Origin: an uncultured virus (IMG/VR IMGVR_UViG_3300025945_000001)
Lineage: Duplodnaviria > Heunggongvirae > Uroviricota > Caudoviricetes
Direction: 5' to 3' (one strand)
Length of the DNA stretch: 64,000 nucleotides
IMG/VR virus record: IMGVR_UViG_3300025945_000001
The translations under genes were made by a program, and so were the position numbers. How positions within the stretch are numbered: position 1 is the stretch's first letter; every line of letters begins with the position of its first letter. Under the pieces are notes generated by a model. The model saw only the letters and a list, made by a program, of their open reading frames with translations. It made no database searches and was not told where the DNA came from. This document shows positions 1-64,000 of the stretch, piece by piece.

Positions 1-404
1 CCGGTTCCCATGTCCGAGATCCAGTCCTCGCCCGTCGGCACGCGGTAGAACCGGATGCCGCTGTCTCCGTCGGGTCGACTTGTGCTGCGCCACGTGGGTG
101 GTAGGTCGCCGAGCTGCTCCTCCCACCAGGCGATCGTCTCGGCGCCTCGTCGTCCGCCGTAGGCGTCGACGTCGATGCCGATGACGTCGCTCGGCACCCG
201 CAGTCCGACGTTGTCGTGACCCCGGTGCGCGAGCCAGTTCGCCACGTCGTACTCTGTCGGCCACCGACCCTCGTAGCCCGTGTAGTCCGCGACCGGGGGG
301 TGCTTGCCGATCACGGGTATCGTACCTACCCACCCGGCTGCACGGTACAGGCGGGCGGCCCGAGCGTAGGGACCCAGTTGGTCCGGTGTGGTAGTATCTG
401 TCAC
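1..404 (-). CDS. Bifunctional DNA primase/polymerase (Prim-Pol) N-terminal domain; truncated at window edge
   Basis: Not in ORF track (runs off the edge). Manual translation from GTG at 404, with GGAGG upstream: MTDTTTPDQLGPYARAARLYRAAGWVGTIPVIGKHPP...NVGLRVPSDVIGIDVDAYGGRRG...LPPTWRSTSR...GIRFYRVP. Contains the typical Prim-Pol N-x-G and DxD motifs. Confidence 0.85.
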   Translation of the reverse strand, partial: MTDTTTPDQLGPYARAARLYRAAGWVGTIPVIGKHPPVADYTGYEGRWPTEYDVANWLAHRGHDNVGLRVPSDVIGIDVDAYGGRRGAETIAWWEEQLGDLPPTWRSTSRPDGDSGIRFYRVPTGEDWISDMGT

Positions 405-578
405 TGGTTGGCCTCCGTTTACCCCGACGCGCCGACTACGCAGCGGCCGCCGTCGAGCCCGGCCGGGTCACCCCCTGGACCCGCCGCCCGACGCACCGGA
501 CTCGTCGGCGACCGCGCGACCAGCCTAGACGCCGCTACGGCGCGCGTCACCGGCGTCGGAGTCACCGGAGGAGGAACG

Positions 579-845
579 ATGACCACGTCTGCGGGGCCCT
601 CGAGCTGGCCGCCGGTGAGTCCCACGGCGTGCGCGTCGGGCACGCGACTGCGCCCGACGACCCCGGTGTTCGGCCCCACGGACCGCTGCCCCGACTGCGG
701 TCACGCGTACGTCAACCACACGTACGCGCGCTGCGACCTCTGCCTCCTGGCGCTCGAGCTGCTCGCCACGCGCGCCGAGGTGGCGCGGCTGCTGGACCCC
801 GGCCTTCGGCGTCCCCTGCCCGTCGACCCCGAGGAGTGCGGATGA
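579..845 (+). CDS. Small zinc-finger hypothetical protein
   Basis: GGAGGAGG RBS then ATG at 579; CPDCGH...CDLC motif; overlaps the next start (ATGA). Confidence 0.6.
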   Translation: MTTSAGPSSWPPVSPTACASGTRLRPTTPVFGPTDRCPDCGHAYVNHTYARCDLCLLALELLATRAEVARLLDPGLRRPLPVDPEECG

Positions 846-1069
846 CCGAGCCCCGCCCGACCCGCGACCGCTTCCGGTACCACGTGCCGGGCGACCCGAG
901 CGTGCTGCGCGCTCACGAGACGGTGCGCGCCGAGTGCCAGCGCCTGGCGGTGCTGCTGGACGAGCTGCTGCCGCCGTGCGCCGAGCGCGATCACGCGCTG
1001 GACGCCGTGGACCTCGCGGCGATGTGGTCGAACGCCGCCGTGGCGCGCACCCAGCTTCGCGACGAGTGA
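842..1069 (+). CDS. Acb2/Tad1-hairpin-like protein (putative immune-signal sponge)
   Basis: RFRYH-P...HETVR..C..LA..LDELLP...ER..ALD.VD.AAMWSNAAVAR matches the recalled F-x-YH...P-x-x-RE...MWANAAIAR pattern of the Acb2/Tad1 hairpin family. Confidence 0.65.
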   Translation: MTEPRPTRDRFRYHVPGDPSVLRAHETVRAECQRLAVLLDELLPPCAERDHALDAVDLAAMWSNAAVARTQLRDE

Positions 1070-1097
1070 CGCCGACGCGTCGCGCTAGGCTCGACCG

Positions 1098-1517
1098 ATG
1101 GAACCACTAACCGTTGAGCAGTTGAACGCGCGGGTCGTCGCGGAGCACCGGCTGAACCGCATCGTGACGTGCGACGGCGCCGTCGTCGAGGACGCGCGCT
1201 GGCGCGGCTGGCGACTCGACGCGCGCACGTACGTCCTAAGCCTCGTGGTCGACGACCGCGTCCTCTACGAGGTCGACCTGGAACGCTGCGCGTCCTCAGC
1301 CGAGGTGCTCGACTGGCTCGTGCAGGTCACCAACAAGACCTGGGTGCGAGGAGCGCACGGCGCGCTGGTCGTCGGCGGCCTGGTCCGCGCCCTCAGGGAC
1401 GTGCTCGACCCGCAGACGCACCTGTGCAGCTTCGGGCACGACCGCCGGATCGGTCCCGACTCGGTCCGGTACCTCGTGGACTCGTTCGTCGCGGACCCGT
1501 ACCGCGAGGCCCGGTGA
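1098..1517 (+). CDS. Hypothetical phage protein
   Basis: Coding-like ORF with YEVDLERC...LDWLVQV..KTW motif seen in actinophage early proteins. Confidence 0.6.
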   Translation: MEPLTVEQLNARVVAEHRLNRIVTCDGAVVEDARWRGWRLDARTYVLSLVVDDRVLYEVDLERCASSAEVLDWLVQVTNKTWVRGAHGALVVGGLVRALRDVLDPQTHLCSFGHDRRIGPDSVRYLVDSFVADPYREAR

Positions 1518-1658
1518 CGCCCGCGAGCTGCGCGCTGGACCACGACGCGGACGCCGTGGTGCGCTGGGTGCACCGACCGAGCGGCCGACGCACGCCGTTG
1601 TGCGCGTCGCACCTGCGACGCTGGTAGCCGACGCCGCACGCGCGACCCAGGGAGGCGA

Positions 1659-1887
1659 CGTCCCACGCCTACCGCGACGACTGACCCGAGTCCTGCGCGA
1701 CCCCGTCGTGCTCGGGCGCTTTCACGCGACCGCGACGCTGACGTAGCTGGCGCTGACGGTGCCCACGGTGCTGCTCTGGCGCGACTCGGTGCTCTGGGTC
1801 GCGCTGATGTCGGTCTGGGCGAACGTCGCCGGTCACTGGTCGGCCTGGCAGGCGACGCGCGCCGAGCGCAGCGAGGAGGACGAGTGA
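1659..1887 (+). pseudogene. Small membrane protein with in-frame TAG (likely TGG>TAG)
   Basis: Frame reads ...RFHATATLT*LALTVPTVLLWRDSVLWVALMSVWANVAGHWSAWQATRAE... with the stop at 1744-1746. GGAGG RBS is followed by GTC rather than a canonical start. Confidence 0.55.
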
Positions 1888-2255
1888 TGCCCGATCCCCG
1901 GTCGGACTACGAGCGCGGCGTCGAGACCGGCGGCATCATCAGTCGCCTGGAGGGTCACGACAAGCACTTCGCCCGGATCAACGGCAGCCTCGACGAGGTC
2001 GCCGCGCAGCTCGCCGCGCTCGTCCTCGCGGTGCAGCGCCTCGCGGACCAGGCCGTCGCGCGCGACGCGACCGTGGTCACCACGGCGTCGGCGCTCAAGG
2101 ACGCGAACGACGCGCGGCGCACGGCCGACGACGATCACCAGCGGACGACCGACCGCCGCTGGACGCCGACCGCGCGACTCATCACCGTCGTCACCGTGCT
2201 GGTCGCGCTCGCGGGCCTCGTCGTGACGCTGGTCGTGCTAGGGCAGCCCCGGTGA
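1884..2255 (+). CDS. Coiled-coil protein with C-terminal TM anchor (possible holin-like/membrane protein)
   Basis: GAGGAGG RBS; amphipathic N-terminal region plus hydrophobic LITVVTVLVALAGLVVTLVVL. Confidence 0.6.
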   Translation: MMPDPRSDYERGVETGGIISRLEGHDKHFARINGSLDEVAAQLAALVLAVQRLADQAVARDATVVTTASALKDANDARRTADDDHQRTTDRRWTPTARLITVVTVLVALAGLVVTLVVLGQPR

Positions 2256-2545
2256 GCGCGTGGGTGCACCTCGTCGGCGGTCCGTGCGGCGGCCAGCGCC
2301 TCCGCGCCCGAGGTCTCGACAACGGCTGGCGCGGCCCGACGCGCGAGGTGTGGGCGTGTCAACCCACGCCGAGCACGGCCTCGCTGCCGGGTCCGTGGTA
2401 CCGCTACGTCGTCACGCCGCACTCGGCCGACGTCTACGCGTACGCGGGCGCGTCGCGCCGCGGCTGGTGACCCCGCCCGACGCGTCGTGACGACGTCGAC
2501 GCGACGTAGCGTCGATCGACTGATCGACCGGAAGACAAGGAGTGA

Positions 2546-2767
2546 GTGATGAAGAGTGAAGAGCGGGTGCGCGCGGCGTTCGAGCAGTTCTCGGCGATCG
2601 GCGACGACGAGCTGACCCCCAGCCAGCTCGCCGTCCTGGACGCGCTGACGTGGGTGCTCGACGACACGCTGACCGACACGTACGTGACCGACTACCTGCC
2701 GTTCACCGACGGCGACGACGCGACGTCGCCCCTGCCGGCTGAGCCGCTGACCGAGTCCGGTCACTGA
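2546..2767 (+). CDS. Hypothetical acidic protein
   Basis: AAGGAG RBS; DALTWVL motif. Confidence 0.55.
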   Translation: MMKSEERVRAAFEQFSAIGDDELTPSQLAVLDALTWVLDDTLTDTYVTDYLPFTDGDDATSPLPAEPLTESGH

Positions 2768-2880
2768 CGACCCCCGCGACGCCGCTGCGCCCAGCGTGAC
2801 GTGACTCCGTCGCGCTGGCGTAGCGTCGTCCGTCGACGCGCTACCTTGGAGGTGAGGAGCCCGACGACAGGAGGTTTGAC

Positions 2881-3213
2881 GTGAACGCGCAGGTACCCCC
2901 GACCTACCCCCGGCCCCCGTACGCGCCGGCGTCGCCGCAGCTCTACCACGCGGCGCCGCAGCACCGGCCGTACTACGCGACGCCGCCGGCGCAGCCGTAC
3001 GCGCCCGCGCCACCCGCGCCTCCCTACTGGCCGGACCCGCGCGCGTACTACTACCCCCGCGCGTCGGTCACGTACGTGCCTCGCCAGACGAGTCACGGGT
3101 TGCACCTGTTCCTCACGATCGTCACCGGCGGCGCGTGGGGCCTGGTGTGGCTCGGCGTCGCGCTGGCGCACCGCTACGGCGCGCGCCAGGACGTGCGCAC
3201 GTACCACGCGTAG
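2881..3213 (+). CDS. Pro/Tyr-rich membrane protein
   Basis: GGAGG RBS; P/Y-rich N-terminus; HGLHLFLTIVTGGAWGLVW TM hairpin typical of actinophage small membrane proteins. Confidence 0.65.
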   Translation: MNAQVPPTYPRPPYAPASPQLYHAAPQHRPYYATPPAQPYAPAPPAPPYWPDPRAYYYPRASVTYVPRQTSHGLHLFLTIVTGGAWGLVWLGVALAHRYGARQDVRTYHA

Positions 3214-3234
3214 CGCGGCCTCGCCCAGCACGCT

Positions 3235-3593
3235 GTGATCGACGTGACGCTAGCTAGACTGGTCGCGACGACGTACGTACGAGGAACAGGAGATGACGTG
3301 GACACGTTGGAGTGGCGCAAGGCTACCTCCAGTCACGGCGGCTACGGTGGCGACTGCGTGGAGCTGGCCTGGCGCAAGGCGAGCTTCTCGGGCGCCGGCA
3401 ACGACTGCGTGGAGGCCGCGACCTGCACCTGCGGCGACCTGCGCACCCTCGTGCGCGACAGCAAGAACCCCGACGCGGGTACGCTGACGTTCGCGCAGAC
3501 CGCGTGGACCGGACTGCTGGCGCTCGCGCGCCACGCGTAGCCGCGTCCCCGCCCGGCGTGATCGACGTGACGCTAGTTACGCTGGTCGCGACG
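3235..3593 (+). repeat. ~36-bp direct repeat upstream of both DUF397 genes (copies at 3235-3270 and 3558-3593)
   Basis: GTGATCGACGTGACGCTAGcTAgaCTGGTCGCGACG versus GTGATCGACGTGACGCTAGtTAcgCTGGTCGCGACG; contains a TANNCT -10-like hexamer. Confidence 0.85.
3298..3540 (+). CDS. DUF397 domain protein (internally duplicated motif)
   Basis: WRKATSS...GGDCVELA-WRKASFSGAGNDCVEAA...VRDSKNPDAGTLTF...W is the canonical DUF397 signature. Confidence 0.9.
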   Translation: MDTLEWRKATSSHGGYGGDCVELAWRKASFSGAGNDCVEAATCTCGDLRTLVRDSKNPDAGTLTFAQTAWTGLLALARHA

Positions 3594-3619
3594 CGTACGA
3601 CGCACGAGAGGAAACGCGC

Positions 3620-3850
3620 ATGCTGACCGAGCTGAACTGGCGGAAGTCCTCCTTCACGCTGGAGGACAACTGCGTCGAGGCCGCGTGGACGAAGTCCAGC
3701 TTCTCGAAGCTGAACGACTGCGTCGAGCTGGGCGCGTGCACGTGCGCCGAGAAGCTGCGCGTGCGCGACACCAAGAACCGCGCCGGCGGCACGCTGACCG
3801 TGGGTCGGACCGCGTGGTCTGGGCTGCTCGGCTTCGCCCGCCGGCACTAG
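3620..3850 (+). CDS. DUF397 domain protein (internally duplicated motif)
   Basis: WRKSSFT..DNCVEAA-WTKSSFS..NDCVELG...VRDTKNRAGGTLT...W. Confidence 0.9.
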   Translation: MLTELNWRKSSFTLEDNCVEAAWTKSSFSKLNDCVELGACTCAEKLRVRDTKNRAGGTLTVGRTAWSGLLGFARRH

Positions 3851-3992
3851 TCGCGCGACCGCGGTTCGCGGTGCGACTGCGCTGGGTCGTGTGGACCGCG
3901 CGCTCGTGGCACCTAGCGAGCCGCGGTCTCACGTTCGCGACGGTCTACGATCAGCGCGACGGGGATCACCGGAACGAAGGGACTGAGGAGAG

Positions 3993-4484
3993 TTGACCAG
4001 GGAACACACGGGGGAAGCAGAGCTGACGTTGCCCGACGGGCGCCGCAGCGGCGAGCAGGGCACGTGGCGACTGCCGACGACCACCACCGACGACGCCGAC
4101 GTCACCGACGGCGTGCTCGTCATCGAGGCCCGCTTCCTCGGGCTCGGCGGCTCGCGGCTGTCGCGTCACGACGCGCACGCGGGCCAGTTCGCGACCGGGG
4201 GCGACCGCTGCCCGTACTGCCGCTGGTTCGAGACGCGGATCTTCCGAGTCGGCGCCAACGACTACGTCCTGCATCACGCGGGTCGGTCGATCGTGCCGGG
4301 CGAGTCGCAGCTCTGCCGCCACGAGCGCGCGTTCTCGCCGTTCGAGGTACTCGAGCTGTACACGGTCCGGCACGCGCACGAGAACCGCGCGTTCCTGACC
4401 AGACCGGCCGCCCGCGCGCTGGCGCAGGCGTCCGCGTTCGACGACCAGCTGCGCGACGCGTACGAGAACCGAGCGGTGATCTAG
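3993..4484 (+). CDS. Hypothetical protein with CxxC
   Basis: GAGGAG RBS; CPYCRWFETRIF; coding-like codon usage. Confidence 0.6.
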   Translation: MTREHTGEAELTLPDGRRSGEQGTWRLPTTTTDDADVTDGVLVIEARFLGLGGSRLSRHDAHAGQFATGGDRCPYCRWFETRIFRVGANDYVLHHAGRSIVPGESQLCRHERAFSPFEVLELYTVRHAHENRAFLTRPAARALAQASAFDDQLRDAYENRAVI

Positions 4485-5128
4485 GTGCGCCGCTCGGGGC
4501 GCTCCGACCGGTTCTTCTGGACGTTCGTGGTGTTCAGCGTGCTGCTCGCCGTCGTCGGGATGGCCGTGCCCGGCTGGTGGGGCGTGGGCATCGTGGGCCT
4601 GGCCTGCGCGTGCTCGCTCGGCGCGCTCGTGGTCGTGATCGTGTACCTACGACGCGATCACCCGGCGTCACCTCGACCGGGTGGGTAGCCGTGGGACTGC
4701 TGGCCGTCGCGACCGCGCTGTACCTGGTCGCGGCGGCCTGGGAGCGACCCGCGCTGTTCGGCGTCCTGCTGCTGCTAGGTGGCCTGCTGGCGCTGGTCCT
4801 AGCTCGCGCCTGGCGGTGGCGCTGACGGAGACCGTGAAGTGCGGAGTGAAGGAGAGTTGTGGCGAGAAACTGGGTGGATCCCTGCGTGGTCGTCGCGACC
4901 GTGGCGACGCTCGCGGCGACCGTGGCCACGGTGTTCCTACCTCGGTGGTGGGCCAGCCTCGTCCTGGTCGTCGCCGCCGTGCTCTGCGCGGCGTCGGTCG
5001 TGCTGGTCGTACGCACGCACGGGCGTGGGCGCCTCGGCCTACGTCGGCGTGACGACGTCGACGTCGACTAGGCTTGACGTCGCGGTTGAACAGAGTAGCG
5101 TGAACTCCGGAAGAGCAGGTGAGGTAGC

Positions 5129-5521
5129 GTGACGACCGACGACGACGACGTACCTCGGCACCACTTTCACTGGCGACCACCCGGCGTGACCGATCCTCAC
5201 GTTCAGGTGACGATCGTGCACGACGACGACTACGCCGGCAGGGCCGTGCTGACCGTGCCGCGCGAGCTGCTGGACGCGCTGTGGGTTCACCGACGCGGCG
5301 CCAAGCAGCACGGCGCGCTGCCGGCGCGCAAGGTACCCGTGTACTCGACGGTGGAGCTGCACATGCCGGCGCGCGCCCTGGCGGAGTTTGGACTGCGCGT
5401 CGCGCGCGACCGCATCGAGGAGGTGCTCGACGAGCTGATCGACGTCAGTGAGGACACCGAGGTTCAGCGCGCGCTCGCGAGGCTGACCTTCGACCTCGAC
5501 GACGCTCACCCGGAACGGTAG
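5129..5521 (+). CDS. Hypothetical protein
   Basis: GAGG RBS; upstream TTGACG-N16-TAGCGT promoter-like site. Confidence 0.55.
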   Translation: MTTDDDDVPRHHFHWRPPGVTDPHVQVTIVHDDDYAGRAVLTVPRELLDALWVHRRGAKQHGALPARKVPVYSTVELHMPARALAEFGLRVARDRIEEVLDELIDVSEDTEVQRALARLTFDLDDAHPER

Positions 5522-5529
5522 GAGGAACG

Positions 5530-5862
5530 TTGCCCACGTTTACGCTGTCGCGCTCGCGGCCCCCGAGGGCGTTCACGATCGCACTCGACGTCGCGCGACT
5601 CGACGATGAGTCCGTTCGCTGGGACTACTCGGGTCGCTACATGTACGGTCGCACGTGTTTCGGCCTGGTGTGTTCACTGCAAGAGCTGTCCGCGTTCCTC
5701 GTCGCGCTCGGCGTTGAGCTGGGTGAGGCGCAGGCTCTCGAGGACGACGAGACGGCCGGCGAGATACATGACCTCGTGCGCGCGCTGCTGAGCGACGTCT
5801 CCTCGGACAACATGGGTCTCAACATGATCTGGTACTTCGAGGATGTGGAGGTGACGACGTGA
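5530..5862 (+). CDS. Hypothetical phage protein
   Basis: AGGAGG RBS; YSGRYMYGRTC...DNMG...WYF motif recurrent in phage hypotheticals. Confidence 0.65.
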   Translation: MPTFTLSRSRPPRAFTIALDVARLDDESVRWDYSGRYMYGRTCFGLVCSLQELSAFLVALGVELGEAQALEDDETAGEIHDLVRALLSDVSSDNMGLNMIWYFEDVEVTT

Positions 5863-6389
5863 CCGACTCGCCTGAGGACAGACGCGTGAACCTACGTCTC
5901 GCACCCAACGCCGAGGCGGCGTTCGCCGCGAACGTCTGCGACTGCGCGATCGACGCCGTGGCGCTGCCGCTGAACGTCAACGGCGCTACTCGGTTGCTGT
6001 GTCAACGCTGCTTTCGGCTGCGACCCGCGCTGGACGCCGAGCCGTCGACGACCGCGGACGAGCACACCGAGCGCGTCCGCGACCGGTTCCCCGAGGGCGC
6101 GACGCCCACGGAGCCGGTCGTCACGGACCGCGGCTTCCGGCACCTGCCACCGGTGTCGTCCACGTACGGTGGTCACGCGCGCGTGTACGAGTCGTCGGCC
6201 GCGCTGGGGCCGCACGTGTGGCTCGCCTGCGTCGCGCCGTCGCAGCTCAACGACCCGGCCAGTCCGGCCGTTGAGACGCACCTGCACCTCACCCTCGCCG
6301 GCGCGGCGGCGCTGCGTGACCAGCTCGACTACCTGGTGCAGCACCACTACCAGGTGCGCACCGGTGCCGACGACGAGGACACGTCGTGA
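5859..6389 (+). CDS. Hypothetical phage protein
   Basis: Translationally coupled; TDRGF...YGG...VYESSAA.GPHVWL...HLT motif. Confidence 0.6.
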   Translation: MTDSPEDRRVNLRLAPNAEAAFAANVCDCAIDAVALPLNVNGATRLLCQRCFRLRPALDAEPSTTADEHTERVRDRFPEGATPTEPVVTDRGFRHLPPVSSTYGGHARVYESSAALGPHVWLACVAPSQLNDPASPAVETHLHLTLAGAAALRDQLDYLVQHHYQVRTGADDEDTS

Positions 6390-6776
6390 CCGCGCCGATC
6401 TACCTAAACGTCTGCGACCGCTGCGGAACCCCCACCGGCAACGAGCTGGTCGCTCACCGGTGGTCCTACTGCCGCGTGTCCGGTCAGCTCGAGCGGCAGC
6501 ACTACTGCTGCCCGGGCGACTGCGAGCTGTACCCACGTGTAACGCGGTGCGCGCAGTGATCGGACCTCGGCTCGTGCTAACGGCGGCGTTCGCGCTGGCG
6601 CTGTCGCCGATGCCGCTCGTCAGCCTGGTCGTGTTCGTGGCGTGGGATTCACCGGCCTGGTGGGGTTTCGTCGGTCTCGGCGCCACAGCCGCGTACGCGC
6701 TGAGCATTCAAGGCACGGTCGACAAGCTCGTGGCACGGTACCGCAAACTTCGTGAGAGAAGGGACGACGAACTACG

Positions 6777-7163
6777 ATGACCTCAGAGCTGTGCGCCCGC
6801 TGTGGGCACGAGTCCGGTGACTGCCCGCGCTGCGACCGACACGACGACGTTCTCGGTGGCTACGTCGCCGGTCTCGGCTCGCTGTGCCACACGCACGTCG
6901 AACCCGAGCGGCGGCCGTCGTGCTTCGAGCTCACCACCCGGGAACGCGACGACGCGGTCCGCGAGGAGCTGACGCGTCACGTGTACGTGCCGCCGCGGGC
7001 GTTCGAGCAGCTGCTGCTCGACATCGACGTGCCCGATCCCGCCCCGACGCTCGCGGCGGCGCTGTCGCGACCGCGCCGGTTCGTCGGCGCGTGTCCCTGC
7101 GCGTGCAACTCGGGTGGGTGGTGCGGGGGCTGTGGCCACGCCGGTTGCGGCGGTCGACGGTGA
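6777..7163 (+). CDS. Cys-rich hypothetical protein
   Basis: CxxC at the N-terminus; C-terminal CPCACNSGGWCGGCGHAGCG. Confidence 0.5.
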   Translation: MTSELCARCGHESGDCPRCDRHDDVLGGYVAGLGSLCHTHVEPERRPSCFELTTRERDDAVREELTRHVYVPPRAFEQLLLDIDVPDPAPTLAAALSRPRRFVGACPCACNSGGWCGGCGHAGCGGRR

Positions 7164-7548
7164 CGTTCATCGAGGCGGTCGAGGTCGTCGTTCGCGTCAC
7201 CGAGTCGGACTCCGGCGAGCAGCGCAGCTTCGTGCTGCGGCGACCCAAGCTTGATTTTCCCGGCGACGAGGACGACTGGGCGGCCGAGACGGTCACCGTG
7301 CTTCGCACGCTTCACGACGACGACGTGTACGCGATCTTCAACGAGCTGCGCGAGCCCCGCCGTGAGTGAAGACGTTGCGTTCGTCGTTAACCTCGTCGTC
7401 GTCACCCTCGGACTGCTCAGTATCGTCATTGCACTGTACGTCTTATGGAACATGAGGAGGTAACGGAGATGACGAAACCTAGTCGCTCACCCGGCATCGA
7501 GCGAACGCTCGACCCGCTGCTGACCCGCTGCACCGGCGAGGGGCCTGC

Positions 7549-7755
7549 GTGACGACGTATCACCTCGAGCTGACGCTCGACGACGTGATCGAGGTGCTAG
7601 TCGCGCTGGCCGGTCGCCAGGTCGAGCTGCGGGGTCTCGATCCCGAGTTCACCGGCACCCTGAGCAAGGTGCGCGCGCAGCTCGTCGCGCAGCGCGCCGA
7701 CGGCGAACTGATCACCAACATCATGCAAACGGAGCTGCCCGACGTGTTTCCCTAG
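7549..7755 (+). CDS. Hypothetical protein
   Basis: Coding-like ORF in the operon. Confidence 0.45.
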   Translation: MTTYHLELTLDDVIEVLVALAGRQVELRGLDPEFTGTLSKVRAQLVAQRADGELITNIMQTELPDVFP

Positions 7756-8139
7756 GAGCGGTGATGTGACTACTCCCCGGCGCGTGCCGTACTGCGAGGC
7801 TACGCCACATAAGATCAAGTTTCTGCACCCCGACGACGCGCGGCGCCGGATGGAGCGGCTGAACCGTCGCCCCACCCAGCGGAAGGTCTTCTGGGGTGAG
7901 ACGTACCTGTGTCGAAGCTGTGGGTACTATCACATTCGTACGCCGAAGAACGAGCAACGGAGGGAATCATCGGACGAGCGGAGGGCGGGGGAGGCTTCGG
8001 CTTTGACCCCGAGGAGTACGGCCGGTACGGCGACAGCGAGCACGCCGAGTGGCGCAACTACGACGTCGGAGCACGAGGACGCTGGGTTGCACGTGAACCC
8101 GAGCGACTAGAGGATCACGAACTGGTGAGGAGCGAGGAG

Positions 8140-8346
8140 TTGGCACGGTACGAGCCCGGCGACCGCGTGAGGGCGGTCGACGACGTCAGTGGGATCCTGT
8201 TCACGCAGGTACCCGCGGGCACCGAGGGGCGCGTGGTCAGTACGCGGGGTGGCCTGCTGACGTCGTACGTCACGGTGGCGTTCGCGAACGGGCAGACCCG
8301 CGAGGTCAAGGAGTCCGAGGTTAAGAAGGTAAGTTGGTGGGGGTAG
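8140..8346 (+). CDS. Small SH3-like beta-barrel protein
   Basis: GAGGAG RBS with TTG start; YEPGDRVRA...VPAGTEGRVV...VTVAF.NG. Confidence 0.55.
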   Translation: MARYEPGDRVRAVDDVSGILFTQVPAGTEGRVVSTRGGLLTSYVTVAFANGQTREVKESEVKKVSWWG

Positions 8347-8488
8347 ATGAATGAGGACACGCCGCAGGACGGCCTGCACGCGTCGGCGGACGACGTGTGG
8401 CAGTGGGTCGCCAACGCCGGCGCGGGCGCGGTGATCGCCGCCGTGATCGCGCTGTTCGTCGTGGCGTGGCTGTTGCGGAGGAAGTAGC

Positions 8489-8884
8489 GTGTGCGCCGTC
8501 GACGACTGCGAGCCCTGGGAGGTGCGCCGCGCGAGCTACCAGCGCGCGCGGCGCGCCTACGGGTGCGTCGAGTGCGGTCGACGGATCGCCGTCGGCGAGC
8601 GGTACCACAAGGTGGTCGGGCTGCTCGACGGCTACTGGTCGACGCACCGCACGTGCCAGCACTGCGACGCGTTCGGCGGCGTCATGGGTGTGTTGTGCAA
8701 CGGCTACCCGATCGGCGGCCTGTACGACGAGCTGACCGAGCACTGGCGCGAGGGGTACGCCTCCGTGCGGCTCGGTCGCTGGGTCGTCGCCATGAAGCAC
8801 GGCTGGCGCGCCGGCGCCGCCGAGGTACCGACCGGCTGCGCCGAGCACGCCGGTGAGCTGCTGCGCGCGTGGGTGCGGAGCTGA
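8489..8884 (+). CDS. Zinc-binding hypothetical phage protein
   Basis: ARR.Y.CVECGRRI..GERY...THRTCQHC. Confidence 0.65.
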   Translation: MCAVDDCEPWEVRRASYQRARRAYGCVECGRRIAVGERYHKVVGLLDGYWSTHRTCQHCDAFGGVMGVLCNGYPIGGLYDELTEHWREGYASVRLGRWVVAMKHGWRAGAAEVPTGCAEHAGELLRAWVRS

Positions 8885-8899
8885 CGAAGGGAGTTAACG

Positions 8900-9427
8900 G
8901 TGGGACAGACCGCCGAGGCGTACCTCCAGTACGGGTACAACCTAGGAGGTACCGACGGCTGGCTGCTCGACGGCGTGGGTGAGTACGAGGACTGGCGACC
9001 GTCGTGGCTGCCGCAGGACGACGCGGCGTTTCACGACGTCATTAAGAGCGTCGGCTACGGCGACGTCGTGCACCAGCGGCTCACCCGGGTGATCGCCGGC
9101 TTCACGGAGCCGGAGCCCACGACCTCGTTCCCGGAGGACCGCGACACGTGGGTGGCGTACTGGAAGCGACGTCACGAGGCGGCGCGGGTGCTGCGGGTGG
9201 AGCTGTTCGAGCACGGCTACGTCGACTACGGCGAGTCGAGCTTCGCACTCGTGTTCACCGAGGCCGAGCTAAACGTTCACGCCGGTGGTCACCGGGTGAT
9301 TCACTCGCAGGATCAGCTCTGGTACATCGAGCGGCGCGCGCGTCCGGCGCTCGACCAGGCACTCGCCGCGCTGGAGATCACACCGTCCGAGCCACCGGGT
9401 TGGTTCATCGCCGCGACGTACGGCTGA
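8900..9427 (+). CDS. Hypothetical phage protein
   Basis: GGGAG RBS; MG.....L.YGYNLGG...P.W N-terminus seen in Streptomyces-type phages. Confidence 0.6.
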   Translation: MGQTAEAYLQYGYNLGGTDGWLLDGVGEYEDWRPSWLPQDDAAFHDVIKSVGYGDVVHQRLTRVIAGFTEPEPTTSFPEDRDTWVAYWKRRHEAARVLRVELFEHGYVDYGESSFALVFTEAELNVHAGGHRVIHSQDQLWYIERRARPALDQALAALEITPSEPPGWFIAATYG

Positions 9428-9521
9428 CGTCACTTCGTCACAACGTGACGCCGTTCCAGCGTGAACGACTACGCTAGCGTTGTGATCAATCGGAACGTTC
9501 GGAGTGCAAGGAGGTAGGCAG

Positions 9522-9794
9522 TTGGGTAAGGCACTGATCATCGCGGCGTTCGTCGTCGCGGTGGCACTCGTGCTCACCGTCATGATCGTGGTCGGCAAGC
9601 GGCTGATCGAGGGACCCGGCGTCAAGCGTCGCGAGCTCAAGGAAGCCCAGGACGAGGTGGGCCGGCAGCGGCGGACGCTCGCCGCGATCGAGCGCGAGAC
9701 GGCCAAGTGGGGTGACCTCGAGTCCGTACTTGCGGGCGCGATCAAGGCGGAGCTTGAGAAGCTCAGGGACGACAACGAGAAGGGCAGGTACTGA
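9522..9794 (+). CDS. Membrane-anchored coiled-coil protein
   Basis: AAGGAGG RBS; N-terminal TM segment then a charged helix; directly upstream of the SPFH gene. Confidence 0.6.
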   Translation: MGKALIIAAFVVAVALVLTVMIVVGKRLIEGPGVKRRELKEAQDEVGRQRRTLAAIERETAKWGDLESVLAGAIKAELEKLRDDNEKGRY

Positions 9795-9795
9795 C

Positions 9796-10875
9796 GTGAC
9801 CACACGACGGAACTGGGTGCGCGTCGCGGGAGCGGTACTCGCCGTCCTCGGACTGGTGGTGGGTTTGACGGCGTGCGCGACGCGGGCACCCTCGGACTTC
9901 ATCATTCTCTACTACACGGCGGGTACGGGTGAGGACCGGCACTTCCAGGAGTGCATCGAACCCGGTACCAACGGCAGCTACCCCGTCGACGACGAGATCT
10001 TCGCGCTGCCGACGTCGCTGCGGACGTGGAACATCCGACCCGAGGGTGGCGACACCAACGTGCCGATCAACTCGGGTAGCAAGCCGACCCCGGCGCTCGG
10101 TCCGGACGGCAAGCCCACCGGCGCCACCCAGGCTGGACCCGAGGTGAACATCTGGGCGACCGCCGACTTCTACGTCAACAGCGACTGCACGGACGGCCCG
10201 AAGTCACCCGTGGTGCAGTTCTGGGAGAAGACCGGTCGTCGCTACGGGATCGCCGAGGACGGTGAAGACGGCTTCAAGCTCGACGCGTTCGTGGGTATGC
10301 TCAAGAACACACTCGCGCCGGCGGAGGAGGCATCGATCCGGCAGCAGACCCGGCTCTACAACGCCGACGACATGGACGCCAACGTGAACGACATCTGGAC
10401 GATCATGTCGCGGCAGCTCGGTCCGGTGTTCAACGCCCAACTTCGCGACAAGGTCGGTGGCGATTACTTCTGCGGTCCCGGCTTCGTCCGAGGTCAGGAC
10501 GTGGACTGGACCGAGTACGTTCCCGACGGCAGCGACGCGAACGGCCTGCCGAAGTTCCGGGAGGAGCGCAAGCGTGGGAAGTGTCCGCCGGTGCGGATCA
10601 CGATCACCGACGTTGGGTTCGCCAACCCGGACATCGCTCGGGCTCGCGCCAACGTGTACCAGGCCGAGCAGGACGCCAAGGCCAAGGTGACAGCGGCGCG
10701 CGCCGAGCTGGACGCGGCGAACATCCTCGGTCAGGCCGCCAGCAACGAGGCGTACCTCAAGGCGAAGGCGCTGGACGCGCAGCTCAAGGCGGCCGAGGCA
10801 TGCCGCGCGAATCCCAACTGCACTGTCATCATCGACGGTACGGGTGGCGCCGGCGTCACCGTCGGCCACCGCTAA
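9796..10875 (+). CDS. SPFH/band-7-like lipoprotein
   Basis: Signal peptide with lipobox LTAC; beta-rich N-domain; C-terminal A/E/K-rich coiled coil followed by a TVII motif. Confidence 0.7.
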   Translation: MTTRRNWVRVAGAVLAVLGLVVGLTACATRAPSDFIILYYTAGTGEDRHFQECIEPGTNGSYPVDDEIFALPTSLRTWNIRPEGGDTNVPINSGSKPTPALGPDGKPTGATQAGPEVNIWATADFYVNSDCTDGPKSPVVQFWEKTGRRYGIAEDGEDGFKLDAFVGMLKNTLAPAEEASIRQQTRLYNADDMDANVNDIWTIMSRQLGPVFNAQLRDKVGGDYFCGPGFVRGQDVDWTEYVPDGSDANGLPKFREERKRGKCPPVRITITDVGFANPDIARARANVYQAEQDAKAKVTAARAELDAANILGQAASNEAYLKAKALDAQLKAAEACRANPNCTVIIDGTGGAGVTVGHR

Positions 10876-10883
10876 CGAAGACC

Positions 10884-10991
10884 GGCTACGTAGGTTAACG
10901 GCAGACCGCCGGCCCGACGACTCCGTCCCTCCCCCTCCCCTTTGGCGGGGCGGAGTCTCCGGTAGACCTGGTTCGACTCCAGGCGTAGCCA
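10884..10991 (+). ncRNA. tRNA-like element with elongated anticodon arm
   Basis: Acceptor GGCTACG/CGTAGCC-A; D arm GGTT-AACGGCA-GACC; T arm CCTGG-TTCGACT-CCAGG. The anticodon loop is replaced by an 11-bp hairpin GACTCCGTCCC/GGGGCGGAGTC with a C-rich loop. Confidence 0.8.
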
Positions 10992-11023
10992 CGCGAAGTG
11001 AACACCCGATCCGAGGAGGTACG

Positions 11024-11341
11024 ATGTTTGAGAACGAGGTGGCCCGAGGCATCCAAGCGCTCGACGAGGACGGTCCGGTGAACTGGCGCGAGCGAGTCGT
11101 CATGACGACGCTGAACATGGCGTCTAGCGACGACTGCGTCCTCGGGCAGGTGTACGGTCACTACTCTGATCACCACGCGAGTGCACTGCGCGAGCGTCAC
11201 GGTGGCGGCGTGCACTGCGGCTTCCAGTTGCGGGGCCTGGGGAGTGACCCCGACTACTCCATGTTCATTCCCCTGGTGTGGCGCTACCAGGAGCTCACCC
11301 AGGAGTGGTGTCGGCAGCTCGCGGCCGTGCCGGTCGCGTAG
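11024..11341 (+). CDS. Hypothetical protein (paralog 1)
   Basis: GAGGAGG RBS; VARG..ALD...W......L.M.S..DCVLGQVYG. Confidence 0.7.
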   Translation: MFENEVARGIQALDEDGPVNWRERVVMTTLNMASSDDCVLGQVYGHYSDHHASALRERHGGGVHCGFQLRGLGSDPDYSMFIPLVWRYQELTQEWCRQLAAVPVA

Positions 11342-11370
11342 GAGTTAGTTCATCGGTTCGAGGAGGCACC

Positions 11371-11736
11371 GTGTTCTACCACCAGACCGTCGCGCGAGCT
11401 GCGCGTGCGCTGGACGCGCACCACTCCGACGGCGAGCGCTGGGTGCTCGGCGTCGACGTCGCGCGACTCGACGTCAGTAGCTACCGTGACTGCGTGCTCG
11501 CGCAGCTCTACGGCAACCACCTGTCGGACGCGTCGTGGCGCTTCCGGCGGAACCTACCGGACGACGTCCTGCTCGCGTTCGGCGACGGCAACCTACCGGC
11601 GCCACGCTGGACGCTGCTGACGTGGGCCTGGCGCCGCGAGATCACGCGTAGACGGCGCGCGCTGGAACGCGCGAACGCTAGACCGAACGTCGTCGCGAGG
11701 AGCGCGACGACCGACCGAAGGGAGTGGATTGGATGA
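11371..11736 (+). CDS. Hypothetical protein (paralog 2)
   Basis: GAGGAGG RBS; VARAA.ALD...W......LDVSS..DCVLAQLYG. Confidence 0.7.
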   Translation: MFYHQTVARAARALDAHHSDGERWVLGVDVARLDVSSYRDCVLAQLYGNHLSDASWRFRRNLPDDVLLAFGDGNLPAPRWTLLTWAWRREITRRRRALERANARPNVVARSATTDRREWIG

Positions 11737-12020
11737 AGTCACACACGACGACCATCGTGCTGGCTGGAACGGCGCTAGCGGCCGTAGTCGCGCTGTCGTT
11801 CGCGGCCGGCTGCGGCGTGAGTAAGGTGTCCGAGCCGTTCAACGACGCGCCCCGGGCACGCGAGTGGAACGGCTCGGCCGACGTCGTCACGATGCCGGAC
11901 GGCTTCAGCAACCTCGCCACCAAGTGCGGACCGGGTGGGATGCGCTACAGTGTGATCTTTCACCAGGACGGCGCGTACGGCTCGGTCAGCGTCGTGCCCG
12001 ACGGGAGCTGCCCCAAGTGA
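11733..12020 (+). CDS. Small lipoprotein
   Basis: Signal peptide with AAGC lipobox; MPDGFSNLATKC motif. Confidence 0.7.
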   Translation: MKSHTTTIVLAGTALAAVVALSFAAGCGVSKVSEPFNDAPRAREWNGSADVVTMPDGFSNLATKCGPGGMRYSVIFHQDGAYGSVSVVPDGSCPK

Positions 12021-12277
12021 GCATCGTACCGGGCGCTCGCCAGAAGGACGTCACCACCACTCGCGCGTTGCAGCGCGCCGTGGCGCGCTGCCAGGAACAC
12101 GGCTGCCCGTGGCCACCCGACAACCTTCCGGTGAAGGGTGACACCGATCAGAGCTACGCCAAGAACGTGCGGTACGCCGCGCGTGAGCACGCGATTCGCT
12201 GGCCCGGGCACGTGATCAGCGTCGACGTCGTGGATCACACCGAGTACGTCTACGGCGTCGACGACGTCACTCCCTAG
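12017..12277 (+). CDS. Hypothetical protein
   Basis: GTGA coupling; C..H.C...H...H possible metal site. Confidence 0.45.
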   Translation: MSIVPGARQKDVTTTRALQRAVARCQEHGCPWPPDNLPVKGDTDQSYAKNVRYAAREHAIRWPGHVISVDVVDHTEYVYGVDDVTP

Positions 12278-12344
12278 TCGCTGCGGCGCCGACGCGCGTT
12301 GCTAGTCTAGGTTTCAACGCGGTACAGACAACTACAGAGCGAAC

Positions 12345-12637
12345 GAGAGCGGATGAACCGAAGCCATCGATCGGTTATCCTATTCGGAAGGACCGGACCA
12401 GGTTCGACTCCTGGCGTGCCTACTCCTCCGCAGCTAACCAGTTGTGGAGGAACCCACATCTTGTCTTGACCTAGGCGGGGCGTGGGTTACGTTGGGTGCT
12501 AGGGGGACTTCTCACCACCTAGGACGAGTGGCCTCGGACTAGACGCTGTCGCCGGTGAGAAGTCCTCCGCACCGGAGGCACGTAGTGTAACGGCAGCACG
12601 GTAAACCCCGGTCAGGCGTCACACGTTCACCGCTCTC
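12345..12637 (+). ncRNA. Y-RNA-like unit 1 (YrlA-type, permuted tRNA domain with ~155-nt insert)
   Basis: Terminal stem GAGAGCGGaTGAAC/GTTCACCGCTCTC; GAACCGA and CGGTTATC motifs; T arm CCAGG-TTCGACT-CCTGG; acceptor CGTGCCT...AGGCACG; D arm TAGTGTAACGGCAGCAC. Confidence 0.85.
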
Positions 12638-12643
12638 ACCCAG

Positions 12644-12792
12644 CGTACGGGTACGAACCGAGAGCTGATCGGTTACCACTCGAAATGGGGAAACGCGGGT
12701 TCGAATCCCGTCGGCTGCGCGGAACGTGGCCGTAGTCCAGTGGCCTAGGGCGCCTAAAACCCGGTTGGCGTTCACACGTTCTACCTCGTACG
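12644..12792 (+). ncRNA. Y-RNA-like unit 2 (YrlA-type)
   Basis: CGTACGGGTAcGAAC/GTTCTACCtCGTACG stem; CGGTTACC; T arm GCGGG-TTCGAAT-CCCGT; closed acceptor CGGCTGCG-cggaa-CGTGGCCG; D arm. Confidence 0.9.
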
Positions 12793-12805
12793 TTGACCAG
12801 ACATC

Positions 12806-12944
12806 GGTGACGAGCCGATCGACGTCGGTTACCACTTAAACTGCGGGTCGTGGGTTCGAGTCCCACCCTCCCGACGCGAGTTGGGCGGTAGCTCAGTTGG
12901 CAGAGCAGCAGCACGTTACCGGTGTCACCTCCCACGCTCGCACC
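12806..12944 (+). ncRNA. Y-RNA-like unit 3 (YrlA-type)
   Basis: GGTGaCGAGC/GCTCGCACC stem; CGGTTACC; T arm GTGGG-TTCGAGT-CCCAC; acceptor closed by a GCGA tetraloop; D arm TAGCTCAGTTGGCAGAGC. Confidence 0.9.
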
Positions 12945-12955
12945 TACAACTTCAC

Positions 12956-13033
12956 GAGTGGATGAACCGAAGTCGCTCGGTTACCGAGTAGTTAACTCAC
13001 CAACACCCGGACGACGCGCCACAGTCACCACTC
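12956..13033 (+). ncRNA. Minimal Y-RNA-like unit 4 (no tRNA domain)
   Basis: GAGTGGaTGA/TCACCACTC stem; GAACCGA, CGGTTACC and CCGG motifs as in units 1-3. Confidence 0.75.
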
Positions 13034-13041
13034 AGCTCGGC

Positions 13042-13112
13042 GGGGCACGAACCGTACGCGGTCGGTTACCACTGCAAACGGAAACTCCGGTCGCACCTAC
13101 ACGTTCGGCCCC
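13042..13112 (+). ncRNA. Minimal Y-RNA-like unit 5 (no tRNA domain)
   Basis: GGGGCaCGAAC/GTTCGGCCCC stem; CGGTTACC...CCGGTCGC...ACACGTTC. Confidence 0.75.
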
Positions 13113-13154
13113 CACGGCAACTAGGATCCTCGAGATCGAAGGAGAAACGGAATC

Positions 13155-14867
13155 GTGAGCAGCGACGCGCTCAGCAAGATCACCACGCGCCGGACGCCGC
13201 AGTCGCGGCGCGCCGACCCCCGGCAGGTGCCGAACAGCGGCGGAGGCTTCGCCTTCGAGCTCGACGACCTGGCGCGCCTGCGGCGCTTCCTGGTCCTCGG
13301 CGTCGACGGCGGGACCTACTACTCGACCGACCGAGAGCTCGCCCTCGAGAACGCCGAGGTCGTGCGGCGGCTTGCCACCACGCGGCACCGCGAGCTGGTC
13401 GACACGATCATCGAGGTCTCCGAGGCCGGTCGCGCGCCCAAGCAGCAGCCGACGCTGTTCGCGTTCGCCGTCGCCGTATCGTTCGGCTCCGACGTCGAGC
13501 GGCGCTACGCCTGGGACAACCTGCGGCGCGTCGCGCGCACCGGGACGCACCTCCTGGTCTTCGTGCGGTACATGGAGCAGTTCCGCGGCTGGGGTCGCCA
13601 GGCGACCCGCGGGATCAGCGAGTGGTTCACCGAGCCGACCGTGGCCGACGTGGCCTACCAGGTGGCGAAGTACCGGCAGCGCGAGGGCTGGTCGCAGCGC
13701 GACCTCGTCCGACTGGCGCACCCGCGTCGCTCGTCCTACGGCGGCGACCCGCAACGGCGTGCCCTGTTCGAGTGGATCACACACCGGCACCTGCACGACT
13801 CGGCGTACTGGCAGCTTTTCCTGACCGCGCAGGGTCTCACGCTGCTCGACGCGTTCGAGCTGGCGCACGCGTCCACCCGCGTCGCGGACTGGGTCAACGC
13901 CGTCTCGATCGGCGTGTCGTGGGAGATGCTGCCGGACGCCGCCGTCGCGCACCGCGAGGTGTGGGAGGCGCTGCTCCAGCGGGGCCTGCCGACGACGGCG
14001 CTCATGCGGCAGCTGCCGCGCCTGACCCGCCTCGGCCTGTTCGACCGGCTCGGGCGACGGCGGTCGTGGACGACCGAGGTGGCGACGCAGCTCACGAGCG
14101 TTGAGAAGCTGCGCCGGGCGCGCGTCCACCCGCTCAACGTGCTGGTCGCGCTGCGGACGTACGCGTCTGGCCGGAGCGAGCGTGGGTCGTCGCGCTGGAC
14201 GCCGAACCAGACGATCGTGGACGCACTCGATCAGGCGTTCTACGCGTCGTTCGGCGCGGTCGAACCGACCGGTCGGCGCGTCATGCTGGCGCTGGACGTC
14301 TCCGGGTCGATGACGTGGTACAACTGCGCGGGCGCGCCGGTCACACCTCGCGAGGCGTCCGCGGCGCTGGCGCTGGTGACGGCGGCCGTCGAGCCGAACC
14401 ACGAGATCGTCGGGTTCCACAGCGGGTCGTCGCCGTACCGGTACTCGTCGACCTCGCGAGGCCGAGGCTACGGCAAGTCGAGCGCCACGAGCGCCACGAA
14501 CGGCATCGCGCCCCTCGCGATCTCACCTCGGCAGCGGCTCGACGACGTCACCCGGCTGATCAACGGACTCGGCGCGGAGGCCACCGACTGCTCGCTGCCG
14601 ATGCAGTACGCGCTCGAGCGCGACCTCGCGGTGGACACGTTCGTGATCTACACGGACAACGAGACCAACCACGGGACGATGCACCCGCACCAGGCGCTAC
14701 GGCTGTACCGCGAGCGGACCGGCATCGCGGCGCGACTGGTCGTGGTCGGTATGACGTCCACGGGGTTCTCGATCGCGGACCCGGCCGACCCGGGTACGCT
14801 CGACGTCGTGGGCTTCGACACCGCAACGCCGCAGCTCATCTCGGACTTCTCGACGGGTGCGCTGTGA
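13155..14867 (+). CDS. rsr: Ro60/TROVE-domain RNA-binding protein (Rsr)
   Basis: QVPNSGGGFAF, RLRRFLVLGVDGGTYY, KYRQREGWSQRDLVRLAHP, RARVHPLNVLVAL; vWA MIDAS LALDVSGSM; FVIYTDNET; SIADPADPGTLDVVGFD. Confidence 0.96.
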   Translation: MSSDALSKITTRRTPQSRRADPRQVPNSGGGFAFELDDLARLRRFLVLGVDGGTYYSTDRELALENAEVVRRLATTRHRELVDTIIEVSEAGRAPKQQPTLFAFAVAVSFGSDVERRYAWDNLRRVARTGTHLLVFVRYMEQFRGWGRQATRGISEWFTEPTVADVAYQVAKYRQREGWSQRDLVRLAHPRRSSYGGDPQRRALFEWITHRHLHDSAYWQLFLTAQGLTLLDAFELAHASTRVADWVNAVSIGVSWEMLPDAAVAHREVWEALLQRGLPTTALMRQLPRLTRLGLFDRLGRRRSWTTEVATQLTSVEKLRRARVHPLNVLVALRTYASGRSERGSSRWTPNQTIVDALDQAFYASFGAVEPTGRRVMLALDVSGSMTWYNCAGAPVTPREASAALALVTAAVEPNHEIVGFHSGSSPYRYSSTSRGRGYGKSSATSATNGIAPLAISPRQRLDDVTRLINGLGAEATDCSLPMQYALERDLAVDTFVIYTDNETNHGTMHPHQALRLYRERTGIAARLVVVGMTSTGFSIADPADPGTLDVVGFDTATPQLISDFSTGAL

Positions 14868-15146
14868 GGTAACGTGTCCGATCAATTACACGCGAACGAG
14901 CACCGGCCGGCGCTGTTCGAGCTGCGCGACGACGTCTTCGACGACGCGTACGACGCGGCTTCACGCTGGCCGGTGCCGTTCGACGACGACGACCTCGATC
15001 AACCCGCCGACCAGGCGTGGTGGCTCAACTAAGAGGTAGGTGGCTCGTCCTGTTCTGGTTTCCCATCGTCCTGCTCGCCGTCGTGTTCGTCGTGACGGGA
15101 GTTCTCCTGTTCGTCAACCGGAACCAAGTGAAGTAGGAGAGTAGCT

Positions 15147-15881
15147 GTGACCAAGCTCAACGTGATCGTCGCCCTCGCGAAGGGCATGAAGAGTCGCGTC
15201 AACTCGGCGGTGACCGCGCTACACCGCGAGAGTCAGAAGGTGGACCTCTACGGCGGCCTGTCGCGCACGTACCGTGCCAAGGACGAGGACGGCGACCAGT
15301 ACCCACCGCAGTCCGTCCTCCAGCGACTCAGCGCTGACGACGTACTAGCTGAACTGTCGCGCCTGCTGACGGAGGCGTGGGACGTCGAGTCGACGCTAGC
15401 GCGCAGCAACTGCGAAGCGCGAGCGTCGGTGGTCGTCGGCGACGAGACGCTGACCGACGAGCTGCCACCGTCGTTCCTCATTTACCTCGAGAAGCAGCTC
15501 AACGACCTGTACACCTTCGTCGCGAAGCTGCCGACGCTCGACCCAACCGAGACCTGGTCGTGGGACGCCGGTCGTGGCTGCTACGTGACGTCGCCGACCG
15601 AGACCGTCAAGACCCGCAAGGTGCCCAAGGCCAAGGTGCTGTACGAGGCGACCCGGGAACACCCCGCGCAGATCCAGGTCTACGACGAGACCGAGGTCGA
15701 GGGCTTCTGGACGCTCACGCAGTTCTCGGGTGCGCTGCCGGCCGAGCGGAAGCGGACGATCCTCCTGCGCGTCGTCGCGCTGCGCGACGCCGTCAAGGCC
15801 GCGCGCGAGCGCGCCAACCTAACGGACGTGATCGACTCGAGGCCGGCCGCGTCGCTGCTCGCCTACGTCCTGCGGAGCTGA
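15147..15881 (+). CDS. Conserved coiled-coil hypothetical protein directly upstream of structured RNAs
   Basis: AGGAG RBS; KLN.I.A..KG.KS, G.SRTY..KDEDGDQ.PP, L..LEKQL.DL.TFV.KLP.LD, KT.KVP......AT.EHPAQ, FSGALPA, AVK.ARE.AN. Recalled as a family found in Streptomyces and phages; function unknown. Confidence 0.85.
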   Translation: MTKLNVIVALAKGMKSRVNSAVTALHRESQKVDLYGGLSRTYRAKDEDGDQYPPQSVLQRLSADDVLAELSRLLTEAWDVESTLARSNCEARASVVVGDETLTDELPPSFLIYLEKQLNDLYTFVAKLPTLDPTETWSWDAGRGCYVTSPTETVKTRKVPKAKVLYEATREHPAQIQVYDETEVEGFWTLTQFSGALPAERKRTILLRVVALRDAVKAARERANLTDVIDSRPAASLLAYVLRS

Positions 15882-15930
15882 CGTGACGGTTTAAACTAGT
15901 AGACGTAGCGCAAGCTCAAGCTCAAGCTAA

Positions 15931-16147
15931 CAACTTCATCGAGTCACGACTCCCAGTGCAGGTTCGAGTCCTGCCCCCGGCACCGGAGCCCGCGTGAATC
16001 CCCCTTCGTGCGCGGCTCCACCACCCTCTCGTGGGAGAGGTACCGGTCGTCCACCGAACCAACGCGCGGTGGACGACCCAGCCGGGGTAGCCCAACGGGT
16101 AGAGGCAGCGTCGTGAACGTTCAGGCTCAAACTTCCGCTCGAAGTTG
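15931..16147 (+). ncRNA. Circularly permuted tRNA(Leu)-like RNA A with three-hairpin cargo
   Basis: TCACGAC (15944) pairs with GTCGTGA (16110); T arm GCAGG-TTCGAGT-CCTGC; 3' acceptor CCCCGGC-A-CC precedes 5' acceptor GCCGGGG (16081); D arm TAGCCCAACGGGTAGAGGC; outer CAACTTC/GAAGTTG. Confidence 0.8.
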
Positions 16148-16177
16148 AACGAGGTTTGCCCGACGATCGGATCGAAC

Positions 16178-16407
16178 GATCGTGATACCTGACACTCGGG
16201 ATCCTGGTTCGAGTCCAGGGATCGTCTCTGATCGGTGTGGTCATCACCGATCCGGGTCTCGTCGACGGGCGAGGCCCACCTCGCGGGGTAGCGCAGTTGG
16301 GAGCGCGCTGGGCTCATAATCCAGAGGTCACCGGTTCGAGTCCGGTCCCCGCTACGACGATCTAGCTTAACGGCAAAGCACGGGTTCCCTCACAGTAAAT
16401 CACGATC
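16178..16407 (+). ncRNA. Circularly permuted tRNA-like RNA B enclosing two hairpins and a full tRNA-fMet
   Basis: GATCGTGAT/ATCACGATC outer stem; ACTCG/CGGGT; T arm CCTGG-TTCGAGT-CCAGG; 3' acceptor GATCGTC (16220) and 5' acceptor GACGATC (16356); D arm TAGCTTAACGGCAAAGC. Confidence 0.8.
16282..16354 (+). tRNA. tRNA-Met(CAT), initiator-like
   Basis: Cloverleaf CGCGGGG...CCCCGCT-A with C1:U72 mismatch; anticodon arm CTGGG-CTCATAA-TCCAG; T arm ACCGG-TTCGAGT-CCGGT; CCA not encoded. Confidence 0.92.
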
Positions 16408-16472
16408 TTAAACGTCATCGACGTCGCACGGCGACCCGGAGCCTAAGCACAAGAGTGCGTTCCGTATACGCA

Positions 16473-16505
16473 GGAGGCCGGGTTCTGGACATGAGCCCGG
16501 CCTCC
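16473..16505 (+). other. 13-bp GC-rich hairpin between RNA elements
   Basis: GGAGGCCGGGTTC-tggacat-GAGCCCGGCCTCC; no U-tract. Confidence 0.7.
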
Positions 16506-16510
16506 GTCAC

Positions 16511-16583
16511 GGCTCCTTAGCTCAGGTGGTAGAGCGTCTGTTCAACGCATAGACGGTCGGCGGTTCGAATCCGTCAGGAGCTA
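16511..16583 (+). tRNA. tRNA with aberrant anticodon loop (nominal AAC, C33)
   Basis: Acceptor GGCTCCT/AGGAGCT-A; D arm GCTC-AGGTGGTA-GAGC; anticodon arm TCTGT-TCAACGC-ATAGA; T arm GGCGG-TTCGAAT-CCGTC. Confidence 0.75.
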
Positions 16584-16622
16584 CGCTTCCCCGAGAATCA
16601 CGTTACGGAGCGAACGCTAATC

Positions 16623-17579
16623 ATGCTCATCATCATCGAGGGACCGGACTGTAGCCGCAAGTCCACGCTCGCCGGACTCTTGAGGCAGGAGATCGACCGT
16701 CGGACTCGCGACGAGTACGTCACACTGCTTCACGCGGGCCCACCCACCCAGCACCCGCTGGACGAGTACGTAACGCCGCTGCTCACCTACCGACCGGAGA
16801 CCTCGCGGCACGTCATCTGCGACCGCTGGCACCTCGGCGAGCTCGTGTACCCGACCGTCTTTGGACGGTCATCGCAGTGCGACGACGCGGTGTTTAGGTA
16901 CGTGGAGCTGTTCCTCCAGTCGCGTGGCGCGTACCTCGTGGTGGTGACTCCCGAGGTGGACGAGCTGCGCGAGTGCCTCGAGCGCCGCGGCGACGAACCG
17001 GGCGAGCTGGACCGCGTCGAGTCCGTGCGTGACGGCTTCATCCGCGTCGCGACGCGCACCACGCTGCCGATGACGTGGCTCAAGGACGAGACGCTGACGG
17101 TCGACGTCACGTGGTCGATCATCAACGACGCGTCGGCGGCCGCGCTCGGCGCGCACTCGCTCAACAACTTCACGACGTACGTGGGCCCCCGCTACCCTCG
17201 CCGGCTGCTCGTCGGCGACGTGCGCAAGACGGGCACCGACCCCGACGACCTCCGACCGGCGTTCATGCCGTACCCCGCGACGTCCGGACACTACCTCATG
17301 CGCGCGCTGAGCGACGCGTCGGCGGATGCGGTCGGCGTCGTCAACGGCTGCGACGTCGACGACGCACTGCAGGTCTGGTTGACGCTCAACCAACCGCAGC
17401 TCGTTACCCTCGGACGCAACGCGCAGCGCGTCACCCGCGCGTGGCTCAACCACGTTCGTCGCGACGGTCAGTACCCGCTACCCATCGAGGTGCCGCACCC
17501 CCAGTGGCAGCGACGATTCGACCACCACAACCTAGCCAACTACCGAAGCCTAATGATGGGACTCCCACGTGGAACTTGA
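16623..17579 (+). CDS. dNMP (thymidylate-type) kinase fused to a UDG-superfamily domain
   Basis: N-terminal IIIEGPDCSRKST P-loop and ICDRWHLGELVY; C-terminal LLVGD...AFMP..TSGHYL...LVTLGRNA...VPHPQ follows the UDG-fold motif order. Confidence 0.8.
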   Translation: MLIIIEGPDCSRKSTLAGLLRQEIDRRTRDEYVTLLHAGPPTQHPLDEYVTPLLTYRPETSRHVICDRWHLGELVYPTVFGRSSQCDDAVFRYVELFLQSRGAYLVVVTPEVDELRECLERRGDEPGELDRVESVRDGFIRVATRTTLPMTWLKDETLTVDVTWSIINDASAAALGAHSLNNFTTYVGPRYPRRLLVGDVRKTGTDPDDLRPAFMPYPATSGHYLMRALSDASADAVGVVNGCDVDDALQVWLTLNQPQLVTLGRNAQRVTRAWLNHVRRDGQYPLPIEVPHPQWQRRFDHHNLANYRSLMMGLPRGT

Positions 17580-18453
17580 GCTGGCAAACCTACGCGAGGG
17601 CTACGTGGAGCTTCTCGACCTACTCCTACGCGAGGGCCAACTCGTGACGTCGCGGGAACTGCCGACGCGCGAGCTGACCGGGGTCCAGGTGACGTTCACC
17701 GACCCGCTAGCTCCCCTGCTGCCCGTCCACGTCGGCCGGCGCGTCAACCTACGCCTCGCCGCCATCGAGGCGCTGGCGTTGATCGGAGGTGCCAGCGCGG
17801 CGTCGCTGCTGCAACGCGCGACGCCGAGCTACGCGCGCGTCCTGGTGGATCCGCTCAACCCCGACTACGGCGCGTACGGACCGCGCGTCGCGACCCAGGT
17901 CGGCGAGTGCCTGCGGCTGCTCGCGACCGAGCCAACGACGCGTCGCGCCATCGTGTCCATCTGGCACGTCAACGACCTCACGCACGACGGCGACCGGCCG
18001 TGCACGATCTTCCTCCAGTTCCTCGTTCGCTCCGAGCGGCTCGGCGACGAACCACGCCTCGAGCTGTACGTCACCATGCGCAGTCAGGACGTGTGGCTCG
18101 GCGTGCCGTACGACGTCTTCATGTTCTCGCAGCTTCAGCACACGTTCGCGCGCGAGCTGAAGCTGCCCGCCGGTCGGTACGTTCACCGCGTCACGAGCCT
18201 GCACCTGTACGAGACGAACGTCGAGGCGGCCGAGGCCGTCGTCGCCGCGTTTCACGCCGACCCGACGCTGCCGCCCTGCGACGACCTACCGCTCGGCGTC
18301 GTCTCGGTGTCCGGCGACGAGAGTGGTTTCGACGTGGCGAGCTACCTACTCGACGACGCCGAGGAGACCGGTGACGAAGTCGTCACCACGGACGCCGAGC
18401 GCGCGGCCAACGCCTGGTACGCGGCGCGCCTCGCCGAGCTGAAGGAGTCGTAA
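17569..18453 (+). CDS. Thymidylate-synthase-family pyrimidine (hydroxy)methylase, probably dCMP-specific
   Basis: YGAYGPR, RRAIVSIW, catalytic PC, MRSQDVWLGVPYD and SLHLY motifs; Asp in place of the dUMP-selecting Asn. Confidence 0.85.
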   Translation: MELELANLREGYVELLDLLLREGQLVTSRELPTRELTGVQVTFTDPLAPLLPVHVGRRVNLRLAAIEALALIGGASAASLLQRATPSYARVLVDPLNPDYGAYGPRVATQVGECLRLLATEPTTRRAIVSIWHVNDLTHDGDRPCTIFLQFLVRSERLGDEPRLELYVTMRSQDVWLGVPYDVFMFSQLQHTFARELKLPAGRYVHRVTSLHLYETNVEAAEAVVAAFHADPTLPPCDDLPLGVVSVSGDESGFDVASYLLDDAEETGDEVVTTDAERAANAWYAARLAELKES

Positions 18454-18456
18454 CGC

Positions 18457-18957
18457 GTGATCGACGAGCGACCGTCCATGGATCACACGTTGATGGACAT
18501 GGCCGTGGTGATGGCGCGACGAGGAACCTGCTCGCGCGCCAGCGTCGGCGTGGTGGTGGCGCGCGAGGGCCGGGTGCTGACCACCGGCTACAACGGCGCA
18601 CCACGTGGACTCAAGCACTGCCTACATCCACCTGGTGAGACGTCCGCGTCGCGTGACGCCGAGGCGCCGACGTGCACGCTGGCGGTGCACGCCGAGGCCA
18701 ACGCCGTTGCGTTCGCCGCACGTCACGGTATCGCGCTCGCGGAGTCGGCGCTGTACACGACGCTGTCACCGTGCATACCCTGCGCGCAACTCATCGTCAA
18801 CGCGGGCATTCGCTCGGTGTACGTCGACGTGCCCTACCGCAACCTCAGCGGAGTTCGACTACTGAACGAGGCCGCCATCATCGTGTTCACACGCGACGCG
18901 TCGCTGCCCACGTTCGGCTGGTACCGGGACTACGGGCAGGACCGTACGACCACCTAG
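18457..18957 (+). CDS. dCMP deaminase
   Basis: TCSRASVG, TGYNGAP, HAEANA and SPCIPCA zinc-deaminase motifs. Confidence 0.92.
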   Translation: MIDERPSMDHTLMDMAVVMARRGTCSRASVGVVVAREGRVLTTGYNGAPRGLKHCLHPPGETSASRDAEAPTCTLAVHAEANAVAFAARHGIALAESALYTTLSPCIPCAQLIVNAGIRSVYVDVPYRNLSGVRLLNEAAIIVFTRDASLPTFGWYRDYGQDRTTT

Positions 18958-18995
18958 GTCCGTACGGAACGCACGCCGCCGGCTAGGCTAGCCGA

Positions 18996-19196
18996 GTGTC
19001 GGAAACCATTAAGATCAGCGGGGTGTGGCTTCGTCGCCTGCGAGACCGAGTGACCGTATCGGTCGAGGTTAACGGGAGTTGGCGCCTCGTCATCGACGAC
19101 GACCTCACACTCGAACGAATCTCGTGGGTGGTTGAGCCACTCGGCATCGAGACGTCACCACCGGACGCGGAAGCCAACCAGGTTCACGTTCGATGA
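18996..19196 (+). CDS. Hypothetical protein
   Basis: ISGVWLR...V.VEVNG.WRLVI; ATGA-coupled to the HNH gene. Confidence 0.5.
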   Translation: MSETIKISGVWLRRLRDRVTVSVEVNGSWRLVIDDDLTLERISWVVEPLGIETSPPDAEANQVHVR

Positions 19197-19627
19197 CGCT
19201 CGACCACGACGCGACCTTGGCGCAGCGTAAGAACGCGAAGCGTCTTCTTTATCGTGCACTTCGTCACGGTGAGTTGGTTCGTCCGCTTGACTGTGAACAC
19301 TGTGGGGGTCGATCACCGAATCGTGGTCTCGACGCACATCACGTTAACGGCTATGACGATGACAATGCTTGTAACGTTGAGTGGTTATGTCAAGCGTGTC
19401 ATAATAAGATCCACGGCGGTCCCAAGCATCGTGGTCTGAGACACTCAGCGGAAACTAAACGCATCATCGCTGAAAGCGTTAAGAAGGCTTACGCTGAAGG
19501 ACGTAAGGTCGCGTACGCACCTACCGGTGTAAATAATCCATTCTTTGGTCATACTCACACCGACGAAGTTAAACAAAAGATCAGTGAGGCTCGCCGACGG
19601 TGGCATCAGGTGCGTAATGGTTCTTGA
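19193..19627 (+). mobile_element. Free-standing HNH homing endonuclease with NUMOD3 repeats
   Basis: CEHCG...HH.NGYD...NVEWLCQACHNKIH; HSAETKRII and NPFFGHTHTDEVKQKISE NUMOD3-like motifs; visibly more AT-rich than flanks. Confidence 0.88.
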
Positions 19628-21401
19628 TAATGTGCAGATAACGCTCGTCGATTCCGTTGATGATGCTGGCGATTTCATGCGTTGGTTATCGACCAAAGAT
19701 ACCGTTGCATTTGATAGTGAAACCACAGGGCTCGACATCTGCACCGAGCGCGTCCGCCTCGTGCAATACGGCGACGAGACGCAGGCGTGGGTCATTCCGT
19801 TCGAGCGCTGGTCGGGCGTCGTCTACGACGCGGTGTCCAGGTTCGAGGGACACTACGTGATGCACAACATGCCCTACGACACCGGCATGTGCGAGAATCA
19901 CGGCATCAAGATCCCGAAGAACAAGGTGCGCGACACGCGCCTCGAAATGCACGTCCTCGAGTCCACCGGCTCCCTGGCGCTGAAGACGATCAGCAAGCGA
20001 CTCGTGGATCCGCGCGCGGACGCCGGGCAGCGCTCGCTCGACGAGGCTCTCAGCGGTCGCGGCGGCTGGACGTGGGCCACGGTGCCCTACGACTACGAGC
20101 CCTACTGGACCTACGCCGGCTTCGACACGATCCTCACCAAGCACGTCGACAACCAGCTCTGGCCCCGCGTGCGAGCCGACGCTCCGCGGTCGTACGAGCT
20201 GGAGGCCGCAGCCGTGTGGATCGCGCTTAACATGCAGCGCAAGGGCGTGCGCGTCGACCGCGAGTACACCGGGCGTCTCATGGAGTCGCTCGAGACGTAC
20301 GTCGTTGAGGTCGAGAAGTGGTGTCAGCAACACTACGGCGTCTACCCCGGCTCCAACAAGGACGTCGGCAAGATCCTCTACGACGAGGCCGGTCTCACCG
20401 AGCACACTCCCAGCGGCGCGCTCAAGCTCGACAAGGAGATCCTCGGCGACTGCCCGCATCCCCTCGCGCAGGCGGTGCTCGGTCGGCGCCAGGCCGTCAA
20501 GCTCGTCTCGACGTACCTCACGCACTTCCTCGAGCTGTCGACGCGCGACGGTCGGATTCACCCGTCGATCAACACCGTGGGTGGCACGGGTAAGAACCCA
20601 TTCGAGCCCGGGGGCTCCACCGGCGTCCGCACCGGTCGCATGTCGATGAACAACCCCAACCTCCAGAACGTCCCGGTGCGGACGAAGGAAGGTAAGAAGA
20701 TCCGGCGGTGCTTCGTGCCCGACGAGGGCAACGTGTGGATCAAGTGCGACGCCGACCAGATCGAGATGCGACTGCTCGCGCACCTAGCCAACGAACCCAA
20801 GATGATCGACGCGTTCGTCTCGGAGGGTGACTTCTTCGTCAACCTCGCGCGCGACCTGTTCGCGGAACCCAGTTTCCAGAAGTCCGACCCCCGTCGGCAG
20901 ATGGTGAAGAACGGCGGGTACGCTAAGATCTACGGCGCCGGCGTGGGGAAGTTCGCCAAGACCGCCGGCGTGCTAGTCGACGAGGCAGCCGCGTTCATGC
21001 GACGGTTTGACGCGCTGTTCGACGGGATTCCTCGCTGGGTTCGGGAGGTCGAGCGACTCGGCCACGAGCGACTGGAGGCCGAGGGTGTGGCGTACGTGCG
21101 GTCCCCGCTGACCGGTCGCCGACACGTCGCCGACGCCGGGCGCCTGTACACGCTGGTGAACTACCTCATCCAGGGCACGGCCGGCGAGCTGCTGAAGTTG
21201 AAGATGGTCGAGGCCGACCACGCGGGACTCGGCGATTACATGATACTGCCGGTGCACGACGAGGTGGACCTCGACGTGCCTCGCGACGACGTACCCGAGG
21301 TGCTCGCCACGCTGACCGACGTCATGAACGACGATCAACTGCTGCGGGTGCCGCTCACGTGGTCCGCGGAGACCGGTCCGAGCTGGGGCGAGTGCGAGTA
21401 G
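19617..21401 (+). CDS. polA: Family A DNA polymerase (3'-5' exonuclease plus polymerase)
   Basis: AFDSETTGL, HNMPYD, YAGFD exonuclease motifs; RTGRMS..NPNLQN, DADQIEMR (motif A), R...KNGGYAKIYGAG (motif B), VHDE (motif C). Confidence 0.95.
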   Translation: MVLDNVQITLVDSVDDAGDFMRWLSTKDTVAFDSETTGLDICTERVRLVQYGDETQAWVIPFERWSGVVYDAVSRFEGHYVMHNMPYDTGMCENHGIKIPKNKVRDTRLEMHVLESTGSLALKTISKRLVDPRADAGQRSLDEALSGRGGWTWATVPYDYEPYWTYAGFDTILTKHVDNQLWPRVRADAPRSYELEAAAVWIALNMQRKGVRVDREYTGRLMESLETYVVEVEKWCQQHYGVYPGSNKDVGKILYDEAGLTEHTPSGALKLDKEILGDCPHPLAQAVLGRRQAVKLVSTYLTHFLELSTRDGRIHPSINTVGGTGKNPFEPGGSTGVRTGRMSMNNPNLQNVPVRTKEGKKIRRCFVPDEGNVWIKCDADQIEMRLLAHLANEPKMIDAFVSEGDFFVNLARDLFAEPSFQKSDPRRQMVKNGGYAKIYGAGVGKFAKTAGVLVDEAAAFMRRFDALFDGIPRWVREVERLGHERLEAEGVAYVRSPLTGRRHVADAGRLYTLVNYLIQGTAGELLKLKMVEADHAGLGDYMILPVHDEVDLDVPRDDVPEVLATLTDVMNDDQLLRVPLTWSAETGPSWGECE

Positions 21402-21411
21402 GAGTGGTGGA

Positions 21412-21867
21412 GTGAAGAGACTGAGGTTCTACGTCAGTGGTCCGATCTCGGGCCTGCCGAACGGCAACGCGCACGCGTTCAGCGTCGCTAAGAGTCTCGT
21501 TCACTCGTGGGGTCACGAGGCGATCGTCCCTCACGAGATCGAGCCGCACCGGCACGAGGGTCCGTGCCCACCGTCGTACTCGAACCTCGTCACCGGCGGG
21601 GGTGGCCACACCAGCACGGCGTGCTTCATCCGCACCGACCTGAAGGTGCTCCTCGAGTGCGACGCAATCCTCATGATGAAGGGTTGGGAGCGCAGCGTTG
21701 GCGCGCGCCTCGAGTTCGACGTCGCGGCGATCTCGGGGTTGAAGATCTTCTACGAGGACGGGATGACGTTTCCCGTTCGCCCGACCGAGCGCGAGCCAAG
21801 TGGCCTAGAGCGGGGTCTGCGCGACGCCGAGTTCATGCGGCGTCGTCGAACTGAGGAGTCATTGTGA
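21412..21867 (+). CDS. DUF4406 / nucleoside deoxyribosyltransferase-like protein
   Basis: FYVSGPISGLP..N..AF...L.CDAILMM.GWERS.GARLE. Confidence 0.8.
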   Translation: MKRLRFYVSGPISGLPNGNAHAFSVAKSLVHSWGHEAIVPHEIEPHRHEGPCPPSYSNLVTGGGGHTSTACFIRTDLKVLLECDAILMMKGWERSVGARLEFDVAAISGLKIFYEDGMTFPVRPTEREPSGLERGLRDAEFMRRRRTEESL

Positions 21868-22039
21868 CGTTACCTCACGTGGGTCTCTATGGGCACGGCA
21901 TGCACGACTTTATCCTACGCGAGTGCGAGGTGGGTACGCGCGTCGCGTGCGCCGAGGACGACGAGGCGTGTGGCTTCGGTCCTCTGTTCGACGCTCGGTA
22001 CCTCGCGTGGGCTCGCGCGCAACCGGACCACGTTGAGCC

Positions 22040-22525
22040 ATGATCGATGAGTTCGAGCGCTACGTCATCGGCGTCGACGGCGGCCTCAGCACCGGCGTCG
22101 CGATCTTACGTGACGTCGAGCTGTTCGCGGTCTACCAGGGTCCGTGGGAGTCGGCGTTGGAGTGGCTCGACGACGTGGCGACTCGACTGCACACGCGGGG
22201 TGGCGACGTCGTCGTCGTGGCCGAGCGCTTCCGCAGCGGCGTCGGCTCGGTGCGCGCCTCGGCGCAGCCACACGCCGGGCGGGTGTACGCGGCCGCCGAG
22301 GACCTCGCGCGGCGACTCGGCGTTGAGTTCGCGGGGCAGGGTCCCGCCGAGGCGAAGCGGTTGGCGCCGAACCACGTTCTCCGCCGCGTGGGCCTGTACC
22401 TACGTGGTGACCAGGTCGGCTGCCCGGACGCGAACGACGTGAACGACGCGATCCGCCACGCTATCTTGTTCTTAGCACGACGTAGGGCTTCGGTCTTCAC
22501 TAGGCTGCTCAACTCCGAGCCGTAG
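22040..22525 (+). CDS. RuvC-like Holliday junction resolvase
   Basis: VIGVDGGLSTGVA...VVVAERF...Q.PAEAK...DVNDAIRH. Confidence 0.75.
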   Translation: MIDEFERYVIGVDGGLSTGVAILRDVELFAVYQGPWESALEWLDDVATRLHTRGGDVVVVAERFRSGVGSVRASAQPHAGRVYAAAEDLARRLGVEFAGQGPAEAKRLAPNHVLRRVGLYLRGDQVGCPDANDVNDAIRHAILFLARRRASVFTRLLNSEP

Positions 22526-22593
22526 GAAACGCCGCGGTTAGTTTGCAAACGCAACGCAGCCCAGTAACTCATCATTGATCGGTAGGACAGTAC

Positions 22594-24483
22594 GTGGCGC
22601 ACGCCGACTACGACGCGGAGCACGACCGGGTGGTGATTCACACGGCGTGGAACGAGAAGGACCTACTTCGAGCGGTGCCCGGCGCGCGCTGGGACGCCGC
22701 GACGCGCGTGTGGGTGGCGTCGGCGACCTGGGCCTCGATCGTGACGCTGCGCGGCGTGCTCGGCCAGCAGCTCACGCTCGGCGACCGACTGATCCAGTGG
22801 GCCTGGAAGCTGCGCCGCGACCGGATCGACCCGGCCGTCGAGCTGCGAAGTCAGCTCAACCACCCGAAGAGCGAACGGTTCTCGCCGCACCTCTACGACT
22901 TTCAGCGCGCCGGGGTGGCGTTCATGGACGTCGCCGACAGCGGGATCCTCGGCGACGAGATGGGCACCGGCAAGACCATCCAGATGCTCGACGTCCTCAA
23001 GGAGAACGGACTGCCGGCGCTGGTCATCTGCCCGAACTCGGTGAAGCACCACTGGCGGCAGCGCGCCGTGGACTTCCTACCGAAGGCGACGCCGTACGTG
23101 GTCGAGGGCACCGCCACGCAGCGACGCAAGATTCTCAAGTCGGCGCTCGGCGACGTGACCGCGCTCGTCATCATCAACATCGAGTCGGTCCGCCTGTTCA
23201 GTCGCCTAGCGCCGTACGGTAGCGTGCGTCTGAAGCGCTGCCGTGAGTGTGACCCGCTGCACGGCGACGAGAACCTCAAGGCGACGCGCTGCGACGTGCA
23301 CCGCAAGGAGCTCAACCACTTCGTGTTCAAGACCGTCGTCCTCGACGAGGCTCACCGCATTAAGGAACCCTCCGCGCAGCAGACCCGCGCGATCTGGCAC
23401 CTCGGCAGTCAACCCGGCGTCGCTCGTCGGTGGGCGTTGACCGGTACGCCGATCGCGAACCACCCGGGCGACCTGTGGTCGATCCTACACTTCGTCGCGC
23501 CGACCGAGTTTCCCACGCGCACGAAGTTCATCGACCGTTACTGCCTGATCTCGTGGAACGCGTTCGGTGGCACGGACATCGTCGGGGTTCGACCGGACAC
23601 GCGCGACGAGCTGTACCGGATGCTTGACCCGCGGTTCCGCCGGGTGCTGAAGGCGGTCGTGTTGCCGCAGCTACCGCCCAAGGTTCGCCAGACGCGCTAC
23701 GTCGACCTCACGACGACGCAGGAGCGCATGTATCGCGAGCTCGAGAGCTCACTGGTCGCGCGCACCGAGACCGGCGAGCTGCTGATCGCGCCGTCGAACC
23801 TCGCGGCGCAGACGCGCCTCATGCAGCTCACGGCCGCGTCGGTGACGATCGACCAGGTCGATCCCGACGACGTCGGGAGCTGGGAGGTAACGCTCAAGGA
23901 GCCCGCGCCGAAGCTGGACGCGCTGGAGGAGATCCTCGACGAGCTGGGCGTGTTCACGCCCCACTACGAGGGCACTCCCGTGCTGGTCGCCGCGGAGTAC
24001 CGCCAGCTCGTCGAGCTGGCCAGCGCGCGACTGCGCAAGCGCAACGTACCGCACGCGATCATCATGGGTGGCGTCAGCGAGTTTGACCGCAACCGCGCCA
24101 TCGAGGATCTCACGACGCGTCGCATTCACGTGCTTCTCTTCACCAGCGCCGCCGGCGGCACCGGTCTGGACATGTCCGCGTCGGACACGCTCATCAACCT
24201 GCAACGCTCGTGGTCGTTGATCAACGAGCGGCAGAAGGAGGATCGACCGCACCGCATCGGCGCGGAGGTCCACGAGACGTTGCGGATCATCGACATCACC
24301 ACCAAGGGTACCGTCGAGGAAACGCAGGTGACGCGACTTCAGGAGAAGCTGCTGCGGCTCGACGAGATCACCCGCGACCGGGCCGCGCTGCTGCGCGCCA
24401 ACGTGCACGCGGACACCACGACCTTCGACGCCGAGGAGCAGTTCATCCTACGCTCGTTCCCAGGTCTACCCAGTGAGGAGTAA
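22594..24483 (+). CDS. SNF2-family DNA helicase
   Basis: LYDFQ, GDEMGTGKT, VLDEAHRIK, ALTGTP, GGTGLD, QKEDRPHRIG. Confidence 0.93.
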   Translation: MAHADYDAEHDRVVIHTAWNEKDLLRAVPGARWDAATRVWVASATWASIVTLRGVLGQQLTLGDRLIQWAWKLRRDRIDPAVELRSQLNHPKSERFSPHLYDFQRAGVAFMDVADSGILGDEMGTGKTIQMLDVLKENGLPALVICPNSVKHHWRQRAVDFLPKATPYVVEGTATQRRKILKSALGDVTALVIINIESVRLFSRLAPYGSVRLKRCRECDPLHGDENLKATRCDVHRKELNHFVFKTVVLDEAHRIKEPSAQQTRAIWHLGSQPGVARRWALTGTPIANHPGDLWSILHFVAPTEFPTRTKFIDRYCLISWNAFGGTDIVGVRPDTRDELYRMLDPRFRRVLKAVVLPQLPPKVRQTRYVDLTTTQERMYRELESSLVARTETGELLIAPSNLAAQTRLMQLTAASVTIDQVDPDDVGSWEVTLKEPAPKLDALEEILDELGVFTPHYEGTPVLVAAEYRQLVELASARLRKRNVPHAIIMGGVSEFDRNRAIEDLTTRRIHVLLFTSAAGGTGLDMSASDTLINLQRSWSLINERQKEDRPHRIGAEVHETLRIIDITTKGTVEETQVTRLQEKLLRLDEITRDRAALLRANVHADTTTFDAEEQFILRSFPGLPSEE

Positions 24484-24484
24484 C

Positions 24485-25924
24485 GTGACCTACTCGTTCG
24501 ATCCCCAGGAGCTGACCGGCGCGCTGGTGCTCGAACTGCGCACCCGGCACAAGCTGTCCCGCGCCCAGTTCAGCCAGCTCGCCGGGTTCACCGGACGGTC
24601 GACCGCTCGACTCAGCAACATCGAGAACAAGGAGTCGTGGAAGCCCGGCGACCGCGAGGCCGTCGCGCGGGTGCTCACCGACATCCAGGGTGGCAACTTC
24701 GATCCCCGGTATCACGAGCCGAAGACGCCCAAGCAGGCCGCACCTCGGTACGCGCCGCCGACGCTGGCGACCGATCTCATCACCGACGACGAGGACGCGC
24801 TCGAGGACCTGCTCGCCGACGTGGTCGGTCCGCCACCTCCGCCGCCGCCACCGCCGCCGCGCGTCGAGGTCAACTCGTCGGAGCCACTGCTCATTCCGAC
24901 AGTTGAGCTGCTGCCCGACCCGGTGCCGCGCGACGGCGTGTACTCGATCAGCAACGGCGAGCAGCAGACGTGGAAGCGCTGCCGGCGGAAGTGGTGGCTC
25001 ACCTGGTACCGCGAGCTGCGACTCAAGAACGTCGAGTTCGTCGGCGTGCGCGCGATCGGCGACCGCGTTCACCGGGCGCTCGCCGCGTGGTACGAACCCG
25101 AGGGACAGCCTCGCGTCGACCCACGCGACGCGTTGGAGCGTGCCATCGTCGAGGACTGGACACAGGTCACGCGGCTCGCGCAGGAGCGCGGACTCGGCGA
25201 GGACCGGCTGCGTGAGTTCGCGCTCGAGTACGCCGAGAGCACGAACCTCGAGCGTGCCATGGTCGAGGGCTACGTCCAGTGGCTCGAGGAGACCGGGGTG
25301 GACTCCGAGCTCCGCGTCATCGCCTCCGAGACGCCCATGACGGCCGACCTGGAGGTGCGCACTCACGCGGGTGACGACCGGCCGCTACGTGTGATCGGAC
25401 TCCTCGACACGCGCGTTCACCGCGTTACCGACGGTCGTCGTCTGTTTCTCGACCACAAGACGGTCGGCGACCTCCAGACGCCGGCGATCACCCTGCCGCA
25501 GAACGAGCAGATGCTACACTACGACCTCCTGGAGTGGCTCAACACGGCCGAGGGCGAGCGGCGCTGCGACGGGGCGCTCTACAACATGATCCGCCGCGTG
25601 AAGCGCAGCGCTAAGGCCAAGCCGCCGTTCTACGACCGGGTCGAGGTGCACCACAATGTGCACGAGTTGGAGTCGTACAAGCGTCGACTCCTGGCCACGG
25701 TCGCCGACGTCATGCAGGCGATCGACGCGCTCGACGCCGGGGTCGATCACCGCGACGTCGTGTACCCGACGCCGAAGTCGGACTGTCGCTGGGACTGCGA
25801 CTTCTTCGCCGTGTGCAACATGTTCGACGACGGCTCACCCGGCGTGGAGGACATGCTCGGTCAGCTCTACGTCCAGGGTGATCCACGCGACCGCTACCGA
25901 GGTACGGACGGCAAGACGCTGTGA
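24485..25924 (+). CDS. XRE-HTH fused to a Cas4/RecB-like PD-(D/E)xK exonuclease
   Basis: N-terminal LRTRHKLSRAQFSQLAG...LSNIEN HTH; poly-Pro linker; WKRCRRKWW, GDRVHRAL, GLLD...LDHKT, Q...Y, C.WDCDF..VC. Confidence 0.85.
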   Translation: MTYSFDPQELTGALVLELRTRHKLSRAQFSQLAGFTGRSTARLSNIENKESWKPGDREAVARVLTDIQGGNFDPRYHEPKTPKQAAPRYAPPTLATDLITDDEDALEDLLADVVGPPPPPPPPPPRVEVNSSEPLLIPTVELLPDPVPRDGVYSISNGEQQTWKRCRRKWWLTWYRELRLKNVEFVGVRAIGDRVHRALAAWYEPEGQPRVDPRDALERAIVEDWTQVTRLAQERGLGEDRLREFALEYAESTNLERAMVEGYVQWLEETGVDSELRVIASETPMTADLEVRTHAGDDRPLRVIGLLDTRVHRVTDGRRLFLDHKTVGDLQTPAITLPQNEQMLHYDLLEWLNTAEGERRCDGALYNMIRRVKRSAKAKPPFYDRVEVHHNVHELESYKRRLLATVADVMQAIDALDAGVDHRDVVYPTPKSDCRWDCDFFAVCNMFDDGSPGVEDMLGQLYVQGDPRDRYRGTDGKTL

Positions 25925-26376
25925 CGACGAAGCCCAAGATGTTCAACGTCTTCCGCCGGATGAACAAGCGCCGTCGGACGCGCGCCCTGCTGGTCGCGCT
26001 GATCGACCGAGCCGAGTGGGGACCACCTCGTCCGATGGCTGCGCCCGTCACACTGGCCACGAAGATCGGCTCGTGCCCCGCGTGCAGCACGGTGATCGAC
26101 GTCGGCGACGAGATCCAGGCGGCCCTCGTCGGTCCACCCGGCGCGTCGTTCGAGGCGTGGATCCACGCGTCGTGTCCCAACTGGTGGGACGTGGTTCGCG
26201 ACATCATCGAGGACTACGACGAACTGATCGTGACGAAGGTGATCCCGGAGGGCCGCCGCGTCGCGAGCTGCGGCCACAACGTAGGAGGTGGCCCGGTGTA
26301 CCTGGTCCGCAACCCGGTCTCCCTGCTCGACGACAACCACAGTTACTGGCTCTGCGAAGGATGCGTGACACGATGA
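25921..26376 (+). CDS. Zinc-binding hypothetical protein
   Basis: CPAC...HASC...CGH...CEGC. Confidence 0.55.
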   Translation: MTTKPKMFNVFRRMNKRRRTRALLVALIDRAEWGPPRPMAAPVTLATKIGSCPACSTVIDVGDEIQAALVGPPGASFEAWIHASCPNWWDVVRDIIEDYDELIVTKVIPEGRRVASCGHNVGGGPVYLVRNPVSLLDDNHSYWLCEGCVTR

Positions 26377-27218
26377 CGAGTGACCTCGCGCCCCCGTCGC
26401 CGGTTCCCCTCTCGGCGACGTTCGAGACCAACCAGCGGCTCTCGATCCTGATTCACGCCGGCTCGAAGGTGGGCAAGTCGACGACGTCGGCGACCGCGCC
26501 GAAGCCGATCCTGGTGTTGGACGCGGAGGGCAGTTGGCGCTTCATTCCCCTGCGGCAGGTGCCGTGGGATCCCACCACCGGGCCGCCGCCCGCGTACGAC
26601 GGCTCGTGGGACGCCTGCGTGGTCACCATCAACCAGTGGGAGACGGTGAAGCAGGTCTACGACTGGGTCGCGCAGTACCAGACGCCGTTCACGTCGATCG
26701 TGATCGACTCGATCACCGAGATTCAGCGGCGGTGCAAGTCGAAGCTCGTCGGCGACGAGGCCATGAAGATCGCCGACTGGGGCATCCTGCTGGCGCGCAT
26801 GGACAGCGTCATTCGAGGCTTCCGCGACCTGGCGCTCAACCCCTACCTCTCGGTGCGCTGCGTCGTCTTCATCGCCGAGACGCGGCAGTCGCAGGCGGGC
26901 AAGTGGGTGCCGTACATGCAGGGGCAGATCTCGGTGTCGCTGCCGTACTGGGTCGACATCTGCGGGTACCTCTACCCCGACTGGGAGGTCGACGGCAACG
27001 GCCAACCGACCCGTGAGATCCGCCGACTGTGGATCACACCGAGCCAGCAGTTCGAGGCCGGCGAGCGCGTCCAGGGACGCCTCGGCGGTGCGCTGACCCT
27101 CACGAAGGCACCGGTCAACACCGTCGGCACCGACATTGAGGACTGGATGAAGATCGTGTTTGGAGTCCCCGCGACGCCTGTTACGGTCGCCGATACCACG
27201 ATGGAAGGAACGAAGTAA
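26373..27218 (+). CDS. AAA_24/Sak4-like ATPase (recombinase)
   Basis: HAGSKVGKST Walker A, LVLDAEG, IVIDSITE; adjacent to the exonuclease and SSB genes. Confidence 0.85.
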   Translation: MTSDLAPPSPVPLSATFETNQRLSILIHAGSKVGKSTTSATAPKPILVLDAEGSWRFIPLRQVPWDPTTGPPPAYDGSWDACVVTINQWETVKQVYDWVAQYQTPFTSIVIDSITEIQRRCKSKLVGDEAMKIADWGILLARMDSVIRGFRDLALNPYLSVRCVVFIAETRQSQAGKWVPYMQGQISVSLPYWVDICGYLYPDWEVDGNGQPTREIRRLWITPSQQFEAGERVQGRLGGALTLTKAPVNTVGTDIEDWMKIVFGVPATPVTVADTTMEGTK

Positions 27219-28097
27219 ATGACCACAGTTGACTTCGGCAAGGCGCTGCGCGACGCGAAGACCGCGTCCTACGAGGCGCTGCCGATCGGCGACTACGACG
27301 TGGAGGTGGCCGTCTCGGACTCCATCCGCGCGTCCACCGGCAAGCCCATGATCAAGGTGCAGTTGAAGGTGCTTACCGGCCCCTACCAGGGGAGGCAGGT
27401 GTTCAACAACTTCGTGTTCTCGGCCGAGAGCCCGCAGGCGATGGCGATGTTCTTCCGACACATGCGGGCGTTCGGCCTGACCGAGGAGTTCTTCGCCTCG
27501 CTGGGTTCGAACGGCAGCATGGACGCCGTGGCCACCGCGCTACTCAACCGACGGGCGAAGATCACCCTGGGCCAGCGCGAGTGGCAGGGTGAGACGCGCA
27601 ACGAGGTCAAGGGCGTCAAGCCGTACACGGGCGCGCCGGGTGCGCCGGTCGCCGGTCCGGTCGGTCCGCAGCCGACCCCGCCGCCGATGATGGCCCCGCC
27701 CGTCGCGCCTCCGGCGTCGCCGCAGCCGGCACCGATGCCGGCTCCCGTGGCTGCGCAGCCAGCCGCGCCCGCGCAGCCGGCGAGTCCGCCGCAGCCGAGC
27801 CCGGTGGCGCAGCCGCAGTACGTCGAGCCGCAGCAGCCGATCGCGCCCCCGCAGCCGGCCTACGAGGTGCCGGCGTACGTGCCTCCGCCGCCGGCCACGG
27901 CCGACGCCGGTCCGACGCCGCCGGCGGTCGCCGGTCCGGTGATCGAGGCCGCTCCGTTCGACGGCACGACGGGGCCGCTCGCGGTCCCTACCGACGCGGC
28001 GCCGTCGGTCGGCGCCGCCGAGTCGTCGTCGCCCGCGCCAACCCAGCCTACCTATGAGCCTCCGATTCCCCCGGGTGCTCCCGAGCTGCCCATCTGA
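27219..28097 (+). CDS. DUF669 ssDNA-binding protein with long Pro/Ala tail
   Basis: YEALP.GDYDV.V...STGKPMI...GPYQGR.VF...EWQGE.RNEVK. Confidence 0.85.
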   Translation: MTTVDFGKALRDAKTASYEALPIGDYDVEVAVSDSIRASTGKPMIKVQLKVLTGPYQGRQVFNNFVFSAESPQAMAMFFRHMRAFGLTEEFFASLGSNGSMDAVATALLNRRAKITLGQREWQGETRNEVKGVKPYTGAPGAPVAGPVGPQPTPPPMMAPPVAPPASPQPAPMPAPVAAQPAAPAQPASPPQPSPVAQPQYVEPQQPIAPPQPAYEVPAYVPPPPATADAGPTPPAVAGPVIEAAPFDGTTGPLAVPTDAAPSVGAAESSSPAPTQPTYEPPIPPGAPELPI

Positions 28098-28107
28098 TCA
28101 ACTCACT

Positions 28108-28138
28108 CGTGGTGGACCTCCTCGTGAGGTCCACCACG
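28108..28138 (+). terminator. Perfect 13-bp hairpin between the SSB and glycosyltransferase genes
   Basis: CGTGGTGGACCTC-ctcgt-GAGGTCCACCACG; poor U-tract, so may be a processing/attenuation site. Confidence 0.55.
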
Positions 28139-28157
28139 CGTCTAAGAAGGACAACCC

Positions 28158-29528
28158 GTGCGGATAGGCTACTGCAAGCTAGGACGTTCGATGCCCCTCG
28201 CGCAGCGGCGCTGGGGCGTCGTCGGCGGCGACGACGAGCCGCCGCTGCTGCTGCGGACTCTCGCCGAGCGTCACCCCGAGCACGAGTTCGTGATCGTCGG
28301 TAAGAACTCCGGCGACGACGTCACCGACGCGGGTCTGCCGCCGAACGTCACGAATCCCTGGCGCACCCTGGCCGGGGAGGTGCGGCGCGCGGTCGGTGGG
28401 CGCGACCAGCCGATCCGGATCACCGGCGACGACCTGAAGCACGTTCTTCAGGTGTACGACGACCTCGTCATTCCGCTGTTTCGCGACCTCGATGGGTTGA
28501 TCGTCTGGGCCGGCCAGCACGGCACCAGCAACTCGCCACTGCCACGCATCGGCACGACCTACGAGGAGGACCTGTGGACGCAGCCTCAGAAGTCGTTCAC
28601 GCTGTACGTCTCGTACGTCGTGCGCGGCATCAACGCGTTCCGCGAGCGCGATCCCCTCAAGTACGAGGAGATCTGGCTCGTTCCGGACCCGCGTAACTAC
28701 CCGAAGCCTCGCGACCTCAAGTGGCCGCAGCGGCTGCCCATCCTCGCGCAGTACGACTTCACCAAGAACGAGAAGTACGAGCGGTACCACGACTGGCGCA
28801 CGCCCGAGGAGTGCGGCTTCGACGCGCGGGTCGACGAGTCCGGTCACGTGTGGCTCGCCACGCAACGGTACGTGTACTCGGGTCTGGAGCTGTGCGGCGT
28901 CATGCCGAGCTACATCGGCGCCGAGCAGCCTCCGGTCTACGACTGGGGTAACCGCAGGCACTTCGGTCTGTTCATCAACGAGGCGCGCGCGTACGTCGCC
29001 AAGAACCGACTCGACGCGGTGCGCGACTACGTCCTGCCACTCGAACCGGCGTTCATGCACGGCAAGTGGTCCAAGGAGTCACACGCGGTGCTCCACGCGG
29101 CCGGCTACGACGTGCAACCGGCGCCTCACGAGCACTACTACCCGCTGCTGCGCTCGGTGCGCACCACGTTCACGACGCCCAGCTCGGGTTCCGGCTGGGC
29201 GACCACCAAGCCCTGGCAGGCGTTCGCGCACGGCACCGTGTGCTTCTTTCACCCCGAGTACGACACGCAGGGTCACATCATTCCGACGCTGGCGCAGGCG
29301 AACAGCGACGCGTACTGGGCGGCCGCGGGACCGAACGAGAATCTGCGGCAGCTCGCCCGGTGGCTGCGCGTGCGCGACCCCGGCGAGCTTCAGAAGCGCG
29401 TGGATCACCTCAGCGACAACTACGAGGCGTGGTGTTGGCTCGTTAAGCAGCAGCGCGCGCTGTACGACCGCGCGGTCGTCGACCCCCTCCACGTCACCAT
29501 GATCGAACGAAGGCTAGGACTCGCGTGA
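28158..29528 (+). CDS. GT-B-fold glycosyltransferase, probable DNA-modifying
   Basis: N-terminal GYCKLGRS...GGDDE; C-terminal HGKW...YY.LL...RTTFTTP..GSGWATTKPWQAFA.GTVCFFHP.YD.Q resembles phage DNA glycosyltransferases; replication-operon context. Confidence 0.7.
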   Translation: MRIGYCKLGRSMPLAQRRWGVVGGDDEPPLLLRTLAERHPEHEFVIVGKNSGDDVTDAGLPPNVTNPWRTLAGEVRRAVGGRDQPIRITGDDLKHVLQVYDDLVIPLFRDLDGLIVWAGQHGTSNSPLPRIGTTYEEDLWTQPQKSFTLYVSYVVRGINAFRERDPLKYEEIWLVPDPRNYPKPRDLKWPQRLPILAQYDFTKNEKYERYHDWRTPEECGFDARVDESGHVWLATQRYVYSGLELCGVMPSYIGAEQPPVYDWGNRRHFGLFINEARAYVAKNRLDAVRDYVLPLEPAFMHGKWSKESHAVLHAAGYDVQPAPHEHYYPLLRSVRTTFTTPSSGSGWATTKPWQAFAHGTVCFFHPEYDTQGHIIPTLAQANSDAYWAAAGPNENLRQLARWLRVRDPGELQKRVDHLSDNYEAWCWLVKQQRALYDRAVVDPLHVTMIERRLGLA

Positions 29529-30607
29529 CCAACATCGCACTTATTACCACGACCATCAACGTACCGATCGTCCTGCGGGAGTACGTGAATCACGTGCCCT
29601 CGGGTTGCCACCTCGACGTGGTCGTGGCCGGTGACAGTCGCACTCCGCCGGCGGCGCGCGACCTCGTCGAGGACCTCGGTGGTACGTACCTCGGGATCGA
29701 CGGCGACGAGGTCGAACGCTGGCGCACACACCGCGCGGTGGGCCTGCACACCATCCAGCGGCGCAACCTCGCGCTGCTACACGCACTGACCCTCGGCCCT
29801 GACGTCGTTGTCACCGTCGACGACGACAACGAACCTCAGGATCACACGACCTACTTCGTTGACGTCCTAGGTCGACTGGCGAGTCCAGTGACGCAGGTGG
29901 TTCGCTCGTCCACGGGTTGGTTCAACCCCGGCTACCTGTTGACACCACCCGTGGTGCACCGAGGCTTTCCCCTCGACCAGCGTCACACGTCGCCGAACTA
30001 CGCGACATACGCAGCCAGCACCACGAACCACGGTGGGCGGTCACCACGCGTGGGCGTGGTGGCGGGACTGACTCTTGGCGATCCCGACGTCGACGCGATC
30101 GAGCGGATCGTGAAGCAGCCGCACGTCGAGGAGCTCCGCGACGAGGTGACGCTCGACGTCGGCACCTGGGCACCGTTCAACACGCAGAACACCGCGTACG
30201 TCTGGGAGCTCGCGCCGCTGATGCAGTGCCTGTACGCGGTGGGTCGCTACGACGACATCTGGATGAGCTACGTCGCGCGCTCGATCATGGATGACCTAGG
30301 GTGGTACGTCACCTACGGTCGACCACTGACGGTGTCCGTGCGCAACCAGCACGACCTGGTCACCGATCTCGAGCGGGAAGTGTACGGTTACCGTAACACA
30401 CCAATGCTCATTAAACGGCTCCGCGACGTCAGCGCCCTGTTGTCTGATAAGAACGTGACGCCGCTCGATCACCTCGCCGACGCGTACGCGCAGTGTGAAA
30501 CGTACCTCAAGTACCTCACACATCGTGCCAACACCGCGTGGCTGCGCGACGCGCGCGAGGCGATCGACGAGGGTGAACTTCGACGGAAGGAACGCAACGA
30601 TGACTAG
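29525..30607 (+). CDS. RGP(GT75)/STELLO(DUF288)-like GT-A protein; possible nucleotide-sugar mutase
   Basis: ITTTIN, VVAGD..TP, RRN.A.L.A, TVDDDN, RGFPL, L..GDPDVDAI, PFNTQNT, GRYDDIW, RN.HDL..DL..EV. Confidence 0.8.
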   Translation: MTNIALITTTINVPIVLREYVNHVPSGCHLDVVVAGDSRTPPAARDLVEDLGGTYLGIDGDEVERWRTHRAVGLHTIQRRNLALLHALTLGPDVVVTVDDDNEPQDHTTYFVDVLGRLASPVTQVVRSSTGWFNPGYLLTPPVVHRGFPLDQRHTSPNYATYAASTTNHGGRSPRVGVVAGLTLGDPDVDAIERIVKQPHVEELRDEVTLDVGTWAPFNTQNTAYVWELAPLMQCLYAVGRYDDIWMSYVARSIMDDLGWYVTYGRPLTVSVRNQHDLVTDLEREVYGYRNTPMLIKRLRDVSALLSDKNVTPLDHLADAYAQCETYLKYLTHRANTAWLRDAREAIDEGELRRKERNDD

Positions 30608-31616
30608 GAACGTACTGGTAACCGGCGCGGGTGGCTTCATTGGCGGGCACCTCGTAGGCCGATTGATCGACGAGGGTTGCGACGTGACGGCGGCCGACGT
30701 CAAGCCCCGCAGCGAGTGGCACCAGCGGCACGTCGGGGCACTGACGTTCGACCACCTCAACTGCGCGAACCTCGACCAGCTCGGCATCGTGCACTCGGCG
30801 AGCGGCCCCTTCGACGAGGTCTACAACCTCGCCGCGGACATGGGTGGCATCGGCTTCATCGAGACGAATAAGGTCGCGTGTATGCTGTCGTCGCTCATCA
30901 CGACGAACGTGCTCGTCGCCGCCGCGGAGTACGAGTGGGGGCGGGTCTTCTACTCATCCTCGGCCTGCGTGTACCCCGCGCATCTCCAGCGTGAGTCGAA
31001 CGTCGCCGCCCTACGCGAGCAGGACGCGTACCCAGCCGACCCCGAGGACGGCTACGGGTGGGAGAAGTTGTTCGGCGAGCGGATGCACCGACACTTCACC
31101 GAGGACCTCGGCGTGGAGACGCGCGTCGCGCGGTACCACAACGTGTACGGCCCGCACGGTGTGTGGACCGGTGGCCGCGAGAAGGCACCCGCCGCACTGA
31201 GCCGCAAGGTCGCCGAGGCGGTGCTGTCTGGTGACCTGACGATCGACGTCTGGGGTGACGGCGAGCAGACGCGGTCGTTCACCCACGTCGACGACGCGGT
31301 GACCGGTACGCTCAAGATCATGCGTTCGGACGTGCGTGAACCACTGAACGTCGGGTCGAACGAGCTGGTTACGATCAACCAGGTGATCAGCCTCCTGGAG
31401 AAGTTCGCCGGCGTCACACTTCAGCGGGCGTACCAACCCGACGCGCCGAAGGGTGTGCGTGGACGTAACTCTGACAACACGCTGATCCGCAAGTACCTCG
31501 ACTGGGAGCCCACTGTGACCCTCGCGGACGGCCTACCGAGCAACTACGAGTGGGTCTACGGCGAGGTGCTGCGCGCCGGTGGCTGGCCCACGAGTGAGGA
31601 GTCCACCCATGAGTGA
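30600..31616 (+). CDS. GDP-mannose 3,5-epimerase-like extended SDR
   Basis: TGAGGFIG, YNLAADMGGIGFI, YSSSACVYP, DAYPADPEDGYGWEK, GGREKAPAA, WGDGEQTRSF, GVRGRNSDN. Confidence 0.9.
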   Translation: MTRNVLVTGAGGFIGGHLVGRLIDEGCDVTAADVKPRSEWHQRHVGALTFDHLNCANLDQLGIVHSASGPFDEVYNLAADMGGIGFIETNKVACMLSSLITTNVLVAAAEYEWGRVFYSSSACVYPAHLQRESNVAALREQDAYPADPEDGYGWEKLFGERMHRHFTEDLGVETRVARYHNVYGPHGVWTGGREKAPAALSRKVAEAVLSGDLTIDVWGDGEQTRSFTHVDDAVTGTLKIMRSDVREPLNVGSNELVTINQVISLLEKFAGVTLQRAYQPDAPKGVRGRNSDNTLIRKYLDWEPTVTLADGLPSNYEWVYGEVLRAGGWPTSEESTHE

Positions 31617-32091
31617 CTGGCGCTGGTTGGAGTCAACCCGTGAGCTTCAGGAGGAGGCCTACGGCAAGACGTTCCACGGTCACGTTGATCCCGATGAGTT
31701 CGCGGACGCGATCGTCATGAATCACTCCGCGCTGGTCGTCGAGCTGGGTGAGTTCATGAACGAGGTGGGTTGGAAGGACTGGTCCACGCCACGAGGCTGG
31801 GTTAACCGGGATGCCGCCGTGGGTGAGCTCGTCGACGTCGCGCACTTCCTCGCGAACCTCCTGGTTCGACTCAACGTCACCGACGACGAGTGGGAGCAGC
31901 GGTACCAGGCTAAGCAGGACGTCAACCGCAACCGGCAACGGTCGGGCTACGACACCCGCGTTCACAAGTGTCCGAGTTGCGGTCGGGCGTACGACGATCC
32001 CGGCGTCGAGTGCGAACCCTTGACCGAGTCGTCGTCTGCGGCGAAGGCGTGGTGCGCGCGCGACGACGTCTACATCATGGAGACGACGTGA
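31609..32091 (+). CDS. MazG/dimeric dUTPase-like dNTP pyrophosphatase with C-terminal Zn ribbon
   Basis: ELGEFMNEVGWKDW...ELVDVAHF...Y..KQ.VN..RQ..GY; CPSC. Confidence 0.85.
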   Translation: MSDWRWLESTRELQEEAYGKTFHGHVDPDEFADAIVMNHSALVVELGEFMNEVGWKDWSTPRGWVNRDAAVGELVDVAHFLANLLVRLNVTDDEWEQRYQAKQDVNRNRQRSGYDTRVHKCPSCGRAYDDPGVECEPLTESSSAAKAWCARDDVYIMETT

Positions 32092-32274
32092 ACGCGGTCT
32101 GCCTCTGCGACGGTCGCTACGCCGGCTGCGATCACGAGCTTCCCTGTCACAACGAGCCGGGTACGCCGTGGGGGCCGCACTTCTGCGCCGAGTGTGACCC
32201 TCGGCGACTCGATCACATCTCGAGGAACCTCGAGGAGATGCAACGCTCGTTCACGCGGCAGCCTGAGGAGTAAC

Positions 32275-33462
32275 GTGTACCGGTTCGTGGCCTGCCAGAG
32301 CTTCGCAGGCGGGTTCGACCTCGGCGTCGTGCAGGCCGGCTTCGAGCTCGTCCACAAGGTCGAGCAGACCGGTGGCTTTGGTATGGCAAACTGCCTCGCC
32401 AACCGGCACCTGCTAGGCGATGACTGGACGGCGCAGGCCGGCGACTACCAGGAGTGGTACGCGCCTCCGGACGTCGACTTCATTGCAGCCAACCCGCCCT
32501 GTTCGGGATTTAGTGCCATGACCGACAGGCGTCACCGTGGGATCGACGCGCGGGTCAACGCCTGCATGTGGGTGCTCGGCGAGTACGCCGCGCGCATCAA
32601 GCCCACCATCATGGTGATGGAGTCGGTGCGCGCGGCGTACTCGACCGGACGCCCACTCATGACCGACCTACGCGAGAACCTCGAGCGTCGCAGCGGTCTC
32701 AAGTACGACCTGTACCACGTCTTCCAGGACGCGCTCGAGCTAGGTGGCGCCGCGCGACGCCCGAGGTACTTCTGGGTGGCGTCGCGCGTGCCGTTCGGCG
32801 TCGAGTACCCGAGCGTCCGAACGCCGGTGCTGCGTGAGATCTGGGACGACCTGCGGGGGCACGCGGTGACGTGGCAGCGCCAGCCGTACCGCCGACCGCC
32901 GACGTGGTGGTCCGAGCGCGAGCGCTGCCGCGCCGAGGCGACGTTCGACGGCCACGCGACGCACGGCGGCATCCCGAACGAGCGCGCCATGGATCTACTG
33001 GAGCTGGCCAACCAGGACGGCGGGTGGCCCGCCGGCTGGCCGATCGGTCGCATGGCGAAGCACTGCTACGAGACGTTCGGCTATCTCCCACCGTCGTGGG
33101 ACGGCATGAAGGAGCGCCTCATCGCCAAGGACTTCCACATGGGGTTCACGACGTTGATCCGCTGGGATCCAGAGCGCCCGGCGCGCGTCATCACCGGGGC
33201 CGCGCTGGACATGGTGCTGCACCCCTACGAGTCGCGCACGATCACTCACCGCGAGGCGGCTCGCGTGATGGGCTTCCCCGACGACTGGCGGATCCTACCG
33301 CTGCGCGGGGTCAGCAACCTCCGCGCCACGTGGGGCAAGGGCATCACCGTCCAGTGTGGTAAGTGGATCGGCGAGCAGGTGAAGAACGCGCTGGACGGGA
33401 ACCCCGGCTCGGTCACCGGCGTGCCGGACGGCGACCGTGAGTGGTTCATCAGGCAACGCTAG
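32275..33462 (+). CDS. Divergent C5-cytosine DNA methyltransferase
   Basis: SFAGGFDLG (motif I), NPPCSGFS (IV), MESV (VI variant), RRPRYFWVA (VIII), THREAARVMGFPDDW (IX), WGKGI (X variant). Confidence 0.85.
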   Translation: MYRFVACQSFAGGFDLGVVQAGFELVHKVEQTGGFGMANCLANRHLLGDDWTAQAGDYQEWYAPPDVDFIAANPPCSGFSAMTDRRHRGIDARVNACMWVLGEYAARIKPTIMVMESVRAAYSTGRPLMTDLRENLERRSGLKYDLYHVFQDALELGGAARRPRYFWVASRVPFGVEYPSVRTPVLREIWDDLRGHAVTWQRQPYRRPPTWWSERERCRAEATFDGHATHGGIPNERAMDLLELANQDGGWPAGWPIGRMAKHCYETFGYLPPSWDGMKERLIAKDFHMGFTTLIRWDPERPARVITGAALDMVLHPYESRTITHREAARVMGFPDDWRILPLRGVSNLRATWGKGITVQCGKWIGEQVKNALDGNPGSVTGVPDGDREWFIRQR

Positions 33463-33522
33463 TCACTCCCTGCGTGTGAACCTGGTACGGTAGATTATCT
33501 CAATCATCGAAGGAGTAACCGT

Positions 33523-33810
33523 ATGACCGAGCCCATCTTCGAGGCCCCCACCGAGGCTCCCGTCGAGGCTCCGGCTTCCACGAACCGCCGGGGTCGACCG
33601 CGCTCGCAGGAGACGCTGGCGCGCGACGAGGCGGTCGTCGAGGCACTGCGCGCCGGCGGGCCGAAGACCCGCGAGCAGCTCGCCGAGGAGTTGAACACAC
33701 CGAAGAGTCTCGTGTACCTCGCGCTGTGGCGTCTCTCGCACGTCGACCCGCCGCGCGTCGAGAAGGTCGCCGACACCGGTCTTCAGCACGCCTGGCGGCT
33801 GGTCGACTAG
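33523..33810 (+). CDS. Small DNA-binding protein (AT-hook plus wHTH)
   Basis: AAGGAG RBS; RRGRPR; KTREQLAEELNTPKSLVYLALWRL. Confidence 0.75.
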   Translation: MTEPIFEAPTEAPVEAPASTNRRGRPRSQETLARDEAVVEALRAGGPKTREQLAEELNTPKSLVYLALWRLSHVDPPRVEKVADTGLQHAWRLVD

Positions 33811-33830
33811 ACGTCGCGCGTACGCGCACG

Positions 33831-33860
33831 CGAGCCCCGCCGTTCACGCGGCGGGGCTCG
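33831..33860 (+). terminator. Likely intrinsic terminator of the replication/modification operon
   Basis: 12-bp stem CGAGCCCCGCCG-ttcacg-CGGCGGGGCTCG just after the stop codon and before a new promoter. Confidence 0.7.
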
Positions 33861-33874
33861 TCTGTAACTCCTCG

Positions 33875-33913
33875 AAACTCGTGGTTGACAGCCGACGTCG
33901 TCTATGATAAATT
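33875..33913 (+). promoter_or_regulatory. sigma70/HrdB-type promoter
   Basis: AAACTCGTgg-TTGACA-17 bp (ending TGA)-TAAATT. Confidence 0.8.
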
Positions 33914-33951
33914 GATACCAACGTGAACGACCGGAACGCAGGAGGGCTTGG

Positions 33952-34527
33952 ATGACGAGCACGCTGGACACGACGACGCTAGGTCCGCTCGACGCCGCGC
34001 TGGCGCACGGCGTCACCGAGAGGCAGTTCAACTACCTCACCCGCCTGGTTCGTGAGCGTCGGTGCGACTACTGGCCTGAGAACGCCGACGAGCGCGTCGA
34101 GAGGCTGCACCGGCTCTTCCAGACCGGTGAGCTCACGCGCGCCACCGTCTCGCGCGAGATCGACTACTGGCAGAGTCGCCCGCAGCCACGCGAGGTTCAC
34201 TCGGAGCTGACTCCCGGCGTGTACGAGCTGAACGGTCAGGTCTACGTCGTGAAGCCCAACCGCGCGAAGACCCGACTGTACGCCAAGAAGCTCGTCGAGC
34301 TGAACACCGCGCGTCGGGTGAACGGAGCCGACGACGTCGTAGCGTTCGACTACGAGTACGCGCCCGGCGCGATCTACGACATCCGCCCCGAACACCGGAT
34401 GACCAAGGAGCGGGCCGTCGAGCTTGGGATCCGGTACGGCCGGTGCATGAACTGCAACCGACCGCTCAAGGCTGCGAAGTCCGTCCTCGCTGGGTACGGC
34501 CCGGTCTGCGTGAAGGCGTTCGTGTGA
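33952..34527 (+). CDS. Hypothetical protein with C-terminal DUF6011-like Zn finger
   Basis: AGGAGG RBS; TERQFNY; G.Y...G..Y.V; G.RYGRCMNCNRPL...SV..GYGPVC. Confidence 0.75.
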   Translation: MTSTLDTTTLGPLDAALAHGVTERQFNYLTRLVRERRCDYWPENADERVERLHRLFQTGELTRATVSREIDYWQSRPQPREVHSELTPGVYELNGQVYVVKPNRAKTRLYAKKLVELNTARRVNGADDVVAFDYEYAPGAIYDIRPEHRMTKERAVELGIRYGRCMNCNRPLKAAKSVLAGYGPVCVKAFV

Positions 34528-34832
34528 TGCGCCCCGCACACCCAGTGCCGTACACCGCCAAGCTGCGCGACGCGCTGCTGCTCACCCTTCTCGATGAGAT
34601 CATGGCAATGCAGTGCAGCCCACTCTACGCGTTTGAGCACGTCAGAGCTATCACGCAAACGCCACTCGGCACGAACGTCAACGTTGACGTCGCCGAGGAC
34701 GACGACTCGGTCGGAGCAGACCTCCACACGGACGTCGCCGACCTGAGTGACGCCGTCGACGACGGCCGCGACGTCGAGCGAGTAGCCTTCCAGCTCGACT
34801 ACTTCGGGTTGTGGGTAAAGATCGATGGATAA
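34527..34832 (+). CDS. Hypothetical protein
   Basis: TGATG-coupled ORF. Confidence 0.45.
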   Translation: MRPAHPVPYTAKLRDALLLTLLDEIMAMQCSPLYAFEHVRAITQTPLGTNVNVDVAEDDDSVGADLHTDVADLSDAVDDGRDVERVAFQLDYFGLWVKIDG

Positions 34833-34868
34833 GAAGACTCAGCCTCTACCCCCACCAACTGTGAGGAG

Positions 34869-35342
34869 GTGAGTGGGGTGCCTGCGTCGGACATCGTACT
34901 GATCGTTATCTTCAGCGCATTGTTCATTGTGACCTTGAGCATCTTCTGGGCCAATGAACTGACCACCGCACTACGCGAGAGGCGGTCGCGACTGGAAGGT
35001 ACGTTCCAGGTCGACAACACGGACCGAGTTATGCGTCTCCGCGAAAAGATCGTGAGTATCGAACGTAAGATTAGGCTCTTGGAGCGACGCCAACGCACCC
35101 ACCGTCGTCTCAACTTCAACGCGGCTATGAAACTGCACTACGAACTCGACCACGAGAAGCGCAAGCTGCGCAAGCTCAACGACCGACTTACCCGACGTAC
35201 GCAGGCGCCGGCGATGGACGCCGACGTGCGCTTCTGGATCAACGTCCGTGATCACGGTCACGACGTCTTGGGCGATCACCCACTGCTGATCGAGGTCGCG
35301 CGGCAGATGACCGAGTACCTCGACGACCGAAGGAGCACGTGA
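34869..35342 (+). CDS. Membrane-anchored coiled-coil protein
   Basis: GAGGAGG RBS; N-terminal TM segment. Confidence 0.5.
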   Translation: MSGVPASDIVLIVIFSALFIVTLSIFWANELTTALRERRSRLEGTFQVDNTDRVMRLREKIVSIERKIRLLERRQRTHRRLNFNAAMKLHYELDHEKRKLRKLNDRLTRRTQAPAMDADVRFWINVRDHGHDVLGDHPLLIEVARQMTEYLDDRRST

Positions 35343-35432
35343 TGGGAACCCTGTACTTCGTTGTGGGCGTGGCGGTGTTTGTCACCTTAGTTCTCTGCGC
35401 GTTCAAGTCGTGAACGCGTAGTTAGGTTAGAG

Positions 35433-35801
35433 ATGGGAGAGAACGTGAAGATTAGTTCGTACGTACTCAACGACCTGCTTCGGGTCGGCGACGTGTCCGC
35501 CGACCAGGTCGAGCGTGGGCCGGATGGCGACGGCAACCCGATGCTCGCGATCAGGTTCGCCGACCTGCGCGAGCTCGCGGTCGCGTGCCTTAGGTTCGGC
35601 TCGTACATCCCGCCGGCCGTGCGCGACATCGTGAACGAGTCACTGGAGGTGCACCTCACCGACGGCGTCGTGAAGCTCGTCGCGCGGGGCGTCGAGGTTG
35701 ACGACGGCTTCGACTACGAGGACGCCGACGACAACGACGACGCCTCGGAGTCCGAGGACACCGAGGACGTCGAGCCCAAGCCCGCGATCACCGAGGTCTA
35801 G
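35433..35801 (+). CDS. Hypothetical acidic protein
   Basis: Coding-like ORF with an acidic tail. Confidence 0.5.
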   Translation: MGENVKISSYVLNDLLRVGDVSADQVERGPDGDGNPMLAIRFADLRELAVACLRFGSYIPPAVRDIVNESLEVHLTDGVVKLVARGVEVDDGFDYEDADDNDDASESEDTEDVEPKPAITEV

Positions 35802-35810
35802 GAGGACACC

Positions 35811-36155
35811 GTGCGCGTCACTCGTCACCTACGTCTGGTTCCGTCCTACGTCGACGTTGTGGCGCGCCGAACCGACGAGGCGGCGTTTCGCGACGCCGTC
35901 CCGTCGGACCTCTACGGTGGACACTACCGGGTGGTGCGGGTAGGACGCTTCGTGGCGGGACGCGCGAGCGTGTACGCGGCGGCGTACGTGCTCACGGAGC
36001 TTACCACGCCGGTGATGGCCACCGCGCTGTACTCGACGCACCTACTGGTGATGCACGACGACCTCGGCCTCCAGCGGCCACTGTGGAAGCTGACCTACAG
36101 CGCGTTCGGCTTCGCCACTCTCGAGGAGGCCCAGGCCGACCTGGAACGGCGGTAA
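35811..36155 (+). CDS. Hypothetical protein
   Basis: AGGAGG RBS with GTG start. Confidence 0.5.
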   Translation: MRVTRHLRLVPSYVDVVARRTDEAAFRDAVPSDLYGGHYRVVRVGRFVAGRASVYAAAYVLTELTTPVMATALYSTHLLVMHDDLGLQRPLWKLTYSAFGFATLEEAQADLERR

Positions 36156-36164
36156 AATTCATCC

Positions 36165-36203
36165 AAACCCGTTGTTGCGCAACGACGTCATGTATGATAT
36201 AGT
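36165..36203 (+). promoter_or_regulatory. sigma70-type promoter
   Basis: AAACCCGTtg-TTGCGC-17 bp (ending TGA)-TATAGT. Confidence 0.65.
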
Positions 36204-36261
36204 GGTCAACGCAGGGCAACAACGCGCAGTCGAGAATACCAGGATGAAGGAGAGAACAGCC

Positions 36262-37197
36262 ATGAATGCGGTCGACACCCAGACCTTCACGTCGCGTACG
36301 GTTCCGTGGATGCACGTGGGTACCGTCATCGACGATCCCGACGTCTCGAGCGCCGAGGCGGCGAAGCTTGGCGGCCTCGACTTCAAGGTCGCGCTCGGCA
36401 AGGCGCTTTACACCGACGAGCGGGGTGTGACCCGCAACGTGCCCAACCGACGCGCGGTGCACCGCGAGGACGACGGCACCTTCTTCAGCTTCGTGTCGAA
36501 CGACTACGCGCCGGTCCAGTACGCCGAGGCCTTCCAGTTCATGGACCTCGTTCGCCCGCGCTACGTCGCGGCCGGCACGTTCAGCGGTGGTCGCCAGGCG
36601 TTCATGGTCGTGCAGTTCCCCGACCACGCGACGGTCGACCCCGAGCCGGGTGGCGTGTCCGACCCGCACGATCTGTACGCCGTGTTGCGGACGTCACACG
36701 ACCTGTCGAAGGCCATTGAGGTGGCGGTGCTGCCGCTGCGTCACCGGTGCATGAACCAGCTTCGCCTGCGGTCGCTCACGCGTGGCGTCCAGGACCGCTG
36801 GTCGATCAGGCACGTGGGTGACCCCCAGAAGAAGCTCAAGGACGCCATCGACGCCATGACGCGTACCACCCGGTACGGCGAGGTGTTCGAGGGTATGGTT
36901 CGACAGCTCAACTCCGTGAACGTCGACAACACCACCGTGCGCACCGTGCTGCGTCTCGTCCTGCCCGACAGGCCCAAGCGCGGTGAGCAGATCGACTCGA
37001 TCATCTCGGCGTTCGAGAGCAGCCCGGAGGTGGGCTTCCCCGGTACCGGCTGGGGCGCCGTCAACGCTGTGAGCGAGTACTTCGAGCACGGCCGCGCGTC
37101 GGGTACGCGCACGTCGCAGGCCCGGTTCACCGGTGGTCTCGACGGACAGACCCGGAAGTTCGTGGACCGCACCGCCCAGCTCCTGCTGAACCGGTAA
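36262..37197 (+). CDS. DUF932 family protein
   Basis: R.VPW...G, GGLDF.V, VS.DY.PVQ..EAF, AG.F.GGR..F, SHD.S, R.RC.NQL, GT.WGA.NAVSEY.EH. Confidence 0.88.
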   Translation: MNAVDTQTFTSRTVPWMHVGTVIDDPDVSSAEAAKLGGLDFKVALGKALYTDERGVTRNVPNRRAVHREDDGTFFSFVSNDYAPVQYAEAFQFMDLVRPRYVAAGTFSGGRQAFMVVQFPDHATVDPEPGGVSDPHDLYAVLRTSHDLSKAIEVAVLPLRHRCMNQLRLRSLTRGVQDRWSIRHVGDPQKKLKDAIDAMTRTTRYGEVFEGMVRQLNSVNVDNTTVRTVLRLVLPDRPKRGEQIDSIISAFESSPEVGFPGTGWGAVNAVSEYFEHGRASGTRTSQARFTGGLDGQTRKFVDRTAQLLLNR

Positions 37198-37227
37198 CGT
37201 CCCAGATTACAAGGAAGTGAGGATCTA

Positions 37228-38121
37228 ATGGCTAGTAGAGCAGCGGTACCTACGATCACCAGGCCCACGTTCTCGACCTCAACGGTCGACGGACGACCAC
37301 GGCCCGAGCCGGTCACGAAGCGTATGACCGTGACGCCGAAGGTCGCCACCGAGTGGCTGCGTCACGACGAGCAGGCCGGCGAGGTGGTCAACCGAACGCC
37401 GTCGATTCCCCGCGTCGTGCAGTACGCGCGGGACATGGCAGCCGGCCACTGGTTCGACACCGGCATTCCGATCATCATCGACTGGGACGGCCACGTGCGC
37501 GACGGCCTCCAGCGGTTGATGGCGCTGATTCGCAGCAACGTGTCACTGCGCATGAACGTCGTGACCGGGGTCGACCCGGCCGCGCAGATCGCCATGGACC
37601 GAGGTCGACCTCGCAGCATCGCCGACGACTTCCGGATCGCGCGCAAGCCGAACGCGACCGTGCTCTCGGCGACCACCGTTCTCGTCCTTCGTTGGCAGGC
37701 CGCGAAGGTCTTCTCGTCTCACTGGAAGCCCACGCCGTACGAGATCTTTGAGTTCGAGCGTGACAACAACGAGCGACTCGACCACGCGGTGCGCGAGGGG
37801 TCGCGGATCAACCGCAACCTGCCGAAGGCCACCCGGAGCGCGCTGTCGGCCGGCCTGTTCGGCGCCCTCAGCGTCGACGAGCAGCAGGCGATCGAGTTCT
37901 TCACGTCGTTGGACACCGGCGCCGATCTCAAGAACGACAGCCCGATCCTCGCGCTGCGCAACACGATCGGACGCTACGGCAACAAGGCGCCGAAGCCCAA
38001 GCAGGGTGAGCAGCTCTACCAGATCATCAAGGCGTGGAACCTGTGGCGCGCCGAGAAGCCGGCCAAGGCGATCATCATTCCCTCGCAGCTCACGTCCGAC
38101 AACTTCCCGGTGATGAAGTGA
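37228..38121 (+). CDS. ParB/Srx-N-like domain protein
   Basis: VTP..A.EWL...NR...V.QYARDM..G.W..TG.PIIID..G...DG.QRL.A...D.GRPRS..D. Confidence 0.7.
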   Translation: MASRAAVPTITRPTFSTSTVDGRPRPEPVTKRMTVTPKVATEWLRHDEQAGEVVNRTPSIPRVVQYARDMAAGHWFDTGIPIIIDWDGHVRDGLQRLMALIRSNVSLRMNVVTGVDPAAQIAMDRGRPRSIADDFRIARKPNATVLSATTVLVLRWQAAKVFSSHWKPTPYEIFEFERDNNERLDHAVREGSRINRNLPKATRSALSAGLFGALSVDEQQAIEFFTSLDTGADLKNDSPILALRNTIGRYGNKAPKPKQGEQLYQIIKAWNLWRAEKPAKAIIIPSQLTSDNFPVMK

Positions 38122-38603
38122 CCGAGCCCACGAACGACTCCGAGTCGCTGCGCACCCGAACCAACGACATCTCACTCAGGGCGCTGCGTTACATGACACA
38201 GCGTCCGGGACAGGTCGTGTTCGTCGACGAGATCGCCGAGGGAACCGGCTTCACGCAGAAGCAGATCGTCAGCGCGCTGGGCTACCTCCGCGCCAAGAAC
38301 GACGTCATGCGGGTCGAGATCAAGGTCATCGTCGCGGGCAAGTCGTGGCAGTACCTGCCTACCATGCAGCCGCAGGTGGCGACGCCCGAGCGCGAGCAAC
38401 CCCACGTCTCGGCGCCCCCGCCGTCAACCGAGCCGGCGGCGTCGACCACGCCAGCCAAGCCCCGCCAACGCGCCGCGCGTGCCGTAACCAACGGCAATGC
38501 CGAGCTGTTCGAGGAGGTCGGGCGCATGGCCGACGACGGAATTATCATCAAGGATAGTCGTGGGGTCATGTACGTCGCGCGCAAGCTAACGACGCAGGTC
38601 TAG
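38118..38603 (+). CDS. Winged-helix DNA-binding protein
   Basis: PGQVVFVDEIAEGTGFTQKQIVSALGYLR. Confidence 0.6.
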   Translation: MTEPTNDSESLRTRTNDISLRALRYMTQRPGQVVFVDEIAEGTGFTQKQIVSALGYLRAKNDVMRVEIKVIVAGKSWQYLPTMQPQVATPEREQPHVSAPPPSTEPAASTTPAKPRQRAARAVTNGNAELFEEVGRMADDGIIIKDSRGVMYVARKLTTQV

Positions 38604-38615
38604 GGGGAGGTCTAC

Positions 38616-39002
38616 TTGATCACAGAGCGGGTGGTCGTGATGGAGAACGACTGGCAGTCCGACCCGCGACGCGCGTGTCGCGATCAACCACGAGAGTGGT
38701 TCTACCCCGTTACCTACGACGCGTTCGGCAACGTCGACGAGGACGCTCCCGAACCACCCTGGCCCTCGCCGGAGGCCAAGGCCGTGTGCGACGCGTGTCC
38801 AGTCCAGGGAGACTGTCTCCAGTACGCGTTGGATCACTTTGAGGCCTACGGCGTGTGGGGTGGACTCAGCGCTTACCAGCGCGAACTACTCACCAAGCCC
38901 CTGCTGCGCAAGACCTGCCCGGGGTGCGGTTCGTATGACATCGTGATCACTGATCGGGACGAGCTGTGCATCGCGTGCGGCGTGTCCTGGCCCATCATCT
39001 GA
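38616..39002 (+). CDS. whiB: WhiB-family transcription factor
   Basis: W....AC......WFYP...AKAVCDACPV...CL.YAL....GVWGGLS..QR; extra C-terminal Zn ribbon. Confidence 0.92.
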   Translation: MITERVVVMENDWQSDPRRACRDQPREWFYPVTYDAFGNVDEDAPEPPWPSPEAKAVCDACPVQGDCLQYALDHFEAYGVWGGLSAYQRELLTKPLLRKTCPGCGSYDIVITDRDELCIACGVSWPII

Positions 39003-39022
39003 CGTTTAGGTAAACGAACTCA

Positions 39023-39355
39023 GTGCGATACCGGAGGTACTACGAACGGAGGCTCGACGTGATTCATGTAACGACGCAATTGATTGGGCAGGTACTCTCG
39101 GTGGCGTTTCCGATCACGGTGGGTATCAGCGTCTTCCTCTGCGGCAAGGGTAAGCGGATCGGCTGGCTGATTGGTTTCATAGCTCAGATCACCTGCGGCA
39201 CGTTCGGTGTCATCACCGGCTTCTGGGGTTGGCTGTTGAGCCCAATCATCGTGGGACCGTTCTTCGCCTACAACTACTTCAAGTGGAGAAGGAGGGATCG
39301 CGAACGTGAAGCTCAAGAGCGTGAGTCACTTACGGACGAACCGACACTGTGCTGA
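39023..39355 (+). CDS. PnuC-like small membrane protein
   Basis: Several TM segments; G.GKRIGWLIG...Q...YNYFKW pattern of actinophage PnuC-like proteins. Confidence 0.55.
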   Translation: MRYRRYYERRLDVIHVTTQLIGQVLSVAFPITVGISVFLCGKGKRIGWLIGFIAQITCGTFGVITGFWGWLLSPIIVGPFFAYNYFKWRRRDREREAQERESLTDEPTLC

Positions 39356-39835
39356 CGTCGAACACGACGACCTACACCCGGCGTGGCGAGTCGTGGGCGA
39401 TATCGTGTTCGTCGTGGTAGTGTACTTCCTACTCCTGCTGCTGGGGCTGTACCTCGTCCTGCAGGCGTTTGGCATCGAGCCCACGACCGAGCGACTGCTG
39501 CTCGGCACACTAGGTCTCTGGATCATCGTTACCGTGAGTCGAGTCGAGTAGGGAGGCACCGTGAAGCGGCGAACGCGAAGTGCGGCTGAGGTCGACGTGT
39601 TTGGTCCCTGGCGTCACATCTACGTGTGGACGCAACGCGCCGGTGCAACCAGTCGCGTCAAGCGTCGCGCCCGTCGACGCGAGCGCAGCGAGGCGCGAAC
39701 GTACGTGCGCAACCAGCTCGCCGCCGACGTCAACGACGCGCGCTCGGACGCGCGCTAGGAAACGCTAGCCAACCGCTACGACGTCCTAGTATGATTAACG
39801 CGTAGCCGGGAACGACGGAAGGTTAGGAGAACGCG

Positions 39836-40243
39836 ATGACCAACGTGACGCAACTGCGCCAGTACACACGCGAGTACGAGGACGCGCTCGACCGCATCTG
39901 CGACATCGTGATTGCGAACTCGGAAGGCAAGAGCGCGAGTCGCCGCGAGCGCCTCCGTCAGGTGGTGCTGTCGCTGACCAAGAGCCTCGTGGAGATCGCT
40001 CAGCGTCCGGACGAACCGGACGGCGACGTCGTACGCTTTACCAAGCGGTTCCGAGGCGACAGCAAGCTGTACGACTACGTGGCCGTGAAGGCGGGTGGTC
40101 ACTGGTACTTGAGCTGTCGCGACCGGCGCAACGACCAGCCGCTCACCTGGGACGAGCTGCTCGACTTCGCCTACGACTCCTACGGCTCGCAGTTGACGCT
40201 GCGAGTGGCCGAGGACTGGCTTCCCGTCTTTGAGAAGAACTGA
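39836..40243 (+). CDS. Hypothetical phage protein
   Basis: AGGAG RBS; EP.G.VVRF.K.F....YDYVAVKAGG.WY...TWDELL. Confidence 0.65.
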   Translation: MTNVTQLRQYTREYEDALDRICDIVIANSEGKSASRRERLRQVVLSLTKSLVEIAQRPDEPDGDVVRFTKRFRGDSKLYDYVAVKAGGHWYLSCRDRRNDQPLTWDELLDFAYDSYGSQLTLRVAEDWLPVFEKN

Positions 40244-40642
40244 CGTGGGTCTCACGAGGCGTCAGTACGTCGGCGCCATCTGCGCCGATGTTGCCTGGTT
40301 GCGCTGGCGCGACCGACTCCGCGTCGCGTGGGCGCTGCTCACGCAACACGCCACGAACGAGCGCGGCGAGCGCGCTTACTACGATAGGTGAGGACACAAA
40401 TGACATGACCGTGCAGGAACTACTCGACCACGAGGACGCCACCATCTTCGCCGAGGTACCCTGCGTCCGCTGCGACGCGGTCGGGACGCTGGTGCTGTTC
40501 TACAAGCTAGAGGGTCGAGCGCTCGGCACCTGGTCGCTGGCCGGCGTGCAGACCAAGGTCTCGGCGCGGCCCTGGCCGTACGTCCGCTGCGACGCGACGC
40601 GCGGGGGCTGCGCGGCCGAGTGCCGCGGTAAGCGCGCGTCCG

Positions 40643-41059
40643 ATGGTTAGTGTCATCGGCGTTACCGCGACACGAAGTCCGTTGACGCACGCGCAACTCA
40701 CGTGGCTGTGGTTGCGATTGCGTGACTACCATCGACCCGGAATCCAGCTTCACTACGGCGACTGCGTCAACGGCGACGCCGCCGCTTTCCAGATGGCGAT
40801 GGAGCTTGGTTACGTGACCGTTATGCACCCACCGGTTAACGCGTGGCTGCGCGCGTTCACGATACCGGACGTGGAACTGGTTCCCGAGCCGTACCTAGCA
40901 CGCAATCACAACATGGTCGATATGATCAACCTGCTCTTGGCCGTGCCCGACGGACCCGAGCGTCCGCGCAGCGGTACCTGGGCGACGGTGCGGTATGCGC
41001 GCCGGGTCGGCTGTTCCATCCGCAACTGGTGGTACGAGCGGAACGTGACGACGTCCTAG
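40643..41059 (+). CDS. SLOG-superfamily (DprA/YspA-like) protein
   Basis: IGVTATR, LH.GDC..GD, HPP, YLARNHNMVD, LLAVP, RSGTWATVRYAR. Confidence 0.8.
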   Translation: MVSVIGVTATRSPLTHAQLTWLWLRLRDYHRPGIQLHYGDCVNGDAAAFQMAMELGYVTVMHPPVNAWLRAFTIPDVELVPEPYLARNHNMVDMINLLLAVPDGPERPRSGTWATVRYARRVGCSIRNWWYERNVTTS

Positions 41060-41098
41060 AAACTCGTACTAGACATTCAAGTGATCGTGTGATAAAAT
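41060..41098 (+). promoter_or_regulatory. sigma70-type promoter
   Basis: AAACTCGTac-TAGACA-17 bp (ending TGA)-TAAAAT. Confidence 0.75.
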
Positions 41099-41150
41099 GA
41101 TAGCAACGCAGCGAACGAACGCGATCACCCGGAACGTAAGGAGCGAGTGG

Positions 41151-41921
41151 ATGACGAACCAGCCGAACGAAGCCACCGAGCGCACCCGCGAGCGTCTGGC
41201 GACCCTGCTCCAGCAGGCGCAGGACCTGCGTGGCCGTGGCAACCACCACGAGGCGGACGCCGCGCTCGCGCGCGCCGAGGCGATCATGCTCAAGTACGCG
41301 CTCGACGAGTCCGACGCCCTGGCGCGCGACGGCGTGACGTCGACGATCCGCGAGGCCGTCCAGAAGCTCGTCATACCGCTCACCGGCATCTACCGGCAGG
41401 CCGAGGCGACCGTGCTCGCGCAGGTGGCGAAGGCGTTCGGCACCGCGGAGGCGATCATCGCCACCGACTGGAACGGCAGGGGCAAGGACGAGCTGTGGAT
41501 CGTCAGTCACGCCTCGGAGCTGGCGCGCCTGAACGTCATGCTCGCGTCGATTCGGATGCAGCTCAAGATCGCGCTCGACAAGTTCTGGAACGCGAACAAG
41601 AACATCTTCGATGGCCGCACGTCGATGGAGAAGTTCAAGGCTCGCCGGCAGTTCATGTTGTCGTTCGGGCGCGGCGTGGCCGAGCGGATCGAGCGCACCC
41701 GCGCCGAGCAGGTCGCCGAGCACCCCGGCGTCGCGCTCATGCTCGAAGCGCACATGACCGACATCAAGGACTTTCTCGATCAGTTCCAGACCCGAATGAC
41801 TAAGTCACGCGTTTCGCCGGGCAGCTACGCGGCGCACCAGGCTGGTCTCGCGGCCGGTCTCGCGACTCCCACCGGTGAGACCCCGGTTGGGTCGTCGGCT
41901 CGTCCCCTGATCGGGAGGTAG
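41151..41921 (+). CDS. DUF2786-domain protein
   Basis: RLATLLQQA...EA.AA.ARA..IM.KYALD; RRQF..SF..GV..R; AG..AG. Confidence 0.8.
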   Translation: MTNQPNEATERTRERLATLLQQAQDLRGRGNHHEADAALARAEAIMLKYALDESDALARDGVTSTIREAVQKLVIPLTGIYRQAEATVLAQVAKAFGTAEAIIATDWNGRGKDELWIVSHASELARLNVMLASIRMQLKIALDKFWNANKNIFDGRTSMEKFKARRQFMLSFGRGVAERIERTRAEQVAEHPGVALMLEAHMTDIKDFLDQFQTRMTKSRVSPGSYAAHQAGLAAGLATPTGETPVGSSARPLIGR

Positions 41922-42107
41922 CGTGGAGACCAGGTGGGAGTTCGACGTCGACGTCTCGACGCACGACCTGCTGAAGCTCGGGGTCGTCGTGGCGGATCGA
42001 CGCCGCGTCGAGGTGCTCGCGACCGGGTACCTCGACGCCTCCCTCCTGGCCTGTCAACTGGCGTGCGTCGACGGCGCACTCCCAACCGACGTGTGGTGGA
42101 GGTTGTA

Positions 42108-42491
42108 ATGACGTGGCGTACCGAGGTGGCGGCGCTGCTGCCCTGGGTGGAGAGGTTGTCGGAGTCGACGCGCTGCGACGCCTACCGTCCGATGTCGTTC
42201 AAGGCACGGAGGGATCCCGAGCGGCGCGAGCAGCACCGCTGCCGCTCGCTCGGGTGGTGGAAGTTCACGGCGCGTCGTGACGTACCTCACCCCGCGCCAA
42301 GTGGCACCTACTGCTGGGGGCACCTCGTGATGCACCTCATGGGCAACGACAAGGAAAACTACCGCTTCGAGGCCTGGTGTCGCGAGCACCTCGATCAGGT
42401 TAACGAGGTCCGTGCGCGTCACGGGTACGCGGGCACGCCGTGGAGGGTCTACGCACCTCCTAACCGACGATCGATGGACGGAGGACTGTAG
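42108..42491 (+). CDS. Hypothetical protein (Cys/His-rich)
   Basis: GGAGG RBS; C...C...YCWGH. Confidence 0.5.
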   Translation: MTWRTEVAALLPWVERLSESTRCDAYRPMSFKARRDPERREQHRCRSLGWWKFTARRDVPHPAPSGTYCWGHLVMHLMGNDKENYRFEAWCREHLDQVNEVRARHGYAGTPWRVYAPPNRRSMDGGL

Positions 42492-42910
42492 TGCTTGAGC
42501 TGTGCAACGCCGCCGAGGCGGTCTTCTACCTACGCGGTGATCAGGTGTTCGTGTACTGGGCACCCGGCGACGCGACCGTGTACCGAGTCACACTCGTCAA
42601 GGCCGTCGAGTTCGGTCTCAACGCCATGTCCGATCAAGCCGACGTGCACGCGCTGCTGATGCTCGTCGGTCGCGAGGGCTACCGGCAGCACCTCCTCGTG
42701 CCCGCGCCAGCGCGCGATCGTAGCTGGACCGCGCAGTCGTTCGTCCGCGCGTTCGGCGTCGACAGAGCCGGCTGGTGGGCGGGCGTACGCCCGCTGCTCG
42801 CCGCTCTCGGGTGGACACCCGAGGATCAGCGTGGACTACGCTACGACCCCAACGACGCCGTCGTCGCGGCGAACGTTCTGCAAGCTATCTCGGAGGGAAC
42901 GAACCGATGA
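42491..42910 (+). CDS. Hypothetical protein
   Basis: GGAGG RBS; coupled ORF. Confidence 0.5.
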   Translation: MLELCNAAEAVFYLRGDQVFVYWAPGDATVYRVTLVKAVEFGLNAMSDQADVHALLMLVGREGYRQHLLVPAPARDRSWTAQSFVRAFGVDRAGWWAGVRPLLAALGWTPEDQRGLRYDPNDAVVAANVLQAISEGTNR

Positions 42911-43323
42911 CCACACTTCCCACGCCACGCGGGTACGACCTAGCGCTGTGCTGGTCGATCATGACTCGTCGCTCGGACGGGACGACGCGACTGGACCGCG
43001 AGTGGGCGGCGTTCACCGCCGCCGGCGCGGCCACGCTGACCGGACTCACGTACCTACTACACGTCACCGTGCTGGCGGCGCGCACGACGCTAGGCCTCAC
43101 CCGCGTCGGCCGCCACGCGGCGCGTCACGGTCGGCGACACGCCAACTCGCGCGCCGTGGGCTCGATCGAGGTGATCGCGCACTACGTGGCAGCCGCGTTG
43201 ACCTGGACGGTGCACGGCGTCGACGGCGACGACCGCTCGGCGCTGTCGCGCGCTGGGCGCGTGCTCGTCAGCTCGACGCTCGCCACGCTCGCGGGAGGTG
43301 CGCTGTGGCTCCTGACGAGGTAG
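42907..43323 (+). CDS. Hypothetical membrane protein
   Basis: GGAGG RBS; hydrophobic segments. Confidence 0.45.
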   Translation: MTTLPTPRGYDLALCWSIMTRRSDGTTRLDREWAAFTAAGAATLTGLTYLLHVTVLAARTTLGLTRVGRHAARHGRRHANSRAVGSIEVIAHYVAAALTWTVHGVDGDDRSALSRAGRVLVSSTLATLAGGALWLLTR

Positions 43324-43556
43324 AGTACGTCCCGACCTTCCAGGAGGACGTCGTCGACGCGGCGACGTGGGCGTTGGTCTACGCGTGCTTCGCCGTGGTG
43401 GTCGCCGTCACGTTCGGCTTCGTCGGCTACCTCGCGTCACTGGGCTCGTTGCTGCCGCTCGCGTTCATCGCGGCGCTGTTCTGGTGCTGCCGTTACGGTG
43501 AGGTACCGACGCACACCATTTACCCAACCGAGAACGAGGGAGAGTAGGAAACGACG

Positions 43557-43964
43557 GTGAACTACGAGGAACTGCGACGGGTGTGGAAGCACATCGAGAC
43601 CAACCCACGACAGCACGACCAGGGCGCGTGGTACAGCGTGCCCTCCACGTACTTTCAGGTAACCGGTACGCGGTCGGGGCTTCCTTACACTAACGAGATC
43701 ACGTACCAGTTGACGGAACCCGAGTGGCAGTGCGGCACCACCGCGTGCCTCGCCGGCTGGACGGCGATCCTAAACGGGTGGCGACCGATCGAACCAAACG
43801 CAGCTTTCGTGACCGACGGCGAGCAGGTTAAGATCGTATATCACGTGGCGCGTAAGCTGCTCGACCTCACCGAGGAGCAGGCAATGGTGCTGTTCGACGG
43901 CGATCACACGTTCGACGAACTGCGCAGGTACGTGGAGCACTTCCTGGCCACCGAGTCCGCCTAA
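43557..43964 (+). CDS. Hypothetical phage protein (paralog A)
   Basis: I...P.QHDQ..W...CGTTACLAGW...AR.LLDLT.EQA..LF. Confidence 0.7.
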   Translation: MNYEELRRVWKHIETNPRQHDQGAWYSVPSTYFQVTGTRSGLPYTNEITYQLTEPEWQCGTTACLAGWTAILNGWRPIEPNAAFVTDGEQVKIVYHVARKLLDLTEEQAMVLFDGDHTFDELRRYVEHFLATESA

Positions 43965-44028
43965 CGTGAGTCATAGTGTGATTAACTGGTAGACTAGTCG
44001 CAGGAGCAACCGGAACGAAGGAGGTATC

Positions 44029-44397
44029 GTGGCTAACGTCAGCGCGCTACGGGCGACCCTCGATCGCATCGAGCGCGACCCCGAGTCGTGGCATCAGGTG
44101 TACTTCGGCTCGTACCACAACGGCGTCGCGCGGTACTGCTACGCCGGCCACGCCGCGGTCCTAGCCGGTGATCCGCCGGACATTGGGCGTCACACGCCCG
44201 AACTGGCGGTGTTCACGCTGAGTGGCGACTGGACGTTCGACGTCGCGCGCAGGTACCTCGACGTGACGACCAAGCAACTCACTCAGCTCGTTTGGCCCAA
44301 CAACACGCTCGACGACGTGCGGCGGCTCGTCGCCGAGTTCATAGCCAAGGAGGAAGAGGAAAGCTGCCGAGAAGCCATTGCGTCGGTGCGTCGATAG
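44029..44397 (+). CDS. Hypothetical phage protein (paralog B)
   Basis: AAGGAGG RBS; I...P.SW.Q..F...CYAGHA...ARR.LD.T..Q...L...NTLDD. Confidence 0.7.
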   Translation: MANVSALRATLDRIERDPESWHQVYFGSYHNGVARYCYAGHAAVLAGDPPDIGRHTPELAVFTLSGDWTFDVARRYLDVTTKQLTQLVWPNNTLDDVRRLVAEFIAKEEEESCREAIASVRR

Positions 44398-44561
44398 CGT
44401 GCCCGGGATTCGGCTGTTTCACCGCGCAAAGGACTCGCTAGGGGAGGCTACCCCGGGTATCCAACTCCCCGCGACGCGATCCTGCGTGACCGACGCTGCG
44501 AGAGGGTGGGTCGCGACGTATCCTGACACGTGCGTCGCGACCCCCTCACCAGGGAGAACAC

Positions 44562-44909
44562 ATGAAGTGGTTCGATCGACTCATCGACGACCAGCCGGCC
44601 GAGCCGGCCGAGCTCCGGGCCAAGCGCCTCAGCCGCGGCAATGCACCTCACCAGTACGGGGTCACGCTGTACGCGGCCGGTCACGAGTTCAACATGAAGA
44701 GCGTCGGTGAGGACGAGTACGACGCCGCCCTGAACTTCCAGCGGTGGATCGACGACGGCGAGGATCCCACCGAGGAGATCGGCGACGTGGTCGGCGACTG
44801 GCGCATCCTCGACGCGCGGTTCAAGGGCCAGGAGCTGGTGTTCATGTTTCGAGCTTCGTGGGTAGCGGGCTTCACAGTCACGAAGAAGCAGGCGGATCAC
44901 CGTGGCTAG
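44562..44909 (+). CDS. Hypothetical protein
   Basis: GGGAG RBS with ATG start. Confidence 0.55.
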   Translation: MKWFDRLIDDQPAEPAELRAKRLSRGNAPHQYGVTLYAAGHEFNMKSVGEDEYDAALNFQRWIDDGEDPTEEIGDVVGDWRILDARFKGQELVFMFRASWVAGFTVTKKQADHRG

Positions 44910-45171
44910 TGACGAGCGGTTCGCGACCACCAAGGTCATGTTTACTCACGAGGCGCTGCGACTCGACGAACTCACGCAGGCACGTGCCGCCGTGAACGTC
45001 TGCGTCGCCGCGACTCGGTCCGGCTACGGCGTCGGAGACGTGTCCGAGCTGCTCAACATGCTCGGCCTCGATCCCACCGAGGCACGTGCGCTACTACCCG
45101 AGATCAAGCGCACCCGGCTACTCGCCGAGGAGCGCTACGCTACCGCTAACGGTCACCAGGAGGACGAGTGA
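44902..45171 (+). CDS. Hypothetical protein
   Basis: D..ELL.MLGL motif common in actinophage small proteins. Confidence 0.5.
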   Translation: MASDERFATTKVMFTHEALRLDELTQARAAVNVCVAATRSGYGVGDVSELLNMLGLDPTEARALLPEIKRTRLLAEERYATANGHQEDE

Positions 45172-45550
45172 GTGAGCCGAACGGGCACCCCGAGGAACTT
45201 CTTCGTGAGGTTATCGGCGAAGAGTTGATCGAGCGCCTGGCCCACGCGTCGCGGGAGTACAACGTCACCATCGCCCTGTCCATCACACCCCTCGACGACG
45301 ACGAGGAAGGAGACTAGCGCGTGTTGACCGTACCGTTACACGCCGACGGCCAGCCCTGCGACAACTGTGGCCACCGGTCATCGGCGATCAGTGTGAACGT
45401 GCAGTACCTAGACCGTAACGGCGAGCTGTCGCGCGCCAATAAGGTGCATCCCTGCGGCTGTCTCCTCGGCGTGGACAAGGTGGCCAACGGTCGCGACTCG
45501 CGCAACGTACGGCGCGTGCCGCGGCAGCGCCGATCATCCCGGGTGATGCA

Positions 45551-46168
45551 GTGACGGCCGAGACCGTGGCGGTGTGCATCCCGTCGATTCCTCCGCGCCG
45601 GCACCTGCTGCGCGAGGCGCTCGAGTCGGTCATCACGCAGGAGCGGCAGCCGGACGAGCTGATCGTCGCCTACGACGTCGATGGCGCCGGCGCCGCGCCG
45701 ACGCGCAACCACGCCTGGCAGCGCGCTAGCGCCGACTGGATCGCGTTTTTGGACGACGACGACCAACTGTACCCGCAGCACATCGGGACGCTGCTGGAGC
45801 ACTCCACGGACGTGGACCTCGTGTATCCCTGGTTCGACCTGCCGCGCGGCGATGACCCGCTGTACGTCAAGCGCGACGGCCAGCTCGTCCGAGCGTACGG
45901 CGTGCCGTTCGGCGACGAGCAGCGCGAGTACGTGCTCAACGAGGGTAACTTCATTCCGGTCACCGTCCTGGTTCGCCGAGCCTGGTTAGAGAAGGTGAAC
46001 GGTTTTCCGCAGCCGCAGTCCGAGCGGTGGGCTCACACCGAGTGTGAGGACTGGGGTTGCTGGCAAGACCTCCTGCGCGCGGGGGCGCGCTTCCGTCACG
46101 TGCCCGAGCGCACCTGGGTGTGGAACTGGCACGGTCGCAACACGAGTGGGAAACCGTGGAAGGTGTAA
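45551..46168 (+). CDS. GT2-family glycosyltransferase
   Basis: VAVCIPSIPPR...A..SV..Q...GAAPTRN...WIAFLDDDD...EDWG.W. Confidence 0.9.
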   Translation: MTAETVAVCIPSIPPRRHLLREALESVITQERQPDELIVAYDVDGAGAAPTRNHAWQRASADWIAFLDDDDQLYPQHIGTLLEHSTDVDLVYPWFDLPRGDDPLYVKRDGQLVRAYGVPFGDEQREYVLNEGNFIPVTVLVRRAWLEKVNGFPQPQSERWAHTECEDWGCWQDLLRAGARFRHVPERTWVWNWHGRNTSGKPWKV

Positions 46169-46848
46169 GTGTCGTCATGCCCACGCGTGGGCGACCCGAC
46201 AACATACGCCGCGTCGTTCAGTCGGCGCGCGAGACAGCCGAGCTGCCACCGGACTTCGTGTTCTACGTCGACGACGACGACGCCACCTCGCTGCACACGG
46301 CGAGTGAACTCGGCGTCACGGTCCACGTGGGGCCTCGGATCGTCCTATCTGAGATGTGGAACACGGCGGTGAAGTTCGCCCTCTACGACGTCGTCATGCA
46401 CTGCGGCGACGACATCGTGTTTCGCAGCGCCGGCTGGGATCGGATCGTGCTCGACGAGTTCGAGCGGTGGCCCGACCGACTCGTCCTAGTCCACGGTCGC
46501 GACGGTTTCCAGGACGCGAACCTCGCCACCCACGGTTTCTACCACCGCGCGTGGATCGACCTGTTCGGCTACCTGGTACCGCCGTACTTCGCGAGTGACT
46601 ACAACGACCTGTGGAACACCGAGGTGGCGGACTCGGCCGGCCGGCGTGTGTATAAACCCGAGATCTACACCGAGCACATGCACCCCGTCGTCGGCAAGGG
46701 ACCGCTCGACGCTACTCACCAGGAACGCCTATCGCGTCACGTCGTTGAGAACTGCGACCAACTGTGGCACGCCACCGAGCCGCAGCGACAACGTGACAAG
46801 GACGCGTTGACTAGCGCCATCGCGACCTACGCGGAGCACCTGACGTGA
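46156..46848 (+). CDS. GT2-family glycosyltransferase
   Basis: SVVMPTRGRP, YVDDDD, WN, HCGDD...GWD, Y.D.W, EHMHP..GK..D. Confidence 0.88.
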   Translation: MEGVSVVMPTRGRPDNIRRVVQSARETAELPPDFVFYVDDDDATSLHTASELGVTVHVGPRIVLSEMWNTAVKFALYDVVMHCGDDIVFRSAGWDRIVLDEFERWPDRLVLVHGRDGFQDANLATHGFYHRAWIDLFGYLVPPYFASDYNDLWNTEVADSAGRRVYKPEIYTEHMHPVVGKGPLDATHQERLSRHVVENCDQLWHATEPQRQRDKDALTSAIATYAEHLT

Positions 46849-47504
46849 CGGTAACCTGGACGATTCTCATCCCGACGATCGGTCGACGCGCCGCCTCGTT
46901 TCACCGCCTCGTCGGTGAGCTGCTACCCCAGGTCGAACCACACCCCGGCGTCTCCGTGCTCGCGCTGTGGAACAACGGCGAGCGTCCCCTCGGCGTCGTG
47001 CGGCAGGCGCTCGTCGAGGCCGCCGACTCCGAGTACATCTCCTTCGTCGACGACGACGATCACGTACCTGGGTACTACGTGGACGAGGTCGTCGCGGCGA
47101 TCGAGCTGGCACCCGAGCCACCCGACCAGGTCGGCTGGCGGATGCAGTGCATCGCGGACGGAAACGCGCTGAAGCCCACCTTTCACAGCGTGCGGTACAC
47201 CGGCTGGTACGACGACGACGCGGGCTACTACCGCGATCACAGTCACCTCAACCCGGTGAAGCGCGAGCTAGCACTGCGGGTGAACTTCCAGCGAGGTGAC
47301 CCACCGGAGGACGTCAGTTGGGCCACGCAGGTACGTGGGCTGATTCACTCCGAGGTGATGATCAACGAGAGCAAGATCATGTACTACTACCACGCGTCGT
47401 CGGGTGACAGCACGTGGCGTCCCGGTAGCGTTACCGCCGAGGGACACGCGCGTGTTGAGGTCGAGCACCCGCGGTTTCGCTATCACCCCTGGAGCTACGT
47501 GTGA
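46845..47504 (+). CDS. GT2-family glycosyltransferase
   Basis: TILIPT..R, G..RQ.L, YISFVDDDD.V...YV, HLNPVKR, ED..W. Confidence 0.88.
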   Translation: MTVTWTILIPTIGRRAASFHRLVGELLPQVEPHPGVSVLALWNNGERPLGVVRQALVEAADSEYISFVDDDDHVPGYYVDEVVAAIELAPEPPDQVGWRMQCIADGNALKPTFHSVRYTGWYDDDAGYYRDHSHLNPVKRELALRVNFQRGDPPEDVSWATQVRGLIHSEVMINESKIMYYYHASSGDSTWRPGSVTAEGHARVEVEHPRFRYHPWSYV

Positions 47505-48502
47505 CGCGAGTACTGATCACCGGTGCGAGTGGCTTCGTCGGCAGTCACTTCCTCGACGCGCTGCTGACCGAGGTACCCGACGTCGAGGTGGTCGCCGTCG
47601 CGTCGTTCAGTCGCAACGGGGTCGTGGACCGGATCGTGAACGTCGTCGAGCGGCACCCCGACGCGCACCTAGTTGTGGTTCGGCACGACCTCAGCGCGCC
47701 GGTCTCGCGACTAACGCTCAACCGCATCGGTCACGTCGACTGGATCCTCGACCTAGCGTCGCGCTCGTCGGTCGACGAGAGCATCGTGGATCCGACCAAC
47801 TTCGTCGGCAACAACGTCGGGGTCACCCTCAACACACTAGAGATCGCGCGCGCGACGAGCCCCAGCACGTACGTGCACCTGTCCACCGACGAGGTTTACG
47901 GCGTTCGGCGACCGTTGACGCCGACGGACTACCTACCGTCGAGTCCGTACGCGGCGTCCAAGGCCGCGCAGGAGGGCCTGTGTCACGCGTACGAGCAGAC
48001 CTACGACGTGCCTATGATGATCGTCACGTCGAGCAACATGTTCGGCGAACGCCAGAGCTCCCTGGCGTTCGTTCCTCGGATCGTCCGCTCGGTCCTCCGA
48101 GGCTCCCCGCTGCTCGTTCACGTCGATCGCACCGGTCCCGGCACGCGACACTACAGTCACGCGCGTGACGTCGCCAACTGGGTGATCTCGTACCTGCTCG
48201 GCAGCGATCACGATCCGTTCAGCGAGCCACCGTGCCGGTTACCGCTCACCGGGCTGCACACCGTCGACAACCTCACACTCGCGCAGCGCGTCGCCTCCAT
48301 CCTCGGCCGGGAGCTCAACTTCAACCTCGTCTCCGGGGAGAGTCAGCGACGAGGTTACGACCCGACGTACGCGGTCATCGAGCCGGTCGACGACTGGCTC
48401 ACGCAGTTCGGCTCGGACGTCGAGCGGGCGTTGACGTTCGACCGACGTCTCAGCCAGACCGTGGAGTGGTTCGCTCGTCATCCCGAGTGGTTGGAGCTGT
48501 AG
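47501..48502 (+). CDS. NAD-dependent nucleotide-sugar dehydratase (RmlB-like SDR)
   Basis: TGASGFVG, LAS.SSVDESI..P..F, STDEVYG, PSSPYAASKAA, N.FGERQ. Confidence 0.88.
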   Translation: MTRVLITGASGFVGSHFLDALLTEVPDVEVVAVASFSRNGVVDRIVNVVERHPDAHLVVVRHDLSAPVSRLTLNRIGHVDWILDLASRSSVDESIVDPTNFVGNNVGVTLNTLEIARATSPSTYVHLSTDEVYGVRRPLTPTDYLPSSPYAASKAAQEGLCHAYEQTYDVPMMIVTSSNMFGERQSSLAFVPRIVRSVLRGSPLLVHVDRTGPGTRHYSHARDVANWVISYLLGSDHDPFSEPPCRLPLTGLHTVDNLTLAQRVASILGRELNFNLVSGESQRRGYDPTYAVIEPVDDWLTQFGSDVERALTFDRRLSQTVEWFARHPEWLEL

Positions 48503-49056
48503 TGTGCGACTGGCGCGAGGTGTACGACTGGGCTGGGCTGCGCGTCTCGGCCATGGTGCGCTCGGAGTACCCACCGGCCACCACCGAGATCCTCGACGTC
48601 GGGGCCGGTCAGGGTAAGTACCGACGACTGCTGCCGGAGTATCCCCACGTAGACGCCTGCGAGGTGTGGGAGCCAACGATCGAGGAGCACCAGCTCGACA
48701 AGCTCTACCGCACCGTGTTCTTCTGCAACGTCCTGAACCTGGTTCGCAGTGACGTCTACAACTGGGCAACCCGCGAGTACGACGTCACCATCTTTGGCGA
48801 CGTGCTCGAACACCTCACACCGGAGCACGCGGACTTCGTGTTGCGGCGTGTGTACCGGGCGTGTCACGATGTGATCGTCGTGGTACCGTACCTGTACGAA
48901 CAGGGTCCCGAACACGGCAACGCCTACCAGCGGCACCTCCAGGATGACCTGACTCCGGAGCTGATGGCGAAGCGCTACCCCGACCTCCGACTCGTCGCGG
49001 TCGAAACACGTGAGGACCGACCGTTCAAGGGTCTGTATCGACGAAGGAGTAAGTAG
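48502..49056 (+). CDS. Class I SAM-dependent methyltransferase
   Basis: ILDVGAGQGKY; YDV.IFGDVLEHL. Confidence 0.85.
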   Translation: MCDWREVYDWAGLRVSAMVRSEYPPATTEILDVGAGQGKYRRLLPEYPHVDACEVWEPTIEEHQLDKLYRTVFFCNVLNLVRSDVYNWATREYDVTIFGDVLEHLTPEHADFVLRRVYRACHDVIVVVPYLYEQGPEHGNAYQRHLQDDLTPELMAKRYPDLRLVAVETREDRPFKGLYRRRSK

Positions 49057-49057
49057 C

Positions 49058-50287
49058 GTGGCGGCTGTTGGGTGGATCGGTCTCGGCAAGCTAGGTGCGC
49101 CGTGCGCTGCGGCGCTCGCGCACCACGGTGGTCACGACGTCTCCGGGTACGACGTCCGCGGTACACACGAGGACGACTACGACTTCGAGTCGCTGCCGCC
49201 GGTCAAGTTGCTGGGGTCCGTCAAGGACGTCGTTGACTCGACCGACGACGTCGTGTACGTCGCCGTCCAGACGCCGCACTCGCACCGCTACGGCGGCGAG
49301 GCCCCGACGCCGACCGAGCCGCGTGACTTCGAGTACGCCTACCTAGTCAACGCCGTGAAGGCCGTGTGTGATGCGTCGGCGAAGCTGCGCAAGCCGATCA
49401 CCCTGGCGATCGTGTCGACGGTGCTGCCGGGCACGTTCAACCGGTACCTACGACCGCTGATGCACGCGCTCGTGCTACCGGTCTACCACCCGTTCTTCAT
49501 CGCGATGGGTACGGTCGTCGACGACTTCGTGAAGCCGGAGATGACGCTGTTCGGAGTCGACGCCGAGGACGCCGACGCCGTGGACGACGTGCGCGCGCTG
49601 TACGCGCCGTTTCACGACGCGCCCGCGCCGGTCATGTCGATCGAGTCGGCCGAGCTCACCAAGGTCGCGTACAACACGTTCATCGGCACCAAGATCGCGT
49701 TCGCGAACCAGCTCGCCGAGCTGTGCGAGCACACCGGCGCCGACGTCGACCAGGTCACCGGCGCGCTCGCGCTCGGCACCGACCGCATCATCTCCCCGCG
49801 TTACCTCCGCGCGGGCATGGGCGACGGGGGCGCGTGTCACCCCCGCGACAACGTCGCGCTGTCGGCCGTGGCCGAGCGCTACGACCTGTCGACCAACTAC
49901 ATGGACTTTCTCGTCCGAGCGCGCGAGCAGCACACCCGCTGGCTCGTGTCGTTGATCGATCACTGGGCTGACCTCACCGACCTACCCATCCTCGTTCTCG
50001 GTAAGTCGTACAAACCCGAGATCGACATGCTCGCCGGTTCACCCGCGCTGCTGCTCGGCTACTACCTCAACGAGACGCGCACGTTCACGCAGCTCGACCC
50101 GCTGGTTTCACCAGTCGACGCCGACGTCATGGAGTACTGTCTCGCCACACCGCACGTGTACTTCGTCGCCACGGCCCACGCCGTGTTCGCGAACCTCAGC
50201 TACCCCGTCGGTAGCGTTGTGATCGACCCGTTCGGGTATGTTGAGGTGCCGAGTGGCGTCACCTTGGTTCGACCGGGAAGGAAGTGA
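49058..50287 (+). CDS. UDP-glucose/GDP-mannose dehydrogenase family
   Basis: IGLGKLG, VAVQTP, STVLPGT, SAEL.KV.YNTFI..KI.FAN, GMGDGGACHPRDN, LGKSYKP. Confidence 0.92.
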   Translation: MAAVGWIGLGKLGAPCAAALAHHGGHDVSGYDVRGTHEDDYDFESLPPVKLLGSVKDVVDSTDDVVYVAVQTPHSHRYGGEAPTPTEPRDFEYAYLVNAVKAVCDASAKLRKPITLAIVSTVLPGTFNRYLRPLMHALVLPVYHPFFIAMGTVVDDFVKPEMTLFGVDAEDADAVDDVRALYAPFHDAPAPVMSIESAELTKVAYNTFIGTKIAFANQLAELCEHTGADVDQVTGALALGTDRIISPRYLRAGMGDGGACHPRDNVALSAVAERYDLSTNYMDFLVRAREQHTRWLVSLIDHWADLTDLPILVLGKSYKPEIDMLAGSPALLLGYYLNETRTFTQLDPLVSPVDADVMEYCLATPHVYFVATAHAVFANLSYPVGSVVIDPFGYVEVPSGVTLVRPGRK

Positions 50288-50541
50288 ACGTAACGATGAC
50301 ACTGCACGTGATTGTACCGATCGCCACGGTTGTGACGTTCATCGCGGTGGCCGGCGCGATCGGCCTCATAGCGTACGTGACGCGCCACCTCACCCGCGAC
50401 GACGAGTACGACGACGTCAGTCTCGACGTCCTCCTCAGCGACGCGGACGCGCGCGATCGCGCGTTAGCTAGCTACGCGCGACGGAAGACGACGCAGGATG
50501 ACGTCAGAGGGCGTCAACCGACGACGACGGTCGATCGCTGA
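50284..50541 (+). CDS. Small single-TM protein
   Basis: Hydrophobic N-terminus; GTGA coupling. Confidence 0.5.
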   Translation: MNVTMTLHVIVPIATVVTFIAVAGAIGLIAYVTRHLTRDDEYDDVSLDVLLSDADARDRALASYARRKTTQDDVRGRQPTTTVDR

Positions 50542-51614
50542 ACCTCGCGTTCGAGCGCGCGAGCCCCGTCCCACGCCTCCCACCAACGCCACGCGTGATC
50601 GCGCAGGCGCAGCGTCTCGGCCACCGCGCGGCCGGCCTCGCTGAGCTCACGGCGGCGCGACTCGTCGTCGATCAACCTCCGCAACACGGTGTACCAGTGC
50701 TTCGGCTTGTCGACGAGCAGACCGCAGCCGAGCTTATGAAGTCGTCGGTACTCGACCCGGTCGGACGCCACCCAGGGCACCCCCACCGCGGCCAGCTCCA
50801 GGGGCTTGAGCCAGGACTTGCACTGGTTGAACTTGGTGTCCGCGAGGGGCGCGATGCCCACGCCGACCTGGCTGATCGCGTGTGGCCAGTCCAGCAGGTC
50901 GACCGCGGCGTCGAGTCGACCGACGCGCTCGTCGTCGGCGATGCCGAACGCGCGTGCCACGCCGGCCGCGGCGCTCGCCACCCAGAACGACACGCCCTCG
51001 TCGACCAGCCGCGCCAGCGCGTTCCCCACGGCGGACGGGTCGTCGGGGTGCGACGCGAGCGACGCCGGCCAACCCACGGTAGTCGAGTCGACGTGCGGCA
51101 GTCCGTAGTAGTGCTCGGCCAGGTAGTTCGGCAGCACCACGCAGCGACCGTGAGCCGCGTAGCGCCGGGCCAGCGCGGGAGTCGTTGCGGTCACCAGGGT
51201 CGCGTCGCGACACGCCTGCGCCAGGTGATGCCACGAGTGCGGGTGCCCACCGGCCGTCTTGACGAACCGCTCGCGGTTCGGGTGTAGGTCGCGCCACGCG
51301 GGGTTACTCGGGTGCACGCTGGACAGGTCGTCGTCGACGTCCACGACGACCGCGACGCCCTTCGCCCGGATAACCGACACCACCTGCGCGAGGTACCGGT
51401 GCGTGACGCGTTGCAGCACCACGACGTCGGCGCCGTCCGGCAGGTCGACGTCGACCACCGTGTCCGTGTTGTCGTCAACCAACATCCGCAGGTGACGGTC
51501 GCGCGGCGTGACCAGTATGATGTCGTGCCCCAGTCGGCGCAGCTCGTCGACCGGCCAGATGAGACGATGGTGACCGCAGCCGTGCTGGTCGGCCGGGTAG
51601 ACGACTACCTTCAC
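50514..51614 (-). CDS. GT-B (GT4-like) glycosyltransferase at the end of the late operon
   Basis: YPAD..GCG.HRL..P, DVVVLQR, VDVDDD, IAPL.DT.FN.CKS.LK.LE....GVP.VAS; GTG start overlaps the upstream stop. Confidence 0.88.
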   Translation of the reverse strand: MKVVVYPADQHGCGHHRLIWPVDELRRLGHDIILVTPRDRHLRMLVDDNTDTVVDVDLPDGADVVVLQRVTHRYLAQVVSVIRAKGVAVVVDVDDDLSSVHPSNPAWRDLHPNRERFVKTAGGHPHSWHHLAQACRDATLVTATTPALARRYAAHGRCVVLPNYLAEHYYGLPHVDSTTVGWPASLASHPDDPSAVGNALARLVDEGVSFWVASAAAGVARAFGIADDERVGRLDAAVDLLDWPHAISQVGVGIAPLADTKFNQCKSWLKPLELAAVGVPWVASDRVEYRRLHKLGCGLLVDKPKHWYTVLRRLIDDESRRRELSEAGRAVAETLRLRDHAWRWWEAWDGARALEREVQRSTVVVG

Positions 51615-51853
51615 TGGGTCGACTTCTTGGCCGTACCGGTCGGAGCGGCCTTGGCCGGGGTCGACTGCGCCGGCGGCTGCGAGGTCGGGGTGGACTGCTT
51701 CGCGGGAGTGGCACCGGAGTTGCTCCGCTGGTCGACGCACCGGGCGCGCAGCTCGGCCATCTCGATACGCAGCCGCTGCACGTCCTCTTGAATGGCGTCC
51801 ACGGTCTTCGTGAGTTGGTTCACGCCGTCGTTGAGCGCGTCAATGATGGACAA
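51611..51853 (-). CDS. Small coiled-coil protein downstream of the endolysin
   Basis: GGAGG RBS with TTG start. Confidence 0.55.
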   Translation of the reverse strand: MSIIDALNDGVNQLTKTVDAIQEDVQRLRIEMAELRARCVDQRSNSGATPAKQSTPTSQPPAQSTPAKAAPTGTAKKSTQ

Positions 51854-51901
51854 CGTTCCTCCATGATACGTGGTGAGCTGCTCCGCGTTGAACGTAGCTG
51901 A

Positions 51902-52855
51902 CTAGCTGAGTCTCCGCACGAGATCCTCACGTACCGCGTCGGCGATCTCGGTGGCGGTCGCGCCGGTCGACAGCAGCGGCGCCAGCGCGGGTGCGAGCGC
52001 GGCGACCAGCTCGGTCACGTTCACCTGGCCACCGGTCGGTTGCGCGCGCACGGCGGCGATGATGTTCGCCTCGTCGTCGCTCAAGCCGTCGGCGAGCGCG
52101 TCGAGCTTGACCTCGAGACGCTGCACGGTGCGAGCCGCGTCACTGGTGTAGAACAACGTGTCGCCGATCGTCTCGGACACGGTGTGCGTCTCGAAGTACT
52201 GCGGCGTACCGACCGGGCGGGACCGACTGCCCGGTGATTCGTAGGTCAACTTGTCGGACCACGATAAGGTCACTGTATCCTCCTGAAGTCCCGCTAGTAC
52301 GCGTGCGCGAGGAATGATAAGATTGATCAGTTCGGCGATGCGTCGGTCACCCGGACACACCTTACCCGGCGTCGTGGTCCACACCTCGCCGCCGGGGACC
52401 AGGCCCCCGAACGCGTAGTCGGTCCAGTTACCCGGGACGCCCTGCCGGTGATACGCGACACCTCGGCGGGTCGTGCGACTGTCGGGTACCAGTTCCAGTG
52501 GAACGCCGTGCACCCGGTGACACCACGCGAGAATCTGCGCGATCGACTCACGCTGCGGCGCCGTGAAGCCGGGTACCGCGTGCCCGTCGCGCGTGTCCCA
52601 CGGCCCATACTCGGGTCCGATGTCCTCGTTCTCGATCGAGATGACTCGGTAGTTGCCCTCGTAGTTCGCGGCCGACTGCACGTCGGTGTCGCGACTCTGG
52701 GTGATCGCCCCGTCGGAGCCGGTCGAGAAGTGCGCGGCCTGCGCCGGATCGTGACCCACGATCGTGTGAACGCAGACGACGTCGTGCCGCGACATGCTCT
52801 TCTTCGAGTTCGTGTCGCTGACGGGTACCCACCGAGCTCCCGGCATACGTGCCAT
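51902..52855 (-). CDS. Endolysin, N-acetylmuramoyl-L-alanine amidase
   Basis: VCVHTIVG...AHF...ISIENED...YHR...KVCPG zinc-amidase motifs; follows the tail genes. Confidence 0.88.
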   Translation of the reverse strand: MARMPGARWVPVSDTNSKKSMSRHDVVCVHTIVGHDPAQAAHFSTGSDGAITQSRDTDVQSAANYEGNYRVISIENEDIGPEYGPWDTRDGHAVPGFTAPQRESIAQILAWCHRVHGVPLELVPDSRTTRRGVAYHRQGVPGNWTDYAFGGLVPGGEVWTTTPGKVCPGDRRIAELINLIIPRARVLAGLQEDTVTLSWSDKLTYESPGSRSRPVGTPQYFETHTVSETIGDTLFYTSDAARTVQRLEVKLDALADGLSDDEANIIAAVRAQPTGGQVNVTELVAALAPALAPLLSTGATATEIADAVREDLVRRLS

Positions 52856-52867
52856 GCGACCAGCTTA

Positions 52868-53470
52868 CTACACGCTGAGAAAAGCCACGGTCATCGTCGA
52901 CTGCACGTCACTCGACACGCCGGTGTTGAGCGCGCCACCACCGGTGTCCTGGAAGAGCCGCAGCTCGACGAAGTCACTCACCGCCAGTGTGACGATGATG
53001 GTACGCGCGGCGACCGGCCACTCGGAGCCGGCCACCGGGGCTGAGTCGATCTGCGAACCCGGGACCGCCGAGCCGTTCTTAAACCAGACCACACCTCGGA
53101 AGCCGGTCGCCGACACGGTGTTAACCGCGCCACCCAGCAGGTACTTACCCGCCTTCTGCGCCGTGTACCGGGTGTTGTTCGTGACGTTGTCGTGACCACC
53201 GGCGGTGTCGAGATCCTCGGCGTTGAACTGGATGGCCGTCTGAGTCGCGTGGGGAATCGACTGCGCGACCGTCTGCCGCAGCACGGCGAGCGGCGGTGCG
53301 GTGACGTTGGTCTCCAACGTCGTGATGCGAGCGCCCTGCGACGCGGCGGTCGCGTCGACGCGAATGAGCTCGTTCTCGACCTCGGTCGCGAGCGCTCCCA
53401 TCTGCGCGGGACCGTTCGGCGGGTCGCTCAGCGACGGGTACGGGATTCCGTAGACGGGTGTCAGTGGCAT
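52868..53470 (-). CDS. Minor tail protein (C1q/TNF-like C-domain)
   Basis: TPVYGIPYP..SDPP N-terminus; QSIP....I.F..ED.D..GGH...TRYT....G.Y. Confidence 0.75.
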   Translation of the reverse strand: MPLTPVYGIPYPSLSDPPNGPAQMGALATEVENELIRVDATAASQGARITTLETNVTAPPLAVLRQTVAQSIPHATQTAIQFNAEDLDTAGGHDNVTNNTRYTAQKAGKYLLGGAVNTVSATGFRGVVWFKNGSAVPGSQIDSAPVAGSEWPVAARTIIVTLAVSDFVELRLFQDTGGGALNTGVSSDVQSTMTVAFLSV

Positions 53471-53482
53471 GTTCTTGGTCCT

Positions 53483-54184
53483 CTACTGGTAAATGCCGAG
53501 GAGGTGGCAGGCGATCTGATCGCCGTTGTTCACCGTCGACTGCGCGGTGATCTCGATCCGCGTGAAGGGTTGGCCCACGACGTTCGAGACGCTGAACGTC
53601 GCTAGGCTCGGCGGACTCGGCCCCACCGTGAGTCCGTTCGCGGTGGTCCACTGGCCGATGGTGACGCCGTTGACCTTGAGCTTGTACGTGACCGCCTGGG
53701 TACCCGAGAGGTTACCCCAGATCCCATCGACGCGAACCTGCCCCGAGCTGGCGCAGAGACGGCCCTCCCAGATCTGCCGGTCGGTGCCGAATAAGACGGA
53801 TGCGTTGAGGCGCATCTGCGTGGCCGCGTTGCCGACGGTGCCGCTGATCCGGGTGGACTCGAACGCGGCGAACATCGGCACCGGAATGACGAAGCCCGAG
53901 AACGCCGGCTGCACCGAGATGCGACCAATGATGAAGTACGTCGAGTGGTAGCGCAGGATCGCGACGAGGTCCCCCGAGTGCAGGACCAGGTTGTCGCTGC
54001 TGATGATGCCGGGAATGTCGACGAACTCGTTGCCCGAGATCGCGATCCGGTTCGTGCCAGTCGCCGCGTTCCACTCGATCACACGACCCTGGTGAAAGCC
54101 GAGCTCGGGTGGTACGTTCAGGCCCGACGCCGCTAGGACGTTGCTGGTCGTGAGCGCCTCAGCTATGGCGCTGCGTGTGTCCAC
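53483..54184 (-). CDS. Minor tail protein
   Basis: FHQG.V..WN..TG.N.I...GD.VA.LR....Y.IIGRI OB-like N-domain; tail-operon position. Confidence 0.7.
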   Translation of the reverse strand: MDTRSAIAEALTTSNVLAASGLNVPPELGFHQGRVIEWNAATGTNRIAISGNEFVDIPGIISSDNLVLHSGDLVAILRYHSTYFIIGRISVQPAFSGFVIPVPMFAAFESTRISGTVGNAATQMRLNASVLFGTDRQIWEGRLCASSGQVRVDGIWGNLSGTQAVTYKLKVNGVTIGQWTTANGLTVGPSPPSLATFSVSNVVGQPFTRIEITAQSTVNNGDQIACHLLGIYQ

Positions 54185-54186
54185 GG

Positions 54187-55308
54187 CTACTCCACATCGA
54201 TGATAACGTCGGTCTGCTCGCGCGTGGAACCTCGCATCGCGTCCTGCACCTCCAGAGGAATCACGAGTTGCTGAATGACGTGATTCTCGTACGTGTTGTT
54301 GAAGCTCACCTTGATCGGGTCGAGTGGTTCCAGCGCGGGGTTGGGCACCATCGTGAAGTCGATGTTGTAAGGTAGGCCGATGCTCTTGAGCAGGATCTTC
54401 TCGGCGGCGGTCTGCGCACCGGAGACGCTGGTGATGAAGGGACTCTGGTAGAACCGAGGCACCTGCCCGAACGGACCGAGGAAGTACGTCGGCGAACTCG
54501 GGTTCATGTCGCGGGCGACGGCGCGTACCGGCTCCGTCTCGTCGGTAGGCGCCTCACCGCGCGCGACCACCGAGTTGTAGACGCCCTCGCGGTCGAGGCG
54601 CCGGTTCAGCGTCACGAGAACGCCGTGCGACCCGGCGTTAACGTCGAACACGGTCTCGGTCGGGTTTGGCGCGGTCCGCACCTGCAGGCGACCTCGGTAG
54701 TCCCAATACATGATCTTCCCACGGGCCTTCATCAGGTCGCGTAGGAAGATGTAGCGACTCTCGTCGGCGACGTGGTTGGTGCTGAGGACGTCGGTCGACG
54801 CGTCGTAGTCGAAGTCGATCGCGGCCAGGGGGTAGATCTCCTGGACCAGCTCGGTGAAGATCGCGAGCACGGACGTGCCGACCGTGAACTGCCGCGGCGC
54901 CTCGAGGCGACCGTCGATGATGCCCGACATGCGGTCGCGACCTTCGAGGACGATCGGCGAACCCGGTCGGTCCGACTGCTCCACCGCGTAGATGCGGTAG
55001 AAGCCCTGCGACACCATCTCCCGCGTACCGGAGCCGTAGACGACCCCGCGCGCGACGTGAAGCTCGTGGCCGTACGGCGTCAACAGCCCACCCGCGTTGC
55101 GGGTGAAGTCCGAGTCCGAGTCCACTGTGACCGACACGGTGCCACGAACGTCGGCGTTGGCGTCGAGTGTCACGTCTCCGCGAATGACCCGCAGGTCGGT
55201 GCCCGTGGGGTTGACGCCGGTCTGGTACGTCGTGAGCACGCGCACCGTTACCGCGATTCGGTGACTGCCTCGAATCGTGCTCAGGAACGAGTCGCTGACG
55301 GGCCTCAC
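54187..55308 (-). CDS. Minor tail (hub) protein, DUF5047-like
   Basis: MRPVSD.FL..I.GSH, G.V..D..A.VR, L.PYG.EL...RG, YN.VV..GE, SPTY..GPFG.VPRFY.SP, PNPALE..D. Confidence 0.85.
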   Translation of the reverse strand: MRPVSDSFLSTIRGSHRIAVTVRVLTTYQTGVNPTGTDLRVIRGDVTLDANADVRGTVSVTVDSDSDFTRNAGGLLTPYGHELHVARGVVYGSGTREMVSQGFYRIYAVEQSDRPGSPIVLEGRDRMSGIIDGRLEAPRQFTVGTSVLAIFTELVQEIYPLAAIDFDYDASTDVLSTNHVADESRYIFLRDLMKARGKIMYWDYRGRLQVRTAPNPTETVFDVNAGSHGVLVTLNRRLDREGVYNSVVARGEAPTDETEPVRAVARDMNPSSPTYFLGPFGQVPRFYQSPFITSVSGAQTAAEKILLKSIGLPYNIDFTMVPNPALEPLDPIKVSFNNTYENHVIQQLVIPLEVQDAMRGSTREQTDVIIDVE

Positions 55309-56720
55309 GCGACGATCACATCCGCCGGCGTACCGATGTTCTGCATGAGGTCGAACCACGTGGCCTCGTTGTTGAGGACGTCCTGCCACGTCGCGTACGT
55401 GTTGATGACGCCCTGCCATGTGATCGTCGAGCCGCAGACGTCCGCGCCGGGTGCGGCCACCTCGCGCAACGGCAGGTTGAAGACGTGCCAGTCGTTGCCG
55501 CACGGTCGACCGAGCAGCGGACGCGTGTCGGTGATCCGGCGCACGACCGCGTGCATCGTTGGGATCGGACTGTTCCCCGGTGTGTGTAGGAAGATCGGCT
55601 CACCGAGCGCCATCGCGAAGTCGAAGTCGTCGTGCTCCTGCTTCGTTCGGGTAATGACGTCGATGCTGAACTCGCGAGACTGCCGAAGGTCGGTGACCGC
55701 GATCGGGAAGCTGCGGTTGATGATCTCGAAGATGCCGGTGCGGTCGTCGCGGGTGACGGGCGAGAAGTTCGCCACGCAGTAGAACGTCCGGTTCAGGAAG
55801 GGGCTGCCGATCGACTTGATCCAGACCGTGCCGATCGAGGGTGTGATCGTCGCGGTCTGAACGAGGTTCGGCACCAGCATCGTGATGATGCCACCTCGAC
55901 CGACGTCGGCGCTGCCGCCACCGACCGTGAACACGCCCGACGAGATGTCGTTCTTGCCGGTGTCCTGGTACCAGTCCCAGACGAGACCCTGGCCAATGCC
56001 ACCCTGCAGCGTCGTCGGCTCGCCGATCTCGGTGATCGTCTGACCGGTGATGGCGAGCGTGTTGACCGACGTCCAGTTGTTGCGCTTCCACCCGAGCAGC
56101 AGCACGAACGACCGTGGCTGCGTGACGGTGAGGTTCGGGTAGTTCACGTTCTGCTGGCTGAGGTTGAACGTCTGGCTCAGGTCGTTGACGCTGAACTGGA
56201 CGTTCTTGACCTTGGCCATCTGCGCTGACGTGGGACCCGCGGCACCACCGGTGAACGACACCGTAGGTGCGACCTCACCGGCGCCGACGCTGATCTTGCC
56301 GAAGAGGCGCACGTTTCCCATGTTGAGCAGCAGCGTGTAACCCGCGGGTGTGTTGGGGTTCCCTACCCCGCTGTTGTGGATCGCGGCGTACACCAGCAGG
56401 ATGTCACCGGCGACCTGACCCACGGGTAGTCCGGGTACGACGCTGGTGTTGTTGCCGTGCGCGGCCGCTCCGGCGACGACGCCCGTGACGTCGCTAGCCG
56501 ACGTGACGCGGTAGTAGTTGAGGATGTCGCTGGAGAACTCGTAGTCGTATCCAGTCGCGACGCCCGAGACGATCGGCGCGGCGAGGCCGCACCGCACGGT
56601 GGTCCAGGTGACGCCGTCGACCGAGTGCTCGATCAGCGCGGTGGTGGCACCCGCCGCGAACCCAGTCGCCGTGATCTTGACGCGCGAGAGATCCGTCTCG
56701 TAGCTGAGCGTCACGCTCAC
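55305..56720 (-). CDS. Minor tail (distal tail-like) protein with inserted beta-rich domain
   Basis: Immediately after the tape measure gene; DYE...Y.V, W.KS...P.LN, R..P.AVTD.R, TWQ.V...Y.TW. Confidence 0.75.
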   Translation of the reverse strand: MSVTLSYETDLSRVKITATGFAAGATTALIEHSVDGVTWTTVRCGLAAPIVSGVATGYDYEFSSDILNYYRVTSASDVTGVVAGAAAHGNNTSVVPGLPVGQVAGDILLVYAAIHNSGVGNPNTPAGYTLLLNMGNVRLFGKISVGAGEVAPTVSFTGGAAGPTSAQMAKVKNVQFSVNDLSQTFNLSQQNVNYPNLTVTQPRSFVLLLGWKRNNWTSVNTLAITGQTITEIGEPTTLQGGIGQGLVWDWYQDTGKNDISSGVFTVGGGSADVGRGGIITMLVPNLVQTATITPSIGTVWIKSIGSPFLNRTFYCVANFSPVTRDDRTGIFEIINRSFPIAVTDLRQSREFSIDVITRTKQEHDDFDFAMALGEPIFLHTPGNSPIPTMHAVVRRITDTRPLLGRPCGNDWHVFNLPLREVAAPGADVCGSTITWQGVINTYATWQDVLNNEATWFDLMQNIGTPADVIVA

Positions 56721-59305
56721 AGTGTACCTCCCACTCCCGCGCGCAGGCCCCGCAGCAGGTCGCGATCACGCTCGTCGACGACCTCCACAGCGATGGTGCG
56801 CAGCTCGCGACCGTCGAGCAGTACCTGGACGTTGATCGGACCCGTCGTCGCCGACACCTGAGGCGCGAACGACGGCAGCGGAGGACGCGCTCCCCCAGCC
56901 GTCGAGGGTAGTCGCACCGCCGAGTCGAAGCCCAGTGAGGTGGTGTCGATCATCCGTCCCACGGCGGTGCGAATGTCGGACGTGCCGGTGGTGATACCCT
57001 GGGCGAAGCCCTCGGCCAGTGCCTTGCCTCGGAAGGGGGACCAGCCCTTGCCGCTGAACGGTCCGATCTCGGCAGGCGAGCGCGGCATCGGCGCCGCGGC
57101 CGCGCGCATGAGCTCCTGCGCGGCCTGCCGAACCTTGGCGATCTTCCCGATGATGCCGGCCGCGAAGTCGTCGCCGAGCGAGGCGCCGGCCGCGAATATA
57201 CCGCTACGGTTGTCGAGCGTGCTGCGGATGCCGGACATCGTGCCGAACGCCGCGTCCTTGGCGGTGACGACCGAGCGGCCGAACCCACCGGTGAAGCTGA
57301 CGCCGAGCGCCGAGCCGATGCTGCTCAGCGGCTCGATCTGCCCCGTCATGATGCGCTTCAGTTCGGCGAGGTGCACCTCGGCCGTGACGTTGCCCTGCGC
57401 GAACTGCGCCTCGAACTCACCCCAGAAGCCGGTCACCGCGTCGCCGGCCGGCCGCAGCACCGACCCGGGGAGTCGGTCGACGAGGCTACCCTGCGCGCTC
57501 TCGACGAACGACGTGACGGCCGCAGCGCTCTTGGAGGTGGCCTCCTCCACGGTCGCGCGGAAGAACCCCAGTGGGTTCGCGGCGGCCATGAGCGCGTTGC
57601 TGAAGATCGTGCTCTTGTCGGCGGCCGCCTCGGTGCGCACCGAGAACGCACCCATCGGCTCGATCGACTGCGACAGGCCTCGGGTTAGCACCATCAGCGA
57701 CAGCGCCATCGCGCCGATCAGCGGCGCGAGCACCTTGAGGATCGGTTCGAGCGACTCGAACACCGGTATGACCGCCCGGACCAGCGAGATCAGGAACGGT
57801 AGGATCGCGATGACGAGCTTGATGAGGGGCGGCAGCAGCGGGATGATCGCGACCAGCACCTCGCCGAACGCGTTGGCCAACGACACGATGCCGTCGACGA
57901 TCGCCGGATCGCTGAGAATCTTCGTCAGCGTGTCCGAGATTAGGATGATGACGCGTTCGAGCACCGGTGCGATGCGCTCGAGAACCTTGCCGAGCGTGGC
58001 ACCGATCGCGCCGGCGAGTCGACCGATCGACGGCAGCGCCGGGGCGATGCCCTCGAGGAACTTACCCACGCCAGTCGCGAAAGCCTCGATGCCCGGTCGC
58101 GCGGCCTCGAACGCGTCGCCGATCGCGTTGATGAAGACGACCAGCGAGGGACCCAAGATCGTCGCGATCCGCGTGACGATGGGGAAGAACTGGTTGTTGA
58201 AGAACGTGAACAGCGCGCCCAGCACCGGCAGCAGCGCGTCGACCCCGGCCTTGGCGTTGGCGAAAAACCGCCGCAGCGCACCTTGACCTTCCAGTGAGTT
58301 GGCGAACTCGCTGAACTTGGCCGCGATGCGGCTAATGATGTCAATGATGCCGAACCCCGCGTCGTGCGCGGCGCGCAGGACTCCGGCGAAGCCCGAGACT
58401 AGGTTGGCCACCGCGCCGACGAGCTGCTCGAGCGCGGCGAGACCCCGACCGATGAACCGATCGAGCGCGCCGGTCTCCTTCGCCTTGGCGATGAACGCGG
58501 CGAAGCCCTCGGTCGCCACCGTGATCTGCGCGGCGATGCCCGGCAGGAAGTTCGAGCCCACCACCGTGACGTCGCGGAGGATCTGCGCGAACGACGTGGT
58601 GGCCGGCACCAGCGTGTGAAACGACCGCTTGACGTTGTCGAGCGTGTCGTCGAGGTTCGCGATCGTCTCGGCACTTGTGGCGAACTTGCCGAGCGCGCGA
58701 GCCGCGACGTTGAACTGACCGGCGATGGCGGTGAGCGAGTTCTTCACCGTCGGCAGGAGCTTGGTGCCGAGGTCGCGGAACGTCGTCTGGAGATCCTTGA
58801 ACAGCGCGTCCTGAACGGCGTTCTTGAACGCCTTGAGCTGCGGCGCGAACTCCTTGAGCACGCCGAGCGCCTTCTGGGCGTTCGGCGACAGCTCCTTCAA
58901 CTTCTCGTTGAACTTGTCCATGTCGCCCTTGAGGAAGGCCTTCATGACGTCATCGACGCCGAAGAGACCAACCTTCAGGGCTAGGAAACCGGCGCCGGCG
59001 GCGGCGCCCAGGGCAGGTAAGACAGCCGCCGCCCCCGCGAGTTGCGTGGCCGCGGCGGCCGTCGACAGCAGACCCGCCGCGATCGACTGGGCACCCAGCG
59101 AGACGAAGCCAATGGTCGCGGCGCGCAGCGCGAGGTTTAACTTCGAGACCTCGACGAACGCCTTGCGGATGCTACCGACGCTGACGCCGACCGAGATCTT
59201 CTTGAAGCCTCGGGTAACCTGACGTAGGTCACGCGTCAGTTGACGCCCGAACCGCGTTACGTCGGGCGCCACCTCGATGATCGCGCGACCAATGACGTCG
59301 GCCAC
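56717..59305 (-). CDS. Tape measure protein
   Basis: 862 aa, Ala/Leu-rich helical; IGRA.IEV.PD N-terminus; P.SPA..GP.SG.G motif; follows the tail chaperones. Confidence 0.92.
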   Translation of the reverse strand: MADVIGRAIIEVAPDVTRFGRQLTRDLRQVTRGFKKISVGVSVGSIRKAFVEVSKLNLALRAATIGFVSLGAQSIAAGLLSTAAAATQLAGAAAVLPALGAAAGAGFLALKVGLFGVDDVMKAFLKGDMDKFNEKLKELSPNAQKALGVLKEFAPQLKAFKNAVQDALFKDLQTTFRDLGTKLLPTVKNSLTAIAGQFNVAARALGKFATSAETIANLDDTLDNVKRSFHTLVPATTSFAQILRDVTVVGSNFLPGIAAQITVATEGFAAFIAKAKETGALDRFIGRGLAALEQLVGAVANLVSGFAGVLRAAHDAGFGIIDIISRIAAKFSEFANSLEGQGALRRFFANAKAGVDALLPVLGALFTFFNNQFFPIVTRIATILGPSLVVFINAIGDAFEAARPGIEAFATGVGKFLEGIAPALPSIGRLAGAIGATLGKVLERIAPVLERVIILISDTLTKILSDPAIVDGIVSLANAFGEVLVAIIPLLPPLIKLVIAILPFLISLVRAVIPVFESLEPILKVLAPLIGAMALSLMVLTRGLSQSIEPMGAFSVRTEAAADKSTIFSNALMAAANPLGFFRATVEEATSKSAAAVTSFVESAQGSLVDRLPGSVLRPAGDAVTGFWGEFEAQFAQGNVTAEVHLAELKRIMTGQIEPLSSIGSALGVSFTGGFGRSVVTAKDAAFGTMSGIRSTLDNRSGIFAAGASLGDDFAAGIIGKIAKVRQAAQELMRAAAAPMPRSPAEIGPFSGKGWSPFRGKALAEGFAQGITTGTSDIRTAVGRMIDTTSLGFDSAVRLPSTAGGARPPLPSFAPQVSATTGPINVQVLLDGRELRTIAVEVVDERDRDLLRGLRAGVGGTL

Positions 59306-59655
59306 CTACGTGAGCACCCCCATCGACCGTAGGAACGTCTGCGACGCTTCCTCGTCACCCTCCCACCACACGGGAGCGCGCGGCTCCTCGCGCCGACGAC
59401 GCGACGCGCGCGCCGTACCCGGCACCGGCCACGTCGTGACGGCGAGCGCGCGATCGAGCTCCTGGCGGTACCTCGCCGGGTTCTCGTGATCGTACGGCAG
59501 CCGATCAATGATCATTCGGTACACCACGTTCAGGAAGCGGTCGTAGGTCAGCGTCCTTACGTCGACGCCGTTACGGAGACACTCTCCGTCGAGCTCGTGC
59601 CAGTTTCCCGGACGTCGGACCCAGTCGAGAAGTCCGAGTCCGGCTCCGTAGGGCG
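59306..59655 (-). CDS. Tail assembly chaperone, frameshift extension (G-T-like)
   Basis: The -1 frame is open across CGC-CCT-ACG and reads PYGAGLGLLDWVRRPGNWHELDGECLRNGVDVRTLTYDRFLNVVY...PVWW.GDEEASQ. Confidence 0.75.
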
Positions 59656-59982
59656 GAGCCCGTACAGCTCCATCAGGTACGTGAGAATCTTCATGAACCG
59701 ATCGGGCCCGATCGGGTTCGTGGTGTCGCTGAGGCGTGCCACCAGTCGCTCGGCCGACTCCGGCAGCAGGACCAGGTGAAACAACTTCTTGATGACGTCG
59801 AGGCGCGCCTGCGCGCTGGCGTGCTCGTCGCCGAGCAGCTCGGCCTCGTCGGCGAACAGCAGCGCCTGCTCGGTGGCGAGCTCGGACACGGCCTCGAACA
59901 CGTCGGCGTCCACGCGGAAGCGTAGGTTGCGCGGCGGTAGTGAGAAGTCCATCATATCGTCGGTCGCGTTCACGCTAGTCAC
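59557..59982 (-). CDS. Tail assembly chaperone
   Basis: GAGGAG RBS with GTG start; F.VD.DVF.A...L.E.YG.RPT..SD motif; upstream of the tape measure gene. Confidence 0.8.
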   Translation of the reverse strand: MTSVNATDDMMDFSLPPRNLRFRVDADVFEAVSELATEQALLFADEAELLGDEHASAQARLDVIKKLFHLVLLPESAERLVARLSDTTNPIGPDRFMKILTYLMELYGLRPTEPDSDFSTGSDVRETGTSSTESVSVTAST

Positions 59983-60058
59983 GATCTCTCCTCGTCTCAC
60001 ACGTTGATCCACTCGCGACAGCCTAGTAGGTGCGGGGGCCACCCGAACACTAGTGTCC

Positions 60059-60466
60059 CTAGACCGCTGAGAACACGGCGCGCTCGAGGAACTTGGTCGC
60101 CGGCGTACCCCGGACCGACTGCGCAAACACCGTGTTACCGCTGCTGCCGGTGAAGACCATGACGTGCCCACGCCGCGCGTCGATCGGACTGTGACGCGGA
60201 CCGTAGACGCCGGTACCGTCGTGCTGGTAGCGCGCGTACGACAGCCCCGTGCCCACCTCGACGACGATGCCGAGGGGTCGAATCTTCATCTTAACCTCAA
60301 TCGACGCGGCGAGACGACCGGTGCGCTTCGGCGCTAGGCGTCGCGCGGTGCCCTGCACGCGTCGACCACGCTTCATCGCGTCGCGGCCCACGGCGCCGAA
60401 CGGACTGCGCAGTAGGCGCGTCAACGCTACGTGATCAATGACGATGTGAACGCCACCCGCCGCCAC
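60059..60466 (-). CDS. HK97 gp10-like neck/tail completion protein
   Basis: ARRLAP.RTGRL.ASI...VGT...YA.Y.H.GTG..GP...V.GT....FL.RA. Confidence 0.8.
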   Translation of the reverse strand: MAAGGVHIVIDHVALTRLLRSPFGAVGRDAMKRGRRVQGTARRLAPKRTGRLAASIEVKMKIRPLGIVVEVGTGLSYARYQHDGTGVYGPRHSPIDARRGHVMVFTGSSGNTVFAQSVRGTPATKFLERAVFSAV

Positions 60467-60470
60467 GTCG

Positions 60471-60995
60471 TCACCTCATTACTCCGACGAAGACGTTTAA
60501 CTCGGTGCCCACGCAGTCGCCCTCCGGACCTCGCGTGACCTGCTCGCCGATCACGTAGTCGATGATCTCGTCGGCGTCGGTCATACCACACAGGATCGAC
60601 ACGACCGTCGTTAGCGTCACGTAGGCGTCCTCCAGTAGGATCCGCGCGGCGGTGCCCAACGCTAGGCACGTCGGCGGCGAGCCGTCGTCGTGCGACGTGG
60701 GCGCGCAGCGAATCACCTGGACGAGCAGCTCGGCGACGAGCCACGGTAGGTCGCAAGGTGACGAGCGAATCAAGCCCACGCCCAGCGACGTCTCGGGAAA
60801 GTTGTCGGAGAGGAAGAACCGACGAGCCGTCACCGCGAGCAGGCCGCAGTTGCACTCGTCCCACGCGATGTCACCCGGCACCACGCAGGCGCGGTCGACC
60901 GGCCCACCCTCGGTGGTCGCCAGCTCGGCGTTGACGCCGGTGACGAGGATCGACGCGACGTCCCAGATCGCGTGCCGGCCTTGGAGTTGCGTCAC
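60471..60995 (-). CDS. Putative tail terminator/neck protein
   Basis: VVPG..AWD.C.CG.L...V.RCAP...GP.G.C.G motif; structural-operon position. Confidence 0.65.
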   Translation of the reverse strand: MTQLQGRHAIWDVASILVTGVNAELATTEGGPVDRACVVPGDIAWDECNCGLLAVTARRFFLSDNFPETSLGVGLIRSSPCDLPWLVAELLVQVIRCAPTSHDDGSPPTCLALGTAARILLEDAYVTLTTVVSILCGMTDADEIIDYVIGEQVTRGPEGDCVGTELNVFVGVMR

Positions 60996-61801
60996 GTGTT
61001 GGTCCTCCGAGCCTGCGGACCGTCGACCCGGTAGGTACGGCTCCGCCGCTGAAGGCGGCCGGGGTTCCAAGTTTGAATGAACGTGTCCACGAGGTAGAAA
61101 CCCGTGAGTCGCGCCGTGAACAGTTCAATGATGCTCGGAAACTGGATCGTGACGCCCTGACGAATGAGCTGCGTCACGTTGCGAGGTAGTCGGCAGTCGC
61201 CGCCACCGACCGCGTTGATGAACTGACACGCCAGCTCGCCGACGGCCCAGGCCCCGGACTCGGGCACGCTCTGACCGAACTCGGCGGTTACCGACCAGGT
61301 GCCGACCTGGGTGTCGTCCCTCGTGAGGTCGTTGCAGAACGGCCACTGACCACCGTCGGTGCGCACGAGGAACCGGTTCTCGTCGACGCGGTACGCGCCC
61401 GTCGCGAGCGGCGTGCCGTCGATCTTAACCTGAATGATCCGGTGAACCGGCGCCGGCAGCTCAGCCTCGGACAGCGCGGTGCACGAGCAGGTGTCGCCGC
61501 ACCCACCACCACACGTGAGGTTGAACCAGTTGCCGCCGATCAGCGCCGGCTGAGGCCACGTCGCACCCGGCAGCCACTCGCTCCACCCACCGAGCCAGAG
61601 GCCGTCGAGACAGTCGCGCTTGCAGGGTCGCAGCGTAACGGTGCACAGCCCGAACTGGCGACCGGACAGTGCCCAGATAACCTCGGTGGCGAACTGCACG
61701 GCCTGCGCGGTGACCACCGGCGACGTCGTCGTGACGTCGCAGAGCCACCGCACGGGCCACGGGCCGCACGGGCCGAACTCGGTCGTCAGCGGCGCCGTCA
61801 C
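60992..61801 (-). CDS. Head-to-tail adaptor
   Basis: C.PWPV, WALSGRQFG.C..T.RPC, W.N..CG, L.R.DG..WP.C.D, A...LACE/Q, CRLP..V....RQGV. Confidence 0.8.
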   Translation of the reverse strand: MTAPLTTEFGPCGPWPVRWLCDVTTTSPVVTAQAVQFATEVIWALSGRQFGLCTVTLRPCKRDCLDGLWLGGWSEWLPGATWPQPALIGGNWFNLTCGGGCGDTCSCTALSEAELPAPVHRIIQVKIDGTPLATGAYRVDENRFLVRTDGGQWPFCNDLTRDDTQVGTWSVTAEFGQSVPESGAWAVGELACQFINAVGGGDCRLPRNVTQLIRQGVTIQFPSIIELFTARLTGFYLVDTFIQTWNPGRLQRRSRTYRVDGPQARRTNT

Positions 61802-61813
61802 AGGCTCAGCCTA

Positions 61814-62494
61814 CTAGGTCAGGAGGGACGGACCACAGGCCTCGACGGGAAGCGGCGTGGTGGTGATGTTCCACAGCCAGTGGTCCGTCGAGACGACGTT
61901 GCCCAGCGTACCGGTCGGTAGCCAGGACACACCACTGCCGGGACCGTTGCCCCACAGTGTCGAAGCCGCGGCCGTCTCGCCGACGAACTGAAGCGTGGAA
62001 CGCCCGTTCTCAATGGTGTACGAGCCGACCTGCACGTTGCCCACGTTGGGCCACGCGTTGTAGATGTACCGCTGCTGGCCGGTCGGGTCGCAGGCACCCG
62101 ACCCCGCGACGCGCTGCCAGACCTCCATCGAGAACCGGTTCGACGGCGTGCCCTCGCCCAGCGCGAAGCCGGTACCGGTGGTCGCCGGACTGGTCGTGTC
62201 GAGTAGTCGCGCGCTCAGCGCGTAGGCCGCCGCGACCGGGTCGACCTCGCAGAAGTCCACGGTCAGGTTGAACCGCTTGAGCGTGGAGCTGTCCTTCTGG
62301 TTGACGCACGCCTGACCGTCGGCGTTACGCTCGAAGAACTCCTCGCCGTCCTCGTACTGCGGGTCCATGACGACCTGGACGAACCCCTTGGTGACGACGA
62401 CCAGCGAGGTCGCGCCGGTCACGGGAACGCCGCAAGCGTCGATCTTGACGAGGCGCAGGTGAGTTCCCTTGATGGGAGCCGCGCAGATCGCCAT
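61814..62494 (-). CDS. Major tail (tube) protein
   Basis: GGAGG RBS; G...R..K.D.CG.P...V.KGF..V......GEE....NA.G..C...FC.VDP...F.MEVW. Confidence 0.8.
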   Translation of the reverse strand: MAICAAPIKGTHLRLVKIDACGVPVTGATSLVVVTKGFVQVVMDPQYEDGEEFFERNADGQACVNQKDSSTLKRFNLTVDFCEVDPVAAAYALSARLLDTTSPATTGTGFALGEGTPSNRFSMEVWQRVAGSGACDPTGQQRYIYNAWPNVGNVQVGSYTIENGRSTLQFVGETAAASTLWGNGPGSGVSWLPTGTLGNVVSTDHWLWNITTTPLPVEACGPSLLT

Positions 62495-62506
62495 TCTAAC
62501 TCCCTC

Positions 62507-63430
62507 CTAGGAAACCGGTACGCCGAGATCAACGAGGATGGCGACGTGGCAGCAGTCCCAGCCTAGGACGTACGTGCGCTCCGCGATCATCGCTAGCGTG
62601 TTGTTCGTGCGGTTCAGCGAGTCGCGTGCGCCGGTGAAGCGAACTGGACCCCGGTAGCCGAAGACGGCACCGGTCGCGTAGATCCACGACTGCTCGGCTC
62701 CCGCCGCGGCGCCGGTCGGCGACGTACCGGGGTAGCCGGCGCCGACCGAGATGAGGTTGCCTCGCGCGGTGCGAAGCTGCCGACCGAGCTGACCGTTGAC
62801 GCCGTCGCGACCCGGGTCGCGGCGGATCAGTCCCCACGCGTCGAACGTGGCAAGCGCCTTGACCGGGATGTGAATGACGCCGACGCCGTTGTAGCAGCTC
62901 GCCAGCGCGGACTCCAACAGACCCAAGCCCATGGCAACGTCGAACGAGCCGGTCACCACGATGCTGGCCGGCTGCTGAAGCGTGATACCCTGACTGTCCA
63001 GGACCGTGCTGGTGGAGGCCAGGTGCGGGAACGCGAGCACCTTGCCGTCCACCAGGCCGGTCCAGAAGGCGCGCTCGACCTGGTAGGACTCGCTCTGCGC
63101 GAGCGCGTCGGCGGCGACCTGCTGGGCGTCGCCGTTACCGACCGGGGCGCAGTCGAACTCGGTGTACGCCGTGAACGGCGTCGCGCCTCGGTTAATGTGA
63201 TCGACGTTGTCGCTCTTGACGGTCGGCTCGGGAACCTCGCCGACGCCGGTCACGGCGATGCACTCGTCGTACGTGGTCGAGCCCATGCCCGTCTCGAGGC
63301 ATCGGCTCGCCCACGTCACGCCGTTCTGCCAGTGCACGCTCGGCACGTCGGGAAACTTCGCGACGCTCAGCAGACCAAACGGCGACTGGGTAAACGGTGG
63401 TGCGTCCACCGGAAGACGAGGACCAGCCAC
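62507..63430 (-). CDS. Capsid-associated structural protein (minor capsid/decoration)
   Basis: Directly after the major capsid gene; P.GL.SV...W..GV, PF..Y, E...VE..FW, LE..L...Y...GVIH, GAGY, N....AER.Y...DC. Confidence 0.7.
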   Translation of the reverse strand: MAGPRLPVDAPPFTQSPFGLLSVAKFPDVPSVHWQNGVTWASRCLETGMGSTTYDECIAVTGVGEVPEPTVKSDNVDHINRGATPFTAYTEFDCAPVGNGDAQQVAADALAQSESYQVERAFWTGLVDGKVLAFPHLASTSTVLDSQGITLQQPASIVVTGSFDVAMGLGLLESALASCYNGVGVIHIPVKALATFDAWGLIRRDPGRDGVNGQLGRQLRTARGNLISVGAGYPGTSPTGAAAGAEQSWIYATGAVFGYRGPVRFTGARDSLNRTNNTLAMIAERTYVLGWDCCHVAILVDLGVPVS

Positions 63431-63473
63431 CGTCTACCCTCCTACGTCGTCGTGGTTCCTCATGAGGTCAAGC

Positions 63474-64000
63474 TTACAGCGCCGCGGCGTTGATGTTCGC
63501 GATGCCGGTGCGGCCGGTCACGTTGAACGCGATGGTGTACTGCCGAGACTCGTGACCAACGCGCGCGATCAGGTTGCACTCCTCGGACCAGGCGGCCGTG
63601 TGGTCGTTGGTCGCGTTGAGCACGCTGTCGCGGACGACGCCCAGGTCGAGCGACAGGCCGTTACCCTTGATGAACGTGCCCGCGGCGTAGACCATCACGG
63701 TCACGGCCGTCGGCCAGGCGGTCATCGGGGTGGCGTTGCCGAACTGACCGGTGCCGCGAACCTGCCAGTCGTTGACCCACTGAACGCGGACGTTCAGGTT
63801 CGTGAACCAGGCCACGATCTGGGAGTCCGGCACCTGGTCCGGGTCGATGCCGGTCCGGTGCGCTAGGTCGGCGCGAATGACGGCCTTCAGCCAGTACGGC
63901 GCGATCACCTCGAGGATGTCGTCGTCGCACATGCCGTAGCGCGCCCGGTAGTCGGTCACGGCCAGCGAGATGCCGCCGTAGACCTGCTGGAACACGGCGG
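63474..64000 (-). CDS. Major capsid protein, C-terminal part (truncated at window edge)
   Basis: YR..Y.M....LEV..P.W....IRADL..R.G, VQWV.DWQ, WP.......Y.AGT......L.LGVVRDS.LN.TND.T.AW.EE. Confidence 0.85.
   Translation of the reverse strand, partial: AVFQQVYGGISLAVTDYRARYGMCDDDILEVIAPYWLKAVIRADLAHRTGIDPDQVPDSQIVAWFTNLNVRVQWVNDWQVRGTGQFGNATPMTAWPTAVTVMVYAAGTFIKGNGLSLDLGVVRDSVLNATNDHTAAWSEECNLIARVGHESRQYTIAFNVTGRTGIANINAAAL

Follow-up and report, generated by a model that had tools for sequence, protein, structure and literature searches.

Does the sugar and nucleotide chemistry encoded among the replication genes of an uncultured, high-GC phage, referred to here as an actinophage, act on its DNA? 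T4-type cytosine hypermodification, in which sugars are attached to 5-hydroxymethylcytosine (5hmC), is known to shield phage DNA from host nucleases. We analysed a window of 64,000 nucleotides (the whole stretch, IMG/VR record IMGVR_UViG_3300025945_000001), in which a preliminary description had proposed that the phage makes a 5-substituted dC and glycosylates it. All the genes that it listed were found at the same coordinates and on the plus strand (Table 1), and the proposal is supported: the residues of the thymidylate synthase (TS) homologue, the fold match of the GT-B enzyme and the family of the pyrophosphatase each survived a test. Judging from sequence, the locus probably directs T4-type pre-replicative replacement of cytosine by 5hmC, followed by DNA glycosylation. 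Folds, family memberships, diagnostic residues and conserved synteny form the established part of this reading. The 16.8-kb span also contains an HNH endonuclease, DUF4406, a RuvC-like gene, an SNF2 helicase, a PD-(D/E)XK nuclease, an AAA_24/Sak4-like gene and a DUF669 SSB, which are ordinary replication and recombination genes outside the modification pathway.

Table 1. Features of the putative modification locus, in window coordinates.
Feature	Coordinates	Strand	Basis
Kinase-UDG fusion, 318 aa	16623..17579	+	PHROG 761; AF2 model; structure matches
TS-fold enzyme, predicted dCMP hydroxymethylase (5hm-dCMP synthase)	17569..18453	+	PF00303, 91 bits
dCMP deaminase	18457..18957	+	PF00383, 76 bits; PHROG 174, 1.5e-43
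PolA, family A DNA polymerase with 3'-5' exonuclease	19545..21401	+	PF00476, 243 bits; PF01612
DUF4406 / nucleoside 2-deoxyribosyltransferase-like	21412..21867	+	PF14359, 63 bits; PHROG 355
GT-B resembling T4 DNA beta-glucosyltransferase (BGT), predicted first sugar transferase on 5hmC DNA	28158..29528	+	AF2 fold
RGP/STELLO-like (GT75-like) protein with DDD motif	29525..30607	+	Pfam STELLO, RGP, 16 bits each
GDP-mannose 3,5-epimerase (GME) homologue	30600..31616	+	phmmer 8sg0, E 3.6e-84
All-alpha NTP pyrophosphatase (dUTPase_2/MazG-like), Cys-rich tail, predicted dCTPase/dUTPase	31579..32091	+	PF08761, 46 bits
C5-cytosine-methyltransferase-fold enzyme	32194..33462	+	PF00145, 73 bits

We compared the window with five related phage contigs, for which CheckV gives a completeness of at least 98%. 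The genes for the kinase-UDG fusion, TS homologue, GT-B, pyrophosphatase and C5-methylase-like enzyme are each present in all five complete relatives. Because these core genes keep their order in 5/5 contigs, the gene order is not due to chance. This core of the gene list in the preliminary description stands, whereas the RGP-like and GME pair that it also included is accessory, being found in a single complete relative. PolA occurs in all five, the dCMP deaminase in four and the DUF4406 protein, a possible nucleotide-pool accessory, in just two. Five further related records (three complete, two partial) carry TS and kinase genes, with a near-full kinase-UDG profile match only in the three complete ones. 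TS domains are reported to be found together with domains of NTP-pyrophosphatase and dCMP deaminase in contigs that an experiment had enriched for modified cytosine (PMC8670742).

The TS homologue had been described as reading GVPYD, with an Asn-to-Asp change that confers dCMP specificity. The motif is confirmed (...GDRPCT...MRSQDVWLGVPYD at 17986-18114; the catalytic Cys is Cys145), and the Asp is invariant in 18/18 aligned family members. We aligned the window enzyme with E. coli ThyA, T4 gp42 and RB69 gp48. Its D142, D174 and D182, all three invariant in the same 18 sequences, correspond to ThyA positions 143, 169 and 177. According to Lee et al. (2026, PMC13326640), these positions tell apart enzymes with a methyl, a hydroxymethyl or a hydroxy product: acidity at 143 accompanies non-methyl products, D169N is a marker of 5-hydroxy-dCMP synthases, and N177D, a published switch cited there, leads to dCMP preference. 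The residues are L/D/N in ThyA, D/D/D in T4 gp42, E/N/D in RB69 gp48 and D/D/D in the window enzyme. The published RB69 signature is recovered, and therefore the alignment places the window enzyme with T4; at the level of these residues it has the gp42 pattern and neither the ThyA pattern nor that of the RB69 5-hydroxy-dCMP synthase. Identity to ThyA in the alignment is 24% for gp42, 19% for gp48 and 27% for the window enzyme, and the diagnostic residues are correlations taken mostly from Straboviridae enzymes. In the PDB, the CMP hydroxymethylase MilA matches best by sequence (4e-16), and hhalign gives 97% against T4 gp42.

It is unlikely that the same logic serves another base, with the TS-fold enzyme making 5-hydroxy-dCMP (as for RB69, DLP3 and RL38J1) or a different C5 derivative, and the sugar ether-linked to 5hoC. 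This enzyme class has already surprised the field once, as RB69 makes 5hoC and not 5hmC. TS homologues long taken for hydroxymethylases have been shown to be flavin-dependent 5hodCMP synthases, in clusters that likewise have TMK/YorR-like kinases and GT-B enzymes (Lee et al. 2026, PMC13326640), and the window homologue is distant from every characterised member. However, the diagnostic D169N is absent from it and from its 18 aligned relatives, which keep D174, whereas RB69 gp48 shows Asn in the same alignment.

The same genes could also form an ordinary thymidylate-supply and uracil-exclusion module with the sugar genes unrelated. In such a module deaminase and dUTPase would yield dUMP, TS would make dTMP, thymidylate kinase would make dTDP and the fused UDG would clear uracil from DNA; alternatively, dCMP would be methylated and then deaminated to dTMP. 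A kinase, a TS, a dCMP deaminase, a dUTPase-family enzyme and a UDG are exactly the expected gene set, and phages DSL-LC01 and Forza have theirs annotated as thymidylate kinase, thymidylate synthase and deoxycytidylate deaminase. Furthermore, the pyrophosphatase is labelled dUTPase in PHROG, YorR and thymidylate kinases are the nearest folds to the kinase, and UDGs fused to replication enzymes for uracil repair have been described in phages (PMC13697223). We nevertheless regard this explanation as very improbable. Asp is invariant at ThyA positions 143 and 177, the latter being the published dCMP switch (cited in PMC13326640), and NCBIfam thymidylate-synthase equivalog models score the homologue at no more than 75 bits against cut-offs of 108-576 (for example 75 against 327). 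ThyX is also encoded alongside this enzyme in two of the five complete relatives, each of which has a single PF00303 gene.

The kinase-UDG fusion has no Pfam match, even at E 10. PHROG 761 ('thymidylate kinase') matches its residues 1-172, and in VIA its AF2 model (pLDDT 88.5) matches YorR/BSU20280 (2axp) over residues 1-180 (Z 18.3) and the family-5 UDG 2d3y over residues 184-314 (Z 10.4, 122 aligned). UdgX 6ail and the family-4 UDG 1l9g reach Z 10.0 each against the C-terminal part (residues 177/184-314), and an Atlas structure search found a type-4 UDG at TM 0.65. Residues 1 to ~175 form a thymidylate-kinase/YorR-like dNMP kinase and ~180-314 a UDG-fold domain. In relatives the gene always immediately precedes that of the TS homologue. 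RB69 gp45 is a homologue of the kinase part (hhalign 88.8%) and in RB69 neighbours both the TS homologue and the first glycosyltransferase; equivalent kinases of DLP3 and RL38J1 appear in Table 1 of PMC13326640. In the window copy the Walker A motif reads SRKST where the family has GKST. This motif, and a kinase that is TMK-like and not gp1-like, count against the 5hm-dC reading.

The pathway put forward in the preliminary description included a MazG-like pyrophosphatase, and by sequence the candidate falls in the same Pfam family, PF08761, as the T4 dCTPase gp56 (25 bits for gp56; BLASTP between the two, 1e-7 over 42 residues). Its likely start is ATG 31609. Of the 41 methylase-anchored loci, 31 carry the gene, which immediately precedes the methylase where the flank is complete. 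PolA, whose ORF overlaps an HNH/NUMOD3 endonuclease gene (19193-19627) at its 5' end, would need to use the modified dNTP as a substrate.

The GT-B protein has no Pfam match (even at E 10) and no PHROG match. Its AF2 model (pLDDT 91.3) has a GT-B fold, and a structural comparison with T4 BGT, as had been suggested earlier, shows BGT to be the best PDB match. In Foldseek, T4 BGT takes ranks 1-5 and 7 among the best 11 PDB matches listed (best E 3.9e-8). Likewise, BGT 1c3j is the top VIA match (Z 22.9, 310/333 residues aligned, 13% identity; next Z 19.6), and viral DNA glucosyltransferases stand near the top in BFVD, where the second match is named 'DNA beta-glucosyltransferase'. Profile similarity to BGT is weak (hhalign probability 21%, only the C-terminal 71 columns). 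The gene lies between SSB and pyrophosphatase, inside the replication operon and apart from structural genes, and is present in 25/41 methylase-anchored loci. None of the five further TS and kinase records (three complete, two partial) has a member of this family, which is thus not shared by all TS and kinase phages; this counts against the proposed pathway.

The RGP/STELLO-like protein scores under both Pfam cut-offs, and its closest ESM-Atlas clusters are RGP/STELLO (0.98, 231/256 features). We predict that it is an accessory glycosyltransferase; a sugar-nucleotide mutase is less likely. Its gene occurs in 13/41 methylase-anchored loci, 12 of which also have the GT-B. The GME ORF spans 30495-31616, with ATG 30600, preceded by GGAAGGA, as the probable start. 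The phmmer match to 8sg0 (286 bits) is followed by Arabidopsis GME 2c59 (4.7e-81), and the next family scores 99 bits; conservation extends to the aligned stretches SSAC, YGxEK and GREKAPAA. The enzyme would turn GDP-mannose into GDP-L-galactose or GDP-L-gulose.

A second sugar cluster lies at 45551-51740, adjoining lysis and tail genes, and encodes small GT2 enzymes like those of cluster-J-type mycobacteriophages and Gordonia phages; the phage therefore has other glycosylation targets. Such a cluster favours another explanation, in which 5hm-dC (or 5m-dC) DNA is made but the base stays unglycosylated, while the GT-B, RGP-like and GME proteins act on virion proteins or the host envelope. So do the related complete genomes that have TS and kinase-UDG genes without this GT-B family, and GDP-L-galactose is not known to serve as a DNA sugar donor. 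We consider this explanation improbable: in structure the GT-B comes closest to a DNA enzyme, T4 BGT, and the GT-B gene keeps its place in the replication operon in all five complete relatives.

The C5-methylase-like enzyme keeps the catalytic Pro-Cys (motif IV, PPCS), and its cofactor motifs are altered in an alignment to M.HaeIII: motif I is QSFAGG versus FSGAGG, motif VI ESV versus ENV, motif VIII ARRPR versus QDRKR and motif X GKG versus GNA. The altered residues are the same in relatives. In one complete relative (G003) the match covers just residues 103-422. Conservation of a C5-methylase-fold enzyme counts against the 5hm-dC reading and suggests either a remnant of unmodified C or some different chemistry.

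In the proposed 5hmC pathway, of which we infer all substrates and products, the gp56-family pyrophosphatase would convert dCTP, and probably dUTP, to the monophosphate. The TS-fold enzyme would make 5-hydroxymethyl-dCMP from dCMP, methylene-tetrahydrofolate and water, the kinase half of the fusion would raise it to the diphosphate and host NDP kinase to the triphosphate, and PolA would place 5hm-dC in DNA instead of dC. The BGT-like GT-B would then add a sugar to the 5-CH2OH group in DNA. In this phage, the GME homologue may draw on host GDP-mannose, and the RGP/STELLO-like protein would probably transfer the resulting sugar as a second or alternative one. The dCMP deaminase would supply dUMP for dTMP synthesis, like T4 cd. 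This pathway does not account for the UDG-fold domain or the methylase-like enzyme.

Among known systems, 'subclass II' phage clusters are reported to have pairs of glycosyltransferase and epimerase that act on 5hmC (preprint 10.1101/2023.12.21.572611); as in the window, the glycosyltransferase adjoins a sugar epimerase, and in those clusters it needs the epimerase for activity. In contrast to the window, those clusters make 5hmC after replication by a methylase and a TET-like dioxygenase, and the window ORFs scanned yielded no dioxygenase. The preprint describes GT-A folds as common among DNA glycosyltransferases and GT-B enzymes as associated with ThyS; the terms 'STELLO' and 'reversibly glycosylated' are absent from its available text. 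The lake metagenome-assembled Actinomycetia phage DSL-LC01 (OQ999401.1) encodes a 332-aa 'thymidylate kinase' with 32% identity over 97% of the fusion and shares the gene order: kinase, TS, dCMP deaminase, PolA, resolvase, helicase, nuclease, RecA-like, then glycosyltransferase, sugar-nucleotide enzyme, MazG-like gene and methyltransferases. Its sugar genes differ, being another glycosyltransferase and a UDP-galactopyranose mutase, the latter interpreted as a host cell-wall gene (PMC10611076); in the passages of that paper that were searched 'thymidylate' does not occur and the genes are not tied to DNA base modification.

The clusters of RB69, DLP3 and RL38J1, which serve 5-hydroxycytosine arabinosylation or glycosylation (Lee et al., NAR 2026, PMC13326640), resemble the window in a TS with N177D and acidic 143, an adjacent TMK/YorR-like kinase, GT-B DNA glycosyltransferases and phage-encoded sugar-nucleotide enzymes. 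Unlike them, the window keeps D169, its kinase carries a UDG-fold domain, and its sugar route uses a GDP-mannose epimerase where theirs use arabinose-5-phosphate or UDP-galactofuranose. The T-even system (gp56 dCTPase/dUTPase, gp42, gp1 dNMP kinase, cd and beta-glucosyltransferase) has the same activity set, with one gene each, and the likeness extends to the gp42 residue pattern, the gp56 family, BGT as top structural match and the dCMP deaminase. Yet the window phage is siphovirus-like and high-GC, has a whiB gene and a family A polymerase where T4 has gp43, and its kinase, unlike gp1, is of the TMK/YorR type and has a UDG-fold domain attached. Its GT-B is far from BGT in sequence, and the GME and RGP/STELLO-like pair and the conserved C5-methylase-fold gene are extra. 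Together, a T4-style gene set appears here to be built partly from unfamiliar proteins.

The preliminary description had read a GVPYD motif in the thymidylate synthase (TS) homologue, and translation of 17986-18114 does yield it (DGDRPCT...MRSQDVWLGVPYD). The protein has the thymidylate-synthase fold (PF00303, 91 bits), with its catalytic cysteine C145 aligned to ThyA C146. We aligned the window enzyme and its relatives with the products of E. coli thyA, T4 gene 42 and RB69 gene 48; the published RB69 signature was recovered, which validates the alignment. D142, C145, D174 and D182 are each invariant in the 18 aligned family members. D182 stands at ThyA N177, so the Asn-to-Asp change proposed at the outset is present in 18/18, and T4 gp42 and RB69 gp48 carry the same Asp. 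Lee et al. (2026; PMC13326640) attribute a preference for dCMP to N177D (E. coli ThyA numbering) and describe D169N as the mark of the flavin-dependent 5-hydroxy-dCMP synthases of RB69, DLP3, RL38J1 and others. In their account, enzymes that form methyl products have a bulky hydrophobic residue at position 143, and those that form hydroxymethyl or hydroxy products an acidic one, which is linked to water access. At position 143 the window enzyme has an acidic residue, as do T4 (Asp) and RB69 (Glu), whereas ThyA has Leu. D174 keeps the Asp of ThyA D169, where RB69 gp48 has Asn, and in place of Asn177 and the hydrophobic residue at 143 of ThyA the window enzyme has Asp at both positions. This residue pattern puts the predicted enzyme with T4 gp42, and by every sequence test applied it is of the gp42 type and of neither the ThyA nor the 5hoC synthase type.

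Residues of the aligned enzymes at three positions (E. coli ThyA numbering; window numbering in brackets)
Protein	143	169	177
E. coli ThyA	L	D	N
T4 gp42	D	D	D
RB69 gp48	E	N	D
Window TS homologue	D (D142)	D (D174)	D (D182)

Likewise, no thymidylate-synthase equivalog cut-off was reached in NCBIfam (75 bits for the best, versus a cut-off of 327), and the best solved-structure match is the CMP hydroxymethylase MilA, marginally above thymidylate synthases. By name, a deaminase, TS, thymidylate kinase, dUTPase and UDG would also make a complete kit for supplying dTTP and excluding uracil. What speaks against such a kit is only the active-site residues, the co-occurrence of ThyX and the BGT-like enzyme described below. 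Each of the five complete relatives carries one PF00303 gene, namely this TS homologue, and ThyX is additionally encoded in two of them, which fits a TS homologue that does not make dTMP; a search for ThyX within the 64-kb window found none. The large, uncultured TS family comprises 256 proteins at E <=1e-10, many of them on contigs of 90-115 kb.

The window has a G+C content of 62-72%, and its genes lie on the + strand up to ~50.3 kb and on the - strand beyond. A protein identical to its TS homologue is also recorded on a 97.8 kb contig. The window belongs to a large siphovirus-like phage contig whose host is probably an actinobacterium. Similarity of its DNA to 50,697 GenBank phage records is confined to short patches covering at most 5% of the query. 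The TS-family enzyme, dCMP deaminase, PolA, SDR epimerase, pyrophosphatase and C5 methyltransferase named in the preliminary description were all confirmed by Pfam and PHROG on the + strand; for the kinase-UDG fusion, the GT-B and the RGP/STELLO-like protein the family scan was insufficient, and evidence from structures and the ESM Atlas was used in addition. Just upstream of the modification genes lie a Ro60/TROVE-vWA homologue (PF25045, 190 bits; PF05731, 138 bits) and a full-length DUF7873 protein (274 bits). An HNH/NUMOD3 homing-endonuclease gene sits between the dCMP deaminase and PolA genes and overlaps the 5' end of the PolA ORF. PolA is followed by a gene for a DUF4406/nucleoside 2-deoxyribosyltransferase-like protein. 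MilB, which partners the CMP hydroxymethylase MilA, has this fold, as do dNMP N-hydrolases; the product of the gene could remove undesired nucleotides, 5hm-dUMP for example.

Features of the window and their occurrence in the five complete relatives (related phage contigs, among them G001 and G002, taken whole; CheckV 98-100% complete, three with terminal repeats; genes counted by tblastn)
Feature	Coordinates	Strand	Family scan	Complete relatives
Ro60/TROVE-vWA homologue	13155-14867		Pfam	2/5
DUF7873 protein	15147-15881			4/5
Kinase-UDG fusion	16623-17579	+		5/5
TS homologue	17569-18453	+	Pfam, PHROG	5/5
dCMP deaminase	18457-18957	+	Pfam, PHROG	4/5
HNH/NUMOD3 homing endonuclease	19193-19627			1/5 (G002)
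PolA	19545-21401	+	Pfam, PHROG	5/5
DUF4406-like protein	21412-21867			2/5
GT-B	28158-29528	+		5/5
RGP/STELLO-like (GT75-like) protein	29525-30607			1/5, with the adjoining epimerase
SDR epimerase ORF (GME homologue, probable start ATG 30600)	30495-31616	+	Pfam, PHROG	1/5, with the adjoining RGP-like gene
dUTPase_2/MazG-like pyrophosphatase	31579-32091	+	Pfam, PHROG	5/5
C5 methyltransferase (methylase-like enzyme)	32194-33462	+	Pfam, PHROG	5/5, one matching residues 103-422 only
whiB	38616-39002
GT2-type transferases (two or three)	45551-46168, 46057-46848, 46845-47504
SDR epimerase/dehydratase	47501-48502
UDP-glucose dehydrogenase	49010-50287
Second GT-B (beside endolysin)	50514-51740	-		5/5
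Tape-measure, major tail, head-tail adaptor, endolysin	after ~50.3 kb	-

The GT-B protein at 28158-29528 has no Pfam match, even at E 10, and no PHROG match. Its predicted model (pLDDT 91.3) has the two-Rossmann-domain GT-B fold, and a Foldseek search of the PDB places T4 beta-glucosyltransferase (BGT) entries at ranks 1-5 and 7 of the best 11 (best E 3.9e-8). T4 BGT (1c3j) also heads an all-against-all structural comparison, with Z 22.9, an rmsd of 3.5 and alignment over 310 of its 333 residues, and the next chain has Z 19.6; T4 alpha-glucosyltransferase (AGT) reaches Z 16.3 and the glycosyltransferase of phage HY126 Z 15.6. The comparison with T4 AGT and BGT suggested in the preliminary description therefore supports the fold, with BGT ahead of AGT. 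Among predicted viral structures (BFVD), the second match is named DNA beta-glucosyltransferase. At the level of sequence, an hhalign comparison of the family with T4 BGT is weak (probability 21%, E 0.001, 71 C-terminal columns only), and tblastn against the 50,697 phage records gives one distant match (24.6% identity). The modeled GT-B is BGT-like in fold and only weakly similar to BGT in sequence.

The kinase-UDG fusion is likewise borne out by its AlphaFold model (pLDDT 88.5, 15 relatives in the alignment). Residues 1-180 superpose on the B. subtilis YorR-like structure 2axp (Z 18.3) and on thymidylate kinases (Z 13-14), and residues 177/184-314 form the alpha/beta fold of uracil-DNA glycosylases, matching over 122 residues each the family-5 UDG 2d3y (Z 10.4), UdgX 6ail (Z 10.0) and the family-4 UDG 1l9g (Z 10.0). 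A structure search of the ESM Atlas with the UDG part retrieved a type-4 UDG (TM 0.65), and the Atlas neighbours of the C-terminal part are small viral proteins, 18-36% of which carry PF03167. In Pfam the window protein has no match even at E 10, and neither PF03167 nor any other Pfam entry matches the UDG half in any of the 15 family members; PHROG gave no match to this half either. A profile of this half searched against the PDB returned designed TIM barrels and cathepsin only, which are spurious. By eye, we take its GDVR, PAF, conserved Asn and invariant HPQ to resemble the canonical UDG motifs A (GEAPG-type) and B (HPS-type). The kinase half is a P-loop kinase fold with a DR(Y/H)-type motif, in which K13, D67 and R68 are invariant; PF02223 is found in 8/15 family members, the window copy not among them, and the P-loop reads SRKST in the window versus GKST in most relatives. 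By hhalign (88.8%) it is a homologue of the TMK-like 'nucleotide kinase' of RB69, whose gene, according to Table 1 of PMC13326640, neighbours those of the TS homologue and of that phage's first glycosyltransferase. The UDG-fold domain may remove uracil, bind a modified base or just serve to tether the kinase.

The pyrophosphatase belongs to PF08761, the gp56/dimeric dUTPase family (46.1 bits, cut-off 22.9), as does T4 gp56 (25.4 bits), with which it shares a stretch of 42 residues at 40% identity. Its PDB matches to dimeric dUTPase and DCTPP1 are both weak (E ~0.08). Residues ~128-160 form a Cys-rich tail (CPSC ... C.P ... WC) with weak zinc-finger-like PDB matches, and the G001 pyrophosphatase has a similar tail. 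An apparent MazG-methylase fusion in G001 is an artefact, with a stop codon inside the BLAST match. In the neighbouring methylase-like enzyme PPCS, ESV and RRPR align with PPCQ, ENV and RKR of M.HaeIII, and the catalytic Pro-Cys (motif IV), the Glu of motif VI and the arginines of motif VIII are kept in four full-length relatives. The canonical AdoMet motif I (FxGxGG) is missing, being (Q/L/G)(S/T/G)FAGG in the window enzyme and its relatives, and motif X reads GKG versus the canonical GN, in window and relatives alike. The gene is conserved beside a pathway expected to remove unmodified C, and does not sit easily with it.

For the protein at 29525-30607, the proposed likeness to RGP/STELLO proteins holds in Atlas space, where the nearest clusters are RGP/STELLO families at 0.98, many of them viral; it does not hold at the Pfam gathering cut-offs (16.1 and 16.2 bits against 23.8 and 27.8). 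Kinship to RGP/STELLO is likely, but distant. The adjoining epimerase is more than GME-like. It matches the GDP-mannose 3,5-epimerases 8sg0 (E 3.6e-84, 286 bits) and 2c59 (276 bits), versus 99 bits for the next family, and the catalytic Cys, Tyr and Lys stretches (SSAC, YGxEK, GREKAPAA) are conserved in the alignment.

Synteny was examined from two anchors. Among 81 loci (one from GenBank, 80 from IMG/VR) found with family-derived patterns and hence biased to the TS family, 34 have a kinase gene directly upstream of the TS homologue; ~19 of these match nearly the whole fusion and the remainder the kinase half only. With the methylase-like gene as anchor (41 IMG/VR loci covering >=80% of gene length, which are relatives, some near-duplicates, and not independent), the pyrophosphatase lies within 10 kb in 31, the GT-B in 25, the RGP-like gene in 13 and the epimerase in 11. 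GT-B accompanies the RGP-like gene in 12 of the 13 loci, and the thirteenth ends at a contig edge. Two of the five complete relatives have the GT-B, pyrophosphatase and methylase-like genes side by side. Against a fixed module stand another five related records, three of them complete and two partial, that have the TS homologue and the kinase; no member of the GT-B family, which comprises 720 proteins at the threshold used, was found in these five, and the two partial ones match the kinase half only. The core is the kinase(-UDG), TS, pyrophosphatase and methylase-like enzyme, and the sugar part is variable.

A second sugar cluster lies at 45551-51740. It is mostly present in four of the five complete relatives, and its small transferases are similar to transferases in 23 Mycobacterium and 18 Gordonia phage records. 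We take it to be a separate system, most likely for glycosylation of virion proteins or the envelope; it may serve virion-protein glycosylation or the supply of a uronic-acid donor. Because this cluster is present, we give some weight to the possibility that the sugar genes act elsewhere than on DNA.

In the most likely mechanism each of the modification genes has a counterpart in the T4 scheme, with all substrates and products inferred. The pyrophosphatase would clear dCTP and dUTP and so feed dCMP to the TS homologue, which would yield 5hm-dCMP. Phosphorylation of this product would fall to the kinase half of the fusion, PolA would incorporate the modified nucleotide, and the BGT-like GT-B would then glycosylate the modified base in DNA; the dCMP deaminase would act as in T4. 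From GDP-mannose, the GME homologue of this phage would produce GDP-L-galactose or GDP-L-gulose, and the GT75-like protein beside it would probably transfer the sugar of the GDP-L-hexose. The nested distribution, with the RGP-like gene found only together with GT-B, suggests a second sugar on top of the first. A TET/JBP-type dioxygenase, as expected for a post-replicative route, was not found among selected ORFs between 33952 and 51740 and upstream. Passages of PMC8670742 report that TS domains and dCMP deaminase domains co-occur on contigs experimentally selected for modified cytosine.

We consider it improbable that some of the chemistry takes place on the DNA itself, by the UDG-kinase and/or the methylase-like enzyme (both without precedent), with L-galactose or L-gulose among the added sugars. 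In that improbable event the UDG fold would flip a 5-substituted pyrimidine out of the double helix and offer it to the fused kinase. The protein would then be a DNA hydroxymethyl-pyrimidine kinase that works by base flipping, with the same logic as the 5-hmdU DNA kinases known from thymidine hypermodification. Instead or as well, the methylase-like enzyme, with its altered cofactor motifs, would attack C6 of 5hmC and exchange or extend the 5-substituent instead of methylating. To our knowledge, no L-hexose is known as a DNA sugar and no GDP-sugar as its donor.

In the cultured Gordonia phage Forza (NC_070763.1), the 'thymidylate synthase' (3366-4999, - strand) has D/D/D at ThyA positions 143, 169 and 177 and adjoins a 262-aa 'thymidylate kinase'; it may be a hidden dCMP-modifying enzyme. 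The 56-kb spring-water siphovirus MW202657.1 holds at 11001-21043, in one block, an NTP-PPase-like gene and a 'pyrimidine hmase' that is 38% identical to the window TS homologue and has D at position 143, together with unnamed 415-aa and 365-aa genes, a dCMP deaminase, a DNA polymerase and a HaeIII-like C5 methylase. The gene combination is as in the window and the backbone is unrelated.

If the T4-type reading is true, cytosine replacement followed by glycosylation is not confined to Straboviridae and a few Gram-negative phages, and would be a standard trait in a large uncultured lineage of actinobacterial siphophages with genomes of roughly 80-110 kb. It would also bring new families of DNA glycosyltransferases, a possible GDP-L-hexose donor for DNA, and a kinase-UDG fusion and a methylase-fold enzyme of unfamiliar chemistry. 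The labels 'thymidylate synthase' and 'thymidylate kinase' in actinophages should be used with caution, as they can conceal base-modification genes; Forza, being cultured, allows a direct test. The modified DNA of RB69 and DLP3 is reported to resist many restriction enzymes (PMC13326640), and DNA modified as proposed here would do likewise.

Within the literature covered, a search for such a module in actinophages, and on the metagenome-assembled Actinomycetia phage DSL-LC01, found no description of one. DSL-LC01 has the gene order of the window, but its glycosyltransferase is another one and a UDP-galactopyranose mutase is encoded as well; its authors treat the mutase as a host cell-wall gene (PMC10611076), and the passages of that paper searched contain no 'thymidylate' and do not link the genes to DNA base modification. 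The GME and GT75-like pair of the window echoes the glycosyltransferase-plus-epimerase pairs for which a preprint (10.1101/2023.12.21.572611) demonstrated activity on 5hmC. Together, the window system would work like the T-even glucosyl-hmC pathway, and it differs from every described system that we found in its kinase family with the UDG fusion, its GME/GT75-like pair and its methylase-like enzyme.
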